From assembly GCF_049446115.1 (NCBI RefSeq), contig NZ_JBMSEC010000004.1, positions 66,954 to 130,953 of the forward strand: a stretch of DNA of 64,000 nucleotides, written 5' to 3'. How positions within the stretch are numbered: position 1 is the stretch's first letter; the number at the start of each line of letters is the position of its first letter. This document shows positions 1 to 64,000 of the stretch, piece by piece. This stretch comes from Caulobacter sp. KR2-114 (GTDB taxonomy: Bacteria; Pseudomonadota; Alphaproteobacteria; Caulobacterales; Caulobacteraceae). The position numbers and the translations under genes are program-made. The notes below the pieces were generated by a model that saw only the letters and a list, made by a program, of their open reading frames with translations, did no database searches and was not told the origin of the DNA.

Positions 1-598
1 GCATGCCGTACTTCTTGGCCAGGTCCTCGAGCGGATTCTGGGTCTGCTTGCGGATCGCCAGCAGCTTGCGCTCGAAGGCGTCCTGGTCGCGGGTCTCCGG
101 TCCGCGGGCGACGATCGCCTGGCGGATCACCGGCATGTCCTCCAGCACGGCCTTGCCCAGGCCGTCGGTGTCCACCGGCACGTCGCGCCAGCCGACCAGC
201 ACCTGGCCCTCGACGCGGACGAAGTGCTCGAACTGGCTGACCGCCAGCGCGCGGGTGTCCTCGTCGCGCGGCAGGAAGCACATGGCCACGGCGTAGTCGC
301 CCGGCGCAGGCAGCTGGGCGCCTTCAACCCGGGCCCATTCGCGGATCAGTGGATCGGGGATCTGGATCAGGATGCCGGCGCCGTCACCCACCAGCGGGTC
401 GGCGCCCACGGCGCCGCGGTGATCCAGATTGACCAGGATCTCGAGGCCGCAGGCGACGACCTCATGGGATTTTTTCCCCTTGATATTGGCCACAAAACCA
501 ACGCCGCACGCGTCATGTTCATGGCGCGGGTCATAAAGCCCCTGCGGTGGCGGAAGATCGAGCAAATTATACCCCACAAACCCGTCCGGGACCCTCAC
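1..598 (-). CDS. gltB: Glutamate synthase large subunit, N-terminal part (gene continues beyond window start)
   Basis: The reverse-strand translation of 1..598 reads ...GLYDPRHEHDACGVGFVANIKGKKSHEVVACGLEILVNLDHRGAVGADPLVGDGAGILIQIPD..., the hallmark N-terminal class-II amidotransferase domain of GltB (Cys after the propeptide). The frame stays open to the window edge. Start is uncertain: GTG at 598 or TTG near 709. The ORF track missed it because it has no ATG start. Confidence 0.8.
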   Translation of the reverse strand, partial: MRVPDGFVGYNLLDLPPPQGLYDPRHEHDACGVGFVANIKGKKSHEVVACGLEILVNLDHRGAVGADPLVGDGAGILIQIPDPLIREWARVEGAQLPAPGDYAVAMCFLPRDEDTRALAVSQFEHFVRVEGQVLVGWRDVPVDTDGLGKAVLEDMPVIRQAIVARGPETRDQDAFERKLLAIRKQTQNPLEDLAKKYGM

Positions 599-902
599 TT
601 TTGGAAGGGTCGTTCGCGGCGCTATTACAAGGGAAGGTCCGGCCCTGTCGACTGGGCGCCGATCAAAGTCGCGTTTGCCGGGCCGTTCTGACGCCGAATC
701 GACCGGCAATCGCGCAGTTCTGATCGTCTAAGCCCCGGAAATTTCAGGGCGAGTGCGGCGGTGTCGCAAACGCTTGCGGAGGATTCCCGCCGGCCGCGAG
801 CCGCTCGCGCGGCAGGCGGTCCCGCAAAGGCGATTGCAAGCTTGACGACGCAGTAAGTTAGGGTCGACAGTCCTGCAAAATTCAACACAGGGGGAGCGTT
901 CC

Positions 903-1850
903 GTGAGGAAGTACGCAGTATTGACGGCTGCGGCCAGCGTCGTGGCCGTGGCTTTTCTTAGCGGGTGCAGCAAACCAGCAGAGACAAGCGCCCTATCGCC
1001 GGACACCAAGAAGGCCGTCGACGCCCTGACCGCCAACGAAGTCGACTTCGCCGCCGCCGCCAAGGCGAAGGACGTCGAGAAGATGGTCAGCCACTACACA
1101 GCCAGCGGCGAGCTGCTGGCCCCCGGGCAGACCCCGTCGAAGAACACCGACGTGCTGCGCTACGTCTGGCGGCAGATGATGGCCGACCCGGCCTTCGCCC
1201 TGGACTTCAAGGCCAGCCGCATCGAGGTCGCGGCTTCCAACGACTTCGCCTATTCGACGGGGACCTACACCCTCACGTCGACCGATCCGAAGACCAAGGC
1301 GCCGGCCACCCACAGCGGCGGCTACGTCACCGTCTACAAGAAGGTGGCCAACGGCTCGTGGAAGGCGATGGAGGACATCGTCACCACCGCCTCCGCCCCC
1401 GCCGCGCCGGCCAGCCCGCAGGTGGTCACCAACCCGCCGCCCAAGGCCGCGCCGGACACCGCCGCAGACGAGGCCGCGATCCGGGCCCAGGAGACCCAGT
1501 GGGCCGCGGACTGGAAGGCCAAGGATGCGACCAAGCTGGCGGCGCATTACGACGCCGCCGCGACGGTGCTGCAGCCGGCGACCCCGGCCATGACCGGCTC
1601 GGCCGCCATCGGCGCCGGCCTGGCCGAGGTGGCGAAGGACCCGGCGATCAAGGTGGAGTTCTCGCCCGACAGCGTCACTGTCGCCCCGTCGGGCGACATC
1701 GCCTTCTCGCGCGGCAAGTTCACCCAGACGGCCACCGACCCGAAGACCAGGAAGCCGGCGACCATCCACGGCGCCTACGTCACGGTCTACCGCAAGCAGG
1801 CCGACGGCAACTGGAAGGCCGTGGCCGACGCGGCGTCCGAGGAGCCGTAG
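903..1850 (+). CDS. Lipoprotein with two tandem SnoaL-like/DUF4440 (NTF2-fold) domains
   Basis: Signal peptide plus lipobox LSGC. Two internally homologous halves (…TYTLTSTDPKTKAPATHSGGYVTVYKKVANGSWKAMEDI… vs …KFTQTATDPKTRKPATIHGAYVTVYRKQADGNWKAVADA…). The gene is preceded by GGGGGAG at 890-896. Confidence 0.75.
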   Translation: MRKYAVLTAAASVVAVAFLSGCSKPAETSALSPDTKKAVDALTANEVDFAAAAKAKDVEKMVSHYTASGELLAPGQTPSKNTDVLRYVWRQMMADPAFALDFKASRIEVAASNDFAYSTGTYTLTSTDPKTKAPATHSGGYVTVYKKVANGSWKAMEDIVTTASAPAAPASPQVVTNPPPKAAPDTAADEAAIRAQETQWAADWKAKDATKLAAHYDAAATVLQPATPAMTGSAAIGAGLAEVAKDPAIKVEFSPDSVTVAPSGDIAFSRGKFTQTATDPKTRKPATIHGAYVTVYRKQADGNWKAVADAASEEP

Positions 1851-1892
1851 ACGCGTCTCTCCGCGCGCCTGTGGCCGGTCGTTGCGCACAAC

Positions 1893-2058
1893 CCTTCTCC
1901 CCTTGCGGGAGAAGGTGCCCGCCGCAGGCGGACGGATGAGGGGTTGATGATCCTGCGAGACTAGCCTGCACACGCTGGCGCGGCGCCAACCGGCGATGCC
2001 GCACCAACCCCTCATCCGTCTTGCTGCGCAAGACACCTTCTCCCGCAAGGGGAGAAGG
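1893..2058. repeat. Large imperfect palindromic intergenic element (arms 1893-1946 and 2005-2058)
   Basis: The arms are reverse-complementary over the outer ~24 nt and inner ~16 nt (ccttctccccttgcgggagaagg…gatgaggggttg / caacccctcatc…ccttctcccgcaaggggagaagg). Each arm holds its own small palindromes (ttctcccc-ttgc-gggagaa). Confidence 0.7.
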
Positions 2059-2216
2059 ACAGACGGTTCGCTGCGTTGGGCGTCGCCGGGGATGACGCCA
2101 TCATGCATCCGGGCCTAGAGTGTGGCCCGACCGCAATTTCAGCGGCCGGGCCCGTCTCCTGTCGGGCCCTTCCAATTTCGAAGCCCGCCCCAAGGCGGCC
2201 TGGAAGGAACGCATTC

Positions 2217-3455
2217 ATGGAACTGGCGCCGAAGAAGACCGGCCTCTCCGTCGCGCGGCTTGAGCGCATCACCGAGCACCTGGACCGAAACTACATCGGC
2301 CCCGGCAAGATCGCCGGCGCCCAGGTGGCCGTCGCCCGCCGCGGCCATCTCGCCTATTCCCGCTCGTTCGGCCAGATGGACCGCGAGCGCGGCAAGGCGA
2401 TGACCGACGACGCCATCTTCCGCATCTACTCGATGACCAAGCCGATCACCTCGGTGGCGCTGATGAGCCTCTACGAGCGCGGCCATTTCCAGCTCAACGA
2501 CCCGGTCAGCCGCTTCTTTCCGTCGTGGAAGGGCCAGCGGGTGTGGGTGTCCGGCTCGGGCGCCGACATGAAGACCGAGGCGGCCGTGCGCGCGCCGACC
2601 ATGCGCGACATGCTGTGCCACACGGGCGGCCTGACCTACGGCGCGGCCCTGGTGGCGCTGGGGGCGCCGGATGAGGGGCATCCGGTGGACAAGGTCTATG
2701 CCGAGGTCGGCGTGCGCCGCGGTCGCGGCGAGACGCTGATGGAGTTCATGGACAAGCTGGGCCAGGTGCCGCTGCGCTACCAGCCGGGCGAGCGCTGGAT
2801 GTACTCGCTGTCCACCGACGTCTGCGGCGCCCTGGTCGAGCGGATCAGCGGCAAGCGCTTCGACAGGTATCTGCAGGAGACCATCTTCGACCCGCTGGGG
2901 ATGAAGGACACCGCGTTCAACGTCACCGACGACAAGCTGGACCGGTTCTGCGCCAACTACCGCCGCGGCGCCGACAAGTCGCTGCAGCTGATCGACGATC
3001 CGCAGACCAGCGAGTACCGCAAGGAGCCCAGCTTCTTCTCCGGCGGCGGCGGCCTGACCGGGACCACCGAGGACTATCTGAAGTTCTGCGAGATGCTGCG
3101 CCGGGGCGGCGAGCTGGAGGGCGCGCGCATCCTCGGCCCGCGCACCATCGAGCTGATGAAGCGCAACCACCTGAAGGACGGCCGCGACCTGACGGAGATG
3201 GCCATCGGCGGCTTCTCCGAGACGGCGAACGAAGGCGTCGGCTTCGGCCTGGGCTTCGCCAGCACGCTGGACGAGGTGAAGAACGGCGGCCTCGGGGCCG
3301 GCGACTTCTACTGGGGCGGCGCCGCCTCGACCATCTTCTGGGTCGACCAGAAGGAAGACCTGAGCGTGGTGTTCATGACCCAGCTGATGCCGTCGGGGGC
3401 GTTCAACTTCCGCGGCCAGCTGAAGAGCATCATCTATTCGTCCATCGTCGACTAG
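2217..3455 (+). CDS. Serine hydrolase, beta-lactamase/esterase (class C-like) family
   Basis: S-x-x-K motif (YSMTKPITS) and beta-lactamase-like fold signatures. ATG at 2217 (MELAPKK…) is preferred over the upstream in-frame ATG at 2076. Confidence 0.8.
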   Translation: MELAPKKTGLSVARLERITEHLDRNYIGPGKIAGAQVAVARRGHLAYSRSFGQMDRERGKAMTDDAIFRIYSMTKPITSVALMSLYERGHFQLNDPVSRFFPSWKGQRVWVSGSGADMKTEAAVRAPTMRDMLCHTGGLTYGAALVALGAPDEGHPVDKVYAEVGVRRGRGETLMEFMDKLGQVPLRYQPGERWMYSLSTDVCGALVERISGKRFDRYLQETIFDPLGMKDTAFNVTDDKLDRFCANYRRGADKSLQLIDDPQTSEYRKEPSFFSGGGGLTGTTEDYLKFCEMLRRGGELEGARILGPRTIELMKRNHLKDGRDLTEMAIGGFSETANEGVGFGLGFASTLDEVKNGGLGAGDFYWGGAASTIFWVDQKEDLSVVFMTQLMPSGAFNFRGQLKSIIYSSIVD

Positions 3456-3509
3456 AGTCCCTGCCCTCCCGGCCCCGTCGCCGGGAGGGACGCCGTCCCG
3501 AAAGACGCC

Positions 3510-4370
3510 ATGACCGAAGCCACCGCCGCCGCCAACGCCGATCAGGCCGCCTATTGGAACCAGCAGGCGGGGCCGACTTGGGCCGCGATGCAGGAGATCA
3601 TGGACTGGCAGCTGGCGCCGCTGAGCCGCGCCGCCATCGACGCCCTGGCGCCCCGCGAGGGCGAGCACATCCTGGACATTGGCTGCGGCGCCGGAGCAAC
3701 CAGCCTGGACCTGGCCTGGCGCATCGACCCGGAAGGTTCGGTGCTGGGCGTCGACATCGCCGAGCCGCTGCTCGCGCTCGCCCGCGCCAGGGCCGACGCG
3801 GCCGGCTATCCGCAGGTGCGGTTCGCCCTGGGCGACGCCCAGACCCACGCCTTCGAGCCGGGCGCCTTCGACGCGGCGTTCTCGCGCTTCGGGGTAATGT
3901 TCTTCGCCGACCCGACCGCCGCCTTCCGCAACATCCGCCGGGCCCTGCGCCCCGGCGGCCGCCTGGCCTTCGTCTGCTGGCGCGCGATGGCGGACAATCC
4001 GCTGATGACCCTGCCGATGCAGGCGGCGGCCCCGGTGCTGGACGCCCCGGCCGCGCCGCCGGCCGATCCGCATGCGCCCGGACCGTTCGCCTTCGCCGAC
4101 GGCGAGCGGGTGCGGCGGATCCTCAGCGAGGCTGGCTTTGCCGACATCGCGGTCACGGCCCATGACGAGCGCATCGGCGCACGGACGCTGGACGACGCCC
4201 TGCAGACCGCCCTTCGGGTCGGCCCGCTGGGCCGGGCCCTGGCCAGCCAGCCGGATCGCCGCGACGCGGCGGTGTCGGCCGTGCGCGAGGCCCTCGCGGC
4301 GCATGCGGGGCCTGACGGCGTGCTGGTGCCCTCGGCCACCTGGATCGTCACCGCGCGGTCTCCCGACTGA
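3510..4370 (+). CDS. Class I SAM-dependent methyltransferase
   Basis: Motif I ILDIGCGAGATS and a typical Methyltransf_11/25 layout. Confidence 0.8.
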   Translation: MTEATAAANADQAAYWNQQAGPTWAAMQEIMDWQLAPLSRAAIDALAPREGEHILDIGCGAGATSLDLAWRIDPEGSVLGVDIAEPLLALARARADAAGYPQVRFALGDAQTHAFEPGAFDAAFSRFGVMFFADPTAAFRNIRRALRPGGRLAFVCWRAMADNPLMTLPMQAAAPVLDAPAAPPADPHAPGPFAFADGERVRRILSEAGFADIAVTAHDERIGARTLDDALQTALRVGPLGRALASQPDRRDAAVSAVREALAAHAGPDGVLVPSATWIVTARSPD

Positions 4371-4549
4371 GACCTTGCGGCAGGCCCGACGCCCCCGGCG
4401 CGGGCGGCGGGCGCCGGCCTTTCGGCCCCTCCCCGTCCTGGGTGCAGAAATCTGCGCCTTACGGAAAACTCCGTTCGCACAAACCCGCTTTCGCGTGGTC
4501 AAGCTACGCCACAAGCGAAACTGATTCGGGTTGGAGGCGACCATCCCAG

Positions 4550-5251
4550 ATGCGGACCATCGCGGTGATCGCCCGCAAAGGCGGGTCCGGGAAGACCACC
4601 GTGGCGACGCACCTGTCGCTGGCCGCACACCTGCGCGGCTATCGCACCCTGGTCGCCGACACCGATCCCCAGCGGTCGTCCGGCGAGGTGCTGCATGTGC
4701 GCCGCGAGAGCGGACCGCAGTACGTCGACACCACCGGCCGAGATCTCTACGGCGTCCAGGCTCAGGCCGTGCGGGCCGGTGTGGAGGCGATGTTCATCGA
4801 CACCGCCGCCGGCGCCGAGGAGGACCTGGCCAGCGCCATCGTGCTGGCCGATCTGTCGCTGCTGGTGCTGCGCCCGACGTTCCTCGACATGGCGGCCTCG
4901 GTGCACACCGTCGACGTGGTCCGACGGCTGCGCAAGCCGGCGATCATCATCGTCAACCAGGCGCCGGTGATGCGCGAGGGCGCCGAAGCCCCCGCCGTGA
5001 AGCGCGCCCTGCAGGCGCTGCAGATCATGCGGCTGCCGGTCGCGCCGGCGCTGCTGCGCTCGCGCGCCGTCTACCAGACCGCGCTGGAGCACGGCCACTC
5101 GGTGGAGGAGCTCGGCGAGAGCGCGGCGGCCCGCGAGGTCGGCGAGCTGTGGGACTTCGTCGAGCGCTTCGCCTTCGGCAAGCGCGCCGAGCCGGCGCCC
5201 GCCCCGCGCGCGGTGACCGGCGACCTGTTCGCCACGGTCGCCGGCGCCTAG
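4550..5251 (+). CDS. ParA/MinD-family ATPase (small, orphan)
   Basis: Deviant Walker A KGGSGKTT near the N-terminus (MRTIAVIARKGGSGKTTVA). About 233 aa. No adjacent parB. Confidence 0.8.
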   Translation: MRTIAVIARKGGSGKTTVATHLSLAAHLRGYRTLVADTDPQRSSGEVLHVRRESGPQYVDTTGRDLYGVQAQAVRAGVEAMFIDTAAGAEEDLASAIVLADLSLLVLRPTFLDMAASVHTVDVVRRLRKPAIIIVNQAPVMREGAEAPAVKRALQALQIMRLPVAPALLRSRAVYQTALEHGHSVEELGESAAAREVGELWDFVERFAFGKRAEPAPAPRAVTGDLFATVAGA

Positions 5252-5283
5252 ACTAGAGCCCTTCCAGGGTCAGAGGGAAGCGG

Positions 5284-6126
5284 TCAGACCCTGACGAACC
5301 GCAGGGTCATCCGGTCGCTCTCGCCGATCGCGTCGTACTTCGAGTGATCGAACGCCGGATTGGCCGGCTGGCCGTTGGGGGCGGACTGGCGTGTGGGCGG
5401 CAGGGTCCAGACGCCGAACGGATGGTCCTTGGTGTCCTTCGGGTTGGCGTTGACCTCCGAGCGGCCATCCAGGCGGAAGCCAGCCATCTTCGCCTGGTCG
5501 ATCACCCAGGCTTCGGAGACGTAGCCGGTTCCGGCCTTGGGGTCGGCGCCATCGGGCGCGCGATGGTCCTCGACCCCCATCAGGCCGCTGGGCTTCAGGG
5601 CGGCGTGGAAGTCGGCGAACGCCTTCTGGATGAAGCCATCGGCCCAGTTGTGCGTCTCGCGCGAGACGATCACCAGGTCGACGGTTCCGGGGGGCGCCAG
5701 CGGGCCCGACACCCGGCCGAACCCCGCTACTGTCACATCGCCATAGACGGCCTTGTCGGCGTACTTCGCCTCGAAGGCGGCGCGTCCCTGCCGCGCGGCG
5801 TCGGACAGCTTGGGATTGGCCAGGTCCGCGCCGGCGGCGATGTAGCGGCCATGGGTGGCGGCCAGGTAGGGCGCCAGGATGTCGGTCCACCAGCCGGTCC
5901 CCGGATTGACGTCGATCACCGTCATGCCCGGCTTCAGGCCCCAGAAGGTCAGGGTCTGGGCCGGATGGCGGAAGGCGTCGCGGGCCCGGTCCGCCGGCTT
6001 GCGGCGCGGATCGTCGATTGCCGCCTGCAGTCGCGGATCGATGGGCTGGGCCAGCACCCGCGGGGCGACGGCCAGGGTTGGCAGCGCAAGGCCGGCGGCG
6101 AGCACGGCGCGGCGGTCGAGCGACAT
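5284..6126 (-). CDS. Predicted periplasmic class I methyltransferase (COG4798-like) with Tat-type signal peptide
   Basis: MSLDRRAVLAAGLALPTLAVAPRVLA resembles a twin-arginine signal. MTase-like VIDVNPGTGWWT motif. RBS GGAGGAACTCCC precedes the ATG at 6126. Confidence 0.65.
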   Translation of the reverse strand: MSLDRRAVLAAGLALPTLAVAPRVLAQPIDPRLQAAIDDPRRKPADRARDAFRHPAQTLTFWGLKPGMTVIDVNPGTGWWTDILAPYLAATHGRYIAAGADLANPKLSDAARQGRAAFEAKYADKAVYGDVTVAGFGRVSGPLAPPGTVDLVIVSRETHNWADGFIQKAFADFHAALKPSGLMGVEDHRAPDGADPKAGTGYVSEAWVIDQAKMAGFRLDGRSEVNANPKDTKDHPFGVWTLPPTRQSAPNGQPANPAFDHSKYDAIGESDRMTLRFVRV

Positions 6127-6218
6127 GGGAGTTCCTCCGGTGGCGTCCTGTCTTTGGTCCAGCTTAGGCAAGGGCTCAGCCAGCGCGCCCCAGAAATTCT
6201 GCACGCCGGCGCAGGGGC

Positions 6219-7937
6219 TCAGCGCGGCGCGTGCAGCGCCCGCTCGGTCTCGCGCACATAGACCCGGTCGAACTCCTTCACGTCGTCGGCCAGGGCGTCG
6301 TACTCCACCAGCGAGGGATGGCGGCGCAGCGACTCATCCTTGCGCGGCGCATCGGTCCAGCGCCAGCCGTCCATGCGCCGCTGGGCGTTCCAGCGGTGAT
6401 GTTCGAGCCGCGCGAGCGCCTCACAGCCCTCTTCGTCCGTGAACAGATGATGGTCATCGCCCAGCAGCGGCATGCCGATCACACCGCGCCAGAGGGTGGG
6501 CGCGATCCCGGCGCTGGCCAGCTTCGCCGGGATGTGGGCCACGGCGTCACGGTTGGCCTGGCGGAAGGTTTCTTCCAGCTCGTCCCAGGGGCGCGCCGAG
6601 GTGTTCTTCGGGTCGTCGCGCACCTCCGGCGCCAGCGCGGCCCGGTAGGCGGCGCTGAAGCTGCGCGCCGCGGCGTCCGGCGTGCGCGACAGGAACTCGC
6701 TGGCGGCGAGGATCGCGTCGAGATCGCCGAACGGGGTCAGGGCGTCCAGGCCCCGCGCCTCGCCGTGATGCTCGCCCAGGGCGTTGGCGTCACGCAGACG
6801 CACGAAGATCGGCGCCCGGGCAATGCCCACCGAGCGAAGCATCGACTGCACCATGCCGGCGCTGGCCAGCACCGCCGCGTCCTCGGCCAGGCAGATGTAG
6901 GCCGCGGTCATCGGTCCGCCGGCCTGCACGATGCCGGTCAGGCTGGCGGCGTCCGGCTCGATGGCCTCGCTGGCGACCCGGCCGGCGACGAACACGAACT
7001 CGGCGCACTCGTCGATCTCCGGCGCGCGCAGGCGCATCACCCCTTCCAGGGCCCGGGCCTGGGGGTCGATCACGGTGATGCGCGGCTTTTCCAGATAGGT
7101 GGTGCGACAGTTGACGATCAGGTCGCGGGCGATGGCCTGGCCGGCCTGGCCGAAGCCGACGATCACCGCGTGGATGCGCTGGTGGCCGAAGGCGCGGGCC
7201 AGCAGGAAGGGGGGGTGCGCCTGGTGCAGGGCCCGGGCCGAGATCGCTGCGCGCGACAGCACCCGGGTGCGCGACTGGTTCAGGGTCGCGGCGGCGTCCT
7301 CCGCCAGCCGCGCGTCGCGCATCAGCACGGTGATGAAGGATCTCGGCGCGGCGGCCCTCGCCGCGCGCACCAGGGTCAGGGACAGGGCGTCGTCGGTGTT
7401 GCTGAGCAGCACGTGCTCGGCGTGGCGGCAGTGCTCGTACACCGCGCGGGCGGCGTCCTCCGGCGGCCAGGGCAGGGCGATGGCGCCCATGTTCGAGACG
7501 CCCAGGCTGGGCGCGCCCAGCCAGAGTACGCTGCGCCCCGAGCGGAACGCCTGGTCGAAGGCCTTGGTCGCCAGGGCGCCGGCGCCGATGACCACCACCT
7601 CCTGTTTGAGGAACCGCGCGGCGGCCAGGGCCAGCCGCTCCTGCAGCACCGCGGCCAGCGCCGTGCCGGCGGCGCCGAACACTGCCGCCAGACCCGTCCA
7701 GCGCCCCACCAGAATGCGCCAGTCGTGGGTCGGCGCGCCGCCGCCGTAGACGTCGTTGTAGGCGAACAGGGCGGCCGAGCGGTACAGGGAGTCGGCCACG
7801 GTCGCGCCGGTGTCGATCCAGGCGCGCAGCCCCAGCGCCAGGGTGACCATCACCAGGGTCGGGAGCAGCCACACGGCCCACAGCGAGATCAGGGTGCGCC
7901 GGCGGCCGCCGTGGTCGGTTGGCTTGGCCTCACTCAT
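6219..7937 (-). CDS. Membrane protein: 2 TM helices + two TrkA-N/RCK-like Rossmann domains + C-terminal RyR (ryanodine-receptor) domain
   Basis: Two N-terminal hydrophobic segments. Gly-rich dinucleotide-binding motifs VVVIGAGALATKA and VIVGFGQAGQAIARDL. C-terminus …ARLEHHRWNAQRRMDGWRWTDAPRKDESLRRHPSLVEYDALADDVKEFDRVYV matches the bacterial RyR-domain pattern. Starts 39 nt after the TIR gene stop. Confidence 0.7.
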   Translation of the reverse strand: MSEAKPTDHGGRRRTLISLWAVWLLPTLVMVTLALGLRAWIDTGATVADSLYRSAALFAYNDVYGGGAPTHDWRILVGRWTGLAAVFGAAGTALAAVLQERLALAAARFLKQEVVVIGAGALATKAFDQAFRSGRSVLWLGAPSLGVSNMGAIALPWPPEDAARAVYEHCRHAEHVLLSNTDDALSLTLVRAARAAAPRSFITVLMRDARLAEDAAATLNQSRTRVLSRAAISARALHQAHPPFLLARAFGHQRIHAVIVGFGQAGQAIARDLIVNCRTTYLEKPRITVIDPQARALEGVMRLRAPEIDECAEFVFVAGRVASEAIEPDAASLTGIVQAGGPMTAAYICLAEDAAVLASAGMVQSMLRSVGIARAPIFVRLRDANALGEHHGEARGLDALTPFGDLDAILAASEFLSRTPDAAARSFSAAYRAALAPEVRDDPKNTSARPWDELEETFRQANRDAVAHIPAKLASAGIAPTLWRGVIGMPLLGDDHHLFTDEEGCEALARLEHHRWNAQRRMDGWRWTDAPRKDESLRRHPSLVEYDALADDVKEFDRVYVRETERALHAPR

Positions 7938-7976
7938 CGCCGGACGTTCCGGATGGGCGGCCCATCGCCCCTGCCG

Positions 7977-9110
7977 TCAGTACGGGACGTCCGAGCGGCT
8001 GGCGCGCGACGGGGCGCCGGCGCCGGCGCCGGGGGTCTTGGGCTGGTGACGGCGGGCCGCCTTTTCCGCGGCCGCGGTGGCCGCAGCGCTGTCGCCTTCC
8101 TCGGGCGGCGCGGCCGTGGCGCCAGCGCCGGGCGCGGCGGCGCCAGGGGCGGCGGACGCTGCAGGGGCGGAGGACGCGGCCGGCGCAAGGGTCACGGTCG
8201 GGGTGGCGGCCGCGGCGCTGCTGGCCGGCGCGGCGGTACTGGCGGCGGCGGCCGACGAGCCGGACTTCGGGCCCAGCACGAACCATGCGGCGGCCGCGGC
8301 GGCGGCGACCACCACCACCAGGCCGATGATCAGCGGCAGGGGCGAGCCCTTCTTGCGCGCCGGCGCGGCGGCCGTGGGGGCCGGCGCAGGCTTTGGCGCG
8401 GGGGTCGGGATCGCCGCAGCCGGTTCAGGCGGGGACGCCACGGCCTCGACCGGCGGCGCAGGATCCGCTTCGGGCTCTCGCTCGTCCTCCACCGCCGGCG
8501 GCGCGGCGGGCCAGATGGCGACCGTTTCCGCCGGGGGCTCCGGGGGCGCCGCGGGCGCGACAGGTTCGGGCGCGACAGGTTCGGGGAGCGCCGCCTCAGG
8601 CGCTTGGACCTCGGGCGCGTGCGCCTCCGGCTCCGGCGCAGCCAGCTCAGGCGCTGCAGCGGGGGCCGCCACGCGGGCTGCGCCGGCCGCCTCGACCTCG
8701 CCGATCTCCTCCGGACCGAGCACGTTGGCGATCTGGGAGGCCAGGGCGTTCATCGCCAGCTCCCAGTCGGCGAAGAAGTCGATCCACTGCCGGGTGGCGA
8801 ACTCGTAGGCGAAGGCGTCGTTGGGCGCCACGTCCTCGATGCGCAGCGGCACCACGGTCAGCTTCTGCTGGCTGGCCAGGGCCAGTTCCTTGTTCATCTC
8901 CGCCGAATTGTTCGAGTTGGCGGTGAACACCAGCAGCATCAGCTTGGCCTTGCGGATCGCCCGCACGATGGCCACCTGGAAATTCTCCCCCGGGAGAATG
9001 TCCCGGCTGGAGATCCAGCACTTGAAGCCGCGTCCCTCCAGGGCCTGACAGAGCGTGTTCGCGACCTTGCGGTCCTGCGACGCGAAGCTGATGAAGATAC
9101 TGGCGCTCAT
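7977..9110 (-). CDS. TIR-domain protein with Pro/Glu/Ala-rich linker, single TM helix and Ala/Ser-rich C-terminal tail
   Basis: N-terminal IFISFASQDRKVANTLCQALEGRGFKCWISSRD…LMLLVFTANSNNSAEMNKELALA is a canonical TIR domain (FISxxxxD start, S-x6-EL catalytic-Glu motif). The linker carries PEAPA-type repeats. TM is PLPLIIGLVVVVAAAAAAAWFVLG. Confidence 0.8.
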   Translation of the reverse strand: MSASIFISFASQDRKVANTLCQALEGRGFKCWISSRDILPGENFQVAIVRAIRKAKLMLLVFTANSNNSAEMNKELALASQQKLTVVPLRIEDVAPNDAFAYEFATRQWIDFFADWELAMNALASQIANVLGPEEIGEVEAAGAARVAAPAAAPELAAPEPEAHAPEVQAPEAALPEPVAPEPVAPAAPPEPPAETVAIWPAAPPAVEDEREPEADPAPPVEAVASPPEPAAAIPTPAPKPAPAPTAAAPARKKGSPLPLIIGLVVVVAAAAAAAWFVLGPKSGSSAAAASTAAPASSAAAATPTVTLAPAASSAPAASAAPGAAAPGAGATAAPPEEGDSAAATAAAEKAARRHQPKTPGAGAGAPSRASRSDVPY

Positions 9111-9347
9111 GGAAAGTAGACGCGGCCCCGCCCGAAAACGGCGGCAGTTAAGCTAGAGCCGCGCGCGCGTTGCAAGTGCGAAGTGGTTTTGAGCGCATTT
9201 CGGCATTGGCGAAAACCGCGGCGTGTGCGTAATGGCGGAACAACGGTCGCCCGTCTGGGCAGCTGGCATCATCCACGTTTTACGGGCGGGACTTCTGCGG
9301 ATGGCGACCCTGGTTGCCCGTCGGCGGAAGCATCGAGGGAGTGGGAC

Positions 9348-10607
9348 ATGCGTAAGATGCGCATCGCGCCGGGCCGTGCGCGCCGGGCTATGACCTTGGT
9401 TGCGGGCCTGTTCGGCGCGCTGTCACTGACCGGCGCCGCGCAGGCGGCGGGCGACACCGTGCCGGACAGCACCTGGGCCGCCACCTGGGCCGCCAGCCCC
9501 GAGCCGCCGCGCAGCCCGCCGACGGTGCTCAACAACCAGACCATCCGCGAACTGGCACGCGTCAGCCTGGGCGGCGGGCGCTTCCGCGTGCGGCTGACCA
9601 ACGAATACGGCGCCAAGCCGGTGACCATCGCCTCGGCCCACATCGCCATCGCCACAGGCGTCGGCGCGCAGATCCAGACCCCGAGCGACCGGCAGCTGAC
9701 CTTCAACGGCAAGGCGGTGGTGACCATCCCGGCCTTCTCCAGCGTCGTCAGCGACTCCGTCGACGTGCCGGTGCCGAACCTCTCCACCCTGGCCGTCAGC
9801 CTCTACTTCCCCGGTCCCAGCGGCGACGCGACCAGTCACTTCTTCGGCCTGCAGACCGCCTATGTCGCCGCCGGCGCCCAGACCAGCGCGGCCGACCTGC
9901 CCGGCGCGGCGACCCTGACTGAGCGGCCGTTCGTCTCGGCCATCGAGGTGGGCGTGGCCAAGAAGACCAAGGTGATCGCCGCCATCGGCGATTCCATTAC
10001 CGACGGCTTCGGCTCGCAGATGGGCGCCAACCACCGCTGGCCCGACCACCTGGCGGAGCGGCTGGTGGCCCGCAAGGCGCCGACCTATTTCGCGGTGATC
10101 AACACGGCGATCAGCGGCAACCGGCTGCTGCACGACTTCATCGGCCCGAACGCGCTGTCGCGGCTGGATCGCGACGTGCTGGCCCAGTCCGGCGTGAGCC
10201 ATCTGATCGTGCTGGAGGGGGTCAACGACTTCGGCTTTCCCGGCGCGCGCAAGCTGCTCGACGAGGAGGTCACCGCCGACGACGTGATCATGGCCTACCG
10301 GCAGATCATCCTCCGCGCCCACGCCCACGGCATCAAGGTGATCGGCGCCACCCTGCCGCCCTTCGGGCCGATCCCGTCGCGACCGGGCTTCTACAGCGAG
10401 GCGTCGGCGGCCAAGCGGGTGGCGGTGAACGCCTGGATCCGCAGCGGACGCGCCTTCGACGGCGTGATCGACTTCGACGCCGTGCTGCGCGATCCCAAGG
10501 ACCCGACGCGGCTGAACCCGCTGTACGACAGCGGCGACCACCTCAACCCCAACGACGCCGGCTACAAGGCGATGGCCGACGCGATCGACCTGAAGCTGTT
10601 CGACTGA
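9348..10607 (+). CDS. Secreted SGNH/GDSL-family hydrolase
   Basis: Signal peptide. GDSL block IAAIGDSITDGFG. C-terminal DHLNPND (catalytic Asp/His block). Confidence 0.8.
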   Translation: MRKMRIAPGRARRAMTLVAGLFGALSLTGAAQAAGDTVPDSTWAATWAASPEPPRSPPTVLNNQTIRELARVSLGGGRFRVRLTNEYGAKPVTIASAHIAIATGVGAQIQTPSDRQLTFNGKAVVTIPAFSSVVSDSVDVPVPNLSTLAVSLYFPGPSGDATSHFFGLQTAYVAAGAQTSAADLPGAATLTERPFVSAIEVGVAKKTKVIAAIGDSITDGFGSQMGANHRWPDHLAERLVARKAPTYFAVINTAISGNRLLHDFIGPNALSRLDRDVLAQSGVSHLIVLEGVNDFGFPGARKLLDEEVTADDVIMAYRQIILRAHAHGIKVIGATLPPFGPIPSRPGFYSEASAAKRVAVNAWIRSGRAFDGVIDFDAVLRDPKDPTRLNPLYDSGDHLNPNDAGYKAMADAIDLKLFD

Positions 10608-10634
10608 GAGAGAGGGGCGACGACGGGGCGGTGG

Positions 10635-10790
10635 CCTTGCGCCCCCTCCGTCAGCCCGCTTCGCGGCCTGCCACCTCCCCCGCTACGCTGCGCTTCGCAA
10701 GGGAGGAGGGTGAACGCCGTCGATGATTCTTCTCCTCCCCTGCGCAGCCGAAGGCGAAGCGGGGGAGGGGGCGCAAGGGGGCGCGCGCAG
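10635..10790. repeat. Large palindromic element between convergent genes (probable bidirectional terminator/REP-like)
   Basis: gcgccccctccgtcagcccgcttcgc…gcgaagcgggggagggggcgc outer stem with an inner palindrome cctcccc…cgcttcgcaagggaggagg. It lies between the SGNH hydrolase stop (10607) and the thiolase stop (10799). Confidence 0.6.
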
Positions 10791-10798
10791 TCCCCGCC

Positions 10799-12336
10799 CT
10801 ACCCCACCGCCTTCAGCGACTTCACGTGCGCCCGTCCCTTGTCGTCGGGCTCGGTCGACACCCGCGCGCCCAGCGGATCGGCGGCGATCATCGCCTGCAC
10901 CAGGTCCGGATCGTCCACCGTGGCGGCGAAGCGCTCGCCCGCGGCGGTGTGGGCGACCACCACGCCCAGCGGGGCCGGGCCGGCGTAGTCGATGGTATAG
11001 GTGTCGACCACGCCCTCGGCCGGGCCGGGCGCGGCGAGCGGCGGCGCCGGCCAGGCGTCGACCTCGGCCTGCAGGGCCGTGCTGTCGAAGCCGGTCCAGG
11101 TCGACGGGCGCGTCGAATAGATCCCCACCGAGTACTTGGACAGGAAGCCGCCGTTGGCGCCGACGAAGCCCACCGCGCCGGGCCTGGCCCGCAGCGCGCG
11201 CACCATGCTGGCGATGGCGTGCATGGAATAGTTGTTGCCGGCGCCGCCGAAGAACGGCAACCCGCCGGTCACGGTCAACGGCCGCGGATCGTCCGCCGTC
11301 ATCCCCAGGCCGTCGCGCACGTTGAACACGGCGATCGGGAAGCAGCTGTAGAAATCGAACAGGTCGACGTCGGCGAGCGACAGGCCGGCGGTCTGCAACG
11401 CCCGTTTCGACGCCAGTACGGCGGCCGGGCTGGACGCCAGGTCCTGCCGCTCGATCGGCGGGCGCTCCTTAACGTCGGCCCCGCCGTGCACGTAGACCAG
11501 CCTGTCCTCCGGCACGCCCAGAGCGCGCGCCGTGTCGGCGGCGGCGATCAGCACCGCCGCGCCCTGGTTGGCCTGGTCGCGCGCCACCATGCGGCGGGGG
11601 AAGGGATCGGAGGTCAGCCGGTTCGGCCCGGTGACCGTGGCCAGGGCCTCGGCGTCGTAGACCTCGCGCGACATGGCGTGCGGATTGCCGGCGGCGACTT
11701 CGGTGAAGGGGGCGAACAGTCGGCCCATTTCCCGGGCATAGGCGTCGCGCGACAGGCCCAGCCGCGCGCGGCGGGCGTTCTCGAACAGGGCGTAGACGCT
11801 GATCGGCGTGCGCGCGCCGTGCCGCGCGAGTTCGGCGCTGTTGAGGCCGTCCACCGCGAAGCCGCGATCCTCCAGCTGGCCGCCGAGGGTCTCGGCCCAG
11901 TCGCGGGTCTGACCCTGGCTGGCGAGGTGGCGGACCGTGGAGATCGCTTCGGAGCCCACCAGCAGCACCATGTCCGCCTCGCCCCGGCCGATCGCCTGGG
12001 CGAACTCGTTGACCAGGTGCTGTGGCCCCTGCCCGCCCACCGGCTCCAGGATCGCCCGCGCCGGGTCGGTGCCGATGCGCCGGGCGACGGAGCGCGGGAA
12101 GTTGTCCGCCGCGCCGAACGGGGGCTTGGCGTTGGGGCCGGAGACCTCGAACTGGCGGATGGCGGCGATCACCTGGATGTGCGGGGCCAGCGGCTGGCTC
12201 GCGCCGGCGTCCTCGAGCGCCGCCTGGGCCGCGGCGGCGGCCAGCGCGGCGGGCGACAGGGCCTGATAGTCGGCCGCGTCGATGCGCTCGGACGCCTCGC
12301 CGACCCCGATGATCACCGGTCTCAGATCGCGCGCCA
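10799..12336 (-). CDS. Thiolase-like protein fused to C-terminal DUF35/OB-fold domain (SCP-x-type acetyl-CoA acetyltransferase family)
   Basis: N-terminal RPVIIGVGEAS thiolase-type start and a thiolase fold. C-terminal …GVVDTYTIDYAGPAPLGVVVAHTAAGERFAATVDD resembles the DUF35 OB-fold. The proposed start is TTG at 12336, preceded by AGGGAGG. The track ATG at 12523 would add an implausible 60-aa leader. Confidence 0.65.
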
Positions 12337-12588
12337 AAGCCGCCTCCCTCGTGCTGTCGTTCGACGTTTCGCCGCACCCTGACCAGAGGCGGCCGCGCGT
12401 GTCGAGACTGACGTGGCGAGAGGCGACGATGGCTGCGGCCGACGGGCCAGGCGCGATACAGCGGGTTGCCGGCCCGGGGAAATCGATATATCTAATCGCC
12501 GATATATCGAAATATTTCAACACCGCTACAATTGCGGGTAGGGACTGGTGACACGCTGGGCTGGCGGTTCACCGGCGCCGCGCGCAGT

Positions 12589-14580
12589 ATGGCGGCCATA
12601 CCGCATACGGATTTCAAGATGCCGGATTCCACAGGCGCGCAGGGAGGCGCGCCCCCGCGTGAGGACGCTCGTCCGCCTGGCGAGCACGAGCAGCCGCTGG
12701 CTGAAAAGCCTCAGATCGACGTCAAGGCGATGCCCCGGGTGCTGCAGCGGATCACGGCCATGGCCGTCCGCCAGGAGCCCGGCCGGGTCGCCATCGCGAT
12801 CGCCTGTTCCCTGGGCGCAGCGATCGCCGGCCTGACGCTGCCGAAGCTGTTCGGCCACGCCGTCGACCAGGCCCAGGTGCTGCTGAAGGCCGTCGAGCAC
12901 GCCCGCCTGGCGCACATGGGCGCCAGCGAGATCGCCGCCCTGATGGGCCGCTCCAAGCACGCGCTGTGGATCTCCGCCCTGCTGGTCATCGTCGCCAGCT
13001 CCGCACGGGGCCTCCTGACCGGCTACGGCGGCTACCAGGGCGAGTACGTCAGCCAGACGGTGGCCTACCGCCTGCGGCTGGACTTCTTCCAGCAGCTGCA
13101 GCGCCTGTCGTTCGGCTTCCACGACAAGATCCACTCCGGCGACCTGATCACCCGCGGCATGCTCGACCTGGAGGGCACGCGGATGTTCATCCAGAACGGC
13201 ATGATGCAGTTCCTGACGCTGCTGCTGCTGCTGGCGGTCGCCACGGTGCAGATGGTGCGGGCCGACGCCACCATGGCGCTGCTGGGGCTGGCCTTCGTGC
13301 CGGTGGCCGCGTGGATCCTGGCGCGCATGGGCTTCCTGCTGCGGGTCACCTGGATGCGGGTGCAGGAGCTGATGAGCATCCTCACCCTCACCATGGAGGA
13401 GAACCTGCAGGGCATCCGCGTGGTGCGCGCCTTCGCGGCCACGCAGTTCGAGCTCGGCAAGTTCGACAAGGCCGCCAGCGAGGCCCTGAACCAGTCGTAC
13501 AAGCGCATCGTGCTGCGCTTCCGCTCGGTCTCGGCCATGACGCTCAGCTTCAACGCCTCGATGGCCGCGCTGCTCTGGTACGGCGGGCACAAGGTGGCGG
13601 CGGGCCAGATGACCGCCGGCCGGCTGACCGAGTTCCTGACCTACATGACCCTGCTGCAGGCGCCGATCCGGCAGATCGCCATGATCGTCATGGCCGCCGC
13701 CCGCGCCACCACCTGCGGCGGCCGGCTGTTCGAGATCCTCGATCAGCCCCCCGCCATCGCCGACAAGCCCGGTGCGCCGCCCCTGAAACCCACCGCCGGC
13801 CTGCTGCGCTTCGAGCACGTCGACTTTAGCTACGATCCCGGCAAGCCGATCCTGCACGACATCAGCTTCGAGGTCGGCCTGGGCAAGACCCTGGGCATCG
13901 TCGGCCCGCCCGGCAGCGGCAAGTCGACCATCGCCAACCTGATCCCGCGCTTCTACGACGTCACCGCCGGGCGCATCACCCTGGACGGCCAGGACATCCG
14001 CGACGTCACCCTGCCGTCCTTACGCGAATACATCGGCCTGGTGCAGCAGGAGGCCTTCCTGTTCGACTCCTCGGTGACCAACAACGTCGCCTATGCCGAT
14101 CCCTGGGCCGACGAGGACCGCATCACCGGCGCGGCCCGCACCGCCCAGATCCACGACTATATCGCCAGCCTCGCCGGCGGCTACGAGACGCGGGTCGGCG
14201 AGCGGGGCGTGGCCCTGTCGGGCGGCCAGCGCCAGCGGATGTCGATCGCCCGCGGCGTGGTGCCCGGCCCGGGGGTGATGATCTTCGACGACTCCACCGC
14301 CGCCATCGACGCGGTGACGGAAAAGAAGGTGCGCGACGCCCTGGCCGAGGCCACCCGCGCCAAGGCCACCATCATCATCGCCCACCGCCTCTCGTCGCTG
14401 ATGCACGCCGACGAGATCATCGTGCTGGAGGCGGGCCGCATCGTCGAACGCGGCACGCACGCCGAGCTGTTGGCGATGGGCGGCGAGTACGCCGACCTCT
14501 ACCAGCTGCAGACCCGCAGCGAGCAGGGCCTGTCGATCGCCGACGCCAAGCTGAAGCGCAAGATCGAGGAGGCGGTCTGA
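12589..14580 (+). CDS. ABC transporter, fused permease/ATP-binding subunit (MsbA-like exporter half), partner 1
   Basis: Six TM region, then Walker A GPPGSGKST, signature LSGGQRQR and Walker B IMIFDDSTAA. Start is ambiguous (ATG at 12532, 12589 or 12619). Confidence 0.85.
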   Translation: MAAIPHTDFKMPDSTGAQGGAPPREDARPPGEHEQPLAEKPQIDVKAMPRVLQRITAMAVRQEPGRVAIAIACSLGAAIAGLTLPKLFGHAVDQAQVLLKAVEHARLAHMGASEIAALMGRSKHALWISALLVIVASSARGLLTGYGGYQGEYVSQTVAYRLRLDFFQQLQRLSFGFHDKIHSGDLITRGMLDLEGTRMFIQNGMMQFLTLLLLLAVATVQMVRADATMALLGLAFVPVAAWILARMGFLLRVTWMRVQELMSILTLTMEENLQGIRVVRAFAATQFELGKFDKAASEALNQSYKRIVLRFRSVSAMTLSFNASMAALLWYGGHKVAAGQMTAGRLTEFLTYMTLLQAPIRQIAMIVMAAARATTCGGRLFEILDQPPAIADKPGAPPLKPTAGLLRFEHVDFSYDPGKPILHDISFEVGLGKTLGIVGPPGSGKSTIANLIPRFYDVTAGRITLDGQDIRDVTLPSLREYIGLVQQEAFLFDSSVTNNVAYADPWADEDRITGAARTAQIHDYIASLAGGYETRVGERGVALSGGQRQRMSIARGVVPGPGVMIFDDSTAAIDAVTEKKVRDALAEATRAKATIIIAHRLSSLMHADEIIVLEAGRIVERGTHAELLAMGGEYADLYQLQTRSEQGLSIADAKLKRKIEEAV

Positions 14581-16460
14581 TGAGCGACATGGCTTTCGAC
14601 CGCGACCCCGGCGTCGCCACCGCGCCGCGCAAGCCCCGCGCCAACCTGGGCACGGCCGACGCCGAAGAGATCTTCATGTCGTTCGACACCAAGATCCTGC
14701 GCCGGTTCTTCGCCTTCCTGAAGCCGCACAGGGCCTTCCTCTACGCGGCCCAGGCGGCGGTGCTGTGCTCGGCCGGCAGCCAGCTGATGATCCCGTTCCT
14801 GATCGGACGGGCGGTGACCGCGGCGCAGGAACACGACCCGTCGCGCCTGGACCGCGTGGTGGCCATGTTCGTCGGCGTGGCGGTGTTCTACGCCTTCGCC
14901 TTCTTCACCGACCAGTGGATGAGCTCCCGCCTGGCCCAGGCGGTGATCTTCGACGTGCGCCGGGCGATGTTCGCCCACTTCCAGCAGGTCTCGCTGTCGT
15001 TCATGGACAAGACCCACGTCGGCCGGGTGATGAGCCGGCTGCAGGGCGACGTGAACGCGCTGCAGGAGTTCCTGGAGAGCTCCACCGGCGCGCTCGGCGA
15101 CTTCGCCGTGCTGATCGGCACGGTGATCTTCATGCTGGTGATGAACTGGAAGCTGGGCCTTTTGACCATGCTGGTGCTGCCGGCGCTGGTCGGCATCCGG
15201 GCCATCTGGCTGCCGTTCTCCAAGACCACCTTCCGCAACGCCCGCGACGCCTCGTCGATCGCCAACGGCGCCCTGGCCGAGAACATCAACGGCATCCGCA
15301 CGGTGCAGGAGACCCGGCGCGAGGCGATGAACTTCGAGCTCTACGAGGAGAAGGCGCGGGGCAACATGACCGCGCAGATCCAGTCCTCGGCCCTGACCCA
15401 GGTGATGGTGCCGACGGTCGACATTCTGACCGGCTTCGCCATGGCGGTGATCATCGTCGTCGGCGGCGGCGAGGTGCTGAACCAGGAGCTGCAGGTCGGC
15501 GCCATGGTCTCGTACGTCTTCTATGTGCAGCGGTTCTTTGACCCCGTGCGCATGCTGTCGATGCAATACACCATCATGCAGCGGGCGATGGCCGCCGGGC
15601 ACCGCATCTTCGAGGTGCTGGACGTGCCGGTGAGCATCGTCAACAAGCCCGATGCGGTGGTGCTGAAGGACGTCGAGCCCACCGTCGAACTGGACCACGT
15701 GACCTTCGGCTATTCGCCCGACCGTGTCGTGCTGCATGACGTCAGCCTGAAGGTGGCCCCCCGACAGGTGGTCGCCCTGGTCGGCCCGACGGGCTCGGGC
15801 AAGACCTCCATCATGTCGCTGGTGCGGCGGTTCTACGAGGTGGACCAGGGCCGCGTGCTGGTCGGGGGCCACGACGTGCGCGACGTGACCCTGGAGAGCC
15901 TTGGCCAGACGATCGGCATGGTGCTGCAGGAGCCGTTCCTGTTCACCGGCACCATCGAGGAGAACATCCGCTACAACACCGCCGGCGCCACGCACGAGGA
16001 CATCGTCGCCGCGGCCAAGGCGGTCTCGGCGCACGATTTCATCATGCGCCTGCCGGACGGATACCAGACCCAGCTTGGCCAGCGCGGGCGAAACATTTCG
16101 CTCGGACAGCGCCAATTGCTGTCGTTCGCCCGGGCCCTGGTGGCCAATCCGAAGATTCTGATCCTGGACGAGGCCACCGCCAACATCGACAGCTTCACCG
16201 AGCTGGAGATCCAGCGCGCGCTGAAGGTGCTGTTCGCCGGCCGCACCTGCCTGGTGATCGCCCACCGCCTGGCGACCGTGCGCGACGCCGACATGATCGT
16301 GGTGCTGCAGCAGGGCCACATAATAGAGCAGGGCCCGCACGACGCGCTGATCGCGCGTAACGGCCTCTATGCCAAGCTGTATTCATCCAGCCACGGGTCA
16401 TTTGATGATCTTCCTGGTGAAGGTGAACAGCGGGCTGACCGAGGTATCGTTGCTACATGA
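14580..16460 (+). CDS. ABC transporter, fused permease/ATP-binding subunit, partner 2 (heterodimeric exporter)
   Basis: Walker A GPTGSGKTS, signature LSLGQRQLLS, Walker B ILILDEATAN. Its start overlaps the stop of the upstream partner (TGATG). Confidence 0.85.
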   Translation: MSDMAFDRDPGVATAPRKPRANLGTADAEEIFMSFDTKILRRFFAFLKPHRAFLYAAQAAVLCSAGSQLMIPFLIGRAVTAAQEHDPSRLDRVVAMFVGVAVFYAFAFFTDQWMSSRLAQAVIFDVRRAMFAHFQQVSLSFMDKTHVGRVMSRLQGDVNALQEFLESSTGALGDFAVLIGTVIFMLVMNWKLGLLTMLVLPALVGIRAIWLPFSKTTFRNARDASSIANGALAENINGIRTVQETRREAMNFELYEEKARGNMTAQIQSSALTQVMVPTVDILTGFAMAVIIVVGGGEVLNQELQVGAMVSYVFYVQRFFDPVRMLSMQYTIMQRAMAAGHRIFEVLDVPVSIVNKPDAVVLKDVEPTVELDHVTFGYSPDRVVLHDVSLKVAPRQVVALVGPTGSGKTSIMSLVRRFYEVDQGRVLVGGHDVRDVTLESLGQTIGMVLQEPFLFTGTIEENIRYNTAGATHEDIVAAAKAVSAHDFIMRLPDGYQTQLGQRGRNISLGQRQLLSFARALVANPKILILDEATANIDSFTELEIQRALKVLFAGRTCLVIAHRLATVRDADMIVVLQQGHIIEQGPHDALIARNGLYAKLYSSSHGSFDDLPGEGEQRADRGIVAT

Positions 16461-16558
16461 ACTGTTAACCAGGGCGCATTTGTCGCGCTAAGCTGATCTT
16501 CACGGATTGCCCCTAGTTTGCCACAAAGTGGAATACCACTCTGCGGGGGCAGAACATC

Positions 16559-18811
16559 GTGTCTTATAAGTTACTGGCCAGCGCCTCGGCGCTGGCGCTG
16601 CTGTTTGGCGGCCAGGCGGTCGCCGGCGCGGACCGCTCGGCGGCCTGGCAGGCCCAGATCGGCGACACCGCCGCGGTGCAGGCCACCGCCAAGGGCGGGG
16701 CAGGCATCACCATCGGCATCGTCGACACCGGCATCGCCGCCAGCAACCAGGAAGTGACCGGCCGCGTGCTCGGCGCCTCGTCCTGCGCGGCGGTCACCTT
16801 CCGCTGCTCGAACGGGGTCTACGACGACAACAGTCATGGCACGGCCGTGGCCGCAATCGCCGCGGGCAGTTACAGCCCGACGCCGGCGATCAGCATGTCC
16901 GGCGTCGCCCCCTCTGCCACCATCCTGTCGGAGAAGGTGCTGAACGCCTCGGGCACGGGGATGAACAGCGACATCGCCAACGGTATCACCAAGGCGGTGA
17001 ACGGCGGGGCGCAGGTGATCAACCTCAGCCTCACCTACATGACCAACAGCGACATCATCAGCGCGGTGAACTACGCCGCGTCGAAGAACGTGGTGATCGT
17101 CTGGGCGGGTGGCAATTCGTCGGCCAACCTGAACAATGGCGCGAACACGAGCGGCCTCTCCGCGGCGGCCCTGCAGCGCCTGATCCTGGTCGGCTCGGTG
17201 GGGTCGAACAACCAGATCTCCAGCTTTTCCAACAAGCCGGGCAGCGGCAAGGCAGGCTCGACGGCCTATTCGTCGCTGTGGCTGATGGGCAATGGCGACA
17301 GCATCATCGCGCCGGGCCTGCAGTACGGCTCGACCTCGTTCGCCTACTGGACCGGCACCTCGATGGCCGCGCCGGAAGTGGCCGGGGCCGTGGCCCTGCT
17401 GGAGGCGACCTGGCCGGTGCTGATGCGCAACGGCACGGCCGCGCAGGTGCTGTTCCTGACCGCCACCGACCTTGGAACCAAGGGCGTCGACTCGACCTAC
17501 GGCAACGGCCTGCTGAACATCAATCAGGCGTTCCAGCCGATCGGGGCCCTGACCGTCACCCAGGCCAACGGCAAGTCGACGCCGGTGAGCAGCCTGACCA
17601 GCGCCATGATCACCTCCGGCGCCCTGGGCAACCTCAGCGCCATCCGCAGCCAGCTGTCGGCCTACACCACCTTCGACAGCTTCCAGCGCAACTTCACCAG
17701 CAACCTTTCGGGCCTGGTGTCGACGAGCTCGGTGGCCACGGTCGTCACCCCGGCCCCGGTGTCCGTCAGCACCCCGACCACGCTGGGCCGCCACCTGGCC
17801 GGCGGCGGCTTTGTCATGGCCACCGGCCTGCAGCCGGTGTCGTTCGGCGAGGCGGTGTTCGGCGACAGCGGCGCCAACGACGTCGCCGACCGCATGTTCG
17901 GCGCGCGTGACCGCGGCATGACCGCGGTGATGCTGGCCGACGGCCGCGGCGACGTGGCGGCGGTGTCGCGCGGCATGAATTCCTCGGCGGCCTTCGCCCA
18001 GGCCTTCTGGGGCGTCGACGCCCCGGCCGCCGACCTGACCAGCCACATCGGCGCCAGCACCGCCCTGCTGAACCTGGCCCAGGGCGGCAACGCCTCGGCG
18101 ATCGGCGCCAGCCTCGGCGGGCGCGTGCGCCTGGCCGCCGGCTGGTCGGCCACCGACGAGACCACCTCGTCCGGCCTGGCCAGCAACCGCACCCTGTCCG
18201 GCGCTTCGGCGGCGGTGGTGGGCGCGACCGCCCAGGTCACCCGCCGCTGGACCCTGGGCGTCTCCTATTCCGGCCTGAAGGAGACCAACGGCCTGCTCGG
18301 CTCGACCTACGACGGCGCCGGCCTGCTGTCGTTCGGCGGCCAGCACCGGAGCCGGGAAGTCTCGATCAGCACCGCCTATGATCTCGGCAGCGGCCGCAGC
18401 CTGCTGGCCGAGGCCGCCTGGGTGAGCGCCGACGGCGCGAAGCTGAACGACGGCCTGATCCGTGACGTGAGCAACATCACCGCCCGCGCCTGGGGCGTCT
18501 CCTTCGTCCAGGTCGACGCCCTGCGCGCCGGCGACAGCCTGACCGTGTCGATCCGCAAGCCGCTGCGCGTCAGCTCCGGCACGGCGGACCTGGCGGTCAC
18601 CACGGTCGACGACCAGGGTTACGCCCACACCGGCTTCACCCGCGTGGGCCTGACCCCGGACGGCAACGAGACCGACCTCGACCTGGCCTACGGGACCGTC
18701 GTGCGCGGCGCCCTGCGCCTGGGCGGCGAGGTGGACTTCCGCTCCGACGCCCAGAACGTCCGCGGCCAGAACGACGTCGCCTTCAGGCTGGCGGCCAACC
18801 TGCGGTTCTGA
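16559..18811 (+). CDS. Subtilisin-like (S8) serine protease autotransporter
   Basis: GTG start with signal peptide. Catalytic triad motifs IVDTGI / HGTAVAA / GTSMAAPEVAG. The C-terminal ~280 aa is rich in alternating-hydrophobic strands and ends in …FRLAANLRF (autotransporter beta-barrel terminal Phe). Confidence 0.85.
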   Translation: MSYKLLASASALALLFGGQAVAGADRSAAWQAQIGDTAAVQATAKGGAGITIGIVDTGIAASNQEVTGRVLGASSCAAVTFRCSNGVYDDNSHGTAVAAIAAGSYSPTPAISMSGVAPSATILSEKVLNASGTGMNSDIANGITKAVNGGAQVINLSLTYMTNSDIISAVNYAASKNVVIVWAGGNSSANLNNGANTSGLSAAALQRLILVGSVGSNNQISSFSNKPGSGKAGSTAYSSLWLMGNGDSIIAPGLQYGSTSFAYWTGTSMAAPEVAGAVALLEATWPVLMRNGTAAQVLFLTATDLGTKGVDSTYGNGLLNINQAFQPIGALTVTQANGKSTPVSSLTSAMITSGALGNLSAIRSQLSAYTTFDSFQRNFTSNLSGLVSTSSVATVVTPAPVSVSTPTTLGRHLAGGGFVMATGLQPVSFGEAVFGDSGANDVADRMFGARDRGMTAVMLADGRGDVAAVSRGMNSSAAFAQAFWGVDAPAADLTSHIGASTALLNLAQGGNASAIGASLGGRVRLAAGWSATDETTSSGLASNRTLSGASAAVVGATAQVTRRWTLGVSYSGLKETNGLLGSTYDGAGLLSFGGQHRSREVSISTAYDLGSGRSLLAEAAWVSADGAKLNDGLIRDVSNITARAWGVSFVQVDALRAGDSLTVSIRKPLRVSSGTADLAVTTVDDQGYAHTGFTRVGLTPDGNETDLDLAYGTVVRGALRLGGEVDFRSDAQNVRGQNDVAFRLAANLRF

Positions 18812-18962
18812 TCCCTCCCGACTGTCCTCCCGGAAAGGCGCGCATGCGCCTTATCCGGGGCCGCCGGAAGCCCGGGGGGGGCCGGCTCGACACACGCTGA
18901 CGCCTGCCGCGGTCCCGGATATCCGCTGCGCGGATTCCGGGATGACAGATGGGAGGGGACCC

Positions 18963-19736
18963 TCAGCGGCCGTGAAACACCGGCGGACGCTTCTCGACGA
19001 ACGCCTTGAACGCCTCGCGGCTGTCCTCGCTGGCGCCGCAGGTGGTGTGACGGGCGGTCTCGACGGCGACGAACTCGGCCAGGCCCATGCGCTCGGCGTC
19101 GAGGAAGTTGGCCTTCATCGCCTTCAGCGCCAGCGGCGCGGAATTCGCCAGCCGGTCGACGATCTCGGCCAGGCCCGCCTCGAAGCCGGCCTCGTCGAAC
19201 ATCCGCGACACCAGGCCGATGGCCTTGGCTTCTGCAGCGTCGAACTTGCCCGGCAGGAAATAGAGCTCGCGCGCCTTCGCGGCGCCGACGATGCGCGGCA
19301 GGGTCCACGGCCCGCCCATGTCACCGGAGATGCCGACGCCCAGGAAGGCGGAGTTGAAGCGGGCGGTGTCGTCGCAGACCCGCAGGTCGCACGCCGCCGC
19401 CCAGCCGAACCCGGCTCCGGCGCAGGCCCCGCGGATCGCCGCGACGGTCACCAGCGGCGCCTCATGCAGCAGGGTGGCCACATGGAAGGTGCTCGGGTCG
19501 GACTTGCCGCCCGCGCCCGCCGCATAGGCCTTCACGTCCGCGCCCGGGCAGAAGTCGCGCCCGGCGCCGCGCAGCACCAGCACGCGCAGCGAGGTGTCGG
19601 CGGCCGCGTCCTGCAGCGCGGCCCAGAACTCGTCCATCATCAGCTGGACGATGCCGTTGCGCGCCTCGGGCCGGTTCAGGGTGATGGTCGCCCGATGGTC
19701 GCCCTTGTCGTAGAGGATGGTCTGGTAGGCGGCCAT
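18963..19736 (-). CDS. Enoyl-CoA hydratase/isomerase (crotonase family)
   Basis: MAAYQTILYDKGDHRATITLNRPEARNG… crotonase fold. RBS GGGAGA precedes the ATG at 19736. The upstream in-frame extension in the track is a frame artefact. Confidence 0.85.
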   Translation of the reverse strand: MAAYQTILYDKGDHRATITLNRPEARNGIVQLMMDEFWAALQDAAADTSLRVLVLRGAGRDFCPGADVKAYAAGAGGKSDPSTFHVATLLHEAPLVTVAAIRGACAGAGFGWAAACDLRVCDDTARFNSAFLGVGISGDMGGPWTLPRIVGAAKARELYFLPGKFDAAEAKAIGLVSRMFDEAGFEAGLAEIVDRLANSAPLALKAMKANFLDAERMGLAEFVAVETARHTTCGASEDSREAFKAFVEKRPPVFHGR

Positions 19737-19910
19737 GGTCGTCTCCCTGCCGGCGGATGTCCCTCCGCCGCGTGCAGCTTGACCCGCCCGGCCGCTGCGG
19801 TAAACGGCCGCCGGGAGCGCGCACGGAGACTCAGGGACCCCGCCCCCTGCCGGTCCGTCGAGACGTGATCCGGGCGCAGGTGGCGTGCGTACAGTCTGCA
19901 GCCCGCGAAG

Positions 19911-20891
19911 GTGACCATGGCCGGCCCCGACGACCATCCCCTGTTCCAGGGTTTCGCCAACGTCTGGACCCCAGCGGCGCGCAGCGCTCGCGTGGGTCGC
20001 CGCCCCGTGCGGATCGTCGTGGCGGGCGAGCCTGTCGTGCTGTTCCGCGACCGCGCCGGCCGCGCCGGCGCCCTGATCGACCGCTGCCCGCACCGAGGCG
20101 TGGCCCTGTCCGGCGGGCGCGTGGGCGAGGACGGCTGCCTGGAATGTCCGTTTCACGGCTGGCGCTTCGACACGCGGGGCGTCAACCGGCGCATTCCCCT
20201 CAACCCGGAGGCGCGCCTGGACCGCATGCCGGCCACCGCCCTGGCCGTGCGCGAGATCGGCGAGTTGATCTGGCTGCGCACGGCGCCCGGCGCGGACGCC
20301 GCCGAAGACCCCGTGGCGCCTGAGGGACTCGCCGCGCCTGGCCTTGCCCGCGCCTACACCGAGCGCGTGTGGCGATGCCATTGGACCCGGGCGATGGAGA
20401 ACATGCTCGACAGCCCGCATCTGCCCTTCGTGCACCGCCGGACCATCGGCCGTCCTCTGCGGCGACGCATGACGGACGCCTCGCGGATGGATATCGGCTG
20501 GGAGGACACCTCCTGGGGCGGCCGCGCCAGCGCGGCGCTCGACGGCGTCGACGGCGGGGCCCTGCTCGAGTTTCATCGGCCGAACATCATGTCGCTGCTG
20601 ATCCCAGCGCCCGGCCGGCATCTGCGCATCCACGCCATCGTCACGCCGTCGGACCCGGGCCGGACGCGCCTCACGGTCGTCGGATCACGGGACTTCCTGC
20701 GGTCGCCGGCGTTCACGCCGCTGTTCGCCTGGATGAACGGGCGCATCGCCGACGAAGACCGCGCCGTCGTCGAGTCGTCCGGCCCGGCGGAAGTTCCGGC
20801 GCCCGGGCGCGAGCCCTCCGTCGGCACGGACCGCGCCACGTTGCAGTTCAGGCGCTACTATTACGCCACCCTGCGCGACTCGTTCGCCTGA
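19911..20891 (+). CDS. Rieske [2Fe-2S] domain oxygenase-like protein
   Basis: Rieske motif CPHRG…(17)…CPFHGW, followed by a non-heme iron oxygenase-like C-terminal region. Confidence 0.75.
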   Translation: MTMAGPDDHPLFQGFANVWTPAARSARVGRRPVRIVVAGEPVVLFRDRAGRAGALIDRCPHRGVALSGGRVGEDGCLECPFHGWRFDTRGVNRRIPLNPEARLDRMPATALAVREIGELIWLRTAPGADAAEDPVAPEGLAAPGLARAYTERVWRCHWTRAMENMLDSPHLPFVHRRTIGRPLRRRMTDASRMDIGWEDTSWGGRASAALDGVDGGALLEFHRPNIMSLLIPAPGRHLRIHAIVTPSDPGRTRLTVVGSRDFLRSPAFTPLFAWMNGRIADEDRAVVESSGPAEVPAPGREPSVGTDRATLQFRRYYYATLRDSFA

Positions 20892-20911
20892 GGGCCTTGC
20901 CCGCGCCTCGG

Positions 20912-21871
20912 CTAGTGCCCGGCCACCATGCTCTGCGAGATGCGGAACGCCGCCGGCAGGATCAGCACCCCCAGCAGGCAGGGGAAGATGAACAGGATCA
21001 GCGGGATCATCAGCTTGGCCGGCAGGGCCATGGCCTTTTCCTCGGCCCGCAGCATGCGTTTGGAGCGCATGTCGTCGGAGAACACCGCCAGGGTCTCGCC
21101 CAGGCTGGTGCCCATCTCTTCGGCCTGGCGCAGCATGGTGGCCATGGAGCGGGCCTCGTCGATGCCCAGGCGCTCGGCGAAGTTCGACCAGCAGTCCTTG
21201 CGCGCGCGGCCGGCCCGCAGCTCCAGGGTCAGCACCTTGAGGTGCTCGGCCAGGTGCGGATAGCGGCGCACCAGCTCGTCCGTCACCCGGTTGACGGCGG
21301 CGTCGAGCGACAGGCCCGCCTCCACCGAGGCCACCAGCAGGTCGAGCAGGTCCGGGAACCCCTCGCGGTATTCCAGCTCAAGCTTCTTGCGCTTGGCCTT
21401 GATCACCTGGTCGGGCCCCAGCAGGGCCGCCACCGACAGCAGCGCCGCCAGCAGCAGGGCGGCCTTGCCGCCGCCGCCCGACAGGGCCCAGGGCAGCAGG
21501 GCGACGGTGCCGCCGATGGCGGCGATCATCGCCACGGCCCGGGCGCCGAGATACAGGGTCACCGCCTCGCGGCTGAAGAAGCCCGCCTGGATCAGCCGCT
21601 GGCGCAGGGCCGAGACCTGGGCCGGGTCCTGGATCGCCATGCGGTCACCGAGGCGCCGCACCCCCGACAGCACACCCGAGAACGCCTCCACCCCGCGGCC
21701 GCCGGACGCGGCTCCCGCGCCGACCGCGACGGTCTCGCCGGACAGCCGCGCGCGACGTCGCACGCCGGTGACGGCGTTGCGGACGATGAGGAAGCCGCCC
21801 CCACCCACGCCCACGGCGATCAGGGCGAAGGAGGCGACGGTCAGTATGGTCTGGAACAGGGCGATGTTCAT
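20912..21871 (-). CDS. tadC: Flp pilus assembly protein TadC/CpaH (type II secretion system F family)
   Basis: T2SSF-domain membrane protein. Gene order follows tadB. Confidence 0.85.
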   Translation of the reverse strand: MNIALFQTILTVASFALIAVGVGGGGFLIVRNAVTGVRRRARLSGETVAVGAGAASGGRGVEAFSGVLSGVRRLGDRMAIQDPAQVSALRQRLIQAGFFSREAVTLYLGARAVAMIAAIGGTVALLPWALSGGGGKAALLLAALLSVAALLGPDQVIKAKRKKLELEYREGFPDLLDLLVASVEAGLSLDAAVNRVTDELVRRYPHLAEHLKVLTLELRAGRARKDCWSNFAERLGIDEARSMATMLRQAEEMGTSLGETLAVFSDDMRSKRMLRAEEKAMALPAKLMIPLILFIFPCLLGVLILPAAFRISQSMVAGH

Positions 21872-21875
21872 GGGG

Positions 21876-22837
21876 TCAGATCCGCATGTCGATCATCTTG
21901 CGCATCACCAGGTTGCCGATGAACATCCAGCCTCCCAGCCCGGCCAGGCCGATCTGCACCGGCCGCTTGCCGATCACATCGCCGTAGAAGTGCGGGCTGG
22001 CGACCTGCAGCAGGATGAAGACGCAGATCGGCGCGGCCGTGAGGATGATCGCCGAAGCGCGCCCCTCCGAGGAGGCGGCCTTGATCTTCAGCCGCATCTT
22101 CTGACGCTCGCGCACGGTGTGGGCCAGCATCTTCAGCAGGCCCGTCAGATTGCCCCCGGCGCGCTCCTGCAGCCGGATGGTGGCGGCGAACAGGTCGACG
22201 TCCATCTGCTTGCAGCGGTCGGCGATGCGCCCCACCGCCTGCTCCAGGGTGGCGCCATAGGCGATCTCGTCGGCGGCCATGCCGAACTCCGAGCCGATCG
22301 GGTCGGGCAGCTCGCGCCCCACCAGGGCGACCGCCGTCGGCACCGGGTGACCGGCCTCGAGGCTGCGCACGATCACCTCCAGCGCCTGAGGCAGCTGCTG
22401 GCCCAGCATCTTGGCCCGGCCCGCCGCCTTGAAGTTGAGATACAGGATCGGCAGGATCACCGCCCCGGCGATGCCGGCGACCACGCCCAGCATGGGATTC
22501 TTGGTCAGCACCCAGACGCCGATCGCCAGGGTGAAGCCCAGCCCGCCCGTGACCATCCCCCAGCGCCGGGCGTCGTAGGGCACGCCCGAGCGCATCACCA
22601 GGTCGGAGAACCAGGTCCAGGAAAAGATCGAGGCGCCGTCGGCGCCGATGCCCCGCTGCTTGCGCAGCTCCAGCACCAGGTCGCCCAGGCCGGTGGTGCG
22701 CTCCGCCGTCGCCAGCCGCCGGTTCACCGCCCGCTTGGCCACGCCGACGCTGAGCAGGCCATAGGCGGCCTGGCCGGCGGTGAACACCGCGGCGAACACC
22801 AGCACGTAGAAGGCGATCGAGGGGTCGACGTCGAACT

Positions 22838-22841
<4 letters not shown>
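21876..22841 (-). CDS. tadB: Flp pilus assembly protein TadB/CpaG (type II secretion system F family)
   Basis: T2SSF domain. The ATG overlaps the cpaF stop (ATGA). The long N-terminal extension in the ORF track is an out-of-frame artefact. Confidence 0.85.
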
Positions 22842-24267
<1,426 letters not shown>

Positions 24268-24268
<1 letters not shown>

Positions 24269-25434
24269 CAGGCGGCCCGCCCGCGCTGCGCGGCCTGGGG
24301 CGCCGTCAGCCGGTCGACCAGGACGGCGATATCGCGCACGATCTTGGAGCGCGGCCGGTGGTGGCTGATCGCCCCGCCGAGGTTCGCCGAGGCGGCGGCC
24401 GCTTCCCAGTCGGAGGTCACCCCGCCGTCGGCCTTGCGCTGCAGCGCCTTCTCGGCCTCGGCGAGCGAGGGGGCCGGGCCGAACACGCGGCTGGCCAGGC
24501 GGTTGAGGATGATGCGCGGCGGCGCGCCGTCCGGCAGCTCGGCCTCGATCTCGGTGGCGAGCGAGCGCGCGGCGAGCAGCGCGGGGACGGTCAGCTCGGA
24601 GACCACCAGGATCTCGTCGCAGCCGGCCAGCACGTCCAGGGTCCAGGCCTGGTGATGCCGCGGCAGGTCGACCACCACGTGGTCGTAGACCTGGCAGGCC
24701 ACCTCCAGAACGCGGCACACGGCCATGGCCGAGACCTTGCCGAACGCCTTGGGATCGCGCGGGCAGGCCAGCAGGTCCAGCCCGCCGCCGACCCGCATGG
24801 AAAAGGCGTCGAGCAGCGCCTGGTCGATCCGCTCCGGCGTGGCCGAGGCCTCGGCCAGCAGCATGTTGGCGGTGGCCCCCAGGTAGGCGCTGGCGGCGCC
24901 GTCGCAGAGGTTCAGGTCGACCAGCGCCACGCGGCGGTCGGCGCCGGCGCGGCGGGCCAGTTCGGTGGCGATCTCCACGGCGATGGTGGTCGCGCCGCAG
25001 CCGCCGACCGAGCCCATCACCGTCCAGCAGTGCGCCTGGTGCGGCGCGCCGGCCGGGGCCTTGGCGTCAGCCAGCAGCACGGCCGCCGCCCGCGACAGGT
25101 CGACCGAGGTGAACGGCGCCTCCAGCACGTCCGACCGGCTCAGCCGCATGACCGCCTTGACCAGGGCGGTGGGCAGGTGGCTGCCCGCCAGCAGCACCGC
25201 CGGCGGGGTCGGGCGCTGCGACAGGGCGTTGAGCACCCCGGTCAGCACCGCCGGGTCCACCGCGTCGACGTCGATCAGCAGCAGCTCCAGCGCGCCGTGC
25301 AGGGTATCGGGGAGATCCAGGCGTTCGGCGCCGGCGACCTCCAGCCGCGCCGCGGGCATAGCCTCCTGGGCGACAGGCGCGAGCCGCTGGCCGATCACGA
25401 GGACATGGCGTTCATTCAGGACCGGATGGCTCAT
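24268..25434 (-). CDS. cpaE: Pilus assembly protein CpaE (ParA/MinD-like ATPase with N-terminal receiver-like domain)
   Basis: MinD/ParA-like core (MGSVGGCGATTIAVEIA). Position between cpaC and cpaF. Start is chosen at MSHPVLNE… (25434). Confidence 0.8.
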
Positions 25435-25480
25435 CGGGATGCTCGCGTGAGAAGGGCTACTGTCGTCTGGAGCGCGGCCG

Positions 25481-26953
25481 TCAGGGCTGACCGGCCGCGG
25501 CCGGCGCATCGCTGGTGGTCGGCATCGGGACCGCGGCGGGCTCGGCGCTGGCCACCGGACCCGGGGCGGGACCCGGCACGCTGGCCGGATCGGTCGCCGC
25601 GACAGGCGCCGGCGCCGGCAGCTGGGTCGCCGGAGGCGGCTCCGAGCGGGGCATCTCGACCCCCTTGCCGGCCAGGATCAGGTCGATCGGGCTGGGATCG
25701 GTGTCGTCCTTCAGCGGGTTCGGCAGGGTCTCGAGGTGGTCGGTGGGCGTGGTCAGCCGGGGGGTGACGATGATCACCAGCTCGGTCTCGTTCTTCTGCC
25801 AGTCGACCGACTTGAACAGCGCGCCCAGCACCGGCACGTCCGCCGCCCAAGGCACCTGGTTGACCGCCCGGGTCTGGCCCTTTTCGAACAGGCCGGCGAT
25901 GGCGAAGCTTTGGCCGTCGCGCAGCTCCACGTCGGTGGAGGCGCGGCGCGTGGAGATGGCCGGCACCTGGAAGCCCTGGATGGTCACGCCGTTGCGCGGA
26001 TCCAGCTGGCTGACCTCGGGCGCCACCTTCAGGCGGATCTGGCCGGAGTCCTGCACCGTGGGCGTGACGTTCAGCTTCACCCCGAAGGTGCGGAACTCGA
26101 TGGTCACGCCGTTCTGGCCGTTGGGCACCGGGAAGGGGAACTCGCCCCCCGCCAGGAAGCTGGCCTCCTGACCGGACATGGCCGTCAGGTTCGGCCGCGC
26201 CAGGGTGTGCACCGAGCCGCGCTGCTCCAGGGCCTTGATGGTGGCGTCCACGCTCCACGGACCGAAGTGGCCGCCGACGTCCAGCGTGCCGGTCGGGGCG
26301 CTGTTGCTGATCAGGGTGCTGGCCGTGTTTAGGGTGAAGCCCGACATGTTCTGCACATTGAGGCCGACGCCGAGGTCCTTCAGCGCCGAGCGCGAAGCCT
26401 CGATAATCCGCACCTCGACCATCACCTGCTGGGCCGCCTTGACCGTCAGGGCCGACTGCACCGCCTTGGGCGCATAGCGTTCGGCGATGGCGGCGGCGCG
26501 CAGGGCGACGCTCGACGTCGAGACCTCTCCCGACAGCAGGATGCCGCCGGCGAAGTTCGCCGCCTTGATCGGCTCGCCCGGCAGGGCTGCGGCGAGGTCG
26601 GCCTGCAGGCTGTCGGTGTCGTAGCCGACGCGCACGTCCACCACCTGGGCCAGGCGGTGCTGGGCGTCATAGATCAGGATGTTGGTCACGCCGACCGACT
26701 TGCCCCGCACATAGAAGCTGCGGTCGGTGGTGGCGACCAGGGCCAGGGTTTCGGGCGCGGCGACCACGATCTCGCCGGCCGGATAATCCAGGCGGAAGGC
26801 CGCCGACTTGTCCTTGGCGACGACGATGGTGCTGGCGCCCTGCTGGTCGCTGACCATCTGGGCCGCGGCCGGGACCGCCGTCGCCAGCCCGGCCAGGCCG
26901 AGGAGCGCCGACGCGATGAGGGCGGTGAAGGATTTCATGGCTCGCTTGTGCAT
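25481..26953 (-). CDS. cpaC: Flp pilus secretin CpaC/RcpA
   Basis: Signal peptide, secretin domain (…VTPRLTTP…) and a Pro/Ala-rich C-terminal tail. Confidence 0.85.
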   Translation of the reverse strand: MHKRAMKSFTALIASALLGLAGLATAVPAAAQMVSDQQGASTIVVAKDKSAAFRLDYPAGEIVVAAPETLALVATTDRSFYVRGKSVGVTNILIYDAQHRLAQVVDVRVGYDTDSLQADLAAALPGEPIKAANFAGGILLSGEVSTSSVALRAAAIAERYAPKAVQSALTVKAAQQVMVEVRIIEASRSALKDLGVGLNVQNMSGFTLNTASTLISNSAPTGTLDVGGHFGPWSVDATIKALEQRGSVHTLARPNLTAMSGQEASFLAGGEFPFPVPNGQNGVTIEFRTFGVKLNVTPTVQDSGQIRLKVAPEVSQLDPRNGVTIQGFQVPAISTRRASTDVELRDGQSFAIAGLFEKGQTRAVNQVPWAADVPVLGALFKSVDWQKNETELVIIVTPRLTTPTDHLETLPNPLKDDTDPSPIDLILAGKGVEMPRSEPPPATQLPAPAPVAATDPASVPGPAPGPVASAEPAAVPMPTTSDAPAAAGQP

Positions 26954-26965
26954 GGCGATGGCGCT

Positions 26966-27883
26966 CTAGAGGCCGCGCTCGGACGGCACGTCGACCGCCG
27001 ATCGGGCGTCGCCGTTGACGACGATGATGGAGTGTCGGGCGGCCGCGGCCGCCGGCTTGGCGCGGCTGGCGTGGCTCACCGAACGCAGGCCGGCCGCGTG
27101 CGGGGCCATCGGGGTGTCCAGCGGGCCAAGGTCGCGCACGCCCATCGGCCGGACCGGGTCCACCTCGCCCTGGCCGGTGCGGCGCAGGGCCAGCGACAGG
27201 CTGCCGGCCTGAGCCGCCAGGGACAGGCGCTGGGCGTCGGCCATCGACACCTCCAGGGTGGCGGTGTGCGCCAGCACCGGCTGGGTCGAGCTGGGATCGG
27301 CGTTCAGGTCCATGCCCAGGATGCGGACGTTCTGGATCACCACGTTGGTGACGTAGCGCTTACAGCCGCCGCAATCGTCGCGGACCTTCTGCGGCAGCGG
27401 CACCTCGCGGGTCAGCACCACGTCCACCCGGTCGGAGGGCAGGATGTGACCGCCGCCGCCCGAGGTGTCGCTGATGCCGATGGTGTAGGCGCGCATGCCC
27501 TCGGTGATCATCGCCGACAGGGTCGGCTTGGCGCCGGCGCCGCTGACCTTGGTCGGCAGGATCGGCTCGCGCGCCGAGATCGCCACCACCGCCACCGGCG
27601 CGCCGCCGTTCTGGCTGGTCACCTGCTCGATCGAGGAATAGGCGCCCTGCGGCACGGCGCCCTGCGGCAGGTGCGCCAGCACCAGATGCGAAGCGTCCAG
27701 CTTGCCGCCGTAGGGAATGGCGCCGCTGGCCACGACAACCGGTACGGTGGCCTCCGCCGGCGCGGGCGCCTTGGCCGAGGGACTCCCCTGCGCCGCGTGC
27801 GGCAACCAGACCTTGGCCACCAGGAGCGCGCCGACGCCCAGGACAGCCGACGCCCCCAGGCTGATGATGGTTCCTGTACGCAT
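26966..27883 (-). CDS. cpaB: Flp pilus assembly protein CpaB/RcpC
   Basis: N-terminal TM (MRTGTIISLGASAVLGVGALLVA) and CpaB-family similarity. First gene of the cluster, next to the low-GC promoter region. Confidence 0.8.
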   Translation of the reverse strand: MRTGTIISLGASAVLGVGALLVAKVWLPHAAQGSPSAKAPAPAEATVPVVVASGAIPYGGKLDASHLVLAHLPQGAVPQGAYSSIEQVTSQNGGAPVAVVAISAREPILPTKVSGAGAKPTLSAMITEGMRAYTIGISDTSGGGGHILPSDRVDVVLTREVPLPQKVRDDCGGCKRYVTNVVIQNVRILGMDLNADPSSTQPVLAHTATLEVSMADAQRLSLAAQAGSLSLALRRTGQGEVDPVRPMGVRDLGPLDTPMAPHAAGLRSVSHASRAKPAAAAARHSIIVVNGDARSAVDVPSERGL

Positions 27884-28276
27884 ATCGCCCGCCCAACCCC
27901 CACCGCGCTGAAAATGGCGCGATTTCAGGCACAACCTGCGACCGCGCCCATTTCGGTGTCATTAAGGGACGTCGTAAATTCGCGTTCACCTTGATCCGCG
28001 ACAAACATCGTGCAGATCACCTAACGATAAACGCCTCATTTACTATGATTTTAGAATAGAAACGATCGAAGCTATACTTGCCGACGCAAACAGAGGACAG
28101 CGAACGCCAGGGTCGCAAAATCTGCGCCCCGGCAAGGGCGCAAGTCCCGCTTGACGGCCGCCCCTCCTGGCAATCAATGGGCATATTCATTCGTCACACT
28201 GAACGTGGCGCCAGCCAGACGGGGATCCACAAAGAAGATCCTCCGAGGCCTTTGACGGCGCCGGGAGGAGTTTTTT
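27884..28276. promoter_or_regulatory. Low-GC divergent intergenic/promoter region (cpaB leftwards; acyl-CoA ligase rightwards)
   Basis: About 50 % GC against a ~68 % background. AT-rich tracts (tttactatgattttagaatagaaacgatcgaagctatac). No pilin ORF is detectable here. Confidence 0.4.
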
Positions 28277-29821
28277 ATGCCTGAGTTGATTGAACGCCTG
28301 ACCCTGGCCGCTTCCAAGGGCATGACGGCCAGCATCTGGGCCGCCGAAAAGCCCGACGCCATCGCCATTCACGACCCGATCGGGACCCGCACGTTCCGGC
28401 AGGTCAACGAGAACGCCAACCGCATCGTCCGCCTGCTGCGCGCGGCCGGGCTGCAGGCCGGCGACTCCGTCGCCCTGATGACCAGCAACCGGGCGGAGTT
28501 CGTCGAGGTGCTGAACGCCACCCTGCGCGGCGGCTTCCGCATCACGCCGGTGAACTGGCACCTCAATACCGACGAGGTCGAGTACATCATCAACGACTGC
28601 GATGCGAAGGCGCTGATCGCCGAGCCGCGATACAAGTCGGCGCTGGAGGCGAACACCCCCAACGTGGTCGTCAAGCTGTCCGTCGGCGACGACGCCGAGG
28701 GCTTCGTCCCCTACGCCAAGGCCCTGCAGGCGCACGACGCCAGCGACATCGAGGACCCCGAGCTGGGCAGCCAGATGCTGTACACCTCCGGCACCACCGG
28801 CCGGCCGAAGGGGGTCTATCGCAAGGCCAGCGCCGCCCTGCTGCAGATCCAGCTGGGCGCGCCGGACGACGTGCAGCTGTGCGCCGGACCGGCCTACCAC
28901 GCCGCGCCGCTGGCGTTCGACGTGCGCTCGTCGATGACCCAGGGCAACCCGCTGGTGTTCATGGACCGCTGGGACTCCGAGGGCGTGCTGAAGACCATCG
29001 AGCAGTACAAGGTCACGCGGGCCCACCTGGTGCCGATCATGTTCCAGCGCCTGCTGGCCCTGCCGGACGAGGTGCGCCGCAAGTACGACATCTCGTCCCT
29101 GCGCTACATCATCCACGGCGCGGCGCCCTGCCCGCCCGAGGTGAAGAAGGCCATGATCGACTGGGTGGGGCCGATCCTGAACGAATACTACGCCGGCTCG
29201 GAAGGCGGCGCGGGCTTCGTGGTCTCCTCCGAGGAGTGGCTGGCCAAGCCCGGCACCGTCGGCAAGCTGCCGGCCGAGGACGCCCTGAAGATCCTCGACG
29301 ACGAGGGCAACCCGGTGGCCAAGGGCGTCTCCGGCACCCTGTACTTCAAGGTCTCGCCGGTGGCGCCGTTCGAATACTACAAGGACCCGGCCAAGACCGC
29401 CGCGGCGCACCGCGACGGCTACTTCACCCTGGGCGACGTCGGCTACCTGGACGAGGACAACTACCTGTTCCTCACCGGCCGCAACGCCGAGACCATCATC
29501 TCCGGCGGGGTGAACATCTATCCGCAGGAGATCGACAACGAGATCATCAAGCATCCCGCGGTCGAGGACAGCTGCTGCATCGGCGCGCCCAACGACGAGT
29601 GGGGCGAGGAGGTCAAGGCGGTGATCACCCTGAACCCGGGGTACGAGCCTTCCGAGGCCCTGGGCAAGGAAATCATCGCCTTCGCCCGCCAGCACCTGGC
29701 CGGCTACAAGGTCCCCAAGACCGTGGACTTCGTCGACGAACTGCCCCGCAGCCCCGCCGGCAAGATCCAGCGTGGCAAGGTGCGCAAGCCCTACTGGGCG
29801 GGAAGGGCGCGGGAGATCTAG
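28277..29821 (+). CDS. AMP-dependent acyl-CoA synthetase/ligase
   Basis: AMP-binding motif YTSGTTGRPKGV plus the C-terminal …PRSPAGKIQR motif. Confidence 0.85.
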   Translation: MPELIERLTLAASKGMTASIWAAEKPDAIAIHDPIGTRTFRQVNENANRIVRLLRAAGLQAGDSVALMTSNRAEFVEVLNATLRGGFRITPVNWHLNTDEVEYIINDCDAKALIAEPRYKSALEANTPNVVVKLSVGDDAEGFVPYAKALQAHDASDIEDPELGSQMLYTSGTTGRPKGVYRKASAALLQIQLGAPDDVQLCAGPAYHAAPLAFDVRSSMTQGNPLVFMDRWDSEGVLKTIEQYKVTRAHLVPIMFQRLLALPDEVRRKYDISSLRYIIHGAAPCPPEVKKAMIDWVGPILNEYYAGSEGGAGFVVSSEEWLAKPGTVGKLPAEDALKILDDEGNPVAKGVSGTLYFKVSPVAPFEYYKDPAKTAAAHRDGYFTLGDVGYLDEDNYLFLTGRNAETIISGGVNIYPQEIDNEIIKHPAVEDSCCIGAPNDEWGEEVKAVITLNPGYEPSEALGKEIIAFARQHLAGYKVPKTVDFVDELPRSPAGKIQRGKVRKPYWAGRAREI

Positions 29822-29824
29822 GGG

Positions 29825-29975
29825 CGGGGGCTCCAATCTGGGGCCCCCTTCCCCGGCTTCGCCGGTACTTCCCCCAGAGGGGGAAGAGAATTGGCGCTCG
29901 AGCCCCGCACATCCGTTCTCTTCCCCCCTTGGGGGAAGTCCGGCCGAAGGCCGGGATGGGGGCTCCAGCGGAGCG
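29825..29975. repeat. Composite palindromic intergenic repeat, copy 1 (head-to-head arrangement)
   Basis: ggggcccccttccccggcttcgccggtacttcccccagagggggaagaga…tctcttcccccttgggggaagtccggccgaaggccgggatgggggctccagcggag. Nested hairpins ccggcTTCGccgg and cttcccccAGAgggggaag. Confidence 0.8.
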
Positions 29976-30764
29976 CTAACCCAACCCCGCCAGGAACCGT
30001 TCGATCGCCGGGTTGACCACCTGCGGGTGGGTGAGGTTGGCGGCGTGGCCGGCGCCGGGGACCACCACCAGCTGGGCGTCGGGCAGGCCCGCCGTCAGGG
30101 TCTTCGCCAAGTCCAGCGAGATGGCGGCGTCGGCGTCGCCGTGCACCACCAGGGCCGGGACCTTGATCTCGCCCAGCCGCGGGGTGATGTCGTCGCGGCT
30201 GGCCAGGGTCTGCATGCAGCCCAGCACGTTGACCGGCTTGATGGTCTTCCACTTCGCCTTCCAGGCCGGGGCGCCCGCCCAGCCCTCGCCCAGAATGATG
30301 TGCTCGATGATGCCGGCCATCTCGTCCGAAAGGCCCTGCGTCGCCCAGGTGTTGGCGAGCTGCATATGCCCCTCCAGGGCGTTGGGGTCCTCCTGGCCGG
30401 CCTGGGTGTCGATCAGCACCAGGGCGCGGACGATCTGCGGATGCGTCAGCGCGCAGCGCAGCGACAGGAAGCCGCCCTGGCTCATGCCCGCCAGCACCGC
30501 CCGCTCGATGCCAAGGTGCTTCAGCAGCGCCGCCAGGTCGTCGGCGGAGTCGTAGTAGCTGAACGGCGCCAGGGTGTCCGAGGCTGTGCCGGCATGGCCG
30601 CGCTCGTCCCAGGTGATGCAGCGCCAGCGCCCCTTCAGCGCCTCGACCTGCGGCGCGAACATCGCGTGGTCCATGAACAGGCCGTGCGAGAAGATGATCG
30701 CCGGACCCGTCCCGCCGGTGTCCTCGTAGTAGATGTTCTGGCCGTTGACCGCGGCGATGGGCAT
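29976..30764 (-). CDS. Alpha/beta hydrolase
   Basis: Nucleophile elbow GMSQGG and an alpha/beta-hydrolase fold (HG…D…H). Flanked on both sides by copies 1 and 2 of the repeat. Confidence 0.85.
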   Translation of the reverse strand: MPIAAVNGQNIYYEDTGGTGPAIIFSHGLFMDHAMFAPQVEALKGRWRCITWDERGHAGTASDTLAPFSYYDSADDLAALLKHLGIERAVLAGMSQGGFLSLRCALTHPQIVRALVLIDTQAGQEDPNALEGHMQLANTWATQGLSDEMAGIIEHIILGEGWAGAPAWKAKWKTIKPVNVLGCMQTLASRDDITPRLGEIKVPALVVHGDADAAISLDLAKTLTAGLPDAQLVVVPGAGHAANLTHPQVVNPAIERFLAGLG

Positions 30765-30835
30765 GGAACGCCTCCCCTGTTCTGATTGGCGCGCAGTTGT
30801 GCACGGGGATGGCGCAAGGAAAAGGGGCCCCAGCC

Positions 30836-30975
30836 AAGCTGGAGCCCCCTTCCCCGGCTTCGCCGGGACTTCCCCCAGAGGGGGAAGAGAAGCCGCCTCT
30901 GAGCCGACTGCCGTTCTCTTCCCCCATTGGGGGAAGTACGGCCGAAGGCCGGGATGGGGGCTCCAGCGGAGAACC
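30836..30975. repeat. Composite palindromic intergenic repeat, copy 2 (head-to-head arrangement)
   Basis: Near-identical to copy 1 (ggagcccccttccccggcttcgccgggacttcccccagagggggaagaga…tctcttcccccattgggggaagtacggccgaaggccgggatgggggctccagcggag). Confidence 0.8.
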
Positions 30976-30992
30976 GCCGGAGCCCTTGCCCG

Positions 30993-33008
30993 CTAGGCGT
31001 CTTCCTTCTCGGGTTCGGCCGCGGGCGGTTCGGAGAGGCCAAGCGGCAGGTCGAGCTTCTCGGCCATCAGCAGGGTCATCAGCGCCTGCAGCACGCCGCC
31101 GGACGCCCCCCCGCCATTGGCGCCGCCGGCGATCTGAACCTTGGGCACCACGTCGACGCCGCTGGTCTCCAGGGCCTCGGCGAAGCGCTCGGCGACCTGG
31201 CGGGCCAGCTGGAAGCGGGGACCGCCGGACGCGGCGACCTGGCTTTCGATGGCCTCGGCCTGGGCCAGGCCCACCTTGGTCACGCGCTCGGCCTCGGCGG
31301 CGGCCAGGGCCACGACCTTCTTGGCCTCGCCCTCGCCCAGGAAGCGGATGCGGTCGGCCTCGGCCTTGGCCAGGGTGCGGGTCTGCTCGGCCTCCTGTTC
31401 CGAGCGGGCGAGGTTCGCCCGGCCGGCGTTCTGCTGCACCTGGATCGACAGCTGCGACTCGGTGATCGCGGTCTGTTGCTTGGCGAAGGCCTCCGCCTCG
31501 CGCAGCTCGCGTTCCTTCTGCGCGGCCAGCTTCTGGCGCTCATAGGTGCCCACCTGCTCGTCGGCGATCTGCCGCTGGCGTAGCTGGGTCAGGATGCGCT
31601 CGATCTGGTCGTCGCCGGCCGCGTTGGGCCGCGGGGTGCCGATCAGCACCTCCTGGAGCTCCAGGTTGTAGACCCCGAACTTGGTCTTCATCTCCTGCGA
31701 CGACAGCGACTGGATCTCGCTGCGGTCCTGCAGCAGCTCGATCAGGGTGCGCGTCTGGCCGATGTTCTTGAAATAGGCGCTGACCATGGGATCGAGCGTC
31801 TGCTCCACCAGCTTCTTGATGTCGCCGAAGCGCTGGATCACCAGCGGCGCCTTGCGGTAGTCGATGTGCACCACCACCGAGACCGGCAGGGTCGGCTCGA
31901 AGGCGTCCTTGGTGATCAGCGACACCTCGGCCAGGTTCTCGTCGAACTTGTGCGAGCCGATGGCGTTGCTCTCCCACTTCAGGATGAAGTTGGTGGTCGG
32001 CACCATGGTCACGCGGCCGGCGTAGGTGTTGAAGGCGTACTTGCCGGGCAGCAGCGGGTCGCACCAGACGCCGCGACGGCCGTTCTCCACCAGCTCCCCG
32101 TGGCGGTAGCTCTCGCCCGAGGTGTCGACGCCGGCGTCGCCGGTATAGGACACCACCACCCCGACCTGGCCGACCTCGACCACGGTCTTGGGGATCCGCT
32201 CGACGGTCGCGAACAGGCGGTTGATATAATAGGTGCCCTCGACCAGCACCTGCAGCTGGCGGCCCTTCTGACCACCCGCCGCCAGGAACTTGCTGGGGTC
32301 CTGGAAGCTGTTGTGGAAGGTCGCCGTGTCGGCCGGATCGACGCCCACGGTCGGGGCGATGATGTCGCCCGACGCCAGGCCGGGGCCGTCGTGCACGGTG
32401 ACCACGCCGATCTGGTCGTCGGCGTCCTTGATCACCACCGGCTCGAAGCCGTCGCGCGCGGCGATCACCTCGGCCATCTGGTCCAGCAGCGCCGAGTCGG
32501 CGCCGTCCAGGCGCAGGGCGAAGGTCTGGTCGCGGGTGACCACCACGAACTGGGCCAGGTTGATGGCGTACGAGCCCTCGCGCAGGATCTTGCGCTGCGG
32601 GCCCTTCTGGCCGCCGCTCTCCAGGAACCGGCGGGTGTCCTGGAAGTCCACGTCGTCAGGGTTGGCGGCCAGCGTCTGGTCCGCGTTCAGCGGCAGGCCG
32701 CCGCGCGCGAACACATAGCCGATCCGCCCCTGCGGGATGGTCACCAGGGGCTGCACATGCAGCCGGAACTGGAACGGAAAGAAGAAGTGCAGGCCGCCGC
32801 GCAGCACGTCGGGCTGAAAGCCGGCCTCGTCCTTCAGGGCGATGATGCCGGATCGGATCGAACCGGCGGGGCTCCACAGCTTCTCGACCACCGCCACACG
32901 GCTGTTGCCGATGTAGCGGACCATGCCGGAACTGGCGAACAGCACCAGCAGCAGAACGACAAGCACGATCGCGCCCAGCCAGGGCGCGATACTTATGACT
33001 TCGGGCAT
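30993..33008 (-). CDS. Flotillin-like SPFH/band-7 protein (YqiK family)
   Basis: N-terminal TM, SPFH domain, long coiled-coil Ala/Glu/Gln-rich region (…QKLAAQKERELREAEAFAKQQTA…). Confidence 0.85.
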   Translation of the reverse strand: MPEVISIAPWLGAIVLVVLLLVLFASSGMVRYIGNSRVAVVEKLWSPAGSIRSGIIALKDEAGFQPDVLRGGLHFFFPFQFRLHVQPLVTIPQGRIGYVFARGGLPLNADQTLAANPDDVDFQDTRRFLESGGQKGPQRKILREGSYAINLAQFVVVTRDQTFALRLDGADSALLDQMAEVIAARDGFEPVVIKDADDQIGVVTVHDGPGLASGDIIAPTVGVDPADTATFHNSFQDPSKFLAAGGQKGRQLQVLVEGTYYINRLFATVERIPKTVVEVGQVGVVVSYTGDAGVDTSGESYRHGELVENGRRGVWCDPLLPGKYAFNTYAGRVTMVPTTNFILKWESNAIGSHKFDENLAEVSLITKDAFEPTLPVSVVVHIDYRKAPLVIQRFGDIKKLVEQTLDPMVSAYFKNIGQTRTLIELLQDRSEIQSLSSQEMKTKFGVYNLELQEVLIGTPRPNAAGDDQIERILTQLRQRQIADEQVGTYERQKLAAQKERELREAEAFAKQQTAITESQLSIQVQQNAGRANLARSEQEAEQTRTLAKAEADRIRFLGEGEAKKVVALAAAEAERVTKVGLAQAEAIESQVAASGGPRFQLARQVAERFAEALETSGVDVVPKVQIAGGANGGGASGGVLQALMTLLMAEKLDLPLGLSEPPAAEPEKEDA

Positions 33009-33149
33009 TGGACCCTCCAGGTGCGCTGGGGGTCGCCCTCGCGGCCCCGCTCAGGAAGCGCAACCAGAGCTATAGATAAGCTTGGCCCTAGACCAGCGTT
33101 AGCCCCGCAAGGCCCGGCGCACGGAAAAATCGAACATCGGTCGCCGAAC

Positions 33150-33878
33150 CTAGGGCCCGATGAAGGTCGCCTGGTCCAGGCCAGCGGCGCCGCCGGCCTG
33201 CCGGCGTCCGAACACCCAGGCGCCGTCCACGTTCAGCGCCAGCACCGGGAAGTAGCGATCGGTGTGACCGGGGGCGAGCGGCGCGTCGTGGCGCGAATCC
33301 AGCACGTAGGCGTCAGGCCCGTCGCGCACCACCAGCAGGGCGTCGTCGGCTTCGCGCGCCCAGTCGCGCACCAGCACCACGAACAGGTCACGCCGCGGCG
33401 TGCCGCACGCGGCCAGCAGCTGCAGCTTGGCGATGGCGATGTCGGTGTGCTCGCCGCTGCCGCGCGCCAGGCTCCTGGCCAGGGTTCCCCAGTGCTTGGA
33501 CAGGGTCGGGTCGGGGGCATAGGGGATGTGGGCGTTGACCCAGGCGTTGGCGCCGGCGACCCGCTCGCGCAGCGGCAGGCTGGCGAGCCTGGCGACCGCC
33601 CGATCGAAGTCGGCGTCGCCCGTCGGCAGGGCGCTGTTGGAGGCTTCGCGCCAGACACTGTCGTAGATCGTCTGCCCCAGCCGCACGCCGGTCAGGCCGA
33701 ACAGGTCCGGCGGCGCGTTCGTCGGCGCCGGCGCCGCCAGCAGGCTGTCGAGCAGCCGGTCCAGCAGGGCCTCGTCAGGCCCGTCGGTGGCGCAGGCCTG
33801 GGACGCGCCGACCAGCACGGCCAGTCCCGCAGCGGCGCCCAAGGCCGCACGGGCCAGGCGATATCCAGCAAAGCGCAA
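33150..33878 (-). CDS. Secreted BTLCP-like (bacterial transglutaminase-like cysteine peptidase family) protein with apparently substituted catalytic residues
   Basis: Signal peptide. The …GSGEHTDIAIAKLQLLAACG…LFVVLVRD…DDALLVVRDGPDAYVLDSR block aligns to the BTLCP G-D-C-E-D-Y-A…G-H-A-V-L…L-D-N-R core as recalled from memory, with Cys→His and His→Asp. Confidence 0.45.
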   Translation of the reverse strand: MRFAGYRLARAALGAAAGLAVLVGASQACATDGPDEALLDRLLDSLLAAPAPTNAPPDLFGLTGVRLGQTIYDSVWREASNSALPTGDADFDRAVARLASLPLRERVAGANAWVNAHIPYAPDPTLSKHWGTLARSLARGSGEHTDIAIAKLQLLAACGTPRRDLFVVLVRDWAREADDALLVVRDGPDAYVLDSRHDAPLAPGHTDRYFPVLALNVDGAWVFGRRQAGGAAGLDQATFIGP

Positions 33879-33994
33879 TGAAGCCCCCCGGACTGATTCC
33901 CATCAGTTCGGACCCAGAGGGCTGAAAATTCATGAACTTGCGGCGGCCAAACGAAGTCGGAAATGAGTCCGGGCCCGCGGCAGGCTGTCGCGCC

Positions 33995-34756
33995 TCAGCC
34001 CTTGAAGCCGTCCTTGGCCGCCCGCACCGCGCCGAACGCCTCGAAGTCCGGCGCGCCGGCCTTGCCCACCCGCCCGGCCAGGGCGGGCGCGCGCAGGAAC
34101 GGGTTGGTGGCCTTCTCCAGGGCGATGGTGGTGGGCACGGTGGGCTCGCCGCGCTCGCGGGCGGCGAACACCGCGTCGGCCCGCGCCTTCAGCGCCGGGC
34201 CGTCGTCCACCGACAGGGCGAAGCGGGCGTTCGAGGCCGTGTACTCGTGGGCGCAGTAGACGCGGGTGTCGTCCGGCAGGGCGGCCAGCTTCTGCAGGCT
34301 GGTCCACATCTGTTCGGCCGTGCCTTCGAACAGCCGCCCGCAGCCCAGGGCGAACAGGGTGTCGCCGACGAAGGCGACGTGGTCCGCCGCGTCGAAATAG
34401 GAGATGTGGCCCAGGGTGTGCCCGCCGGTCTCCAGCACCGCGAACCGGGTCTCGCCCAGCTCGACGACGTCGCCCTGGCCCACCTGGCGGTCCAGCGGAG
34501 CGATGCGGGTGACCTCGCCCGGGCCGACGATGGTGGCGCCGGTGGCCGCCTTGATCTCCGCGTTTCCGCCCGCATGGTCGGCATGCCAGTGGGTGTTGAG
34601 GATCAGGTCCAGGCCCCAGCCCAGCGTCTTCAGCTCCGCCAGGATCGCGGCGGCGTCGGGGGTGTCCACGGTGGCGGTCTTGCCGGTCGCCTCGTCGCGG
34701 ATCAGGAAGCCGTAGTTGTCCGACAGGCAGGGGAACTGGTGGACGGTGAGAGGCAT
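33995..34756 (-). CDS. gloB: Hydroxyacylglutathione hydrolase (glyoxalase II)
   Basis: Metallo-beta-lactamase motif THWHADHAGG. GloB-type length (253 aa). The longer ORF in the track is a frame artefact. Confidence 0.9.
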   Translation of the reverse strand: MPLTVHQFPCLSDNYGFLIRDEATGKTATVDTPDAAAILAELKTLGWGLDLILNTHWHADHAGGNAEIKAATGATIVGPGEVTRIAPLDRQVGQGDVVELGETRFAVLETGGHTLGHISYFDAADHVAFVGDTLFALGCGRLFEGTAEQMWTSLQKLAALPDDTRVYCAHEYTASNARFALSVDDGPALKARADAVFAARERGEPTVPTTIALEKATNPFLRAPALAGRVGKAGAPDFEAFGAVRAAKDGFKG

Positions 34757-34837
34757 GCAAAACGCTCCGGCAGGGCGGGGAGAGGACAAAAGGACCGCGG
34801 CGACCTTACATTGAAGCCGAATCGAAACGGAGCCCCG

Positions 34838-35680
34838 ATGCGCCAGGGCGTGCTTCAGTTGCGAGAATTCTACGCCTCCCCGCTCGGCCGCGCCGCCCGG
34901 ACCATGGTCGCGCGCAAGGTCAACGAGGCCTGGGAGACCGCCAACGGCCTGGACGTGCTGGCCCTGGGCTACGCCACGCCGTTCCTCGACAGCGTCAGCC
35001 GCGGCGCGCGGCGGGCGGTCGCCGCGATGCCGGCGGGCCAGGGCGTGGAAGCCTGGCCGATGGGCGAGCGCAACCTCGCCTGCCTGGTGGACGAGACCAC
35101 CCTGCCCTTCCAGCCGTCGCTGTTCGACCGCGTGCTGGCGGTGCATGCCCTGGAAGAGGCCGACAATCCCCTGGCCCTGCTGCGGGACGTCAACCGCGTG
35201 CTGGCCCCGTCGGGCCGGGCGATCCTGGTGGTCACCGCCCGCCACGGCCTGTGGGCCGACGCCGAGGCCACCCCCTTCGGCCAGGGCCGTCCCTACAGCC
35301 GCCGCCAGCTGGAGACCCTGGTTCGCGAAGCGGACCTCGAGCCCACCGGCTGGACGCGGGCGCTCTACGCCCCGCCCTTCGGCTGGGCCGCGCGCTGGGC
35401 GGAGGGCTTCGAACAGGCCGGCGCCCTGCTGTGGCCGCCGTTCGCCGGGCTGATCCTGCTGGAAGCCGTCAAGCAGACTTTCGCGGTGCGGCCGAAGGGG
35501 GCGAAGGTCCGCGCCCGCGCGCCGGCGCCCGGGGTGCTGCAGCCGGCCACCCGCGGCCGCGCCCTCTCCGGCATCGCCACTTCGGGCGCCATTTCTTCAG
35601 GCGCCGGAACGAACGGCTACGGTGAGGCGCTTGGAGGCGGGTCGGTTTTGGTCCAACTTCACGGTCGCCGGGCCGAGTAG
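34838..35680 (+). CDS. Methyltransferase-domain protein (class I SAM MTase-like), divergent from gloB
   Basis: …LDVLALGYATPFL…RVLAVHALEEADNPLALLRDVNRVLAPSGRAILVV… is a Methyltransf_11-like core. The C-terminal ~60 aa is Gly/Ala-rich, so the stop is uncertain. Confidence 0.6.
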   Translation: MRQGVLQLREFYASPLGRAARTMVARKVNEAWETANGLDVLALGYATPFLDSVSRGARRAVAAMPAGQGVEAWPMGERNLACLVDETTLPFQPSLFDRVLAVHALEEADNPLALLRDVNRVLAPSGRAILVVTARHGLWADAEATPFGQGRPYSRRQLETLVREADLEPTGWTRALYAPPFGWAARWAEGFEQAGALLWPPFAGLILLEAVKQTFAVRPKGAKVRARAPAPGVLQPATRGRALSGIATSGAISSGAGTNGYGEALGGGSVLVQLHGRRAE

Positions 35681-35691
35681 AGGTTTCCCCA

Positions 35692-36035
35692 TGAAAATGA
35701 TCACCGCCGTCATCAAGCCCAGCCGCCTCGACGCGGTCCTGGAAGCCGTCACCGAGGCGGGCGCCTCCGGGCTGACGGTGACCGAGGTGCGCGGCTATGG
35801 CCGCCAGAAGGGCAAGACGGAGGTCTACCGCGGCGCCGAGTACGAGGTGAAGCTGCTGCCCAAGGTGAAGCTGGAGATCGCCGTGCCGTCCGACATCGTC
35901 ACCGCCGTGGTGGAGGCGATCAGCGCCTCGGCCAACACCGGCAAGATCGGCGACGGCAAGATCTTCGTCATGGACCTGGAAAACGCCATCCGCATACGCA
36001 CCGGCGAACTGGACGCCGCCGCGATCAGCGGGTGA
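35692..36035 (+). CDS. glnB: Nitrogen regulatory protein P-II
   Basis: MKMITAVIKPSRLDAVLEAVTEAGASGLTVTEVRGYGRQKG…, T-loop RGYGRQKG. About 112 aa. Confidence 0.85.
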
Positions 36036-36087
36036 GGTCTTTGGGGCGACCGAGGCGGCGTAGCAGGTGTCGTCCGGGCAACAGCGC

Positions 36088-36232
36088 CGCTTCTCTTCCC
36101 CCACTGGGGGAAGTACCCGCGAAGCGGGGGTAGGGGGTTCCAGCGGAGAGCGGACGCTCGCCCAGGGGCTGGCGCACGGGAGCCCCCATCCCGGCCTTCG
36201 GCCGTACTTCCCCCAGTGGGGGAAGAGGATCG
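36088..36232. repeat. Composite palindromic intergenic repeat, copy 3 (tail-to-tail arrangement)
   Basis: tctcttcccccactgggggaagtacccgcgaagcgggggtagggggttccagcggag…gggagcccccatcccggccttcggccgtacttcccccagtgggggaagag. The two half-units are swapped relative to copies 1, 2 and 4. Confidence 0.8.
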
Positions 36233-36256
36233 GGGCGCAGGGCCGCCTCCGCAGAT

Positions 36257-36928
36257 CTACCCGAACAAGTCCGCCTTCGCCGGCGCCGCGGCCGCTGGGG
36301 CCGCGCCGTCACGGCGGCTGAGCAGGAACAGGCCGGCTTCCGAGCGCCAGTTCTCGATCGGCCGCGAGGGATCGATCGGCCGCGCCGGACGGCCGGCCGA
36401 CAGCCGCGCCGCCGCGTCGATGCGCAGGCCGAGGTCGTCGCACAGGGCGGTGAAGTCGCGCAGGGTGCACAGGTGGATATTCGGCGTCGACCACCAGGGC
36501 TCGGGCAGCGAGCCGGTCATCGGCATGCGGCCGTGCAGCAGCAGGTCCAGCCGCACGCGCCAGTGGCCGAAGTTCGGCAGCGAGACGATCGCCTGGCCGC
36601 CGATGCGCAGCAGTTCGCCCAGCACATGCCGCGGGTTCAGCACCGCCTGCAGGGTCTGCGACAGGATCACATAGTCGAAGGCCTGGGCCGGGAACGAGTC
36701 CAGGTCGCGGTCGGCATCGCCCTGCACCACCGCCAGGCCGCGGGCGAGGCAGGCCGAGACGTTCTGGGGGCTGATCTCCAGGCCGCGGCCGTCGACGTCC
36801 TTCTCGCGCGCCAGCAGTTCCAGCAGGTCGCCATCCTCGCAGCCGATGTCCAGCACGCGCGCGCCGGGGCGCACCAGGCGCAGGATCTCCTGGAAGTCCT
36901 CGCGGACCGGTCCCGTGTTCACGCCCAA
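36257..36928 (-). CDS. metW: Methionine biosynthesis protein MetW
   Basis: VLDIGCEDGDLLELL and the metW-typical C-terminus. Lies immediately downstream of metX. Confidence 0.9.
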   Translation of the reverse strand: MGVNTGPVREDFQEILRLVRPGARVLDIGCEDGDLLELLAREKDVDGRGLEISPQNVSACLARGLAVVQGDADRDLDSFPAQAFDYVILSQTLQAVLNPRHVLGELLRIGGQAIVSLPNFGHWRVRLDLLLHGRMPMTGSLPEPWWSTPNIHLCTLRDFTALCDDLGLRIDAAARLSAGRPARPIDPSRPIENWRSEAGLFLLSRRDGAAPAAAAPAKADLFG

Positions 36929-36962
36929 GCCCTCACCTCAGGAACCCTCACGTCAGGGGCCC

Positions 36963-38132
36963 TCACGTCAGGCCTCGCGCCTGGGCGGCGGAATCCAGGA
37001 ACCCCTGCAGCGCCTGCCGCAGGATCGGCTCGTCCAGGAAGAAGGCGTCGTGGCCCTTGTCGGTGGCGATCTCGACGAAGCTGGTGCGCGCGCCCGCCGC
37101 GTTCAGCGCCCGCACGATCGTGCGGCTTTCCTCGGTGGGATAGAGCCAGTCCGAGGTGAACGAGAAGACGCAGAAGCGCACGTCCCTGGCCCGCCGGAAC
37201 GCCTCGGCCAGCACCCCGCCATGCGCCGCGGCCATGTCGAAATAGTCGAGCGCCCGGGTGATATAGAGATAGGAGTTGGCGTCGAAGCGGTCGACGAAGC
37301 TGGCCCCCTGGTGGCGCAGGTAGCTCTCCACCTGGAAATCGGCGTCGAAGCCCCAGGACAGGCCGTCGCGCTGCAGCTCGCGCCCGAACTTCCGCTGCAG
37401 GGCCGGCTCGGACAGGTAGGTGATGTGCGCGGCCATGCGCGCCACCGCCAGTCCCTTTTCCGGCCGCACGCCGAGGCGCGCGTAGTCGCCGCCGCGCCAG
37501 TCCGGATCGGCCATGATCGCCTGGCGGCCCACCTCGTGGAAGGCGATGTTCTGCGCCGAGTGGCGGGGCGCGGCAGCGATGCACACCACCGCCGACAGCT
37601 TCTCCGGGAAGTCCGCGGCCCACTGCAGCGCCTGCATGCCGCCCATCGAGCCGCCGACCACGGCGAACAGGCGCTCGACGCCCAGGGCCTCGATCAGCAT
37701 CGCCTGGGCGCGGACCATGTCGGCGATGGTGATCACCGGGAAGCTCAGGCCATAGGGCTCGCCGGTCGCCGGGTTGGTCGAGGCCGGGCCGGTGCTGCCC
37801 ATGCAGCCGCCGATGACGTTCGAGCAGATGATGAAATAGCGCGCCGGATCCAGCGGCAGGCCGGGGCCGACCATCTTGTCCCACCAGCCCGGCTTGCCCG
37901 TCATCGGGTGCGGCGAGGCCAGGTGCTGGTCGCCGGTCAGGGCGTGGCACACCAGCACCGCGTTGCTGCGCTCGGCGTTCAGCCGGCCGTAGGTCTTGTA
38001 GCCGATCTCGAGGCCTTCGATGCGGGCGCCCGATTCCAGGCGCAGCACGGCCTCGGCCGGGAACCGCATGGTCCCCCCGCCCTCGTCGACCGGCGCATCG
38101 ACGCGCGCCTGCAGCAGGTCTCCGTCGCTCAT
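36963..38132 (-). CDS. metX: Homoserine O-acetyltransferase
   Basis: Alpha/beta-hydrolase with [13 protein letters not shown] and the MetX-conserved blocks ([14 protein letters not shown]). Start is ambiguous (ATG at 38132, or 38069 giving MRFPAEAV…). Confidence 0.9.
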
Positions 38133-38232
38133 GCGCCTTGGAGGGGTCAAAGCTTCCCCGCTGTCAACCACCAGCAGCGGTTTCGGCCGGCGAGGCGAGC
38201 GGCTAAGACGTCAGTCGGGGAGTGCCTTGCCG

Positions 38233-38742
38233 ATGCGCCGTCTGATTCTTTTCCGCCACGCCAAGGCCGAGCCGAGAGGCCGGGGGCAGGACGACATCGA
38301 TCGCCCGCTGGCGCCGCGCGGGCGCGAGGATGCGGCGCTGATCGCCGGCGTGCTCGCGCGCGAGAAGCTGACGCCGGACCTGGCCCTGGTCTCGGCGGCC
38401 AAGCGCACCCAGGAGACCTGGGACTGCGCCCGGGCGGCGTTTCCCGCGGCGCGCATGGAGGTGGTGGACGCCCTCTACAACGCCTCCGCCGAGGAGATCA
38501 TGGCCGAGGCCGAAGCCTGGGCCGACGAGGGCGAGACCCTGATCATCGTCGGCCATAATCCCGGGCTGCACGAACTGGCGGTGATGCTGCTGGAGGAGGG
38601 TGGCGCCCCCGCCTGGCAGGTCGACAAGATGGACGCCCGGTTCCCCACCTCCACCGCCGCCGCCTTCCTGATCGACCCGGCCGGCCGCGCCTCGTTCGAC
38701 GGCCTGTTCCTGGCCTCCGAGCACGGCGGCGAGGGCGAATAG
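38233..38742 (+). CDS. Histidine phosphatase family protein (SixA-like phosphohistidine phosphatase)
   Basis: RHAKAE catalytic motif (LILFRHAKAEPRG) and the downstream IIVGHNPG block. Confidence 0.8.
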   Translation: MRRLILFRHAKAEPRGRGQDDIDRPLAPRGREDAALIAGVLAREKLTPDLALVSAAKRTQETWDCARAAFPAARMEVVDALYNASAEEIMAEAEAWADEGETLIIVGHNPGLHELAVMLLEEGGAPAWQVDKMDARFPTSTAAAFLIDPAGRASFDGLFLASEHGGEGE

Positions 38743-38772
38743 GCCCAGACAGCCCGACGAACAGACGCCCGC

Positions 38773-39117
38773 ATGACCCGCATCTACAAGATCCTGCCGC
38801 GCGCCGAATGGGAGGCCGCCCTGGCCACGGGCCGGTTCGACGGCTCCGCCGTCGACCTGGCCGACGGCTTCATCCACTTTTCGGCGGCCGACCAGGCCGT
38901 CGAGACCGCCCGACGCTATTTCGCCGGGCAGGCCGATCTCTACGTGCTGGCCATCGAGGCCGAGGCGCTGGGGCCGGCCCTGAAATGGGAGCCATCGCGC
39001 GGCGGCGCCCTGTTCCCCCACCTCTACGGCCCGCTGGCCTGCGACCAGGTGCTGGAGGCCCGCCCCGCCCCGCTGCAGGCCGACGGTCTGCCGGACCTGG
39101 GTGAGCTCGTCCCGTGA
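38773..39117 (+). CDS. DUF952-domain protein
   Basis: MTRIYKILPRAEWEAA…FIHFSAADQA…LFPHLYGPL is characteristic of DUF952. Its stop overlaps the pyrD GTG start. Confidence 0.7.
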   Translation: MTRIYKILPRAEWEAALATGRFDGSAVDLADGFIHFSAADQAVETARRYFAGQADLYVLAIEAEALGPALKWEPSRGGALFPHLYGPLACDQVLEARPAPLQADGLPDLGELVP

Positions 39118-40166
39118 GTGACCTGCATGGCCTGGCGACCCGCGCCCTGCGCCTGGCCGACCCGGAGGACGCCCACGGCCTGGCGATCGCGGGACTGAAG
39201 GCGGGCCTGGGGCCGCGCCATCCGGCGCACGACCCGCTGCTGGCGACGACGCTTGCGGGGCTGGACCTGCCCAACGCCGTCGGCCTCGCCCCCGGCTTCG
39301 ACAAGAACGCCGAGGTGGCCGACGCCATGCTGGCCGCCGGCTTCGGCTACGTCGAGTGCGGCACCGTCACCCCGCTGCCCCAGGCCGGCAACCCGCGCCC
39401 GCGGCTGTTCCGCCTGAGCGAGGACCGGGCGGTGATCAACCGCATGGGCTTCAACAACCAGGGCCTGGAGGCCTTCGCCGGCCGGCTGGCGCGGCGGGAG
39501 CGGCGGCGGGGCGTGCTGGGGGCCAACATCGGCGCCAACAAGGACGCCGAGGATCGCATCGGCGACTACGTGACCGGGCTCAAGCGCCTGTGGGGCCTGG
39601 CCGACTACTTCACGCTCAACATCTCCTCGCCCAATACGCCGGGCCTTCGCGCCCTGCAGACGCGGGCCGCGCTGGACGATCTGCTGGGCCGGGTGGGGGA
39701 GGCGCGGACGGCGGTGACCGCCGACGGGGGCGCGGCGCCGGTGTTTCTCAAGGTCGCGCCGGACCTGGAGGACGGCGAGGCGGAAGCGATCACCGAGGCG
39801 GCCCTGGCGCACGGCCTGGACGCCATCATCGTCTCCAACACCACCGTCGCGCGGCCGGACAGCCTGCGCTCGCCCCGCCGCGGCGAGACCGGCGGCCTGT
39901 CGGGCGCGCCGCTGATGGCGCCGTCCACCCAGGTGCTGCGGACCTTCCACGCCGCCGCCGCCGGCCGCATCCCGCTGATCGGCGTCGGCGGCATCGCCAG
40001 CGGGGCGGACGCCTACCAGAAGATCCGCGCGGGCGCAGCGGCGGTGCAGCTCTATTCGGCGCTCGCCTTCGAGGGGCCTGGGCTGGTGATGCGCATCCGC
40101 CGCGACCTGGCCGCGCGGCTGAAGGCCGACGGCTTCGCAAGCCTGAGCCAGGCGGTGGGCGCGTGA
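39114..40166 (+). CDS. pyrD: Dihydroorotate dehydrogenase (quinone), class 2
   Basis: …GFNNQG…NISSPNTPGLR…VSNTT… PyrD class-2 signatures. GTG start overlaps the upstream gene stop. Confidence 0.9.
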   Translation: MSDLHGLATRALRLADPEDAHGLAIAGLKAGLGPRHPAHDPLLATTLAGLDLPNAVGLAPGFDKNAEVADAMLAAGFGYVECGTVTPLPQAGNPRPRLFRLSEDRAVINRMGFNNQGLEAFAGRLARRERRRGVLGANIGANKDAEDRIGDYVTGLKRLWGLADYFTLNISSPNTPGLRALQTRAALDDLLGRVGEARTAVTADGGAAPVFLKVAPDLEDGEAEAITEAALAHGLDAIIVSNTTVARPDSLRSPRRGETGGLSGAPLMAPSTQVLRTFHAAAAGRIPLIGVGGIASGADAYQKIRAGAAAVQLYSALAFEGPGLVMRIRRDLAARLKADGFASLSQAVGA

Positions 40167-40876
40167 CCCTCCTCGCGGGACTTCTGCGGCGCTATGGCCT
40201 GATCGCCCTGGTGCTGGGCCTGCTGGCCGCGGCGATCCTGTCGGGCGCCTGGCGCCACCTGAACCTCTCCGAGCTGGCGGCGCACCGCCACGCCCTGACC
40301 GCCTTCGTGACCGCGCACCCGGTGCTGAGCGTCCTGGCCTATGTGGCGATCTATGTGCTGATCGTCGTCGCCTGCATCCCGGGTCCCGGGGCGATGACCA
40401 CCGCCGGCGGCTTCCTGTTCGGCACGCTGGTGGGGGGCCTGGCGGCCCTGACGGCCTGCACCGTGGGTTCGGCCATCGTCTTCCTGGCCTGCCGCACGGC
40501 CTTCGGCGACTGGGCGACGCAGAAGGCGGGGCCGATCGTGCAGCGGATCGAGGCCGGCTTCACGCGCAACGCCTTCTCCTACCTCCTGACGCTGCGGCTG
40601 ATCCCGATGATGCCGTTCTTCGCCACCAACGTCGCGGCGGGCCTGGCCCGGGTGCGGCTGCGCGACCTGATGGCGGCGACGCTGCTGGGCACCTCGCCGG
40701 TGTGCTTCGTGTTCGCCGGCCTCGGCTCGGGCCTGGGGGTCGTGTTCGAGCGCGGCGGGCGGATCGACGCCTCGCTGTTCGAGGAGCCGCGCATCATCGT
40801 GCCGCTGGCGGGCCTGGCGGCGCTGTCGGCCCTGCCGATCGGCTGGCGGCTGTGGATGCGGCGCCGCGCGGCCTGA
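40163..40876 (+). CDS. DedA/TVP38/SNARE-associated family membrane protein
   Basis: Multi-TM protein with the DedA-type …LRLIPMMPFF… motif. Its GTG start overlaps the pyrD stop. Confidence 0.75.
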   Translation: MTLLAGLLRRYGLIALVLGLLAAAILSGAWRHLNLSELAAHRHALTAFVTAHPVLSVLAYVAIYVLIVVACIPGPGAMTTAGGFLFGTLVGGLAALTACTVGSAIVFLACRTAFGDWATQKAGPIVQRIEAGFTRNAFSYLLTLRLIPMMPFFATNVAAGLARVRLRDLMAATLLGTSPVCFVFAGLGSGLGVVFERGGRIDASLFEEPRIIVPLAGLAALSALPIGWRLWMRRRAA

Positions 40877-40946
40877 CACGGCTTCCGGATTCGCCGCGAC
40901 GGTGCGTTTCATTGCTACGGCGCGGCTTCTCAAGTAACGGGATTCC

Positions 40947-42458
40947 ATGGCGGACGACGCGTCCCTGCCCGAGCCCCGATCGTCAGGCGAGCGCCGGTTC
41001 CCGAGGCTCGGCGGCCTCTCCTCGCGCCTGCTGCTGGTCACCGTGCTGATCGTGGTGGTGGCCAACCTGCTGATCCTGCCGCCGAACCTCGCCGCCTTCC
41101 AGGAACAGTGGCTGCTCGACCGGCTGCGCGCCGCCGAGCTGGCCTCGCGCGTGGCCGACGCCGCCCCCAACGGCCAGGTCACCGAACACCTGTCGCAGCA
41201 GCTGCTGGAACAGGCCGAGGTGGTCTCGGTGGCGATTCAGGCCGACGGCAACCGGCGCCTGGTGCTGCAGGCCCCGCGGCTGACCCGCACGCCCTATCTG
41301 ATCGACCTGCGCCAGGACAATCCGATCACCTCCCTGGCCGGGCCGATCCAGACCCTGATGGGCGGCGGCCAGCGGATGGTGCGGGTGATCGCCCGGCCGC
41401 GCTACATCCCCGGCGAGTTCGTCGAGATCGTCGCCCCCGACGCCCCGCTGCGCAAGGAGCTGCTGGCCCAGCTCGGCCGGCTGATGGCGATCGCCGCCTT
41501 CACCTCGCTGATGGCCGGGGCGGTGGTGTTCTTCTCGCTGAACTTCCTGCTGGTGGCGCCGATGCAGCGCATCACCCGCTCGATGCAGAAGTTCCGCGCC
41601 AATCCGGAGGACCCCGAGGCGGCGATCCATCCCTCGGGCCGGCGCGACGAGATCGGCGTGGCCGAGGCCGAGCTCGACCGGATGCAGTCGGACCTGCGCG
41701 CCGCCCTCGCCTCGCGCGCCCGGCTGGCGGCGCTGGGCGCGGCGGTGGCCAAGATCAACCACGACCTGCGCAACATGCTGACCAGCGCGCAGATCGCGTC
41801 CGAACGGCTGGCCCTGTCGGGCGACCCCAAGGTGGCCCAGGCCCTGCCGCGGCTGGAGCGCGCCCTCGACCGCGCCATCGTGCTGGCCTCCAACGTGCTG
41901 GCCTTCGGCAAGAGCGAGGAGCCGGCCCCCGACAAGCGGCCCACGCCGCTGCGCCCGGCGCTCGAGACGGCGGCCGAGGACGCGCGCCTGTCGCACGAGG
42001 GCGTGCGGCTGGTGGTGGACTCGCCGCCGGGCGCCCGGGTGGACGCCGACCCCGAACAGCTGCACCGCATCCTGGTCAACCTGATGCGCAACGCCCGCGA
42101 GGCGATCGACGGGGTCGAGGGACGCGGCGGCGTCGGCCAGATCCGCGCCACCCTGACCCAGGCCGACGGCTTCAGCCTGATCCGCCTGGCCGACAACGGT
42201 CCGGGCCTGCCGGACCGGGCGCAGACCAACCTGTTCCAGCCGTTCGCCGGGTCCACCCGCCGCGGCGGCGCCGGCCTGGGCCTGGCCATCGCCAAGGAGC
42301 TGAGCCAGGGACACGGCGGCGACCTGACCCTGGTGGAGACCGGCGAGAGTGGGACCACCTTTGAGATCCGCCTGCCGGGCGCACCGGAGCCCCTGCCGCG
42401 ACGGCGCAAGGCGCCGACCGGTGGAGACGGGGCGTCGGACGGCGCCGGAGAGGACTGA
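40947..42458 (+). CDS. Two-component sensor histidine kinase
   Basis: N-terminal TM, periplasmic segment, second TM. HisKA H-box (INHDLRNML) and HATPase_c N/G1/G2 boxes (LMRNAREA…DNGPGLP…GGAGLGLAI). Confidence 0.85.
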   Translation: MADDASLPEPRSSGERRFPRLGGLSSRLLLVTVLIVVVANLLILPPNLAAFQEQWLLDRLRAAELASRVADAAPNGQVTEHLSQQLLEQAEVVSVAIQADGNRRLVLQAPRLTRTPYLIDLRQDNPITSLAGPIQTLMGGGQRMVRVIARPRYIPGEFVEIVAPDAPLRKELLAQLGRLMAIAAFTSLMAGAVVFFSLNFLLVAPMQRITRSMQKFRANPEDPEAAIHPSGRRDEIGVAEAELDRMQSDLRAALASRARLAALGAAVAKINHDLRNMLTSAQIASERLALSGDPKVAQALPRLERALDRAIVLASNVLAFGKSEEPAPDKRPTPLRPALETAAEDARLSHEGVRLVVDSPPGARVDADPEQLHRILVNLMRNAREAIDGVEGRGGVGQIRATLTQADGFSLIRLADNGPGLPDRAQTNLFQPFAGSTRRGGAGLGLAIAKELSQGHGGDLTLVETGESGTTFEIRLPGAPEPLPRRRKAPTGGDGASDGAGED

Positions 42459-42464
42459 GTCCGG

Positions 42465-42610
42465 CTGGAGCCCCCATCCCCGCCTTCGGCGGGACTTCCC
42501 CCAAGGGGGGGGGGGAAGAGAACGGTGTAAGAGGCTCGAGCGCCAATTCTCTTCCCCCTCTGGGGGAAGTCCCCGCGAAGCGGGGGATGGGGGCTCCAGC
42601 GGAGCGCCTA
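42465..42610. repeat. Composite palindromic intergenic repeat, copy 4 (head-to-head arrangement)
   Basis: ggagcccccatccccgccttcggcgggacttcccccaaggggggggggaagaga…tctcttccccctctgggggaagtccccgcgaagcgggggatgggggctccagcggag. Confidence 0.8.
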
Positions 42611-43396
42611 CCGCCCCCAGACCGCCTTCTGGATGCGGCGCGACGACGGACGGCCGGCGATGCCTTCCTTGGGCGTGACGGTGATGGTCAGGACACCGCC
42701 CTGCATCGCCGCCTGGGTCCTGGGGCCGACGATGAAGGCGATCTTGCCGACGCGCGCCAGGGAGGAGCGGCTGTCCGGCTGGGACGCCAGGTTTGAGAAG
42801 GCTTCCACGGTGATCACGGCGGCGTCGGCGATCAGGGCGTCGGAATAGGCGTCAGCGTCCGGGGCCTCGAACTCGACCAGGTGCTGGGCCGAGCGGGTGG
42901 CGCGGACGCTGGCCTGGAACAGCCGCTGATACAGCACCACGGGCCCCAGGGTCGGCATGCGCAGCGGCGAGGTCGGGCCGACCAGCAGGGCGGCCGACCC
43001 GGCCGGCCGCTTGGTGGTGAACACCGTCATCCCGCCCAGCCGCGTGGCCCGCAGCATGGTCTCGCCCAGGTCGTTCTTGTAGATGATGTCGCCCCGCGGC
43101 CCGCGCGCCTGGCTCAGCACCCAGATTTCAGGGCTGTCATCAAACTTGAGCAGAGGGTGCGGCGCGCTGCGGTCCAGCACGAACACCCCGCCCTCGTCGA
43201 TGTTGTAGCGCGCCACCTGCGGCGAGGCGCCGGCGCGGCCCTCGTCCATGTGCTCCAGGCCCAGCGCGTTGCGCAGCACGTCGTGCCCGGCGCTGGCCGG
43301 CGAGCCGAATCCAAGAGCCATCGCCGCAGCGAGCGCCACGGCGATGGCAATCCTGCCATTCAGGGCCCAACGTTTCGGCGCCATTACAAGGTGCAT
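42608..43396 (-). CDS. Secreted hypothetical protein (DUF4908-like)
   Basis: Signal peptide …AIAVALAAAMALGFGSPASA, then a ~220-aa domain. Family assignment is from memory only. Alternative start ATG at 43384. Confidence 0.45.
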   Translation of the reverse strand: MHLVMAPKRWALNGRIAIAVALAAAMALGFGSPASAGHDVLRNALGLEHMDEGRAGASPQVARYNIDEGGVFVLDRSAPHPLLKFDDSPEIWVLSQARGPRGDIIYKNDLGETMLRATRLGGMTVFTTKRPAGSAALLVGPTSPLRMPTLGPVVLYQRLFQASVRATRSAQHLVEFEAPDADAYSDALIADAAVITVEAFSNLASQPDSRSSLARVGKIAFIVGPRTQAAMQGGVLTITVTPKEGIAGRPSSRRIQKAVWGR

Positions 43397-43434
43397 GCCC
43401 CGGGATCAGGGCGCTTTTTGGACGGGTCCGAAGG

Positions 43435-44160
<726 letters not shown>

Positions 44161-44242
44161 AGCCTTGCGTTCTCCCTGGCCCGCCTAGGCTGCGGGCCTC
44201 TCGTTGAAATCAACTGCCCGAGACGACCCTGTCGGGCGACGC

Positions 44243-45463
<1,221 letters not shown>

Positions 45464-45617
45464 TCACGCGGCGTTCGTCACGCATAGGATTGATGACGTT
45501 ACCCGATCGCAGGATCGACCCGGTGCGCGGCGCCCATCCAGCACTGGCGCTGCCGATTTGCATCCGCGATACTGCAGTGCGAAAAACCCCTCACGTAACG
45601 GGGGGCCGGGAAACACG

Positions 45618-46259
45618 ATGGCGAACGAGTCTGAAGCGGGCGCGCCGGGGGGCGCCGACCGCGTGGTGATCCAGAAGTACGCGAACCGGCGGCTCTACAA
45701 CAAGGCCACCAGCACCTACATCACGCTGGAAGACCTCTCGACCATGGTCAAGGACGGCGTCGACTTCGTGGTCTACGACGCCAAGACGGGCGAGGACATC
45801 ACCCGCAAGGTGCTGACCCAGATCATCTTCGAGGAAGAGAGCCGCGGGCAGAACCTGCTGCCGATCCAGTTCCTGCGCCAGCTGATCCGCTTCTACGGCG
45901 ACCAGATGCAGGCCTTCCTGCCCAGCTACCTGGAACTGTCGCTCGACAGCTTCATCCGCCAGCAGGAGCGGCTGCGCAGCCAGTTCAGCGCCATCAGCCC
46001 GCCCGGCATCACCGGCATCGCCGGCTACGAGGAACAGATCCGCCAGAACCTGCAGCTGTTCGACCGGGCGATGAAGATGTTCTCCCCCTTCGCCTTCCGC
46101 CCGGAAGACGCCGCGGGCGCCGCCCCAACCCCCGCCAAGGCCGCCGAACCGACCGCCGAGCCCCCCAAGGGCGACGCCGACTCCCTCGCCGAACTGCGCC
46201 GGCAGATGGAGGCGATGCAGCAGCAGCTGGCGGCGCTGGCCTCGAAGAAGGGTTCCTGA
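45618..46259 (+). CDS. phaR: Polyhydroxyalkanoate synthesis repressor PhaR
   Basis: IQKYANRRLYNKATSTYITLEDL… is the hallmark PhaR N-terminal DNA-binding motif. Transcribed divergently from phbA. Confidence 0.9.
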   Translation: MANESEAGAPGGADRVVIQKYANRRLYNKATSTYITLEDLSTMVKDGVDFVVYDAKTGEDITRKVLTQIIFEEESRGQNLLPIQFLRQLIRFYGDQMQAFLPSYLELSLDSFIRQQERLRSQFSAISPPGITGIAGYEEQIRQNLQLFDRAMKMFSPFAFRPEDAAGAAPTPAKAAEPTAEPPKGDADSLAELRRQMEAMQQQLAALASKKGS

Positions 46260-46335
46260 CCGTCGCGGGCGGCGCCCGCGTCAACCCGTTGTTCGGACTT
46301 CCGCCCTAGCTGATCAACCATGACGGGAGATCCGC

Positions 46336-48093
46336 ATGGCTGAAGCGATGCTGACACGGCCGCCGCGCAAACTGCCGGCCTCGCTGTTCGTGGCCATCCT
46401 GCTGGGGCTGGTGATCGCCGGGCAGTGGTTCGTCTGGACCGGTCTGCTCCTCATGATGCTGGGCGCCCCCGCCTGGTCGATCGTGCTGGTCAACCTGCTG
46501 CTGATCACCATCGGCATCGACGCCTGGCGCCGCGCGCTGCCGCGCTGGACGCTGCTGGTCCCGATCCTGGCCTACGGCGGCAACCTGGCGGCCAGCGGCG
46601 CGGGTTTTGTCCAGTACCTGGGCGTGAAGGCCGAGATCGACGGACGCAACGCCGCCACGCCGATGGCCTTCGATCCGGCGCGCGAGGCGCTGGTGACGGA
46701 CTATCAGACGCTGAAGCCTCTGGTGTCTGGCTACCAGCTCCCGGCAGCCTTCATCGACGCGAACGCGAGGCCCTATCCGCTGCCGGGCCACTACCGGCGG
46801 TTCACGCGCCGCGGCGCCGCGGAACCGCTCGTCATGCCGCCCTCGCCGGCCCCGTCCTATCGGTCCGCGCGTCTGTGGCTGAAGGCCGACTGTGACGCCG
46901 TCGAGGTCACCGACGCGATCCAGGTCCGCACCGCCCCCGTCGACGTCGACCGCGTCCCGCTGGCCAACGCGTGCCTGCTGGAGATGCCGGAAACGCCGGC
47001 GGCGCCGCTGGTCACCAGCCAGAGGACCCAGGCGAAGGGTGGCGGCGGGCTGCTGGAAACCGCCATCTGGACCCTGGGCGTCACCGGCCCCGGCGGCGCC
47101 GGCGCGACGCGGGTCTACGGCACGGCCGCCATCCTGATGCCCATCCCCCTGCCGGTGATCGGCTGTGGCCTGAATGACGCCGACAGCCGCTGGGACTGCA
47201 CGGCCCAGCTGCTGCGCTTCCCCATGCCGCTGGGCGTTTCGGGCAAGTCCGGCGACGACGCCGGCGCCGCGGCGCTGGCCTCGGCGCTGAACCTGCAACC
47301 GCGGACCATCCGCATCGTGCGTCCGTCGCGCGGCCTGTTCGACCGCGGCGCGGCCGAGGTCGACGCGGCCGAGACCGTCCGGATCTCCGGCGACCGCGCG
47401 CCGGTGCTGGCGCTGATCGACGGCCTGCAGGCCCAGCGCCGGGCCGACGCCAGCGCGCGGCTGGACGAGGTGCTCGCCGGCCGCAGTCCCCGCGTCGAGA
47501 CCGGCTTCGGCGCGGTCATGGCGCCGCACGCCGACCAGCTCGCCGCCCGGGCCGACGCCATGATGGGGCTGCTGGAAGACGCCGTCGCCCACCGCGACGA
47601 CGGCATGGTCTGGGAGATCGGCCAGGTGGTCGCCGCCCTGCCGCCGGCGGCCTTCGACCGCATCAGCGGCCGGCTGATCGCCCTGGCGCCCCGCGCCGGC
47701 TGGTTCGCCCGCGCCCCGACCCTGCTGACCCGGCTGGGCGACGCGGCGCCCGCCAGCGGGCCGGTGCTGCGCCAGGCGCTGAACGCGCCGGACCGGATGG
47801 CGACCGCCGGGGCGGTGCTCGGCTATTGCCGGGCCGGCGGCAGGCTGCCGGACGGGCCGCAGGCGATCGCCGAGACCACCCAGCGCCTGCGCCGCAGCAT
47901 CGACGTCGGCGAGGCGGCCTATGTCGCCTTCCTGCGGCTGGGCCGGCCGGATCTGGCCGTCGTCCCACCGCGCCGCCAGACCGACTGGTTCGACGCGATC
48001 AAACGCACGGTAACGCCTGCCTCGCCCCGCTCGGTCTGCCGCATCGACGGCCGCCGCCCCTGGAACCTGCCGACCGCCGCCTGGCTGGACTGA
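46336..48093 (+). CDS. Hypothetical membrane protein (3 N-terminal TM segments + ~480-aa domain of unknown function)
   Basis: A long ORF with good local codon usage. No recognisable catalytic motifs. Confidence 0.55.
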   Translation: MAEAMLTRPPRKLPASLFVAILLGLVIAGQWFVWTGLLLMMLGAPAWSIVLVNLLLITIGIDAWRRALPRWTLLVPILAYGGNLAASGAGFVQYLGVKAEIDGRNAATPMAFDPAREALVTDYQTLKPLVSGYQLPAAFIDANARPYPLPGHYRRFTRRGAAEPLVMPPSPAPSYRSARLWLKADCDAVEVTDAIQVRTAPVDVDRVPLANACLLEMPETPAAPLVTSQRTQAKGGGGLLETAIWTLGVTGPGGAGATRVYGTAAILMPIPLPVIGCGLNDADSRWDCTAQLLRFPMPLGVSGKSGDDAGAAALASALNLQPRTIRIVRPSRGLFDRGAAEVDAAETVRISGDRAPVLALIDGLQAQRRADASARLDEVLAGRSPRVETGFGAVMAPHADQLAARADAMMGLLEDAVAHRDDGMVWEIGQVVAALPPAAFDRISGRLIALAPRAGWFARAPTLLTRLGDAAPASGPVLRQALNAPDRMATAGAVLGYCRAGGRLPDGPQAIAETTQRLRRSIDVGEAAYVAFLRLGRPDLAVVPPRRQTDWFDAIKRTVTPASPRSVCRIDGRRPWNLPTAAWLD

Positions 48094-48156
48094 CGGGGGG
48101 CAGATGACCCTCTCCCCATCTGCGATGGGGCGGGGGCTATTGGGACGGGGGCTGTC

Positions 48157-48618
48157 TCAGGCCGCCGCCCTGACCTGCAACCGCGCGCCGCCCAGCACCG
48201 CGGCGACCTCGACCTTGGCGCCGTCCGCCAACGCGCCGCCGCCTTCAAGTTCCGCCGCCCATTCCTTGCCGTCGACGAACACCCGGCCCTCGCCGGCGGT
48301 GAAGGCGCCGCAGGCTTCGCCGCGGTGGCCGACCAGGCGGCCGGTCTGGTCGTTGATATCGGGCAGGGGCGAGGGGCCGCGGGGCATGAAGCGGCGGCCG
48401 AGATAGGTGGTCACCACCGTACACACGGCGAACAGGGCCGCCTGGCCGGGGGGATGCAGGGGGGCGAACAGGCAGGTCACCGCCACGATCGCCGCCGAGC
48501 CGGCCGGCCACAGCAGCCAGCCCGAGCCGGTGCTGAGCTCGATGACCAGGAACACCGCGCCGATGCCGAGCCAGACCCAGAACGGATGCGCGAAATAGAA
48601 GGTGCTGATGGCGTCCAT
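48157..48618 (-). CDS. NfeD-family membrane protein (OB-fold, SPFH partner)
   Basis: Two to three TM segments, then a C-terminal OB-fold …GRLVGHRGEACGAFTAGEGRVFVDGKEWAAE…. RBS GGAG precedes the ATG. Sits immediately downstream of the SPFH gene. Confidence 0.8.
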   Translation of the reverse strand: MDAISTFYFAHPFWVWLGIGAVFLVIELSTGSGWLLWPAGSAAIVAVTCLFAPLHPPGQAALFAVCTVVTTYLGRRFMPRGPSPLPDINDQTGRLVGHRGEACGAFTAGEGRVFVDGKEWAAELEGGGALADGAKVEVAAVLGGARLQVRAAA

Positions 48619-48622
48619 GGCG

Positions 48623-49612
48623 TCAGCTCCCCGAGGTCGGCGTGAAGGGCGAGGCCGGCGGCGGGCGGCGCGGCGGGGCCGGGGGCGCGGGCGGGCCGCC
48701 GGCCTGGGCGGCGCGCACCAGTTCGGTGATGCCCGAGATCGAGCCGGCGATGCCGGCCAGTTCCGCCGGCACGATCACCGTGCGCTGCTGCGGCGACTCC
48801 GCCAGCTTGGCGAAGGCCTCGACGTACTTCTGGGCGACGAAATAGTTCAGCGCGTTGACCGAGCCGGACTCGATGGCGTCCGAGACCACCTTGGTGGCCT
48901 GGGCCTCGGCCTGGGCGGCGCGTTCGCGCGCCTCGGAATCGCGGAAGGCCGCCTCGCGCCGGCCCTCGGCCTGCAGGATCGCCGACTGCTTGGCGCCCTC
49001 GGCGCGGGTGATGGCGGCCTGTTTCTCGCCCTCGGCCTCGGTGATCACCGCGCGACGCTCGCGCTCGGCCTTCATCTGCCGGGTCATGGCGTTGGAGATG
49101 TCGGCCGGCGGCTGCAGGTCCTTGATCTCGATGCGGGCCAGCTTGACGCCCCAGGGGCTGGTGGCCTCGTCGATCACGGTCAGCAGCCGGGTGTTGATGT
49201 GGTCGCGCTGGGAGAGCACCTCGTCCAGCTCCATGGAGCCGACCACGGTGCGCAGGTTGGTCATCACCAGCTGGGTGATGGCGGTGACCAGGTTGGCCAC
49301 GCGGTAGGCGGCCGCGGCGGCGTCCATCACCTGGATGAAGACGATGGCGTCGACCTGGACCATGACGTTGTCCTTGGTGATCACCTCCTGGCGCGGCACG
49401 TCCAGCACCTGTTCCATCATGTTGATGCGCTTGCCGACGGCCTCGACGAACGGAGTCAGGATGGCGATGCCCGGCTTCAGGGTGCGCGTGTAGCGCCCGA
49501 AGCTCTGCACCGTGTACTCCCACCCCTGCGGCACCACCTTGATCACCGACAGCGCCAGCCACAGGGCCAGCATCACCAGCAGTATCAGGACGAAAAGACC
49601 CAGCAGCGCCAC
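48623..49612 (-). CDS. SPFH/band-7 (stomatin-like) protein
   Basis: N-terminal TM, SPFH core (…[30 protein letters not shown]…) and a coiled-coil Ala/Glu-rich tail. GTG start. Confidence 0.85.
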
Positions 49613-49757
49613 GATCCATGCCTCCCCAGCGTTGTCGTCGCCGCGAGACTAGCGCGCGGCGCAGGCCCCGGCTATGGCCGCTGCGGCTTCAGGCTTGACC
49701 GTTGCGCCGGAGGGCGGCGCATAGCACCCTGGAGCGGTGCGCATGGGGGAGTCTCGC

Positions 49758-50324
49758 ATGAGTGGTTTTGGCGTCCGGGGCCCGGTGGCGGCTTTCGTGG
49801 CGGCTCTTGTGGCGGTCCTGGCGGCGGCGGTCGCCGCGCCCGCGGCGGCGGCGGACTTCGACGCCCGCAAGCCGAAGGATGTGCTGGACGTGGTCACCAG
49901 CAACGGCGCCAGCGGCAGCCTGAAGGTCGGCAAGGACGGCAAGCCCTATGTCGAGGCCAAGGCCGGCAAGATCTTCTTCGACGTCGACTTCTACGACTGC
50001 GACGACGCCAAGGCCTCGTGCACGACCCAGAACTTCAACGCCTACTGGACCACCAAGGACGTCACCAACGACCAGATGAACCGCTGGAACCGCTGGACCA
50101 TGTGGTGCCCGGGCTATCTCGACAAGGACGGCCAGCCGAACATGTGGATGAGCGTGCCGGTGTTCGCGCACGAGGCCCGCGACGACCAGCTGGACGTGGT
50201 CAACACCTGGCTCGACTGCCTGCGCGACTTCGACGACTTCGTCGCCAGCCCGGAAGAGGTGCTCAAGCACAAGGAAGAACCGGCGGCCAAGCCGGCGGTC
50301 ACCCCCGGCTCGACCGCCTCCTGA
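49758..50324 (+). CDS. Secreted hypothetical protein with four conserved Cys
   Basis: Signal peptide …AAVAAPAAAADF. Cys at FYDCDD, SCTTQ, WCPGY and LDCLRD. No confident family assignment. Start could also be 49737 or 49743. Confidence 0.45.
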   Translation: MSGFGVRGPVAAFVAALVAVLAAAVAAPAAAADFDARKPKDVLDVVTSNGASGSLKVGKDGKPYVEAKAGKIFFDVDFYDCDDAKASCTTQNFNAYWTTKDVTNDQMNRWNRWTMWCPGYLDKDGQPNMWMSVPVFAHEARDDQLDVVNTWLDCLRDFDDFVASPEEVLKHKEEPAAKPAVTPGSTAS

Positions 50325-50333
50325 TCCGCCCCC

Positions 50334-51323
50334 TCAGGCGGTCACCGGGGCGCGGCCGGCGGCCTGCAGCCTGGCCAGGCGGCTGATCGCGGCGTCGGCC
50401 TCGGCCAGCATGTTGGCGACGATCGTCGCCACCGGCAGCACCTCGCGCACCCCGCCGGCCGACTGGCCCATGGCGAAGCAGGACTTGTCGGGGTCCAGGC
50501 CCTCGATCTGGCCGCCGATGCCGCCCATCGCGCCGGCGCGCGAGGAGATGCCGGCCTGGATCGGGAACGGCTGGATGTCGCCCGCCCGGCTCTCCCAGTC
50601 CTCGACCCAGGCGTTCTTGCGCACGCGCATCGGCTTGCCGGAATAGGAGCGGGTGCGGACGGTGTCCTCGTCGGTGGCCTCGATGATGGTCTGCCGATAG
50701 AGGCCGCCGGCGTGCGCCTCCTGCGAGGCGATGAACCGGGTGCCCATCCAGACGCCCTGGGCGCCCAGCGCCAGGGACGCGGCCAGGCCACGCCCGTCGT
50801 AGAGGCCGCCGGCGGCGACCACCGGGATCTTCACCCGCTCCACCGCCTGCGCCACCAGCGGCATGGTGCCGACCAGGCCGGTATGGCCGCCGCCCTCGCC
50901 GCCCTGGCAGATCACCGCGTCGCAGCCGGCCTGCTCGGCCTTCACCGCGTGCTTCACCGCCCCGCAGACCACCATCACCTTCAGGCCGGCCTTCTTCAGC
51001 CGTTCCATGATCGGCATCGGCACGCCCAGGCCGGCGATGAAGGCCGAGGCGCCTTCCTCGATGATGATCTCCACCGAGGCGGTCAGGCTTTCGGGCGAGG
51101 CGGCCAGCAGGTCGACGCCGAACGGCTTGTCTGTGAGCGTTTTGACCTTGCGCATCTCGTCGCGGATGAAGGCCGGGTCGCGGCCGGCCATGCCCAGCAC
51201 GCCATAGCCGCCGGCGTTCGACATCGCCGCCGCCAGCTCGGCGTAGGAGACCCCGCCCATGCCGGCCAGCATGATCGGATGCTCGACGCCGAGCAGGTCG
51301 CAAAGGGGCGTGTGCAGGCTCAT
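50334..51323 (-). CDS. NAD(P)H-dependent flavin oxidoreductase / nitronate monooxygenase (NMO) family
   Basis: …HPIMLAGMGGVS…, …AVICQGGEGGGHTG… TIM-barrel FMN motifs. RBS GGGAGAG. The upstream 72 codons in the track read through repeat copy 5 and are an artefact. Confidence 0.85.
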   Translation of the reverse strand: MSLHTPLCDLLGVEHPIMLAGMGGVSYAELAAAMSNAGGYGVLGMAGRDPAFIRDEMRKVKTLTDKPFGVDLLAASPESLTASVEIIIEEGASAFIAGLGVPMPIMERLKKAGLKVMVVCGAVKHAVKAEQAGCDAVICQGGEGGGHTGLVGTMPLVAQAVERVKIPVVAAGGLYDGRGLAASLALGAQGVWMGTRFIASQEAHAGGLYRQTIIEATDEDTVRTRSYSGKPMRVRKNAWVEDWESRAGDIQPFPIQAGISSRAGAMGGIGGQIEGLDPDKSCFAMGQSAGGVREVLPVATIVANMLAEADAAISRLARLQAAGRAPVTA

Positions 51324-51404
51324 GGCGGTCTCTCCCGAGATGTTTCGCGGCAAACTCCCGCCGCGCGCGGTGCGATGCAAGTATGACCTAGGGTCAAAGC
51401 ACGC

Positions 51405-51535
51405 TTCTCCTCCCCCCTTGGGGGAGGGGGACCCCGAAGGGGTGGAGGGGGCTCCAGCCTGGCGCGAACGGCGGTTCTCCGCTGGAGCCCCCATCCCCGG
51501 CTTTGCCGGGACTTCCCCCAAAGGGGGAAGAGACT
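51405..51535. repeat. Composite palindromic intergenic repeat, copy 5 (tail-to-tail arrangement, more diverged)
   Basis: ttctcctccccccttgggggagggggaccccgaaggggtggagggggctccagcc…ggagcccccatccccggctttgccgggacttcccccaaagggggaagaga. Confidence 0.75.
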
Positions 51536-51539
51536 TCAA

Positions 51540-52322
51540 TCAGAACACCGAGTACCCGCCGTCGATGATGATCGCGTCGCCGGTGTGGAAGGCCGAGGCG
51601 TCGGAGGCGAAGTAGACGGCGATGCCGCCGAAGTCCTCCGGCTGGCCCCAGCGGCGGAACGGCACGCGCGGGATCACCCGGTCGGCGAAGGCCTTGGACT
51701 CCTGGGCCGCGGCGGTCATGTCGGTGGCGATCCAGCCCGGCAGGATGGCGTTGGCGCGCACGCCGTAGCGGGCGTGCTCGACGGCGATGCCCTTGATCAT
51801 GGTGATCACCGCCCCCTTGCTGGAGGCGTAGGCCTCGTTGCGCGGCGCGCCGGAGATCGCCGACAGCGACGAGGTGACGACGATCGAGCCGCCCGGATCC
51901 CCCGCGCCGGCCCGCGCCACCATGTGCTTGCAGGCCTCGCGGCAGGTGAGGAAGGCGCCCTCCAGGTTCACCGACATCACCCGGCGCCAGACGTCGAGGC
52001 TCATCTCCGAGAACGACGGGGCGCCCAGGCCGATGCCGGCGTTGGCGATCACCGTGTCGACTCGGCCCATGCCGGCGACCGCCTCGCCCATGGCGTCGAC
52101 GATCTCGTGCTCGACGGCGACGTCGACCGTCTGGGCCAGCACCCGCACGCCATAGCCGGTCAGCTTGCCCTCGGCCTCGAGGTTGCGCTCGGCGTTGGAG
52201 CCCCAGATGACGATGTCGGCGCCCGCCTGGGCCAGAGCCTCGGCCATGCCGAGGCCGATGCCGCGGTTGCCGCCGGTGACCAGCGCCACCTTCCCCTTCA
52301 GATCGAACGGCTTGTAGCCCAT
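51540..52322 (-). CDS. SDR-family oxidoreductase
   Basis: VALVTGGNRGIGLGMA, NAG and the YASSK catalytic motif. Confidence 0.85.
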   Translation of the reverse strand: MGYKPFDLKGKVALVTGGNRGIGLGMAEALAQAGADIVIWGSNAERNLEAEGKLTGYGVRVLAQTVDVAVEHEIVDAMGEAVAGMGRVDTVIANAGIGLGAPSFSEMSLDVWRRVMSVNLEGAFLTCREACKHMVARAGAGDPGGSIVVTSSLSAISGAPRNEAYASSKGAVITMIKGIAVEHARYGVRANAILPGWIATDMTAAAQESKAFADRVIPRVPFRRWGQPEDFGGIAVYFASDASAFHTGDAIIIDGGYSVF

Positions 52323-52402
52323 GACGTCCTCCCGTTTTGCGTCGGGGAGGCAAGAGGCCGCCTGCCGCCGCGGTGGTCAAGCGGCCCGGCGACGCAAAGG
52401 CC

Positions 52403-53210
52403 CTATTCCGCCGTCCAGCCGCCGTCGATGGCCAGCGCCGCGCCGTTGGCGGAGGCGCCGAGGTCGCTGGCGAGATACAGCATCAGCCCGGCCAGCTGGT
52501 CGAACTCGACGAACTTCTTGGTCGGCTGGGCGTCCAGAATGACGTCGCGCATGACCTGCTCGGGGGTCATGTTGCGCGCCTTGGCCTGGTCGGCGATCTG
52601 CGCCTCGACCAGCGGGGTCTTCACATAGCCCGGGCAGATGGCGTTGGCGGTGATCCCCGCCTCGGCGCCTTCCAGCGCCACGGTCTTGGTCAGGCCGACG
52701 ATGCCGTGCTTGGCGGCGACATAGGCGCTCTTGAACGGCGAGGCGACCAGGCCGTGCGCCGAGGCGATGTTGATGATCCGCCCACGGCCCTGGGCCTTCA
52801 TGATCGGCACCGCGGCGCGGATCGCGTGGAAGGCGGAGGTCAGGTTGATGGCGATGATCTGGTCCCACTTGGCGATCGGGAAGTCCTCGATCGGCGAGAC
52901 GAACTGCACGCCGGCATTGTTCACCAGGATGTCCAGCCGGCCCAGCTGGTCCTTGGCGAAGGCGACCATGGCGGCGATCTCGTCGGGCTTGGTCATGTCG
53001 GCGCCGTGGAACAGCACCTTGACCCCGGCCTTGGCCTCCAGCGCCGCGCGGTCCTTCTCGATGGCGGCGGCGTCGCCGAAGCCGTTGAGGACGATGTTGA
53101 CCCCTTCCGCCGCCAGGGCGTGGGCCAGGGCCTGGCCGATGCCGCTGGTGGACCCGGTGACGATGGCGACGTGGCCGGCGAGGTTATAGGGGGAAGCCAT
53201 GGATCGCGCG
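52403..53210 (-). CDS. bdhA: 3-hydroxybutyrate dehydrogenase
   Basis: SDR with VAIVTGSTSGIGQALA, NNAG and YVAAK. High similarity to the BdhA signature block …QFVSPIEDFPIAKWD…. Start at MASPYNL (53210). Confidence 0.8.
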
Positions 53211-53408
53211 CTCCTTGCTGCTGCGCCGCAGCATAGGCCGCGGATTGTGTCGTGGGTATCTCTCGCAGGCGCACAAAGGCGTCTTGCACCGAATGGCTGC
53301 GGCGCGCCCAAACAGACGCGCCCAGACAAACGCGGGCAGGCAGGTGCGCGCAGACAGGCGGACCCGACTCTGTCACCCTGCCGCCAGACGTTGTCCGGAG
53401 ACACCGCC

Positions 53409-53834
53409 ATGCGACGGCTGACGATGCTTCCCGCGATGCTCATCCTGGCGCTTGGCGCCTGCAGCCTGCCGGCGGCCGACAAGGAGAGCGACGCCGAGGC
53501 GCGCAAACTCTACGACGAGATCCGCACGGGCGCGGACCTGCGCGAGGACCCGAACCTGGCCGACTTCCTGCGCGCGCCCGACAAGCTGGCGGATCTGGCG
53601 GCGATCAAGGGCGAGCTGCCGGCGGGCGAGCCGACCAAGGTCGAGAACCGCTCTTGGAACTACAACACCACCAACGACGGCTCCGTCGCCACCCTGGTGC
53701 ACGCCTACGTCTATCCCGACAACACGGTGATGGCCGAAACGGTGCTGCGCAAGACCAAGGGCGAGAAGAGCTGGACCATCGCCGGCTTCCACGTCAGCCT
53801 GGCGCATCCCAACACCCCGGGCCAAAAGATCTGA
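53409..53834 (+). CDS. Small lipoprotein, hypothetical
   Basis: Signal peptide plus lipobox LGAC (MRRLTMLPAMLILALGACS). Confidence 0.55.
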   Translation: MRRLTMLPAMLILALGACSLPAADKESDAEARKLYDEIRTGADLREDPNLADFLRAPDKLADLAAIKGELPAGEPTKVENRSWNYNTTNDGSVATLVHAYVYPDNTVMAETVLRKTKGEKSWTIAGFHVSLAHPNTPGQKI

Positions 53835-53837
53835 AGG

Positions 53838-56042
53838 TCAGGGGTCGGGCGGGCCGACCTGGGCCCAGAACGCCGTCAGGCCGACACCATCGAAAACCGG
53901 CTTCAGGGCGCCCTGCCGGCGCAGCTTCGCCAGGTAGGGGTGGAACAGGTAGTTGGTGTCCGGCTCGTCGAACATCTGGTAGCGGCTCGAGCCAAGGAAC
54001 TGCACGTCCCGCTCCAGCCGGTAGGGGCCGCCCCTCAGATAGATCGAACGCGCGAGGTCCAGCGCCTGCTGTTCGTGGCCGATGCGCGCGAGCAGCAGCA
54101 TCATCTGGCAGGCGTAGCCCATGCCCTGCACCGCCACCGCCAGCCCGACCTCGGCGGCGGCGCGCTTCTGCGCCTCTGACCCGTCCGCCGCCGCGCGGAA
54201 CAGGGCGGTGAAGGCGTCGAATTCCGCCTTCGGCCCGGGCGGACGGGCCGGGTCCTGCATCAGCGCGGCCGCCTCCCGCTCGCGGCCGCTGGTGGCCAGG
54301 AACCAGGCCTTCGGCCAATAGCTGGCCAGCTGTCCGGGGAACAGCGCGCCCAGGCGGTCGACGGCGCGCTCCGCCTCGTCGAGCTGGCCGGAATAGGTCA
54401 GGGTGGTGGCGAAGATGCCGTTGGCGAACTGGTCGATCGGCGCCTGGGCGACCACCCTGCGCGCGAGGGCGGCGGCGGCGCGCACGCGGCCCGACTCGAA
54501 CAGCAGGCAGGCCCGCCACTGGGTGACATCGGCGTCGTCCGGCGACAGGGCGAGGCCGCGCTTGAGCACGGCGTCCTTCTCGCTCCAGTGGTTGAGGCAG
54601 GGCATCAGGGTGGAGGCGACGGCGTAGGCCCCGCCGCGGCCGGGATCCAGCGCCACCGCCCGGCGCGCCGCGGCCAGCCCGATCTGCTGGTCGCGCAGCT
54701 GCGCCGCCAGCGGCTCCAGCATCATCGAGCGCGAACAGTTGGTGGCCAGCTCCAGCCAGGCGTCGGCGAAGGCCGGCGCCCGCGACACCGCCGCCTGCAG
54801 CAGCTCGCGCCCGTGGCGCACGCTCTCGGGGGTATGGGTCCGGGAGGCTTCGCGGCCTTTCAGGTAGAGGTCATAGGCCTGCGGGTCGATCGGCTGGCGC
54901 GCCGTGGCGGCGGGGCCGGCGAAATGCACCCTCAGCGCCGAGGCCACCTGCGCGGCGATCTCGTCCTCGACCTGCAGCCCCTGGTCCAGGCCGCGGTCGT
55001 AGCTCTCCGACCACAGGGTCTGCTGGCGGGCGACGTCGGTCAGCCGGGCGTTGACCCTCAGCCGCGCGCCGTCGCGCAGCACCGAGCCGTCCAGCACATA
55101 GTCGGCCCCCAGGGCCTGGCCGGCCCCGGCCTTGCGGACGCCGCGGAAGCTGAAGGCGGAATCCCGCGCCGTCACCCGCATGCCCCCGACGCGCATCAGG
55201 CCGTTGAGGATGTCCTCGGAGAGGCCGTCGGCGAAATAGCCGAGCTGCGGGTCGGGGCTGAGGTTGTCGAAGGGCAGCACCGCCACGCGCGGGTTGGCGG
55301 GCGCGGCCGGCCGCGTCGCGCGCCAGGCCCCGTATCCCCCGGCGCCGGCCGCCGCGAGCACGGCCGGGGCGGCCAGCCACAGCATCCGACGGCGCGACGG
55401 TCCACGGGGCGGGGTAGGCGCGATCGGCGCCGCCGGCGGCGGAGCGGCGTCGTTGGAGGCGGGCGGCAGGGCGAAGACCTGCAGGGTCTCGTCCATCTTG
55501 TCGAGCCGGACCTCGCCACGGTCCACCAGCCGCCCGGCGTAGCCGCCGCGGATCGCGCGGCGGACGTCGGCGGAGACCAGCACCCCGCCCGGCGCGGCCA
55601 GGGCCTGCAGCCGCGCGGCGACGTTGACCCCGTGGCCCAGCAGGTCGCCGTTGGCCAGCACCCGCACCTCGCCCAGGTGCACGCCGACGCGCACCGCCGG
55701 GGGGCCGGACCCGGCCAGGGCCTCGGCGGCCGCCAGGGCGCCGCTGACGGTCGGGAATTCCAGCATGAAGCCGTCGCCGGCGGTGTTGAACAGCCGGCCG
55801 CCGTGGCGCTCGCAGCTGGCCTCGACACGCTCGCGCAGATCGGCGATCTCGCCGGCGCTGGCGTCCTCGTCCGCAGCCGTGCGGGCGGCGTACCCCGCCA
55901 CGTCGAGCGCGACGATGGTGGTCAGCCGCCGGTCGGGATTGAAGTGCTCCACGACGCCGTCCTTGCCCGTCGGGTCAAGGATAGCATGAAGCGACCAATG
56001 TTCGCCCACCTGGCCGTTCTCGTTGGCGGGCATGCGGCTCAT
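53838..56042 (-). CDS. Class III adenylate/guanylate cyclase (CHD) with TM segment and C-terminal TPR/TolB-like sensor region
   Basis: N-terminal CHD domain (…TIVALDVAGYAARTAADED…GDGFMLEF…RVGVHLGEV…). TM at MLWLAAPAVLAAAGAGGY. Long C-terminal periplasmic-like region. The ATG overlaps the stop of the upstream crp-family gene. Confidence 0.85.
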   Translation of the reverse strand: MSRMPANENGQVGEHWSLHAILDPTGKDGVVEHFNPDRRLTTIVALDVAGYAARTAADEDASAGEIADLRERVEASCERHGGRLFNTAGDGFMLEFPTVSGALAAAEALAGSGPPAVRVGVHLGEVRVLANGDLLGHGVNVAARLQALAAPGGVLVSADVRRAIRGGYAGRLVDRGEVRLDKMDETLQVFALPPASNDAAPPPAAPIAPTPPRGPSRRRMLWLAAPAVLAAAGAGGYGAWRATRPAAPANPRVAVLPFDNLSPDPQLGYFADGLSEDILNGLMRVGGMRVTARDSAFSFRGVRKAGAGQALGADYVLDGSVLRDGARLRVNARLTDVARQQTLWSESYDRGLDQGLQVEDEIAAQVASALRVHFAGPAATARQPIDPQAYDLYLKGREASRTHTPESVRHGRELLQAAVSRAPAFADAWLELATNCSRSMMLEPLAAQLRDQQIGLAAARRAVALDPGRGGAYAVASTLMPCLNHWSEKDAVLKRGLALSPDDADVTQWRACLLFESGRVRAAAALARRVVAQAPIDQFANGIFATTLTYSGQLDEAERAVDRLGALFPGQLASYWPKAWFLATSGREREAAALMQDPARPPGPKAEFDAFTALFRAAADGSEAQKRAAAEVGLAVAVQGMGYACQMMLLLARIGHEQQALDLARSIYLRGGPYRLERDVQFLGSSRYQMFDEPDTNYLFHPYLAKLRRQGALKPVFDGVGLTAFWAQVGPPDP

Positions 56043-56737
56043 CGGCTCCAGGCCTGGGCTGCCAGCGCCTCCAGCCGGGGCGCCGAGGCGATGCGCACGC
56101 CGCCGGGCTCCACGCGGACGATGCCGTCTCGCACCCAGTCGCCCAGCTTGCGGTTCACCTTCTCGCGCGAGGCGCCGATCAGGTGCGCCAGGGCGCCCTG
56201 GGTGACACTGACCAGCCCCTCGGGCGTGGCCTGCTGCATCAGGGCGCGGGCCAGGCGGCCGCCGAGGTCCAGCACCTGGCGCGCCTCCATCTCGTCGTCG
56301 AGGGCGCGGATCCGGGTGGACAGCAGCACCACCAGGGCCACGGCAGCCTGGGGATTGTCGGCCAGCGCGTCCAGCAGGGCCGCGCGGCTCAGGCGCAGCA
56401 GCCGGGTATGGCGCGTCGCCGCCATGTCGGCGGAGCGCTCCCCGCCGTCGATCGCCGACATCTCGCCGGCGACGTCGCCGGCCGAGAGCACCGCCAGCCG
56501 GGTCTGCCGGCCGCCCGCGGACAGGGCGCGCACCTCGATCTCGCCGCGCAGGATCAGCCAGGCGCAGTCGCCGGCGTCCCCCTTCTGCGCCAGCATGGCG
56601 CCCACCGGCAGGTCCGTGATCGTTCCGGCGGCGGCCAGCCGCGCCAGAGCCGTCTCGCCCAGCACGCCGAACACCGGACTGCGGGCGAGGGCCGCGGTGG
56701 CGCCGGACAGCTCGGACGGCGCCGGCGCCTGGCTCAT
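56039..56737 (-). CDS. Crp/Fnr-family cyclic-nucleotide-binding transcriptional regulator
   Basis: cNMP-binding domain (…GEIEVRALSAGGRQTRLAVLSAGDVAGEMSAIDGGERSAD…) and C-terminal HTH (…VSVTQGALAHLIGASREKVNRKLGDW…). Confidence 0.85.
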   Translation of the reverse strand: MSQAPAPSELSGATAALARSPVFGVLGETALARLAAAGTITDLPVGAMLAQKGDAGDCAWLILRGEIEVRALSAGGRQTRLAVLSAGDVAGEMSAIDGGERSADMAATRHTRLLRLSRAALLDALADNPQAAVALVVLLSTRIRALDDEMEARQVLDLGGRLARALMQQATPEGLVSVTQGALAHLIGASREKVNRKLGDWVRDGIVRVEPGGVRIASAPRLEALAAQAWSR

Positions 56738-56814
56738 GAACGTCCCTTCCGGCAGCGTGGCGGCATGATCAAACCACAGTGTACCGCCCACCCCCGTCCC
56801 GCCAAGACCGACGG

Positions 56815-57135
56815 TCAGCGCCGGGCCTCGGCCAGCCGGGTCTGCTGCGAGATCAGCGCCTGGCGCTGGGCTTCCGCCTTGGCCACCAGCGCGTCGGTGA
56901 CATCACGCTGGCAGCTGGCGACCGTGCCGTCGATCGGATGGGCGCGGCAGTAGGCCTCGGCGCTGAGCGCGATCTTCTGCTTCAGAGCCGCGTAGCCTGT
57001 GTCACTGCGCAGCTGGGCGGCGAAGGCCGGGGCGCTGAAGGCAGAGTCGGCGGCGACGGCCGGGGCGGCGCAGACCGGCGCGCCGGCCGCGACGGCGGCG
57101 ATGGCGATGGCGGCGCTGACGAAAAGGCGTTGCAT
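56815..57135 (-). CDS. Small secreted protein (UrcA-like)
   Basis: Signal peptide, two Cys (YCRAHPIDGTVASCQRD). About 85-aa mature peptide. Confidence 0.45.
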   Translation of the reverse strand: MQRLFVSAAIAIAAVAAGAPVCAAPAVAADSAFSAPAFAAQLRSDTGYAALKQKIALSAEAYCRAHPIDGTVASCQRDVTDALVAKAEAQRQALISQQTRLAEARR

Positions 57136-57249
57136 GATCGAACCCTCTTTTGAAGTCCGTCGCGGCGGCGACGAACAGAGGGATAGGGCCTGACTGCCCG
57201 CCCCGCTGTGACCCAGGTCACAGCATCGTCGGGCTTGTCGGCCGCCCGA

Positions 57250-58671
57250 TCAGAACAGGACGCGGGGATTCATGATCCGGCCCGGATCCAGGGCCGCGCG
57301 CACCGCCCGGGCGGTCGCCAGTTCGACGGCGCTCTTGTAGCCGGCGGCCTCCTCGGTCTTCATCGTGCCCAGGCCGTGCTCGGCGCTGATCGAGCCGCCC
57401 AGCGACATCACCAGGTCGTGGACGATGTGCGCGCCGGCGTCGCGCAGGTCGTTGTGCAGCCGACCGTCGACGCCCACCGGCCCCAGCACGTCGTAGTGGA
57501 TGTTGCCGTCGCCGACGTGGCCGAAGGCGTCGATGCGCACGCCCGGGAACCGCGCCTCCAGGGTCCGGCCGGCCGCCTCGATGAAGTCGGCGATGCGCGA
57601 CACCGGCACCGAGACGTCGTGCTTCCAGGCCGGGCCTTCGCTCTTCTGCGCCGCCGACTGGCCCTCGCGCACGGCCCAGAACGCCCGCGCCTGGGTCTCG
57701 CTCTGGGCGACGGCGGCGTCGCTGATCAGCGCCTCTTCAAGAGCCGCCGCCAGCAGTCGCTCCATCGCCGCCTCAGCGGCGCCGGCTTCGCCGCTGGCGA
57801 TCTCGATCAGGGCGTACCAGGGCGGGCGGCTTTCCAGCGGCTCTCGGACGCCCGGCAGGTTCTTGCCCGCCAGTTCGACGCCCAGCCGGCTGACCAGCTC
57901 GAACGCCTCCACCTGTCCGCCGGTCTCGGCCTTGGCGCGGGCCAGCAGGCGGATCGCATCGTGCGGGTCCTCGATGCCGACGAAGGCCACGGCGCGCGAG
58001 GCCAGCACCGGGAACAGCTTCAGCGCCGCGGCGGTGACCACCCCCAGGGTGCCCTCGGCGCCGATCAGCAGCTGCTTGAGGTCATAGCCGGTGTTGTCCT
58101 TGCGCAGGCGCTTGAGCCCGTTCCAGATCTCGCCGTTGGGCAGCACCGCCTCCAGGCCCAGCACCAGGTCGCGCATGGTCCCGTAGCGCAGCACGGCGGT
58201 GCCGCCGGCGTTGGTCGAGACCAGGCCGCCGATGGTCGCCGAACCTTCCGACGCCAGGCTCAGGGGAAAGCGCCGTCCGGCCGCCGTCGCCGCCTCGTGC
58301 GCCGCCGCCAGGGTGACGCCCGCCTCCACCACCATCGCATCGTCCAGCGGCGCCACGTCGCGCACGGCCCGCATCCGCTCCAGCGACAGCAGGATCTCCC
58401 CCTGCGGGATCTGACCGCCGACCAGGCCGGTGTTGCCGCCCTGGGGCGTGACCGCCACGCCTGCCTCGGCGCAGAGGCCGATCACCGCGGCGACCTCGCG
58501 GGTGGTCCGGGGCAGCGCCAGCAGCGGCGTCGTCCCGCTCCAGCGGTCGCGCCATTCCACCAGCTTGGGCGCCAGGCGATCGGGGTCCTGGCTCCAGCCG
58601 CCCTCGCCCAGCAGGGCCTTCAGGCGCGCGAGCACATCGGCGGAGACGGGCGGGATGGCGGGGGCGGTCAT
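57250..58671 (-). CDS. FAD-binding oxidoreductase (GlcD / D-2-hydroxyacid dehydrogenase family)
   Basis: FAD_binding_4 motifs (…VTPQGGNTGLVGG…) and C-terminal …ISAEHGLG…. Confidence 0.85.
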   Translation of the reverse strand: MTAPAIPPVSADVLARLKALLGEGGWSQDPDRLAPKLVEWRDRWSGTTPLLALPRTTREVAAVIGLCAEAGVAVTPQGGNTGLVGGQIPQGEILLSLERMRAVRDVAPLDDAMVVEAGVTLAAAHEAATAAGRRFPLSLASEGSATIGGLVSTNAGGTAVLRYGTMRDLVLGLEAVLPNGEIWNGLKRLRKDNTGYDLKQLLIGAEGTLGVVTAAALKLFPVLASRAVAFVGIEDPHDAIRLLARAKAETGGQVEAFELVSRLGVELAGKNLPGVREPLESRPPWYALIEIASGEAGAAEAAMERLLAAALEEALISDAAVAQSETQARAFWAVREGQSAAQKSEGPAWKHDVSVPVSRIADFIEAAGRTLEARFPGVRIDAFGHVGDGNIHYDVLGPVGVDGRLHNDLRDAGAHIVHDLVMSLGGSISAEHGLGTMKTEEAAGYKSAVELATARAVRAALDPGRIMNPRVLF

Positions 58672-58705
58672 GGCGCGCGGACCTTACGCCCAAAGCCTTG
58701 CAGCG

Positions 58706-59701
58706 TCAGCCGACGAAGCCGGCCGCCCGGCGCAGGCGGTCGTTGATCGCCTCGCCGAGGCCGGTGTCCGGGATGGCCGCCACGGCGATGGCTGTGGGCT
58801 TCAGGGCGTCGGCGCGCCGCAGCATGGCGAAGAGGTTGGCGGCCGCCTCGCGCAGGTCGGCCGAGGGGCTGAGGTTCAGCGTCATCGGCGAGGCCGGCGC
58901 CGGCCCGAACGCCAGGAAGGCCTCACCAGGCTCCGGGGCCATGGCGTCCAGCCGCACCGGCGCGGCGGGCGCATAGTGGCGGGCGAGCCGCCCGGGAGAG
59001 CGCTTCGCGTCGGCCTCGGCCTCGGCCAGCGGCCCGATCAGCGCCTCGATCTGCGCCCGGGTCACGGCGCCGGGCCGCAGCAGCCGCGCGGGCCCGTCCA
59101 GCAGCGAGACGACCGTGGATTCCAGCCCGACGGCGCAGGGGCCGCCGTCCAGGGCCGCGGCGGCGGCAAAGCCGGTCTCGGCGACGGCGTCGGCATAGGT
59201 GGTGGGGCTGGGCCGGCCCGAGCGGTTGGCCGAGGGGGCGGCCACCGCGCCGCCGAACGCCGCCAGCAGGGCGTGGGCGAGCGGATGCGCCGGCGCGCGC
59301 ACGGCCACCGTGTCGAGACCGGCCCGCGCCAGATCCGAGACCGCCGCGGTGTCCCGCACCGGCAGCACCAGGGTCAGCGGCCCCGGCCAGAAGGCCTGCA
59401 TCAGGGCGCGCGCACGGTCGTCGACGACGGCGATGCGGCCGGCCGCCTCGGCGTCGGCGACGTGGGCGATCAGCGGGTTGAAGCTGGGCCGGCCCTTGGC
59501 CTCATAGATCCGCGCCACCGCGGCGGCGTCGCCGGCGTCACCGGCCAGGCCGTAGACGGTCTCGGTGGGCAAGATCACCAGCTGGCCGGCGCGCAGGGCG
59601 GCGACGGCGGCCTCCAGGGCGGCGCCGTCTAGCGAGCCCGGCGCGCGGTCAGGTCGAGGCTCACGGTCACCGCCGCGGGGATCGCCTCGGTCGCCTGCCA
59701 T
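58706..59701 (-). CDS. tsaC: L-threonylcarbamoyladenylate synthase (TsaC/Sua5/YrdC family)
   Basis: YrdC core …LVILPTETVYGLAGD…, …NRSGRPSPTT…. The only ATG (59701) overlaps the upstream yceI by 73 nt, so the true start may be a non-ATG codon further in. Confidence 0.75.
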   Translation of the reverse strand: MAGDRGDPRGGDREPRPDRAPGSLDGAALEAAVAALRAGQLVILPTETVYGLAGDAGDAAAVARIYEAKGRPSFNPLIAHVADAEAAGRIAVVDDRARALMQAFWPGPLTLVLPVRDTAAVSDLARAGLDTVAVRAPAHPLAHALLAAFGGAVAAPSANRSGRPSPTTYADAVAETGFAAAAALDGGPCAVGLESTVVSLLDGPARLLRPGAVTRAQIEALIGPLAEAEADAKRSPGRLARHYAPAAPVRLDAMAPEPGEAFLAFGPAPASPMTLNLSPSADLREAAANLFAMLRRADALKPTAIAVAAIPDTGLGEAINDRLRRAAGFVG

Positions 59702-60204
59702 TCGCCCTGTCCCACCCCGTAAGCCAGGCGGTTGACGGCGACCGCCGCCGTCATGTGCGCCTGCGCTCCGGTGATGGCGAGGGTGAAGGGCAGAGTCAAA
59801 GGCTTCGCCACCCCGCGGATCGTCAGGGTCCCGATCGCCTGGTAGCGGCCGCCGCCCAGGTCCTTGAAGCTGGTGGCGACGAAGCTGGCCTTCGGGAACC
59901 TGCCCGCGGCGAAGAAGGTGTCGGTGGGCAGGGCCTGGTCGCGGTCGGGGCTGCCGGTGGCCGCCGACCCGGTGTCGATCGTCGCCGTCACGCTGGAGCC
60001 GGCGAGGTTCTTCGGATCGAAGCGGATGGCCGCGTCCCAGCGCCGGAAGCCGCCGGTGAAGCCGGTCCCCGAGAAGCTGGAGGCGAAGGTCACGTGCGAG
60101 GCGGCCTTGTCGACCGTCCAGGCCGGCGCCGGGGCGGCGACCGCCGCAGCGGGGACCAGAACCACCGCCGCCAGGGCGGCCAGGCGGGCAGGAAGCCGGA
60201 TCAT
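59629..60204 (-). CDS. YceI-family periplasmic protein
   Basis: Signal peptide plus YceI-like beta-barrel blocks (…SHVTFASSFSGTGFTGGF…). ATG overlaps the cytochrome b561 stop (ATGA). Confidence 0.8.
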   Translation of the reverse strand: MIRLPARLAALAAVVLVPAAAVAAPAPAWTVDKAASHVTFASSFSGTGFTGGFRRWDAAIRFDPKNLAGSSVTATIDTGSAATGSPDRDQALPTDTFFAAGRFPKASFVATSFKDLGGGRYQAIGTLTIRGVAKPLTLPFTLAITGAQAHMTAAVAVNRLAYGVGQGEWQATEAIPAAVTVSLDLTARRAR

Positions 60205-60785
60205 GCGGGGCGCCTCAGGAACGGAACCATGCGCGGCACGATCACGTCGCGCCGGACGAACTGGTGCATCAGCGCCGCGCCCACGTGCAGCACGATCAGG
60301 CCGTAGCTCAGCTTGGCCAGCAGGCCGTGCGCGGTCTCGAAGGCTTCGTGCGTGGCGTGCATCTGGTCGTGCGGCAAGGTGGTCAGCGGACCGATCGCCG
60401 GCCATTCCACCAGGCCGTAGAGCTTGATCGGGAAGGCGTGGATCAGCGGGCTGGCCGAGACCATGAACCAGCCGGTCAGCGGCAGGCCCAGCATCACCAC
60501 GTAGAACAACAGGTGGGTCGCCCCGGCCACGCGCCGCTCCCAGGCCGGCGTGCCCGCCGGCAGCGGCGGCGGCTTCACCGCCAGCCGCCAGGCCAGCCGC
60601 AGCAGCGACAGGAGCAGCACGGTGATGCCGATCGACTTGTGCAGCTGGGTGGGCGCCACCCGCTCCAGCCCCGTCAGGGTGTTGAAGTACCAGGCCAGGC
60701 CGATGTTGCCGATCAGCAGCACGGCGATCAGCCAGTGCAGCGTGATGGCCACGGCGGAATAGCGGGCGGCGGTCACGGCGCTCAT
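60201..60785 (-). CDS. Cytochrome b561 family protein
   Basis: Four TM segments with the His ligands (ITLHWLIA…, …THLLFY…, …LHVGAALMH…). Confidence 0.85.
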   Translation of the reverse strand: MSAVTAARYSAVAITLHWLIAVLLIGNIGLAWYFNTLTGLERVAPTQLHKSIGITVLLLSLLRLAWRLAVKPPPLPAGTPAWERRVAGATHLLFYVVMLGLPLTGWFMVSASPLIHAFPIKLYGLVEWPAIGPLTTLPHDQMHATHEAFETAHGLLAKLSYGLIVLHVGAALMHQFVRRDVIVPRMVPFLRRPA

Positions 60786-61399
60786 TTGCGGTCGAACTCC
60801 GCCTCGAGCGTGATCGCCACGTCATCGGCGACGATGCCGTTGTTGAGGAAGTCGGAGCCGAAGTCCGAACGCTTGATGCTGGTGGTGGCGGTGAAGCCGG
60901 CGATCGACCTGAACGGCGGCAGGGGACTGCGTCCGGCCCCGTTGAAGGTGACGTTGAACGTCACTGGCCGGGTCACCCCGCGCAGGGTCAGGTTGCCGGT
61001 CATGGTCCCGGTGTTGCCCGGCCCCTTCTGTATCGAGGTCGAGGTGAAGGTGATCTTCGGGAACTTGTCGGCGGCCAGGAACTCCTCGGCGAACTTGGCG
61101 CTGTAGTCGGCGCCCACGTCCATCGAGGTGGCGTCGACGCTGGCCTGCACCCGCGCCGCCTCCGGCCGGGCAGGGTCGTAGGTGAAGGTCCCTTCGATGG
61201 TGTTGAAGCGGGCGGTGTAGAACGACACGCCCAGGTGCAGCACCTTGGTGGTCAGGAAGGTGTGCTGCTTGTCCACCACATAGGTTCCCCCGCCCAGATC
61301 GGCGACGTCATGCGATGGCGCGGCCAGCGCCGCGGCAGGCGCGAGCAGCAAGGCGGGGATCAGGGCCAGGGCGGCGAGACGGGGGAGACGAGGCGGCAT
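60782..61399 (-). CDS. YceI-family periplasmic protein (second copy)
   Basis: Signal peptide plus YceI domain. Stop overlaps the cytochrome b561 start (ATGA). Confidence 0.8.
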   Translation of the reverse strand: MPPRLPRLAALALIPALLLAPAAALAAPSHDVADLGGGTYVVDKQHTFLTTKVLHLGVSFYTARFNTIEGTFTYDPARPEAARVQASVDATSMDVGADYSAKFAEEFLAADKFPKITFTSTSIQKGPGNTGTMTGNLTLRGVTRPVTFNVTFNGAGRSPLPPFRSIAGFTATTSIKRSDFGSDFLNNGIVADDVAITLEAEFDRK

Positions 61400-61591
61400 A
61401 GCGCTCCAACTGTGATCGATAGTGTTACGGTTCGGCCGATTTAGAGGACGGGCCAGCGAGGCAAAACCTTCCCGGCTTCACGAAGTCGTGAGCCCGGCGC
61501 CTGCGGGGCAAAGCTTCCCCGAAATGGCGTCCGGGCAGTCGACCCGGGGCGAATTTGCTCTAGATAGGACGACGTTCGAAGGGACCTTTCC

Positions 61592-63373
61592 ATGACCTAT
61601 AAAGCGCCGGTTCGAGACCTGATCTTCGCCCTGAACCATGCGGCGGATTTCGGGCGGCTGGAGAGCGCCTTTCCCGGCGCGGACGCCGACACCGTGGCGG
61701 CGGTGCTGGAGGCGGCCGGCGCCTTCTCGGCCGAGGTGCTGGCGCCGCTGAACCGGATCGGCGACCGGGTGGGCGCCAGGTTCGAGAACGGCCAGGTGAT
61801 CAGCGCCCCGGGCTTCGCCGACGCCTATCGGCAGTTCGCGCAGGGCGGCTGGAACAGCCTGTCCGCCGGCGCCGAACACGGCGGCCAGGGGCTGCCCAAG
61901 GTGCTCGAGATCGCCGTTTTCGAGATGGTGCAGGCCGCCAACATGGCGTTCGGCCTCTGCCCGATGCTGACCCAGGGCGCCATCGAGGCGATCACCCTGC
62001 ACGGCACCGCGCGGCAGAAGTCGCTCTACCTGCCCAGGCTGGTGTCCGGCGAGTGGACCGGCACGATGAACCTGACCGAGCCGGCCTCGGGTTCCGACCT
62101 CGGCGCGGTGACCACCCAGGCCAAGCCGGACGGCAAAGGGGGCTATGAGCTCACCGGCCAGAAGATCTTCATCACCTGGGGCGACCACGACGTCGCCGAC
62201 AACATCGTTCATCTGGTGCTGGCCCGCCTGCCCGACGCCCCGCCCGGCACCCGGGGCCTGAGCCTGTTCCTGGCCCCCAAGCGACTGGTGCGCGAGGACG
62301 GCAGCCTGGGCGAGGGCAACGCCCTGCGCGCCGGCTCGATCGAGCACAAGCTGGGCATCCACGGCTCGCCGACCTGCGTGATGCTGTTCGAAGGGGCCAA
62401 GGCCGAGATGGTCGGCGCGCCGAACCAGGGGCTGGCGGCGATGTTCGTGATGATGAACGCCGCGCGGCTTCAGGTCGGGGCCCAGGGCGTCGCCATCGCC
62501 GAGCGCGCCTACCAGCAGGCCCTGGCCTATTCCCTGGAGCGCCAGCAGGGCCGTTCGGCCTGGACCGGCGCCACGCCGTCGCGGCTGTTCGACCATCCGG
62601 ACGTGCGCCGCTCGCTGATGCTGATGAAGGCCAAGATCAGCGCCGCGCGCGCCATCTGCCTGTCGACGGCCGTGGCGGCCGACCTGGCGGCCACCGCCGG
62701 CAACCCGGTCGACCGCGACGCCGCGCGATTCCGCCAGGAGCTGCTGACGCCGATCGCCAAGGCCTGGTCCACCGACATCGGCGTCGAAGTGGCCTCCATG
62801 GGCCTGCAGATCCACGGCGGCATGGGCTTCATCGAAGAGACCGGGGCGGCGCAGCACTACCGCGACGCCCGCATCCTGCCGATCTACGAGGGCACCAACG
62901 GCATCCAGGCGATCGACCTGATGGGCCGCAAGCTGGCGCTGAACAAGGGCCAGGCGGTGCGCGAGCTGGTCGGCGACATCTTCCCCACCGCCGCGGCGCT
63001 GAAGAGCGCCGACGACGGCTGGCTGCACACCATCGGCGCCCACCTGGAGACGGGCCTGGCGGCCGTGCAGGCGGCCACGGGCTGGCTGATCGAGCGGCGC
63101 GGCCACGCCCAGCCGGACGCCCTGGCGGGGGCGACGCCCTACCTGAAGCTGCTGGGCGACGTGGTGGGCGGCTGGATGCTGGCCAAGGAGGCGCTGGCCG
63201 CCTCCGAGATGCTGGCCGCCGGCGAGGGTCCGCAGGACTACTACCGCACCAAGATCGGCCTGGCGCGGGTGTTCGCCGAGCAGATCCTGGCCCAGGCCCC
63301 CGGCCTGACCCAGGCGGTCACGCAAGGCTCGGTCGACCTGTTCCGCGCCACGCCGGAAGCGCTGGGGGCGTAA
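61592..63373 (+). CDS. Acyl-CoA dehydrogenase (long-chain, with C-terminal extension domain)
   Basis: ACAD N, middle and C domains (…[13 protein letters not shown]…, …[13 protein letters not shown]…) plus a ~150-aa C-terminal extension. Confidence 0.9.
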
Positions 63374-63398
63374 GCGCCCCCAGACTTCGGTTGTCATC

Positions 63399-63827
63399 TC
63401 AGTAGCGGTTCACGTCCGCGCGCCAGCCGTCGTGCGGATAGGCCCACTCGGCATCGGGGCGCGGCGCATAGTCGGGTCGATCGTAGATCGGCGGGTGATG
63501 ACGCCAGTGATGGCGCCAGACCACCCGGTCCGGGCCGGGCGGCGGCGGGGGCGGCGGGCCGTAGGCGCGCACCGGATAGGGCTGGGGATAGGGTTCCGGC
63601 ACACGCACCACGCGCGTGACGTAGACCGTGCGCACCGGCTCGTGGCGGACGATCACCCGGCTGTAGTGCGCGCGCCGCGCCGGCGTCGCAGAGTGCGCCG
63701 GCCTGGCGTAGTGCGCCCGGTGATGGGCGACGTGGTGGGTCGCGGCGCAGCTGCACGCCGAGGCGGCGGCCGGGACCGCGGCCAGGACGGCGGTCGCGCC
63801 GGCGAGAACGAACAAGGCCTTCATCAT
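63399..63827 (-). CDS. Secreted Pro/His/Arg/Tyr-rich small hypothetical protein
   Basis: Signal peptide MMKALFVLAGATAVLAAVPAAASA. RBS GGGAG. Low-complexity mature region (HHRAHYARPAH…PPPPPPPGP…WRHHWRHHPP). Confidence 0.5.
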   Translation of the reverse strand: MMKALFVLAGATAVLAAVPAAASACSCAATHHVAHHRAHYARPAHSATPARRAHYSRVIVRHEPVRTVYVTRVVRVPEPYPQPYPVRAYGPPPPPPPGPDRVVWRHHWRHHPPIYDRPDYAPRPDAEWAYPHDGWRADVNRY

Positions 63828-64000
63828 CAGGCTCCCTGGTGGCCTATGCCCGGCGACGCGAGCGCCGCCGCGCATATCAAGGCGTCCACCCTCGCAAAGG
63901 CGAGTTGAACGGGACCTGAATGGGTTAACCTTTCTTAACGTTCCCGCCGGACGTCGCCGGACCTAGAGCTGGGCCAGCATGTACTCGGCGGACGAGACCT

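Follow-up and report, generated by a model that had tools for sequence, protein, structure and literature searches.

A membrane-anchored TIR protein beside an RCK-RyR channel homologue in Caulobacter, probable partners in one signalling module

In the window, the whole 64,000-nucleotide stretch of Caulobacter sp. KR2-114 DNA that was analysed, a gene for a membrane-anchored TIR protein is followed by a gene for a membrane protein with RCK and RyR domains. An earlier note read the pair as an undescribed TIR signalling cassette whose second protein senses the TIR product through Rossmann-like domains. Do the two genes belong together, and which part of the second protein would receive a signal from the first? 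Together they probably make up a bacterial module, not described before, of a signal maker and a channel gated by that signal, a reading we adopt because phage RyR domains bind TIR-made cyclic ADP-ribose signals; within gene B the C-terminal RyR domain, rather than the Rossmann/RCK domains, would most likely sense what the TIR enzyme makes.

Both open reading frames and their 39-nt separation are exactly as first described, on the same strand, and the spacer holds no terminator-like hairpin on the minus strand:

7977..9110, minus strand: gene A, membrane-anchored TIR protein, 377 aa (ORF; TIR_2 match; orthologues adjoin gene B relatives in many loci)
7938..7976, minus strand: 39-nt spacer from gene A to gene B, with gene B downstream of gene A (sequence)
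6219..7937, minus strand: gene B, 2-TM pore-like module plus tandem RCK plus RyR domain, 572 aa (ORF; AF2 model; GsuK, MthK and TrkA matches)

Whether homologues of the two genes co-localise elsewhere had been posed as a check; they do, in at least six lineages at less than 50% identity, in three orientations and in several contexts. Among 31 gene B loci with at least 1.2 kb on both flanks, a TIR ORF lay within 300 bp in 15, within 1.6 kb in 18 and within 7 kb in 21, and TIR density was 7.8 per 10 kb in the first 300 bp versus 0.1-0.33 beyond. Clustering at 50% identity gave 10 gene B lineages, six of which have a TIR gene in the locus. The order is tandem in the window, L001, L011 and L013; convergent and abutting in L003-5, L009, L016, L019, L023 and others; and co-directional in L039, L040 and L053, where a large TIR gene comes after gene B; in L058 a ThsB_TIR gene is divergent from gene B. 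The proposed same-strand cassette, tandem with a 39-nt gap, is seen in the window's clade. Co-transcription is not conserved: in the larger Caulobacteraceae clade, and in most Caulobacteraceae, the genes are convergent and therefore not one operon. Flanking genes also vary, with at least four genomic contexts among TIR-linked loci, and adjacency recurs with non-orthologous TIR proteins at 27-39% gene B identity; the partner architectures are TIR-TM, TIR-TPR, TIR-nSTAND1-WD40, TIR-WD40, TIR-RHS and ThsB_TIR. Where flanks are adequate, about one third of gene B lineages have no nearby TIR (L006, L007, L022, L041/44, L052 and L055), and these show no consistent substitute partner. Seen from the TIR side the linkage is weak: homologues at 58-74% identity also occur where gene B is absent. 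Viral contigs hold essentially no members of the gene B family, and tblastn gave no phage match, so we take gene B to belong to the host rather than to be an anti-defence sponge. This pattern of linkage supports a functional connection between gene A and gene B, as a TIR protein and its partner in one module.

Gene A has the canonical N-terminal TIR domain, with intact catalytic glutamate, that had been assigned to it, followed by a linker, a membrane helix and a tail:

8751..9098, minus strand: TIR_2 domain, residues 5-120, predicted cytoplasmic (PF13676, 91 bits; PF01582, 31 bits)
8886..8888, minus strand: codon of E75, putative catalytic glutamate (NKEL; TIR-APAZ alignment; codon checked)
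8352..8705, minus strand: Pro/Ala/Glu-rich low-complexity linker, residues 136-253 (A 33%, P 28%, E 15%)
8262..8351, minus strand: single TM helix region, residues 254-283, with ARKKGS just before it (hydropathy peak 2.72)
7980..8261, minus strand: Ala/Ser/Pro-rich C-terminal tail, residues 284-377, predicted extracytoplasmic (composition; topology from the positive-inside rule)

Both TIR models of Pfam match, TIR_2 at E=1e-25 (cut-off 28 bits) and TIR at E=2e-7. E75 in NKEL aligns with the glutamate of LKEL in SPARTA TIR-APAZ, and a glutamate is invariant at this position in 33 of 33 TIR ORFs adjoining gene B relatives. Among gene A orthologues the linker varies in length and keeps its composition, and nearly all partner TIRs have a TM segment after the TIR domain. 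Hydropathy, the structural model of gene B and comparison of the partners predict that both proteins are anchored in the inner membrane, in agreement with the earlier reading.

For gene B, an AF2 monomer model (pLDDT 88.5, pTM 0.81) and family profiles gave the following features:

7815..7895, minus strand: TM1, residues 15-41 (hydropathy; model helix 12-42; aligns to M1 of MthK and GsuK)
7722..7799, minus strand: pore-helix-like segment and degenerate filter loop, residues 47-72, VADSLYRSAALFAYNDVYGGG (model helix 47-58, then a low-confidence loop)
7611..7721, minus strand: TM2, the inner-helix equivalent, residues 73-109 (hydropathy 80-98; model helix 73-109; conserved ARW motif)
7254..7604, minus strand: RCK1, residues 112-228, lacking a conserved dinucleotide motif (relatives match TrkA_N; MthK/GsuK RCK profile matches)
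6729..7178, minus strand: RCK2, residues 254-403, with conserved GxGxxG (G261, G263, G266) and D291
6231..6605, minus strand: RyR / Repeat12-like domain, residues 445-569 (Pfam RyR; profile against RyR1-3; hhalign to RyDEP)
6399-6401, 6390-6392, 6318-6320 and 6267-6269, minus strand: codons of the RyR pocket residues H513, W516, H540 and D557, respectively

The two expected TM helices are present as hydrophobic helices at residues 15-41 and 80-98, and they frame a recognisable pore module: by both sequence profile and structure, gene B has the TM1, pore helix, TM2 and RCK architecture of GsuK and MthK. The full family profile matches GsuK at E=1e-15 and MthK at E=4e-13, and its N-terminal part alone, spanning TM1, pore helix, TM2 and RCK, matches them at 5.8e-7 and 2.9e-6, with an alignment that covers MthK 23-221 and GsuK 25-231. 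Foldseek aligned 509-551 columns of the gene B model with full-length GsuK. What had been suggested to be a generic membrane-perturbing effector is instead homologous to GsuK and MthK, which are RCK-gated 2-TM channels, and the selectivity filter of gene B is degenerate. The family motif 'DalYrsl..sdtY' pairs with 'SLYWTFVTIATVGYGDY' of MthK, is two residues shorter and lacks GYG; the T-V-G-Y-G selectivity filter is absent, with 'L-s-d-t-Y' of the family replacing 'T-V-G-Y-G-D-Y' and the window protein reading LFAYNDVYGGG. Y64 in the filter region and R79 of the ARW motif are each at least 90% conserved. Conduction by gene B is putative because the filter region is degenerate and was modelled with low confidence (pLDDT ~56). 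Beyond the missing TVGYG filter, gene B differs from GsuK and MthK in its extra C-terminal RyR domain and its genomic coupling to TIR genes.

Behind the pore lie cytoplasmic RCK gating-ring domains, as in MthK and GsuK, two in tandem per subunit as in GsuK. The original assignment of two TrkA-N/RCK domains stands for the family and the structure, since relatives exceed the TrkA_N threshold and the GsuK and MthK profiles match; in Pfam the window protein itself does not reach TrkA_N significance, and its Rossmann matches to NAD_binding_7 (E=0.0076) and NAD_binding_9 (E=0.02) are both below the cut-off. Of the dinucleotide motifs once placed in both domains, the GxGxxG...D motif of RCK2 (G261/G263/G266/D291) is alone conserved in the family, whereas the family does not keep the GAGALA of RCK1, where its consensus reads 'VVIGDxxxA' and only G118 is invariant.

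The C-terminal RyR domain, named in the earlier note with an HMM search as its check, matches PF02026 above the gathering score (E=1.8e-9, 38.1 bits versus 27.4), and the gene B family profile matches the repeats of animal RyR1-3 at E~1e-36. The C-terminus is also structurally similar to phage RyR-domain proteins, and hhalign aligned phage RyDEP (L059:4664-5080) with the gene B family at a probability of 96.8% and E=2.2e-10, equating H75 with H513, W78 with W516, H100 with H540 and D117 with D557. These four pocket residues are invariant or at least 90% conserved in 73 diverse family members and in all loci, equally so in lineages without a TIR. According to two preprints from 2026, it is through these H/W/H/D residues that phage RyDEP and RyR Tad act on 2'cADPR, 3'cADPR and cADPR: their PF02026 domains either cleave the molecules or bind them with nM affinity (PMC13232231; 10.64898/2026.06.04.730250). 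Because such domains bind or cleave cADPR isomers and gene B keeps the four residues, we consider the RyR domain the likeliest sensor. Equivalent residues bind ATP/ADP in animal RyR Repeat12 (PMC13232231), so the ligand of gene B could instead be an ordinary adenine nucleotide.

We lean, with moderate confidence, towards gene A and gene B being a Thoeris-like two-component TIR signalling module with a new effector, in which an ADPR-derived signal acts through the RyR domain on the channel. Gene A would be an inner-membrane-anchored TIR enzyme with its TIR domain in the cytoplasm, which upon activation by a presumed trigger would convert NAD+ into a signal derived from ADP-ribose, a cyclic ADPR isomer being the most plausible product. 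Gene B, by analogy to GsuK and MthK, would be a tetramer with a gating ring of eight RCK domains. Its RyR/Repeat12 domain would bind the TIR product in the pocket of H513, W516, H540 and D557, and binding would be relayed through the gating ring to open the pore. This pore is probably cation-non-selective, because the K+ selectivity filter is missing. RCK2 would probably bind NAD+, ADP or ATP as a second input. The predicted outcome is ion flux and membrane depolarisation, leading to growth arrest or abortive infection, or to a physiological ion-flux response.

That last outcome is the strongest competitor: the same mechanism may serve physiology, for example an ion flux triggered by envelope or osmotic stress in Caulobacteraceae, with the TM and tail of gene A sensing the envelope. 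We consider this possible, if on the unlikely side. The pair is flanked by unrelated genes, as had been noted, and domain matches bear out their identities as a weak MTase-like ORF with a Tat-like signal, a ParA/CbiA ATPase and a GDSL/SGNH hydrolase (Pfam). No defence-related genes are apparent around the window pair, whose neighbours are housekeeping-like; PADLOC returned only generic domain matches in the window and its clade, and synteny around the pair is vertical within clades. Enrichment in defence islands, posed earlier as a check, is not seen for the window and its clade, which lie amid housekeeping genes, and only some distant loci (L040, L058) look island-like. A physiological role would also fit the unusual conservation of the TIR domain itself: identity among gene A orthologues is 77-95%, against only 58-80% for the accompanying gene B, a pattern not typical of phage sensors, which evolve fast. 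It would likewise fit the TIR partner's TM segment and extracytoplasmic tail, which come with no recognisable phage-sensing domain. However, distant members pair with immune-type TIRs (STAND, TPR, WD40, several TIRs, ThsB_TIR, an LRR-Roc-COR neighbour), and the bacterial TIR signalling systems characterised so far are all anti-phage (10.64898/2025.12.03.692087).

The Rossmann-like sensor of the earlier note gives a second competitor, which we judge unlikely. Gene A would be mainly an NADase, or its product would be read by the RCK2 Rossmann fold; NAD+/ADP(R) occupancy would gate the channel, and the RyR domain would serve another end, for example dimerisation or ATP sensing. RCK2 does retain its dinucleotide-binding motif, and GsuK is activated by NAD+ and ADP (PMC3510474). 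But many ordinary K+ transport regulators carry RCK nucleotide sites and show no linkage to TIR genes, and sensing by RCK2 leaves unexplained the invariable fusion of a RyR domain with four cADPR-contacting residues. The two sites may also be used together, which makes RCK2 sensing compatible with reception by the RyR domain.

It is more doubtful still that the RyR domain of gene B acts as a RyDEP-like glycosidase or sponge that removes the cADPR isomers of gene A, as a threshold, an off-switch or perhaps a guard against autoimmunity; the true effector would then lie elsewhere, or would be the TIR's own depletion of NAD+. The catalytic dyad of RyDEP (H75, D117) is conserved as H513 and D557, and RyDEP-family proteins are proven degraders or sponges of cADPR-isomer signals (PMC13232231). 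Conservation of H/W/H/D does not imply catalysis, however, because non-cleaving sponge homologues keep identical residues, for example H129/W132/H154/D171 of RyR Tad (PMC13232231; 10.64898/2026.06.04.730250). Nor would a buffer need a conserved 2-TM pore module or a tandem RCK ring, and the neighbourhoods examined hold no other conserved candidate effector.

That gene B is an ordinary nucleotide-regulated cation channel beside a TIR gene through inherited synteny is very improbable: gene B lineages lacking a TIR, the TIR subfamily lacking gene B and the often convergent genes would suit it, but adjacency survives inversions and unrelated flanks, recurs with non-orthologous TIRs in distant gene B relatives, and is accompanied by a 25- to 75-fold enrichment of TIR ORFs within 300 bp.

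How does a signal-gated module of this kind relate to known systems? Thoeris now comprises types I-XI (Yirmiya et al., bioRxiv 2025), with membrane effectors in types II, V and VII, and type X pairs a ThsB-type TIR with a 'predicted ion channel', ThsK (10.64898/2025.12.03.692087). The window pair resembles Thoeris in that a TIR with an intact catalytic glutamate adjoins a protein fusing a candidate nucleotide-signal-binding domain to a putative membrane-acting module, and its relatives in the modular swapping of effectors around TIRs and in several TIRs per locus, as in L040 and L058. It differs in that its locus lies outside a defence island, the gene pair is convergent in most relatives, and the candidate sensor, RyR/Repeat12, is not among the Thoeris effector domains named in the text and the tables covered (10.64898/2025.12.03.692087); 'RyR', 'TrkA' and 'RCK' are likewise absent from that text and those tables. 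Gene B matches none of the PADLOC and NCBIfam models of Thoeris effectors (ThsA SIR2-SLOG, Macro-TM and others) and has no NCBIfam match; its sole PADLOC match, to an E1-E2 family (E=0.0038), is spurious. We found no prior description of a TIR and RCK-RyR pairing, so the earlier claim of novelty may hold for this pairing, though not for TIR plus 'ion channel' in general, which exists as type X (10.64898/2025.12.03.692087). Type X is the nearest system, and its effector ThsK, compared here by description, may or may not be related to gene B; its TIR is of the ThsB/PF08937 type of Vibrio and Bacillus (cluster 2598792572), whereas gene A is a TIR_2 protein with a TM anchor. The ThsB_TIR of L058 matches a type X TIR weakly (E=0.038).

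RyDEP (mycobacteriophage DyoEdafos gp78) and RyR Tad (Pectobacterium phage CB1 gp68) are degraders or sponges of gcADPR (PMC13232231; 10.64898/2026.06.04.730250) and share PF02026 and the aligned H..W, H and D pocket residues with gene B. These phage proteins are small soluble dimers that counter host signalling, whereas in gene B, which belongs to the host, the domain forms part of a channel homologue and would presumably receive the signal, not evade it. CASTOR/POLLUX channels of the plant nuclear envelope (PDB 6o6j) resemble gene B only in the RCK ring; they are eukaryotic and Ca2+-regulated, with neither a RyR domain nor a TIR link. Animal ryanodine receptors have 6-TM pores and tandem repeat pairs, where gene B has a 2-TM MthK-like pore and one repeat per chain; the pores are unrelated, and we see no evidence for common descent of the whole channel. 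The likeness lies in placing a RyR-type nucleotide-binding domain on a cation channel, which in gene B, a putative channel, is coupled genetically to a candidate producer of a cADPR-type signal.

The two genes lie in tandem on the minus strand:

7977..9110, minus strand: gene A, an ORF of 377 aa with TIR_2 and TIR Pfam matches
6219..7937, minus strand: gene B, an ORF of 572 aa with a Pfam RyR match

A spacer of 39 nt separates them, and a site scan found no terminator-like site between them on the minus strand. Both reading frames, the TIR and RyR matches, the TM segments (by hydropathy) and the terminator-free gap thus agree with the earlier note, as do the flanking genes by their Pfam matches. 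Gene A matches TIR_2 (E=1e-25) and TIR (E=2e-7), and hydropathy gives it a single TM segment (residues 254-283), preceded by a ~115-residue Pro/Ala/Glu-rich linker and followed by an Ala/Ser/Pro-rich tail. An iterated TIR HMM over six-frame ORFs found no second TIR ORF in the 64-kb window, and no defence-related genes were found flanking the pair there. PADLOC matched a SAM-methyltransferase (3510-4370, plus strand) to mad2 (E=7e-26) and an ABC transporter (12532-14580, plus strand) to mad3 (E=8e-22); both matches seem to be to generic domains rather than to a MADS defence system. A 962-aa ORF antisense to both genes (6231-9119, plus strand) was discarded as a high-GC artefact (Arg/Gly-rich, in DNA of ~74% GC). 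On the same strand as the pair, an MTase-like ORF with a Tat-type signal (MSLDRRAVLAAGLALPTLAVAP...; 5284-6204, minus strand) begins 14 nt past the gene B stop, so it may be co-transcribed; its Pfam methyltransferase matches are below cut-off, and its synteny is limited to the ~80% identity clade (loci L001 and L002), outside the conserved pair.

We collected 58 loci with gene B relatives, 7 of them from species-representative genomes, 44 from metagenomes (scanned with a 16-sequence alignment, A2) and several by exact look-up, and detected TIRs with an iterated TIR HMM over all six-frame ORFs of the loci; 10 of the TIR ORF matches were checked with Pfam, and some more by comparison with precomputed Pfam annotations. 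In the 300 bp next to gene B relatives the density of TIR ORFs is 7.8 per 10 kb; farther away it is 0.1-0.33 per 10 kb. Among the 31 loci whose sequence extends 1.2 kb or more on either side, a TIR ORF lies within 300 bp in 15, within 1.6 kb in 18 and within 7 kb in 21. Clustering at 50% identity gave ten gene B lineages, six with a TIR in the locus, two without one despite adequate flanks and two not scored either way; the co-localisation that the earlier note had proposed as a check was therefore found. The arrangement differs between clades: TIR then gene B in tandem in the ~80% identity clade (the window, L001, L011, L013); convergent and abutting in the 55-63% clade (L003-5, L009, L016, L019, L023, L025 and others); gene B ahead of a large TIR gene in L039, L040 and L053; and the TIR upstream or divergent in L038 and L058. 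The flanks of these loci represent at least four unrelated contexts. Because the pairing recurs with different TIR families, orientations and contexts, which is our main argument, we consider it probable that gene A and gene B are functionally coupled.

The partner TIRs are non-orthologous to one another, and include TIR-TM proteins (Caulobacteraceae, L035), TIR-TPR proteins (L021, L038, L056), TIR-WD40 and TIR-nSTAND1-WD40 proteins (L040) and a TIR-RHS protein (L053). All 33 of the 33 partner TIRs have Glu at the catalytic position, and in nearly all, TIR-TPR and TIR-WD40 proteins included, a TM helix is predicted behind the TIR domain. Three large partners (L038:2055-4718, L039:4967-7090, L040:8676-12782) begin with a TIR domain and a predicted TM segment, followed by TPR, WD40 propellers or a ~500-aa region without assignment. 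With topology predicted by hydropathy only, these would have the layout of transmembrane receptors with a cytoplasmic TIR, resembling Toll-like receptors; membrane-anchored partners of this build, with TPR or WD40 parts beyond the cytoplasm, suggest that in some cases bacterial TIR signalling starts from an extracytoplasmic trigger. L040 carries three TIR genes around one gene B relative (1916-15609): TIR-DnaJ_C upstream, and TIR-TM-WD40 (1369 aa) and TIR-nSTAND1-WD40 (952 aa) downstream on the same strand. A gene B relative of 39% identity lies in a defence-island-like stretch (L058:1-9641), with a divergent ThsB_TIR (PF08937, 137 aa), an LRR-Roc-COR protein (948 aa), a TIR_2+Y4lF protein (340 aa) and a faint Nuc_deoxyrib_tr-like protein.

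The surroundings of the window pair are of another kind. The Caulobacteraceae pair has housekeeping surroundings and vertical synteny, and its TIR domain is more conserved than gene B (identities of 95 vs 80%, 79 vs 63%, 81 vs 58% and 77 vs 58%), which is atypical for phage-sensing TIRs. These features fit a rival reading, that the gene A/gene B circuit is physiological and non-immune.

A second rival, that the two genes have no functional link, sets against the recurrent pairing the several gene B lineages that have no nearby TIR. We looked for a consistent substitute signal generator in the TIR-less loci and rejected one, their neighbours being heterogeneous (dTDP-sugar epimerase, IS66 transposase, LacI regulator, ABC-2 permease and unknowns). 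One such relative without an adjacent TIR (L010) is followed on its 3' side by a Sf6-type terminase-like gene and an SRAP gene (10016-15704), possibly a prophage remnant, and has a divergent TIR_2 gene 6.2 kb away. The gene A TIR subfamily is not exclusive to gene B either, as TIR homologues of 58-74% identity occur without an adjoining gene B. L066 (2948-7083) encodes a TIR 73% identical to gene A beside an SGNH/GDSL orthologue, as in the window but inverted, and has no gene B; the 618-aa protein before its TIR is unrelated to gene B and has no Pfam match. Other gene A-type TIRs (58-65% identity) neighbour an overlapping 224-aa unknown ORF (L067:4327-5735), a TIR_2 protein of 430 aa (L068:5001-7953) or an SMC_N/AAA_21 protein of 1023 aa (L069:1754-5633), suggesting that partners around this type of TIR are swappable. 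A TIR homologue of 63% identity with no TM segment (L008:106-5477) has a pair of IS3-family transposase genes on each side, which makes this copy look mobile.

Hydropathy places two TM segments in gene B, at 15-41 and 80-98. Its AlphaFold2 model, built on an alignment of 57 homologues, is confident (pLDDT 88.5, pTM 0.81) and consists of TM1 (12-42), a short helix (47-58), a low-confidence loop, TM2 (73-109), alpha/beta domains at ~112-228 and 254-403 and a helical domain at 422-569. A profile of 73 diverse family members matches the RCK-gated 2-TM K+ channels GsuK (1e-15) and MthK (4e-13), with profile positions 14-219 lying over MthK 22-228; the N-terminal 235-residue profile alone matches GsuK at 5.8e-7 and MthK at 2.9e-6, spanning TM1, the pore helix, TM2 and RCK1. 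In the profile alignment the family retains the pore helix, and 'DALYRSL..L-sdtY' aligns over MthK SLYWTFVTIATVGYGDY, so that the stretch in the position of the TVGYG filter is shorter by two residues and lacks GYG. As its profile matches run through TM1, pore helix, TM2 and RCK, gene B is, judged by profile and model, a homologue of RCK-gated channels of the GsuK/MthK type, but with a degenerate filter and a RyR domain in addition. The two TrkA-N/RCK domains that the earlier note had assigned are borne out by the relatives, which match TrkA_N significantly in RCK1, by the profile and by the model, but the window protein taken alone gives no significant TrkA_N match in Pfam. Of its two GxGxxA/G dinucleotide motifs, that of RCK2 stands, GxGxxG...D being nearly universal in the family (G261, G263, G266, D291), whereas in RCK1 G118 is the only conserved residue.

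The RyR domain (PF02026) of gene B scores E=1.8e-9, over the Pfam gathering cut-off. Binding of TIR signals by RyR/Repeat12 domains was described in 2026, for phage counter-defence proteins only (PMC13232231; 10.64898/2026.06.04.730250). RyDEP, a PF02026 glycosidase, is gp78 of mycobacteriophage DyoEdafos, with W78 stacked on adenine and H100 touching phosphates (Lopez Rivera et al., PMC13232231):

L059:4664-5080: RyDEP, MN234187.1 gene 78

Most RyDEP homologues are nM sponges without cleavage (PMC13232231). RyR Tad, gp68 of a Pectobacterium phage, binds 3'cADPR with a Kd of 43 nM and also 2'cADPR and cADPR, by way of H129/W132, H154 and D171 (10.64898/2026.06.04.730250). RyDEP aligns to the gene B family with a probability of 96.8% (E=2.2e-10, hhalign), which places H75, W78, H100 and D117 on gene B H513, W516, H540 and D557. 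Among the 73 diverse members H513 is invariant and the other three are at least 90% conserved, and these pocket residues are kept in every locus examined, with or without an adjacent TIR, a pattern that does not in itself link the pocket to TIR products. Viral contigs have hardly any members of the gene B family, and tblastn for homologues of its RyR domain found no match in 50,697 phage genomes, indicating a host family. A rival reading is that the RyR domain of gene B acts on the signal as RyDEP does, by degradation or buffering; the shared pocket would fit it, and the fusion to a channel homologue in a host family favours a receptor. The earlier note's TIR-signal/effector module was right as a module, but its Rossmann/RCK sensor, most simply RCK2 with its conserved motif, is probably wrong, as it is the RyR pocket residues that match RyDEP.

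We therefore return to the RyR domain as receptor. Gene A would be anchored in the inner membrane with its TIR domain in the cytoplasm, converting NAD+ to an ADPR-derived signal; the RyR domain of gene B would take up this signal, and the tandem-RCK ring would relay the change to the 2-TM pore. With no K+ filter in gene B, cations would flow through the pore non-selectively and the cell would depolarise. RCK2 may contribute NAD+/ADP/ATP sensing on the model of GsuK, which is activated by NAD+ and ADP (PMC3510474). We lean slightly towards this mechanism in full. A more specific version is tentative, and in our view somewhat improbable: that gene B is a cation channel which a cyclic ADP-ribose isomer, made by the TIR, opens directly by binding to a Repeat12-type RyR domain, and that the TIR partners (cytoplasmic TIR, one TM, extracytoplasmic tail or TPR/WD40) are Toll-like-receptor-like transmembrane receptors.

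The module shares its logic with Thoeris. The text and part of the tables of Yirmiya et al. (10.64898/2025.12.03.692087) list 29 putative Thoeris types, with V-XI validated, and describe type X as pairing a ThsB-type TIR with ThsK, a 'predicted ion channel'; they make no mention of RyR, TrkA or RCK, and PF02026 and the gene A TIR motifs are absent from the part of the tables searched. Plasmids searched by tblastn with a type X TIR returned type II loci (TIR + macro) only, and a viral-contig scan found no type X 'ion channel' effector. Since none of the effector models of PADLOC or NCBIfam matches gene B, and the literature searched on RyR together with TIR, SLOG, Thoeris or TrkA gave no description of the family, we regard gene A/gene B provisionally as a TIR module of Thoeris-like logic, whose RyR-RCK-channel effector would be new. 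The earlier note's view that the pairing was undescribed thus agrees with the literature searched but needs qualifying, as Thoeris type X is also a TIR with a predicted ion channel; were ThsK homologous to gene B, the pair would be a new type X member.

In the gene B family a RyR/Repeat12 domain belongs to the host: it is joined to a channel of the MthK/GsuK type and genetically linked with TIR enzymes, which makes the family a candidate new receptor-effector class. TIR-derived ADPR signals are an immune currency common to bacteria, plants and animals, and to our knowledge few receptor domains for them are known: SLOG, Macro, a caspase-like effector, DUF2270, DUF6650 and SLATT. The family would give the RyR domain the host-side part in TIR signalling that had been missing, and the cADPR-gated reading, if true, would name the host function from which RyDEP and the RyR Tad sponges derive. 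Gating by a cADPR-type ligand through Repeat12 has long been debated in animal ryanodine receptors, and gene B would, if that reading is true, offer a simple system for it.

The family has 4078 representatives at E<=1e-3 and 113 at E<=1e-30, many of them full length at 28-43% identity. One group of ~800-aa variants (P0315, P0326, P0343, P0354; loci L048-L052) has a ~240-aa C-terminal extension past RyR with no Pfam match; these have no TIR nearby, and their filter-loop Tyr (Y64) is replaced by Phe. Another variant, P0336 (1298 aa), combines TrkA_N with five RyR repeats.

What the first reader, a model, noticed from the sequence alone, without database searches (positions are those of the whole stretch)
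7977..9110. TIR protein has unusual topology: cytoplasmic TIR, PEAPA-repeat linker, one TM helix, and an Ala/Ser/Thr-rich extracytoplasmic tail
After the ~135-aa TIR domain comes a ~120-aa Pro/Glu/Ala low-complexity linker. At DNA level 8565-8595 carries a tandem 15-bp repeat gcgacaggttcgggc x2 encoding PEPVA x2. A strongly hydrophobic helix (PLPLIIGLVVVVAAAAAAAWFVLG) follows, then an ~85-aa Ala/Ser-rich tail ending …SRSDVPY.

Most described bacterial defence TIR proteins (ThsB, TIR-STING, TIR-SAVED) are soluble. A TIR tethered to the inner membrane with a disordered outside tail may link TIR activation to an envelope or phage-entry cue. Alternatively it may co-localise the enzyme with the membrane effector encoded downstream.
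Basis: seen in the sequence. Interest (0 to 1): 0.55.

Follow-up and report, generated by a model that had tools for sequence, protein, structure and literature searches.

The report
Membrane-anchored TIR protein beside RyR-domain channel
The gene encodes a TIR immune-type enzyme tethered to the inner membrane with a disordered outside tail, and comparative genomics indicates that it works with the neighbouring ion-channel-like protein, whose ryanodine-receptor-type domain keeps the residues that bind TIR-made ADP-ribose signals.

Summary
ORF 7977-9110 (-) encodes a TIR domain (Pfam 1e-25), a 120-aa Ala/Pro/Glu linker, one strongly hydrophobic helix and a ~95-aa disordered tail. Only the 15-bp repeat coordinates are off by about 8 nt.

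This layout is a family trait. 120 of 121 homologues have the single TM helix. More distant relatives keep TIR+TM but carry Sel1, FGE-sulfatase or DUF4189 modules outside the membrane.

The downstream gene folds like GsuK: a 2-TM pore plus tandem RCK domains. It ends in a RyR Repeat12 domain that retains the H..W, H and D residues which bind or cleave 2'/3'cADPR in phage RyDEP and RyR-Tad (2026 preprints).

The TIR/RyR-channel pairing recurs. It is present in about 60% of orthologue loci with enough flank, and in 5 of 10 distant channel homologues, whose TIR partners have quite different architectures. Orthologous TIR-TM genes elsewhere pair with a SLATT-like protein instead.

Best reading: an undescribed Thoeris-like module in which a receptor-like membrane TIR signals to an ADPR-gated RyR-domain channel. 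No step has been tested biochemically. Most Caulobacterales pairs are convergent, and the locus is not a defence island.

The parts
7977..9110 (-). Gene for the 377-aa TIR / linker / TM / tail protein (stop codon 7977-7979)
   Evidence: ORF list; Pfam TIR_2 1e-25; more than 600 homologues
8706..9110 (-). TIR domain (residues 1-135), predicted cytoplasmic
   Evidence: Pfam. AF2 pLDDT 70-91. Nearly invariant across 27 homologues.
8886..8888 (-). Codon of Glu75, the candidate catalytic glutamate (motif NKELALA)
   Evidence: Invariant in alignment A1. Aligns with E77 of SPARTA TIR-APAZ in the phmmer alignment to 8z92 (residue counted by me). That E77 is catalytic is from my knowledge of Koopal et al. 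2022.
8349..8705 (-). Ala/Pro/Glu low-complexity linker (residues 136-254), length-polymorphic in the family
   Evidence: Composition. No structure in AF2. Linker length 24-160 aa, median 100, across 120 homologues.
8552..8586 (.). 15-bp tandem duplication encoding PEPVAPEPVAP
   Evidence: TRF: 2.3 copies, 100%; sequence read directly
8268..8342 (-). Single transmembrane helix (residues 257-281), preceded by ARKKG
   Evidence: KD 2.72; AF2 helix 258-279; present in 120 of 121 homologues
7992..8267 (-). Ala/Ser/Thr/Pro-rich disordered tail (residues 282-373) with a basic patch near its end; predicted periplasmic
   Evidence: Composition. pLDDT below 50. Tail length 30-113 aa in the family, with a mean of 6.1 K/R/H in positions -25..-5.
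7980..7991 (-). Conserved C-terminal motif D-V-P-Y-COOH
   Evidence: [DE][VIL]P[YF] at the C-terminus in 109 of 121 homologues; P[YF] in 116. Retained in minimal ~214-aa versions.
6219..7937 (-). Downstream gene, 39 bp after the TIR stop: 572-aa 2-TM / tandem-RCK / RyR-domain channel-like protein. It is 100% identical to 'RyR domain-containing protein [Caulobacter sp. KR2-114]'.
   Evidence: AF2 pLDDT 83.7, pTM 0.75. Foldseek top hits GsuK, MthK, TrkA.
7611..7892 (-). Membrane part of the channel-like protein: TM1 (16-42), short re-entrant-type helix (47-58), loop, TM2 (73-109). There is no conserved K+ filter (NDVYGGG here, variable in homologues).
   Evidence: AF2 secondary structure; alignment A2
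6693..7598 (-). Two Rossmann/RCK-like domains (114-250 and 256-415). The second has invariant GFGxxG and Asp291.
   Evidence: AF2; Foldseek hits to GsuK and TrkA gating rings; invariant columns
6234..6683 (-). C-terminal RyR (Repeat12-type) domain with H513, W516, H540 and D557
   Evidence: Pfam RyR 1.8e-9, 38.1 bits against a cut-off of 27.4. PDB hits to RyR1/3 Repeat12 and the Bacteroides RyR-like protein 3nrt. The four residues are invariant and have the spacing of the RyDEP and RyR-Tad ligand residues.
9348..10607 (+). Possible accessory gene: secreted GDSL/SGNH hydrolase, divergent from the TIR gene
   Evidence: Pfam Lipase_GDSL 7e-27. Orthologue next to the TIR or RyR gene in 11 related loci, including the distant L031 and L034. 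Functional link not established.
5284..6204 (-). Possible operon member: methyltransferase-like protein with a Tat-type leader, 14 bp downstream of the channel gene
   Evidence: Weak Pfam Methyltransf_23. Conserved in this position only in the closest relatives (L001, L002, L084-L088).

Best explanation
The ORF encodes a single-pass inner-membrane TIR protein. The catalytically competent-looking TIR domain sits in the cytoplasm. A flexible Ala/Pro/Glu spacer connects it to one TM helix. A disordered periplasmic tail ends in a basic patch and a conserved D-V-P-Y carboxy-terminus.

It belongs to a receptor-like family, TIR(in)-TM-variable module(out). In this family the outside part is the input: it binds an envelope component or partner through the tail motif, or through Sel1, FGE or DUF4189 domains in relatives.

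Together with the adjacent gene it forms a Thoeris-like two-gene signalling module.
1. On activation, presumably by clustering of the TIR domains, the TIR converts NAD+ into ADP-ribose or a cyclic ADPR isomer.
2. This nucleotide binds the cytoplasmic RyR Repeat12 domain, and possibly the NAD-type RCK domain, of the neighbouring GsuK-like channel.
3. The pore opens, and the resulting ion flux or depolarisation arrests the cell or changes its physiology.

Shown here: the domain architecture, its conservation, the gene linkage, the effector swap, and conservation of the ligand residues.

Inferred: topology, enzymatic product, ligand gating, and the biological role (anti-phage or envelope-stress).
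For: Architecture and conservation:
- Domain layout established.
- Swappable ectodomains (Sel1, FGE-sulfatase, DUF4189) sit behind the same highly conserved TIR+TM.
- Glu75 is invariant and aligns with the catalytic Glu of SPARTA TIR.

Downstream protein:
- It folds as 2-TM pore + tandem RCK + RyR domain. Best structural matches are GsuK (E 6e-7), MthK and TrkA.
- The RRR stretch before TM1 predicts that the RCK and RyR domains are cytoplasmic.
- The RyR domain keeps H513/W516/H540/D557, which are invariant in 24 homologues and in 30%-identical relatives.
- These residues match, in position and spacing, RyDEP H75/W78/H100/D117 and RyR-Tad H129/W132/H154/D171. Those residues bind or cleave 2'/3'cADPR (PMC13232231; 10.64898/2026.06.04.730250).

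Gene linkage:
- Sampled from the TIR side, a channel orthologue is adjacent in 15 of 80 loci.
- Sampled from the channel side, a TIR gene is adjacent in 30 of 80 loci, about 27 of 43 orthologues with enough flank. Only 13-222 bp separate the genes.
- Five of ten channel homologues at 28-33% identity have a TIR gene directly adjacent on the same strand, with unrelated TIR architectures: TIR-TM-ectodomain (L144), TIR-multiTM (L157), TIR-WD40 (L156, L162) and a 498-aa TIR protein (L154).

Effector swap:
- Orthologous DVPY-type TIR-TM genes in Phenylobacterium and in L031/L034 (Steroidobacteraceae and an unclassified Pseudomonadota MAG) sit next to a DUF4231/SLATT-like membrane protein instead.
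- TIR + SLATT is the validated type VII Thoeris arrangement (10.64898/2025.12.03.692087).

In the window the two genes are co-directional, 39 bp apart, with no terminator-like site between them on the coding strand.
Against: - No biochemistry exists for any member.
- In most Caulobacterales loci the two genes are convergent, so they are not one operon.
- About 40% of channel orthologues with enough flank have no adjacent TIR.
- Most Sel1/FGE/DUF4189-type relatives have no recognisable partner.
- Neighbours in the window are metabolic genes, not a defence island. PADLOC has no model for the channel.
- The TIR domain is unusually conserved for an immune sensor: 75-95% identity across Caulobacterales and 55-70% across orders.
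- Its closest profile matches are short-pAgo/SPARTA-type TIRs. To my knowledge these make linear ADPR and deplete NAD+ rather than signal.
- The channel lacks a conserved selectivity filter, and only a monomer was modelled.
- The RyR domain also keeps the His/Asp dyad that makes RyDEP a glycosidase. It could therefore degrade a signal rather than sense one.
- The topology rests on a modest positive-inside bias and on analogy; no dedicated predictor was available.
Confidence: 0.5

Rival explanations
1. Stand-alone sensor-effector. The membrane TIR is itself the executioner. An envelope cue triggers oligomerisation and NAD+ depletion, as in SPARTA or SARM1. The RyR-domain protein is not its effector. 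It acts as a regulator that hydrolyses or buffers ADPR-type products (RyDEP-like glycosidase or sponge), or as a homeostatic channel that senses NAD/ADPR.
For: - The best profile matches of the TIR are short-pAgo-associated NADase TIRs. The PDB alignments are to SPARTA TIR-APAZ.
- Many TIR-TM relatives have no conserved partner.
- The RyR domain retains the RyDEP catalytic His/Asp pair.
- GsuK RCK domains bind NAD and ADP (entry titles).
Against: - A hydrolase or sponge has no need to be fused to a 2-TM pore and tandem RCK domains.
- The mutually exclusive pairing of orthologous TIR-TM genes with either the RyR channel or a SLATT-like pore former is the pattern of swappable effectors.
- Distant channel homologues pair with cytosolic TIR-WD40 sensors.
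Confidence: 0.2
2. Housekeeping envelope signalling rather than immunity. The pair is a conserved physiological pathway of Caulobacterales and other Alphaproteobacteria. A periplasmic or cell-wall state is read through the tail motif or ectodomain, and it is translated through an NAD-derived second messenger into regulated ion flux. The mechanism is the same as in the best explanation, but the biological role differs.
For: - Very high TIR conservation and apparently vertical inheritance within Caulobacterales.
- Ordinary metabolic neighbourhood.
- Recurrent neighbouring secreted SGNH hydrolase.
- Sel1-type periplasmic modules, which the Aravind group lists among peptidoglycan-associating domains preceded by a TM segment (PMC7159879).
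Against: - Distribution appears patchy: 92 confirmed relatives among 185,579 species genomes. The pattern scan required exact peptide matches, so this is a lower bound.
- Several paralogues with different ectodomains occur on one contig (L062, L070, L073).
- Effector swapping is typical of conflict systems.
Confidence: 0.2
3. The adjacency is inherited synteny without functional coupling, and the TIR domain acts as a non-enzymatic protein-interaction scaffold at the membrane.
For: - Convergent orientation in most Caulobacterales loci.
- No experimental data.
- TIR domains can be pure adaptors (established for animal TLR signalling).
Against: - The pairing recurs at 28-33% channel identity, in hosts of 41-70% GC, with unrelated TIR architectures and in operon-like same-strand arrangement.
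- Flanking genes differ between loci while the pair persists.
- The catalytic Glu is invariant.
Confidence: 0.08

Closest known systems
Thoeris anti-phage systems (ThsB TIR sensor plus signal-activated effector), especially type VII (TIR + SLATT effector ThsH, canonical cADPR) and type X (TIR + small 'ion channel' effector); Sorek-lab preprint 10.64898/2025.12.03.692087
   Same: - Two-gene logic: a TIR protein next to a membrane effector.
- Orthologues of this TIR pair with a DUF4231/SLATT-like protein in other genomes.
- The effector carries a domain now known to bind cADPR isomers.
   Different: - The TIR is membrane-anchored with an extracytoplasmic module, whereas described ThsB proteins are soluble.
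- The effector is a 572-aa GsuK-like RCK channel with a RyR domain, which is not among types I-XI.
- The type X effector is a ~210-230-aa protein with no Pfam hit and no similarity to it.
- The locus is not in a defence island.
- Most pairs are convergent.
Phage RyR-domain proteins RyDEP (PMC13232231) and RyR-Tad (10.64898/2026.06.04.730250)
   Same: Same Pfam family, PF02026. The His-x-x-Trp, His and Asp ligand residues are conserved with identical spacing.
   Different: The phage proteins are small soluble dimers (the homologue examined here, Rexella gp76, is 165 aa; RyR-Tad gp68 about 183 aa) that destroy or sequester the host signal. Here the domain is host-encoded, fused to a channel and linked to the signal-producing TIR. 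That suggests a receptor role.
GsuK / MthK RCK-gated 2-TM K+ channels
   Same: Fold and domain order: TM1, pore-type helix, TM2, then tandem RCK (Foldseek E 6e-7 to GsuK). The second RCK domain has a GxGxxG motif and a conserved Asp.
   Different: - No TVGYG-type selectivity filter; the loop is variable.
- An extra C-terminal RyR domain.
- Sequence identity is only 12-18%.
Animal cADPR / ryanodine-receptor signalling
   Same: An NAD-derived ADPR nucleotide maker (a TIR here; SARM1 or CD38 in animals) linked to a cation-channel protein carrying a Repeat12 domain.
   Different: The pore is a small 2-TM RCK channel, not a 6-TM RyR. The resemblance lies in one domain and in logic. Whether cADPR binds animal Repeat12 is itself unresolved.
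SPARTA / short-pAgo TIR-APAZ
   Same: Closest TIR profiles (PADLOC 7e-15). The KEL(A) catalytic-Glu motif aligns.
   Different: No APAZ domain and no pAgo partner. This protein is membrane-anchored.

Membership tests
TIR domain superfamily (Pfam TIR_2, PF13676) | Profile match above the curated cut-off | tested here: met
   91 bits against a cut-off of 28, E=1e-25, residues 5-120
Enzymatic (NADase/cyclase) TIR domains | Conserved catalytic glutamate | tested here: met
   Glu75 is invariant in 27 homologues and aligns with SPARTA TIR-APAZ E77. Activity itself was not tested.
Thoeris-type TIR signalling system | TIR gene genetically linked to an effector gene | tested here: met
   39-bp same-strand spacing in the window. 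Adjacency recurs in orthologues and in five distant homologues.
Thoeris-type TIR signalling system | Effector carries a domain that binds the TIR-made nucleotide | tested here: inconclusive
   The RyR domain has all four residues that bind gcADPR in the phage homologues. Binding was not measured.
Thoeris-type TIR signalling system | Anti-phage function and defence-island context | tested here: not met
   Neighbours are beta-lactamase-family, methyltransferase, ParA-like, thiolase-like, ABC transporter and subtilase genes. The defence phenotype cannot be tested with these tools.
Type X Thoeris (TIR + ion channel) | Effector homologous to the type X channel; ThsB_TIR (PF08937)-type TIR | tested here: not met
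   Type X effectors (L165, L166) are 208-233 aa with no Pfam hit. BLASTP against the window protein gives E=2.3. The window TIR matched only TIR_2 and TIR in the Pfam scan, not ThsB_TIR.
Type VII Thoeris (TIR + SLATT) | SLATT-domain effector next to the TIR gene | tested here: not met
   There is no SLATT-like gene in the window (tblastn). It is present beside orthologous TIR genes in 9 other loci, with Pfam hits below the gathering score.
RyR Repeat12 domain (PF02026) | Profile match above the cut-off, plus the ligand residues H-x-x-W, H and D | tested here: met
   38.1 bits against 27.4. PDB hits to RyR1/3 Repeat12. H513, W516, H540 and D557 are conserved.
RCK-gated 2-TM K+ channels (GsuK/MthK) | 2-TM pore fold followed by RCK domains | tested here: met
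   AF2 model at pLDDT 83.7. Foldseek hits GsuK at 6e-7 and MthK at 1.6e-5.
RCK-gated 2-TM K+ channels (GsuK/MthK) | K+ selectivity filter T-V-G-Y-G | tested here: not met
   The loop reads NDVYGGG in the window and is not conserved in 24 homologues.
SSB C-terminal tip (D-D-D-I-P-F) | Acidic tip on a cytoplasmic OB-fold ssDNA-binding protein | tested here: not met
   Only the last 4-5 residues resemble it. There is no OB fold. The segment before the motif is basic, not acidic, and it is predicted to be periplasmic.

The most novel reading that the evidence does not exclude
Bacteria possess a TIR-to-RyR-domain-channel axis. A transmembrane, receptor-like TIR protein (a Toll-like-receptor layout in reverse order) reads an envelope cue. 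It produces an ADPR-type nucleotide that directly gates a host ion channel through a Repeat12 domain. This would be a prokaryotic counterpart, and possibly the evolutionary source, of the Repeat12 nucleotide site of animal ryanodine receptors, and a new Thoeris type with an outside-sensing ThsB.
Probability: 0.35. Interest if true: 0.9.

Novelty: new variant of a known kind. Interest (0 to 1): 0.78.

Why it matters
Three points would follow if the reading is right.

1. TIR immune sensors described in bacteria are cytosolic. A family with a cytoplasmic TIR, one TM helix and interchangeable periplasmic modules would be a route by which TIR signalling reads the cell envelope, for example phage adsorption or entry, or wall damage.

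2. Two 2026 preprints showed that phage RyR-domain proteins bind or cleave cADPR isomers. Neither identified a host protein that uses this domain. A host channel carrying the domain, genetically coupled to TIR genes in unrelated lineages, is the obvious candidate receptor and a new effector class.

3. It offers a small, tractable bacterial system for testing whether a Repeat12 domain can couple ADPR-nucleotide binding to channel gating. That question is still open for animal ryanodine receptors.

Tried and rejected
- K+ channel with a degenerate filter: the 'NDVYGGG' loop looked filter-like but is not conserved. I therefore claim only a GsuK-like fold.
- Identity with type X Thoeris: tested by retrieving type X loci. 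The effectors are unrelated.
- Cleaved signal peptide or signal-anchor: the hydrophobic segment lies about 255 residues from the N-terminus, and the protein begins with the TIR beta-strand. Rejected.
- TIR outside the membrane: rejected. It would require export of a 250-residue N-terminal domain without a signal peptide, and there is no periplasmic NAD+ (inference).
- SSB-tip mimicry by ...DDIPF/DVPY: attractive, but the predicted topology, the basic context and the periplasmic-type modules in relatives argue against it. Left unexplained.
- Defence-island context: not found.
- PADLOC and NCBIfam: only sub-threshold TIR hits, and nothing for the channel.
- tblastn of the RyR domain against phage genomes: no hit at E<=1e-3, and only weak hits (E about 0.01) to N4-like Erwinia phage RyR proteins. 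One of these was used for the residue alignment.
- Profile search of the SLATT-like partner against the PDB: nothing. Its N-terminal domain looks SLOG-like by eye, but this is unverified.
- Promoter and terminator scan: uninformative.
- Exact look-up of the TIR protein in the protein collection: absent.
- My first gene-clustering pass used a GC3 filter that lost low-GC loci, and my TIR HMM was too family-specific. It missed the TIR genes of L154, L156 and L162, which Pfam later found.
Full report
OBSERVATION. ORF 7977-9110 on the minus strand encodes 377 aa.
- Pfam TIR_2 matches residues 5-120 (E=1e-25, 91 bits against a cut-off of 28).
- Residues 136-255 contain 39 Ala, 32 Pro and 17 Glu out of 120.
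- The best 19-residue Kyte-Doolittle window (2.72) is IIGLVVVVAAAAAAAWFVL at residues 261-279.
- The last 92 residues contain 38 Ala, 12 Pro, 11 Ser and 7 Thr, and end in SRSDVPY.
- Tandem Repeats Finder reports a perfect 15-bp repeat of 2.3 copies at 8552-8585. Read directly, gcgacaggttcgggc lies at 8557-8571 and 8572-8586.
- An AlphaFold2 model built on 27 homologues folds residues 1-147 (pLDDT 70-91). It gives the linker no secondary structure, predicts a helix at 258-279 (pLDDT about 80), and leaves the tail below pLDDT 50.

The description is correct. 'PEAPA repeat' is better described as low-complexity sequence with one short exact duplication.

THE ARCHITECTURE IS A FAMILY TRAIT. A search of 5.8 billion proteins returned more than 600 relatives. 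Those that carry a source name are annotated as Caulobacteraceae, Caulobacterales or Phenylobacterium.
- Among the best 120 plus the query, 120 of 121 have one strongly hydrophobic helix after the TIR domain.
- The linker is 24-160 aa (median 100) and the tail 30-113 aa (median 77).
- The TIR domain is nearly invariant, including Glu75 in NKELALA.
[DE][VIL]P[YF]-COOH occurs in 109 of 121 members, and Pro-[YF] in 116. It is preceded by a basic patch with a mean of 6.1 K/R/H in positions -25 to -5.
- Minimal versions of about 214 aa keep only the TIR, a short linker, the TM helix, about 35 residues and ...ETNDVPY/F.

A scan of 185,579 species genomes found 92 confirmed relatives, of which the best 80 were examined. 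They come from Caulobacterales, Stellaceae, Xanthobacteraceae, Acetobacteraceae, Rhizomicrobium and Steroidobacteraceae. Outside the 'DVPY-tail' clade the same TIR (55-70% identical) and a TM helix are followed by large C-terminal modules. These are Sel1 repeats, FGE-sulfatase, DUF4189 or unassigned domains. One contig carries three paralogues, two of them with different ectodomains and one without a TM helix (L062, L070, L073). The family is therefore TIR / one TM / interchangeable C-terminal module.

TOPOLOGY. No dedicated predictor was available. The evidence for N-in/C-out is as follows.
- The protein begins directly with the first TIR strand and has no signal peptide.
- The TM helix is about 255 residues in.
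- K+R counts in the 15 flanking residues are 4 (N side) against 1 (C side) here. The family means are 3.0 against 2.4, with N>C in 66 members and N<C in 16.
- The modules after the TM in relatives are of kinds usually found in the periplasm. This rests on my own knowledge. The Aravind group also lists Sel1 among peptidoglycan-associating domains preceded by a TM segment (PMC7159879).
- A TIR NADase needs cytoplasmic NAD+ (inference).

I rate a cytoplasmic TIR at about 0.85.

THE TIR DOMAIN. The best PDB sequence matches are TIR-STING (6wt6) and SPARTA TIR-APAZ (8z92, 8ifk). In the printed alignment, Glu75 pairs with residue 77 of TIR-APAZ (counted by me). To my knowledge that residue is the catalytic Glu. 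The best PADLOC matches are short-pAgo-associated TIRs (7e-15), followed by ThsB (6e-7). NCBIfam gives only sub-threshold Thoeris and retron-TIR hits. The domain therefore looks catalytically competent, but its product cannot be predicted.

THE DOWNSTREAM GENE. Gene 6219-7937 (-) starts 39 bp after the TIR stop. Its product is 100% identical to 'RyR domain-containing protein [Caulobacter sp. KR2-114]', which identifies the source organism.
- Pfam finds a RyR domain (PF02026, 1.8e-9, above the cut-off) at residues 505-569, plus weak NAD-binding hits.
- The AF2 model (pLDDT 83.7, pTM 0.75) shows TM1 16-42, a short helix 47-58, TM2 73-109, two Rossmann-type domains (114-250 and 256-415) and a helical C-terminal domain (419-568).
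- The best Foldseek hits against the PDB are the GsuK channel (2-TM pore plus tandem RCK, with NAD- and ADP-bound entries; E=6e-7). MthK, TrkA, Slo gating rings and human RyR3 Repeat12 follow.
- There is no K+ filter. The loop reads NDVYGGG here and varies among 24 homologues.
- The second Rossmann domain has invariant GFGxxG and Asp291.
- An RRR stretch precedes TM1, so the RCK and RyR domains should be cytoplasmic, on the same side as the TIR domain.

WHY THE RyR DOMAIN MATTERS. Two 2026 preprints show that phage RyR-domain proteins act on TIR-made signals.
[quoted passage not shown] Its ligand and catalytic residues are H75, W78, H100 and D117, and several homologues are nanomolar sponges (PMC13232231).
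- RyR-Tad binds 3'cADPR, 2'cADPR and cADPR through H129/W132, K147/H154 and K170/D171 (10.64898/2026.06.04.730250).
- In both proteins the spacing from the first His is +3, +25 and +42.

I aligned an annotated N4-like phage RyR protein (Erwinia phage Rexella gp76) with the window domain and with two 30%-identical channel homologues. H, W (+3), H (+25) and D (+42) are invariant. In the window protein these are H513, W516, H540 and D557, with a two-residue loop insertion. All four are invariant in 24 orthologues. The domain thus keeps the full ligand site, including the RyDEP catalytic dyad.

GENE LINKAGE. Sampled from the TIR side (80 genome loci), a channel orthologue is adjacent in 15. It lies on the same strand in L001, L002 and L024, as in the window, and is convergent in 12.

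Sampled from the channel side (80 metagenome loci), a TIR gene is adjacent in 30. That is roughly 27 of 43 orthologues that have at least 1.3 kb of the relevant flank. The genes are separated by 13-222 bp. The outer flanking genes differ between loci. Random look-ups gave one convergent pair, one locus without a TIR, and one locus with a different TIR_2 plus Sel1 gene pair about 1 kb away.

The decisive evidence comes from channel homologues of only 28-33% identity, from hosts of 41-70% GC. Five of the ten with usable flanks have a TIR gene directly adjacent on the same strand, and the TIR architectures are unrelated:
- L144: TIR-TM-large ectodomain;
- L157: TIR-coiled coil-multi-TM;
- L154: a 498-aa TIR protein;
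- L156 and L162: TIR-WD40 proteins.

The channel is the constant partner and the TIR protein varies, which is the pattern of an effector with diverse sensors.

EFFECTOR SWAP. Orthologous DVPY-type TIR genes in Phenylobacterium-like genomes instead sit next to, and on the same strand as, a ~590-aa protein. Its central 2-TM region hits DUF4231 (7 of 8 members, best E=2e-5) and SLATT_3 (5 of 8). These hits are below the gathering scores. A distant relative of that protein precedes the NLPY-ending TIR genes of L031 and L034 (Steroidobacteraceae and an unclassified Pseudomonadota MAG). About 24 of 30 DVPY-type loci with usable flanks have one partner or the other, never both. TIR + SLATT is the experimentally validated type VII Thoeris, which signals with canonical cADPR (10.64898/2025.12.03.692087).

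COMPARISON WITH KNOWN SYSTEMS. The same preprint validates type X Thoeris, a TIR plus an 'ion channel', with an unknown signal. I retrieved type X loci through their ThsB sequence. The effector is a 208-233-aa protein with no Pfam hit and no similarity to the window protein (BLASTP E=2.3). 'RyR' does not occur in that paper's supplements. 'Transmembrane' does not occur in either RyR preprint. A full-text search for RyR plus Thoeris returned only those two preprints and an unrelated review. PADLOC 2.0 has no model for the channel. I therefore found no description of a host RyR-domain channel linked to TIR genes, nor of this TIR-TM-ectodomain family.

CAVEATS.
- Most Caulobacterales pairs are convergent.
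- A substantial minority of each gene occurs without the other.
- The window neighbourhood is metabolic (beta-lactamase family, methyltransferases, ParA-like, thiolase-like, ABC exporters, subtilase).
- The TIR domain is far more conserved than typical ThsB sensors.
- The TIR is closest to NAD-depleting SPARTA TIRs.
- The RyR domain could be a hydrolase rather than a sensor.
- The biological role (anti-phage or envelope physiology) is open, and the function of the DVPY terminus is unknown.

VERDICT. The finding extends to a likely new Thoeris-like module in which a receptor-like membrane TIR is coupled to a RyR-domain RCK channel. Confidence is about 0.5 for the full mechanism. It is higher for the architecture (about 0.9) and for the functional coupling of the two genes (about 0.65).

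Noticed in passing
window 7980-7991 (-) and the C-termini of P0001-P0120: The conserved terminus (...DDIPF, DDVPY, EDIPY, SDVPY) resembles the SSB C-terminal tip D-D-D-I-P-F, and also class-II PDZ ligands (hydrophobic-x-hydrophobic-COOH). It is predicted to be periplasmic and follows a basic patch. No partner was identified.
   Followed up: partly
window 9348-10607 (+): A secreted GDSL/SGNH hydrolase lies divergent from the TIR gene. An orthologue sits next to the TIR or RyR gene in 11 related loci, including the distant L031 and L034 (Steroidobacteraceae and an unclassified Pseudomonadota MAG), where the partner is the SLATT-like gene. It may be a third component acting on the envelope.
   Followed up: partly
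window 5284-6204 (-): A methyltransferase-like protein with a Tat-type leader (SLDRRAVLAAGLALP) lies 14 bp downstream of the channel gene on the same strand. It holds this position only in the closest relatives (L001, L002, L084-L088).
   Followed up: partly
L003, L005, L013, L019, L023, L029, L030, L035 (cluster c4): A ~190-240-aa predicted lipoprotein accompanies the SLATT-like gene and the TIR gene in Phenylobacterium-type loci. Its function is unknown.
   Followed up: no
L062, L070, L073 (contig CAVTCD010000009.1); L036, L049, L059 (assembly DATGFU01): Several paralogous TIR genes of this family occur in one genome, each with a different C-terminal module. Three lie within about 120 kb on one contig.
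   Followed up: no
L083 4342-4860 and 7746-10066: A Multi_ubiq (PF14452) gene lies directly upstream of a RyR-channel orthologue. A 536-aa TIR_2 protein and a separate Sel1 protein lie about 1 kb downstream.
   Followed up: no
L163 3351-4721 (-); L160 6676-8973 (+); L152 2335-5055 (+): Distant RyR-channel homologues without a detectable TIR have other neighbours. These are a patatin-like phospholipase (divergent), an unassigned 766-aa protein, and an unassigned 907-aa protein overlapping the channel start. They may be alternative sensors or signal makers.
   Followed up: no
window 6231-9119 (+): A 962-aa open frame runs antisense to both genes. It is Arg/Gly-rich and typical of spurious ORFs in 71-75% GC DNA. 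There is no evidence that it is a gene.
   Followed up: no
window 4442-5251 (+): A ParA/MinD-like ATPase gene with no obvious partner lies next to the module. It is conserved at this position in L001 and L002.
   Followed up: no

Follow-up and report, generated by a model that had tools for sequence, protein, structure and literature searches.

The five palindromic elements found in the window, i.e., the 64-kb stretch of Caulobacter sp. KR2-114 DNA analyzed here, are probably dispersed, non-coding compound palindromes of the Caulobacterales that resemble REP, BIME, and REPIN elements and are built from two types of unit (T1 and T2). They are ordinary in kind and constitute a new family in detail, set apart from the CcrM-associated intergenic repeats (CIRs) of Caulobacter by the description of the latter. 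The finding alone reveals no new kind of system; it adds a family to the poorly understood REP-like repeats of alphaproteobacteria that have no known mobilizing enzyme.

Repeat finding, alignment, and an unfiltered covariance-model scan each revealed exactly ten full units of ~66 nt in the window; in the scan, the units scored 56–87 bits (E <= 3.5e-13). The units are juxtaposed in inverted pairs to give five dimers of ~130–150 bp (c1 to c5), at the coordinates where a preliminary description of this DNA had placed five copies. The pattern GGAGCCCCC-N18-20-CTTCCCCC-N3-4-GGGGGAAG occurs six times in the window, compared to 0.00 expected from shuffles. Each unit is ordered as a head flank, an unpaired 12-nt box (GCTGGAGCCCCC), a first hairpin (hp1), a second hairpin (hp2; CTTCCCCC-NNN-GGGGGAAG), and an AGAGA tail, with the consensus GCTGGAGCCCCC-WTCC-hp1-GA-hp2-AGAGA. 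A box, a variable but paired hairpin, and a second hairpin had been proposed beforehand, and each was found.

The box lies on the outside of the dimer in c1, c2, and c4 and on the inside in c3 and c5, in keeping with the opposite arrangement noted earlier for the latter two. The left unit of c1 (T1, 29827–29892, plus strand; R1 82.9 bits, E 3.3e-20) has the box variant GGGGCCCCC, an hp1 with a CCGGC/GCCGG stem and TTC loop, and CTTCCCCC-AGA-GGGGGAAG as hp2; an extra inverted box occurs before it at 29825–29834, with GGAGCCCCC on the minus strand at 29826–29834. Its partner (T1, 29914–29979, minus strand; hp1 CGGCC, R1 84.9 bits) has a head flank that overlaps the stop codon of a hydrolase gene (29976–29978). 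In c2, the left unit (T1, 30828–30893, plus strand; hp1 CCGGC, R1 85.2 bits) has a box that also pairs with the flank at 30824–30834, which on the minus strand yields a hairpin with a U-rich stretch behind it, while the right unit (T1, 30912–30977, minus strand; hp1 CGGCC, R1 84.2 bits) is 17 nt from the stop codon of a Band_7 gene (30993). The c3 units form a head-to-head dimer, the left one (T1, 36089–36154, minus strand; R1 78.9 bits) with box GGAACCCCC and hp1 CCCGC, and the right one (T1, 36166–36231, plus strand; hp1 CGGCC, R1 75.4 bits) placed between convergent glnB and metW. In c4, both head flanks overlap stop codons: that of the left unit (T1, 42454–42524, plus strand; hp1 CCGCC, R1 73.8 bits), whose hp2 3′ arm has grown to 11 G, overlaps the histidine-kinase stop (42456–42458), and that of the right unit (T1, 42545–42610, minus strand; hp1 CCCGC, R1 86.7 bits) overlaps the DUF4908 stop (42608–42610). 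An 18-nt inner spacer is common to c1 and c4. Finally, the right unit of c5 (T1, 51471–51536, plus strand; hp1 CCGGC, loop TTT, R1 82.2 bits) ends ~4 nt from the stop codon of the SDR gene (51540), and the start codon of the NMO gene (51323) follows 80 nt downstream. The left unit of c5 (51403–51468, minus strand; R1 56 bits) has the composition GGAGCCCCC-TCC-ACCCC-TTC-GGGGT-CC-CCCTCCCCC-AAG-GGGGGAGG and represents the second unit type, T2, which is a correction to the preliminary description.

The stem of hp1 is a variable, covarying run of 5–6 G/C pairs, and its 3-nt loop, which reads TTC on one strand and GAA on the opposite one, is closed by C-G; across copies, the loops generalize to TNC/GNA triloops. 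Since the middle T of TTC is the center of symmetry of hp1, the hairpin consists of a 5–6 bp stem and a 3-nt loop and not of C(UUCG)G. The UUCG/GAAG tetraloop-type loops of the preliminary description were therefore not borne out, as that register does not pair. On one strand, hp1 reads ...C-GAA-G... (e.g., CCCGCGAAGCGGG; variants GGA and GCA), which is reminiscent of d(GCGAAGC)-type mini-hairpins, a likeness of sequence; the hp1 motif differs in sitting within a longer stem and a repeated element. The C-GNA-G motif reportedly has exceptional single-strand stability, as described by Hirao and co-workers in the 1990s.

Covariation at hp1 is pronounced. In 50 gap-free T1 units, GC<->CG swaps occur at pairs 28-38, 29-37, and 30-36 in 11, 15, and 19 units, respectively, with independent compensatory events being few. 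The swapping pairs have 0–6 unpaired cells each, and 88% of all hp1 cells are paired in these units. The observed hp1 covariation score was reached by none of 500 shuffles, and slid controls scored far lower, which upholds the earlier claim of compensatory stem differences. Among the matches listed, hp1 forms a perfect hairpin of ≥4 bp in 85 of 101 distinct units; 27 distinct stem strings reduce to about a dozen core stems, and 70 of the units have the TTC loop. In hp2, 61 units have U-A as the second pair and 16 have C-G (again among the matches listed), so that this hairpin covaries between unit types. Compensatory changes preserve the pairing of both hairpins, while box and loop keep a constant sequence. 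Since variants form subfamilies, the covariation counts partly represent amplification of a few founders, and gene conversion between copies might likewise hold stems to variants that already exist. The family is a clear natural case of a DNA repeat with covarying hairpins.

The fold energy of whole dimers is −56 to −60 kcal/mol for DNA and −101 to −106 kcal/mol for RNA, with z scores of about −7 to −8. They are predicted to be able to form either local hairpins, in two pairs, or a single hairpin or cruciform that is long and imperfect. The fold energy of a monomer as RNA is no better than that of shuffles (z −0.25 to −0.65), and support for the small hairpins comes from covariation, not from fold energy alone. 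Two further candidate structures were rejected. A third conserved hairpin, CTCC-GCT-GGAG, had only 47% of its cells paired and reflects one of two head-flank variants, and the closing helix of a Y-shaped, three-way monomer fold is present in the left unit of c2 only.

A scan of a genome collection revealed at least 54 loci with the family, most of them in Caulobacteraceae or Caulobacterales metagenome-assembled genomes (MAGs), and the loci listed hold about 100 units. Several MAGs, e.g., JANYFU01, CAWFQJ01, and JAFEEA01, have many loci each. Units resembling T1 are also present in Chloroflexi and in a Luteimonas genome, and T2 units were found in at least 16 further loci besides c5. The suggestion of a REP- or MITE-like dispersed element is supported by many copies in other genomes. 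Copies at unrelated loci are 80–98% identical in sequence, which requires copying and not convergence. With regard to potential vehicles, a pattern scan of viral contigs gave no matches and hence no hint of a phage vector; a blastn search of a plasmid collection with c2 also gave no match, where the low-complexity filter may hide some. A literature search with sequence strings of the element yielded nothing relevant.

Comparison of orthologous sites among relatives shows them to be filled or empty. In the closest relative the sites are filled, while relatives with ~81–90% identity in the neighboring protein have cleanly empty sites with 5–23 bp between stop codons. For instance, the DUF4908/histidine-kinase spacer occupied by c4 spans 149 bp in the window, and its counterpart in locus L145 spans 144 bp, as compared to syntenic loci with 23 bp (L147 and L148), 5 bp (L149), and 22 bp (L151). 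Comparison of filled and empty versions places the element's edges at this site at CTGGAG...CTCCAG. The glnB-metW spacer is 62 bp and has no element in L065, and the same site in L066 has a different palindromic element. Locus L055 has c1 and c2 at the same positions as in the window. Once in place, copies of the element pass on vertically. In the more distant loci L057 and L060–L064, the neighborhoods of the hydrolase site are rearranged, so these were not counted as clean empty sites. An exact-protein look-up of the hydrolase beside c1 returned no record.

The sharp edges invite comparison to a classical MITE, i.e., a deletion derivative of a DDE-type IS in which the tail-to-tail dimer would represent the two terminal inverted repeats, and the transposase of the parent IS would have moved it, duplicating a short target. 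Indeed, tail-to-tail dimers have heads that face outward and terminal inverted repeats of ~60 bp, c1 and c4 have their inner spacer in common, and a possible, though doubtful, 3-bp CCG repeat flanks c4. This origin is nevertheless unlikely. The putative duplication is absent at c1 and in L145, and in the loci listed there is neither a unit pair around a transposase gene nor an IS with such ends; between the units of the only 1.9-kb pair with heads out (L037) lie a thioesterase gene and two ORFs without a Pfam family. Moreover, other layouts are about as common as tail-to-tail homodimers. Among the loci listed are 25 tail-to-tail dimers, 14 head-to-head dimers, and ~20 monomers, with T1/T1, T1/T2, and T2/T2 pairings all represented and 19 T1/T2 heterodimers. 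Spacing in these loci is 21–37 nt (mostly 26–29) for head-to-head dimers and clusters at 13–17, 22–26, and 30–33 nt for tail-to-tail dimers. The abundance of head-to-head, monomeric, and heterodimeric forms fits modular REP/BIME units and not a single transposon bounded by TIRs.

Copies of the element are closely associated with the ends of genes. Each of the five in the window is 0–54 nt from at least one stop codon, and most copies among the loci listed are <20 nt from one. Neighboring genes in the window encode an AMP-binding ligase, alpha/beta hydrolase, Band_7 protein, P-II, MetW, histidine kinase, DUF4908 protein, SDR, and NMO. That copies sit directly 3′ of genes, as first described, therefore holds insofar as each is near a stop codon, with the correction that c2 and c5 are also upstream of the next co-directional gene. 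Based on crude GC3-based gene calls, spacers with an element number 20 convergent, 19 tandem, and 1 divergent among the loci listed, versus a background of 52, 149, and 53 (chi-square ~24, 2 degrees of freedom, calculated by hand). Copies are enriched between convergent genes and nearly missing between divergent ones.

Placement directly behind stop codons, between convergent or tandem genes, might alternatively reflect a primarily cis-acting RNA (a terminator, 3′-UTR stabilizer, or sRNA) that is kept at each site by selection and is neither selfish nor mobile. The hairpins are very stable, with a conserved GNA/UNC triloop and covarying stems, and the outer end of c2 has a hairpin plus a U-rich stretch (UUUUCCUU), the sole such case, in which the U residues can pair with the preceding GAAG. 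The same end matches BjrC68 at 24 bits, below the gathering score of 39. Such an RNA is nonetheless quite improbable as the basis of the family, given the identity of copies at unrelated loci and the 5–23 bp spacers that lack the element at the same gene pair in close relatives. In addition, the six monomers in co-directional spacers, a small sample, point both ways (2 vs 4) with no bias relative to transcription. A terminator role, which the preliminary description had considered, was not borne out by the sequence, as U-tracts are missing after the hairpins except at the outer end of c2: a tool-based scan of 29600–31200, covering c1 and c2, found no terminator-like sites, and no T-run follows c3–c5 by eye. 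There were also no Rfam matches at the gathering threshold in the whole window, and an E-value scan returned generic long-hairpin (miRNA precursor) models below threshold.

In contrast to these alternatives, the modular REP-like reading is supported by resemblance to several known systems. Like enterobacterial REP/BIMEs (Y, Z1, and Z2 units in mosaic arrays), the Caulobacter elements are extragenic, alternate at least two unit types with head-head and tail-tail junctions, follow stop codons in convergent or co-directional spacers, are kept out of promoter regions, and have transcripts with (here, predicted) stable hairpins. Generic features of REP/BIMEs, i.e., many unrelated extragenic sites, inverted homo- and heterodimers in both layouts, and placement downstream of genes, are all observed. 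The enterobacterial unit, however, is a single imperfect palindrome of ~35 nt, whereas that of Caulobacter is ~66 nt, has two tandem triloop hairpins and an unpaired 12-nt box, and lacks the GTAG tag; the likeness is one of sequence and position, and any IHF, gyrase, or Pol I binding, like a RAYT, would be hypothetical here. As in the RAYT-mobilized REPINs of Pseudomonas and Enterobacteria (Bertels & Rainey 2011, PMC3116915), inverted doublets with conserved spacing form a long hairpin (dimer z −7 to −8), the dimer spacer is conserved in some copies, and multiple copies fall into sequence subfamilies with long vertical persistence at orthologous sites. Unlike REPINs, both head-to-head and tail-to-tail layouts are common here, as are heterodimers.

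REP super-families (Di Nocera et al. 2013, PMC3733652) occur as head-to-head and tail-to-tail homo- and heterodimers with spacers of 20–100 bp and prefer unidirectional and convergent intergenic sites, and the Caulobacter elements match this organization and preference. The super-families are defined by an unpaired GTAG or CGTC at one end of a single stem-loop of 8–9 bp or longer (PMC3733652), and neither tag is present in the Caulobacter unit consensus. Their stems have A-T in the first positions and loops of 4–5 nt; in contrast, the two hairpins here have stems of 5–6 and 8 bp, pure G/C at the loop end, and 3-nt loops.

Membership in the CIR family (Chen & Shapiro 2003) is suggested by the shared genus, the intergenic location, the inverted-repeat organization, and a length of ~110–150 bp (PMC2229807). 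CIRs, however, carry a conserved CcrM site (GANTC) inside the repeat (PMC2229807), which is missing from the T1 and T2 consensus when compared by the CIR description. Among the five copies, GAGTC occurs only at c4, in its flank. Membership in CIR is very improbable.

REPs are recognized in folded, single-stranded form by HUH Y1 transposases (RAYTs). By analogy, the Caulobacter element may be, or may recently have been, copied by a trans-acting enzyme that reads the folded single strand plus the box as a sequence tag. On this best reading, the hairpins would be constrained because they are recognized in that form, and new copies would survive solely where promoters and genes stay undisturbed. 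REP/BIME elements of E. coli act as a 3′ barrier or attenuator in mRNA; when transcribed at the 3′ end of an upstream mRNA, the very stable hairpin probably does likewise. Such an effect is possible but secondary, and would be a by-product or exaptation and not the reason for the family's existence.

A scan of 38 proteins from the window revealed no transposase of any kind, nor was there one beside the copies examined in L037, and a HUH and Tyr motif search by regular expression, which is crude and insensitive, had no match over 811 kb of loci; REPINs differ in having a cognate, single-copy RAYT (Y1 HUH transposase, PF01797) with the repeat on its flanks. RAYTs are reportedly rare in Alphaproteobacteria (PMC5581495), and the CGTC REPs, which are mainly alphaproteobacterial, have no dedicated or otherwise known transposase (PMC3733652). 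For these reasons, the mobilization step rests on analogy. A more speculative and rather unlikely proposal is that the box, the GNA-triloop hairpin, and the CTTCCCCC/GGGGGAAG hairpin form the recognition unit of a non-RAYT mobilization system acting on folded ssDNA and inserting into the few bp that separate convergent stops. Alphaproteobacteria, Gammaproteobacteria (Luteimonas), and Chloroflexi would have this system in common through ancient descent or horizontal transfer. If true, it would also account for alphaproteobacterial REP-like repeats with no known transposase.

The element is non-coding and has no coding signal. As previously noted, ORFs across the elements contain a spurious, conserved pseudo-peptide (LPPLGEVRPKAGMGAPAER), and these pseudo-peptides have no Pfam or NCBIfam family and no match among 5.8 billion proteins. 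The elements create spurious ORFs and N-terminal extensions, e.g., 50334–51539 through c5. Since real stop codons overlap with the elements, gene calls in high-GC Caulobacterales genomes are easier to clean up with a family model at hand. Orthologous sites that are cleanly filled or empty can serve as markers of strains.

The window (G+C 71%) possesses exactly ten full units of ~66 nt, arranged as five inverted dimers: c1 (29825-29975), c2 (30836-30975), c3 (36088-36232), c4 (42465-42610) and c5 (51405-51535). Repeat finding, alignment and a covariance-model scan of the window with filters off agree on this count and confirm the five copies placed at these positions in a preliminary description, which is real and good except for its loop type. 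A strict unit pattern matched six times in the window versus 0.00 expected from shuffles. From head to tail, the unit consists of a head flank in one of two forms (..GCGCCARG or ..TCTCCG), a conserved unpaired box, WTCC, a first hairpin (hp1), GA, a second hairpin (hp2) and the tail AGAGA. The box of the first unit type, T1, is CTGGAGCCCCC, followed by WTCC, and hp2 is CTTCCCCC-NNN-GGGGGAAG. A second type, T2, occurs at 51403-51468 and reads GGAGCCCCC-TCC-ACCSC-TTC-GSGGT-CC-CCCTCCCCC-NNN-GGGGGAGG. Dimers c1, c2 and c4 are tail-to-tail with their boxes outward, and c3 and c5 are head-to-head.

The symmetry centre of hp1 is the middle T of TTC, giving a stem of 5-6 bp and a 3-nt loop with a closing C-G; the UUCG tetraloop originally read here requires a register without pairing. 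Read from the complementary strand, the loop is C-GAA-G, with variants GGA and GCA; this is the C-GNA-G triloop motif, noted for unusual single-strand stability. Two local departures from this architecture were seen. The 3′ arm of hp2 in the left unit of c4 (42505-42515) has a run of 11 G versus the usual 5, a homopolymer expansion within the hairpin. Extra inverted boxes at the outer ends of c1 (29825-29850) and c2 (30815-30850) create a box′-loop-box hairpin, and these ends resemble a truncated third unit joined head-to-head.

The compensatory stem changes claimed earlier are borne out by an alignment of 50 gap-free T1 units (A6). Three inner pairs of hp1 swap between G-C and C-G in 11, 15 and 19 sequences, with 6, 0 and 0 unpaired cells, respectively, counts that include far fewer independent events since the hp1 variants form subfamilies. 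The TTC loop and its closing C-G are nearly invariant in the same alignment. None of 500 shuffles reached the observed hp1 pairing and covariation scores, and both collapse when the partner columns are slid. A perfect hairpin of 4 bp or more occupies the hp1 position in 85 of the 101 distinct units, all types taken together; 70 carry a TTC loop, and the 27 different stem strings collapse into roughly a dozen core stems. Between unit types hp2 also covaries, with U-A as its second pair in 61 units versus C-G in 16, although for many units the search pattern had itself set hp2. Both hairpins are structurally constrained, and the unpaired box and the loop are constant in sequence. Whole dimers fold as long hairpins, both as DNA (-56 to -60 kcal/mol, z -7.3 to -8.3) and as RNA (-101 to -106 kcal/mol, z ~-7). 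The fold energy of a single unit is no better than that of shuffles of its G/C-rich composition, and the case for the small hairpins is therefore one of covariation, not energy.

The location at gene ends reported at the outset also holds, as every dimer in the window lies 0-54 nt from a stop codon, three of them in convergent and two in co-directional spacers. Their neighbors are ordinary core genes: AMP-binding ligase, alpha/beta hydrolase and Band_7 (c1 and c2), P-II and MetW (c3), histidine kinase and DUF4908 (c4), and SDR and NMO (c5). The hydrolase (29976-30764, minus strand) is 100% identical to an NCBI protein of Caulobacter sp. KR2-114. In the case of c1 and c4, the dimer takes up the entire spacer and reaches into stop codons. 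Over all loci listed from this and other genomes, elements were found in 20 convergent spacers, 19 tandem ones and a single divergent one, versus a same-loci background of 52, 149 and 53; the spacers were classed with crude gene calls based on GC3. Monomers in co-directional spacers face either way (2 vs 4). The elements are crossed by long spurious ORFs or N-terminal extensions at 50334-51539 (-), 28879-29979 (+), 42349-42678 (+) and 36025-36312 (-). Translation of NMO most likely starts at 51323, a start codon preceded by a GGGAGAG ribosome-binding site. The element pseudo-peptides matched no protein family and no database protein.

Comparison of orthologous sites reveals both filled and empty states, so that individual sites are polymorphic. 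Five relatives share the gene order around c4 (phaR-thiolase-SDR-DUF4908 / histidine kinase-VTT-pyrD). The spacer between the convergent stop codons is 149 bp in the window and 144 bp in L145 (DUF4908 identity 90%), both with the element. It shrinks to 23 bp in L147 and L148 (90%), 5 bp in L149 (86%) and 22 bp in L151 (81%), all lacking the element; the MAG containing L151 has family copies elsewhere. CTGGAG...CTCCAG marks the limits of the inserted block, and the empty site of L147 already contains the flank GCGCTCCG. The ends of c4 may carry a 3-bp CCG repeat, an assignment that is not secure. At the c3 site, the convergent glnB-metW pair is conserved in many relatives; of two loci with 89% MetW identity, L065 lacks the element in a spacer of 62 bp, and L066 has a different compound palindrome there. 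Locus L055 (hydrolase identity 92%) carries both c1 and c2 at the same positions, and therefore copies persist vertically. In the window, c1 and c2 flank the hydrolase gene on either side and share one orientation (29822-30992). In L061-L063 (82-84% identity), c1 and c2 are missing, and a PIN/PhdYeFM toxin-antitoxin pair instead separates the hydrolase from the AMP-binding ligase.

Of six orthologous half-units compared between the window and L055 or L145, three have hp1 stems related by an exact G-C/C-G exchange that is compensatory. The left units of c1 and c2 have CCGGC in the window and CCCGC in L055, and that of c4 changes from CCGCC to CGGCC in L145. Each swapped stem is a variant common elsewhere in the family. 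Selection on pairing may have produced the swaps, as may conversion or replacement involving other members of the family. The inner spacer of c4 has more in common with the inner spacer of c1 from its own genome than with its orthologue, and together with the swaps this likeness suggests conversion among copies.

The terminator role first proposed is not borne out. A terminator scan of 29600-31200, covering c1 and c2, found none, and no U-tract was seen after the dimers, c3-c5 being checked by eye. The sole exception is the outer end of c2, where the box pairs with the flank to form a hairpin; on the strand that carries the upstream Band_7 gene, this hairpin is followed by the U-rich stretch UUUUCCUU. 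This arrangement accounts for a sub-threshold match of the c2 end to the terminator part of Rfam BjrC68; no Rfam family was matched by the element.

A single scan of a species-representative genome collection, with hp1 left free in the unit pattern, yielded at least 54 loci, and a profile search of these recovered ~100 units. Most of the loci listed belong to Caulobacteraceae or Caulobacterales MAGs, with several MAGs having many loci each, which upholds the REP-like alternative in the preliminary description. Among these loci, 25 dimers are tail-to-tail, 14 are head-to-head and ~20 units are monomers, and all three pairings (T1/T1, T1/T2 and T2/T2) occur. Head-to-head dimers are closely spaced, mostly at 26-29 nt, as they consist of two abutting units that each keep their own head flank. 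A DDE-type MITE may have given rise to the tail-to-tail dimers, but such an origin leaves the head-to-head dimers, monomers and heterodimers unexplained. The element instead fits a REP/BIME/REPIN-like dispersed palindromic element, copied to many unrelated sites after stop codons as modular inverted dimers. In some units (L044 2377-2485, L050 4597-4671 and L016 3943-4026), a longer G/C-rich hairpin replaces hp1 or the hp1-hp2 junction, with box and hp2 kept.

In 80 loci gathered through MetW from more distantly related Caulobacterales and Alphaproteobacteria, units were almost absent, and the family is therefore lineage-restricted, not universal. Outside the Alphaproteobacteria, T1-like units occur in Dehalococcoidia/Chloroflexi MAGs (L039 4398-4916, on Dehalococcoidia chromosome OZ241375.1; L002, L017, L036, L045, L053) and in Luteimonas flava (L019). 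These share the T1 box, hp2 and hp1 geometry, with a different hp1 stem (GTCGC or GGCCC) and a TCC or TTC loop. Such resemblance across phyla hints at a recognition module that may be widely shared. In L039, three T1-like copies and further small hairpin modules make up a 225-bp tandem array.

If REPs and other hairpin-ended elements are a guide, a putative trans-acting enzyme would recognize the folded single strand and the box, new copies would survive only at harmless sites, and transcribed copies would serve as 3′ hairpin barriers. A RAYT would be the obvious model for the mobilizing enzyme. RAYTs are reported to be rare in Alphaproteobacteria (PMC5581495), alphaproteobacterial CGTC REPs are without a dedicated transposase (PMC3733652), and no transposase was found among 38 window proteins scanned. 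The REP super-families of Di Nocera et al. (PMC3733652) have a like organization: their homo- and heterodimers, either head-to-head or tail-to-tail, lie in spacers of the convergent and unidirectional kinds. However, they possess a GTAG/CGTC tag and a single 8-9 bp stem, neither of which is found here, so the element is not a member of them. It is also not a CIR repeat by the GANTC criterion, a distinction drawn from the published description of CIRs. The element is thus a new family of a familiar kind, which stands out for its clean covariation, its filled and empty sites, and its T1-like relatives in Dehalococcoidia/Chloroflexi and Luteimonas flava.

Other palindromes are present in the window. 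A different palindromic dimer (1888-2064) lies between a DUF4440/SnoaL gene (903-1850) and a beta-lactamase-family gene (2076-3455). Composed of CCTTCTCCC-CTTG-CGGGAGAAGG, CCGCC-GCA-GGCGG and the box ATGAGGGGT, it has the T1 module order (hp2-hp1-box) and a C-GNA-G triloop, and is matched weakly (E 0.1-0.4) by R1, the covariance model built for the T1 unit. A third compound palindrome (~10640-10790), in the convergent spacer 10608-10798, has GATTC, a CcrM GANTC site, near its center; it looks like a member of the family to which the L066 glnB-metW element belongs, and it may be closer to published CIR repeats than T1 and T2 are. Finally, an unrelated hairpin, GCAGATG...CATCTGC (48094-48156), occupies the convergent spacer between 46336-48093 (+) and 48157-48618 (-).
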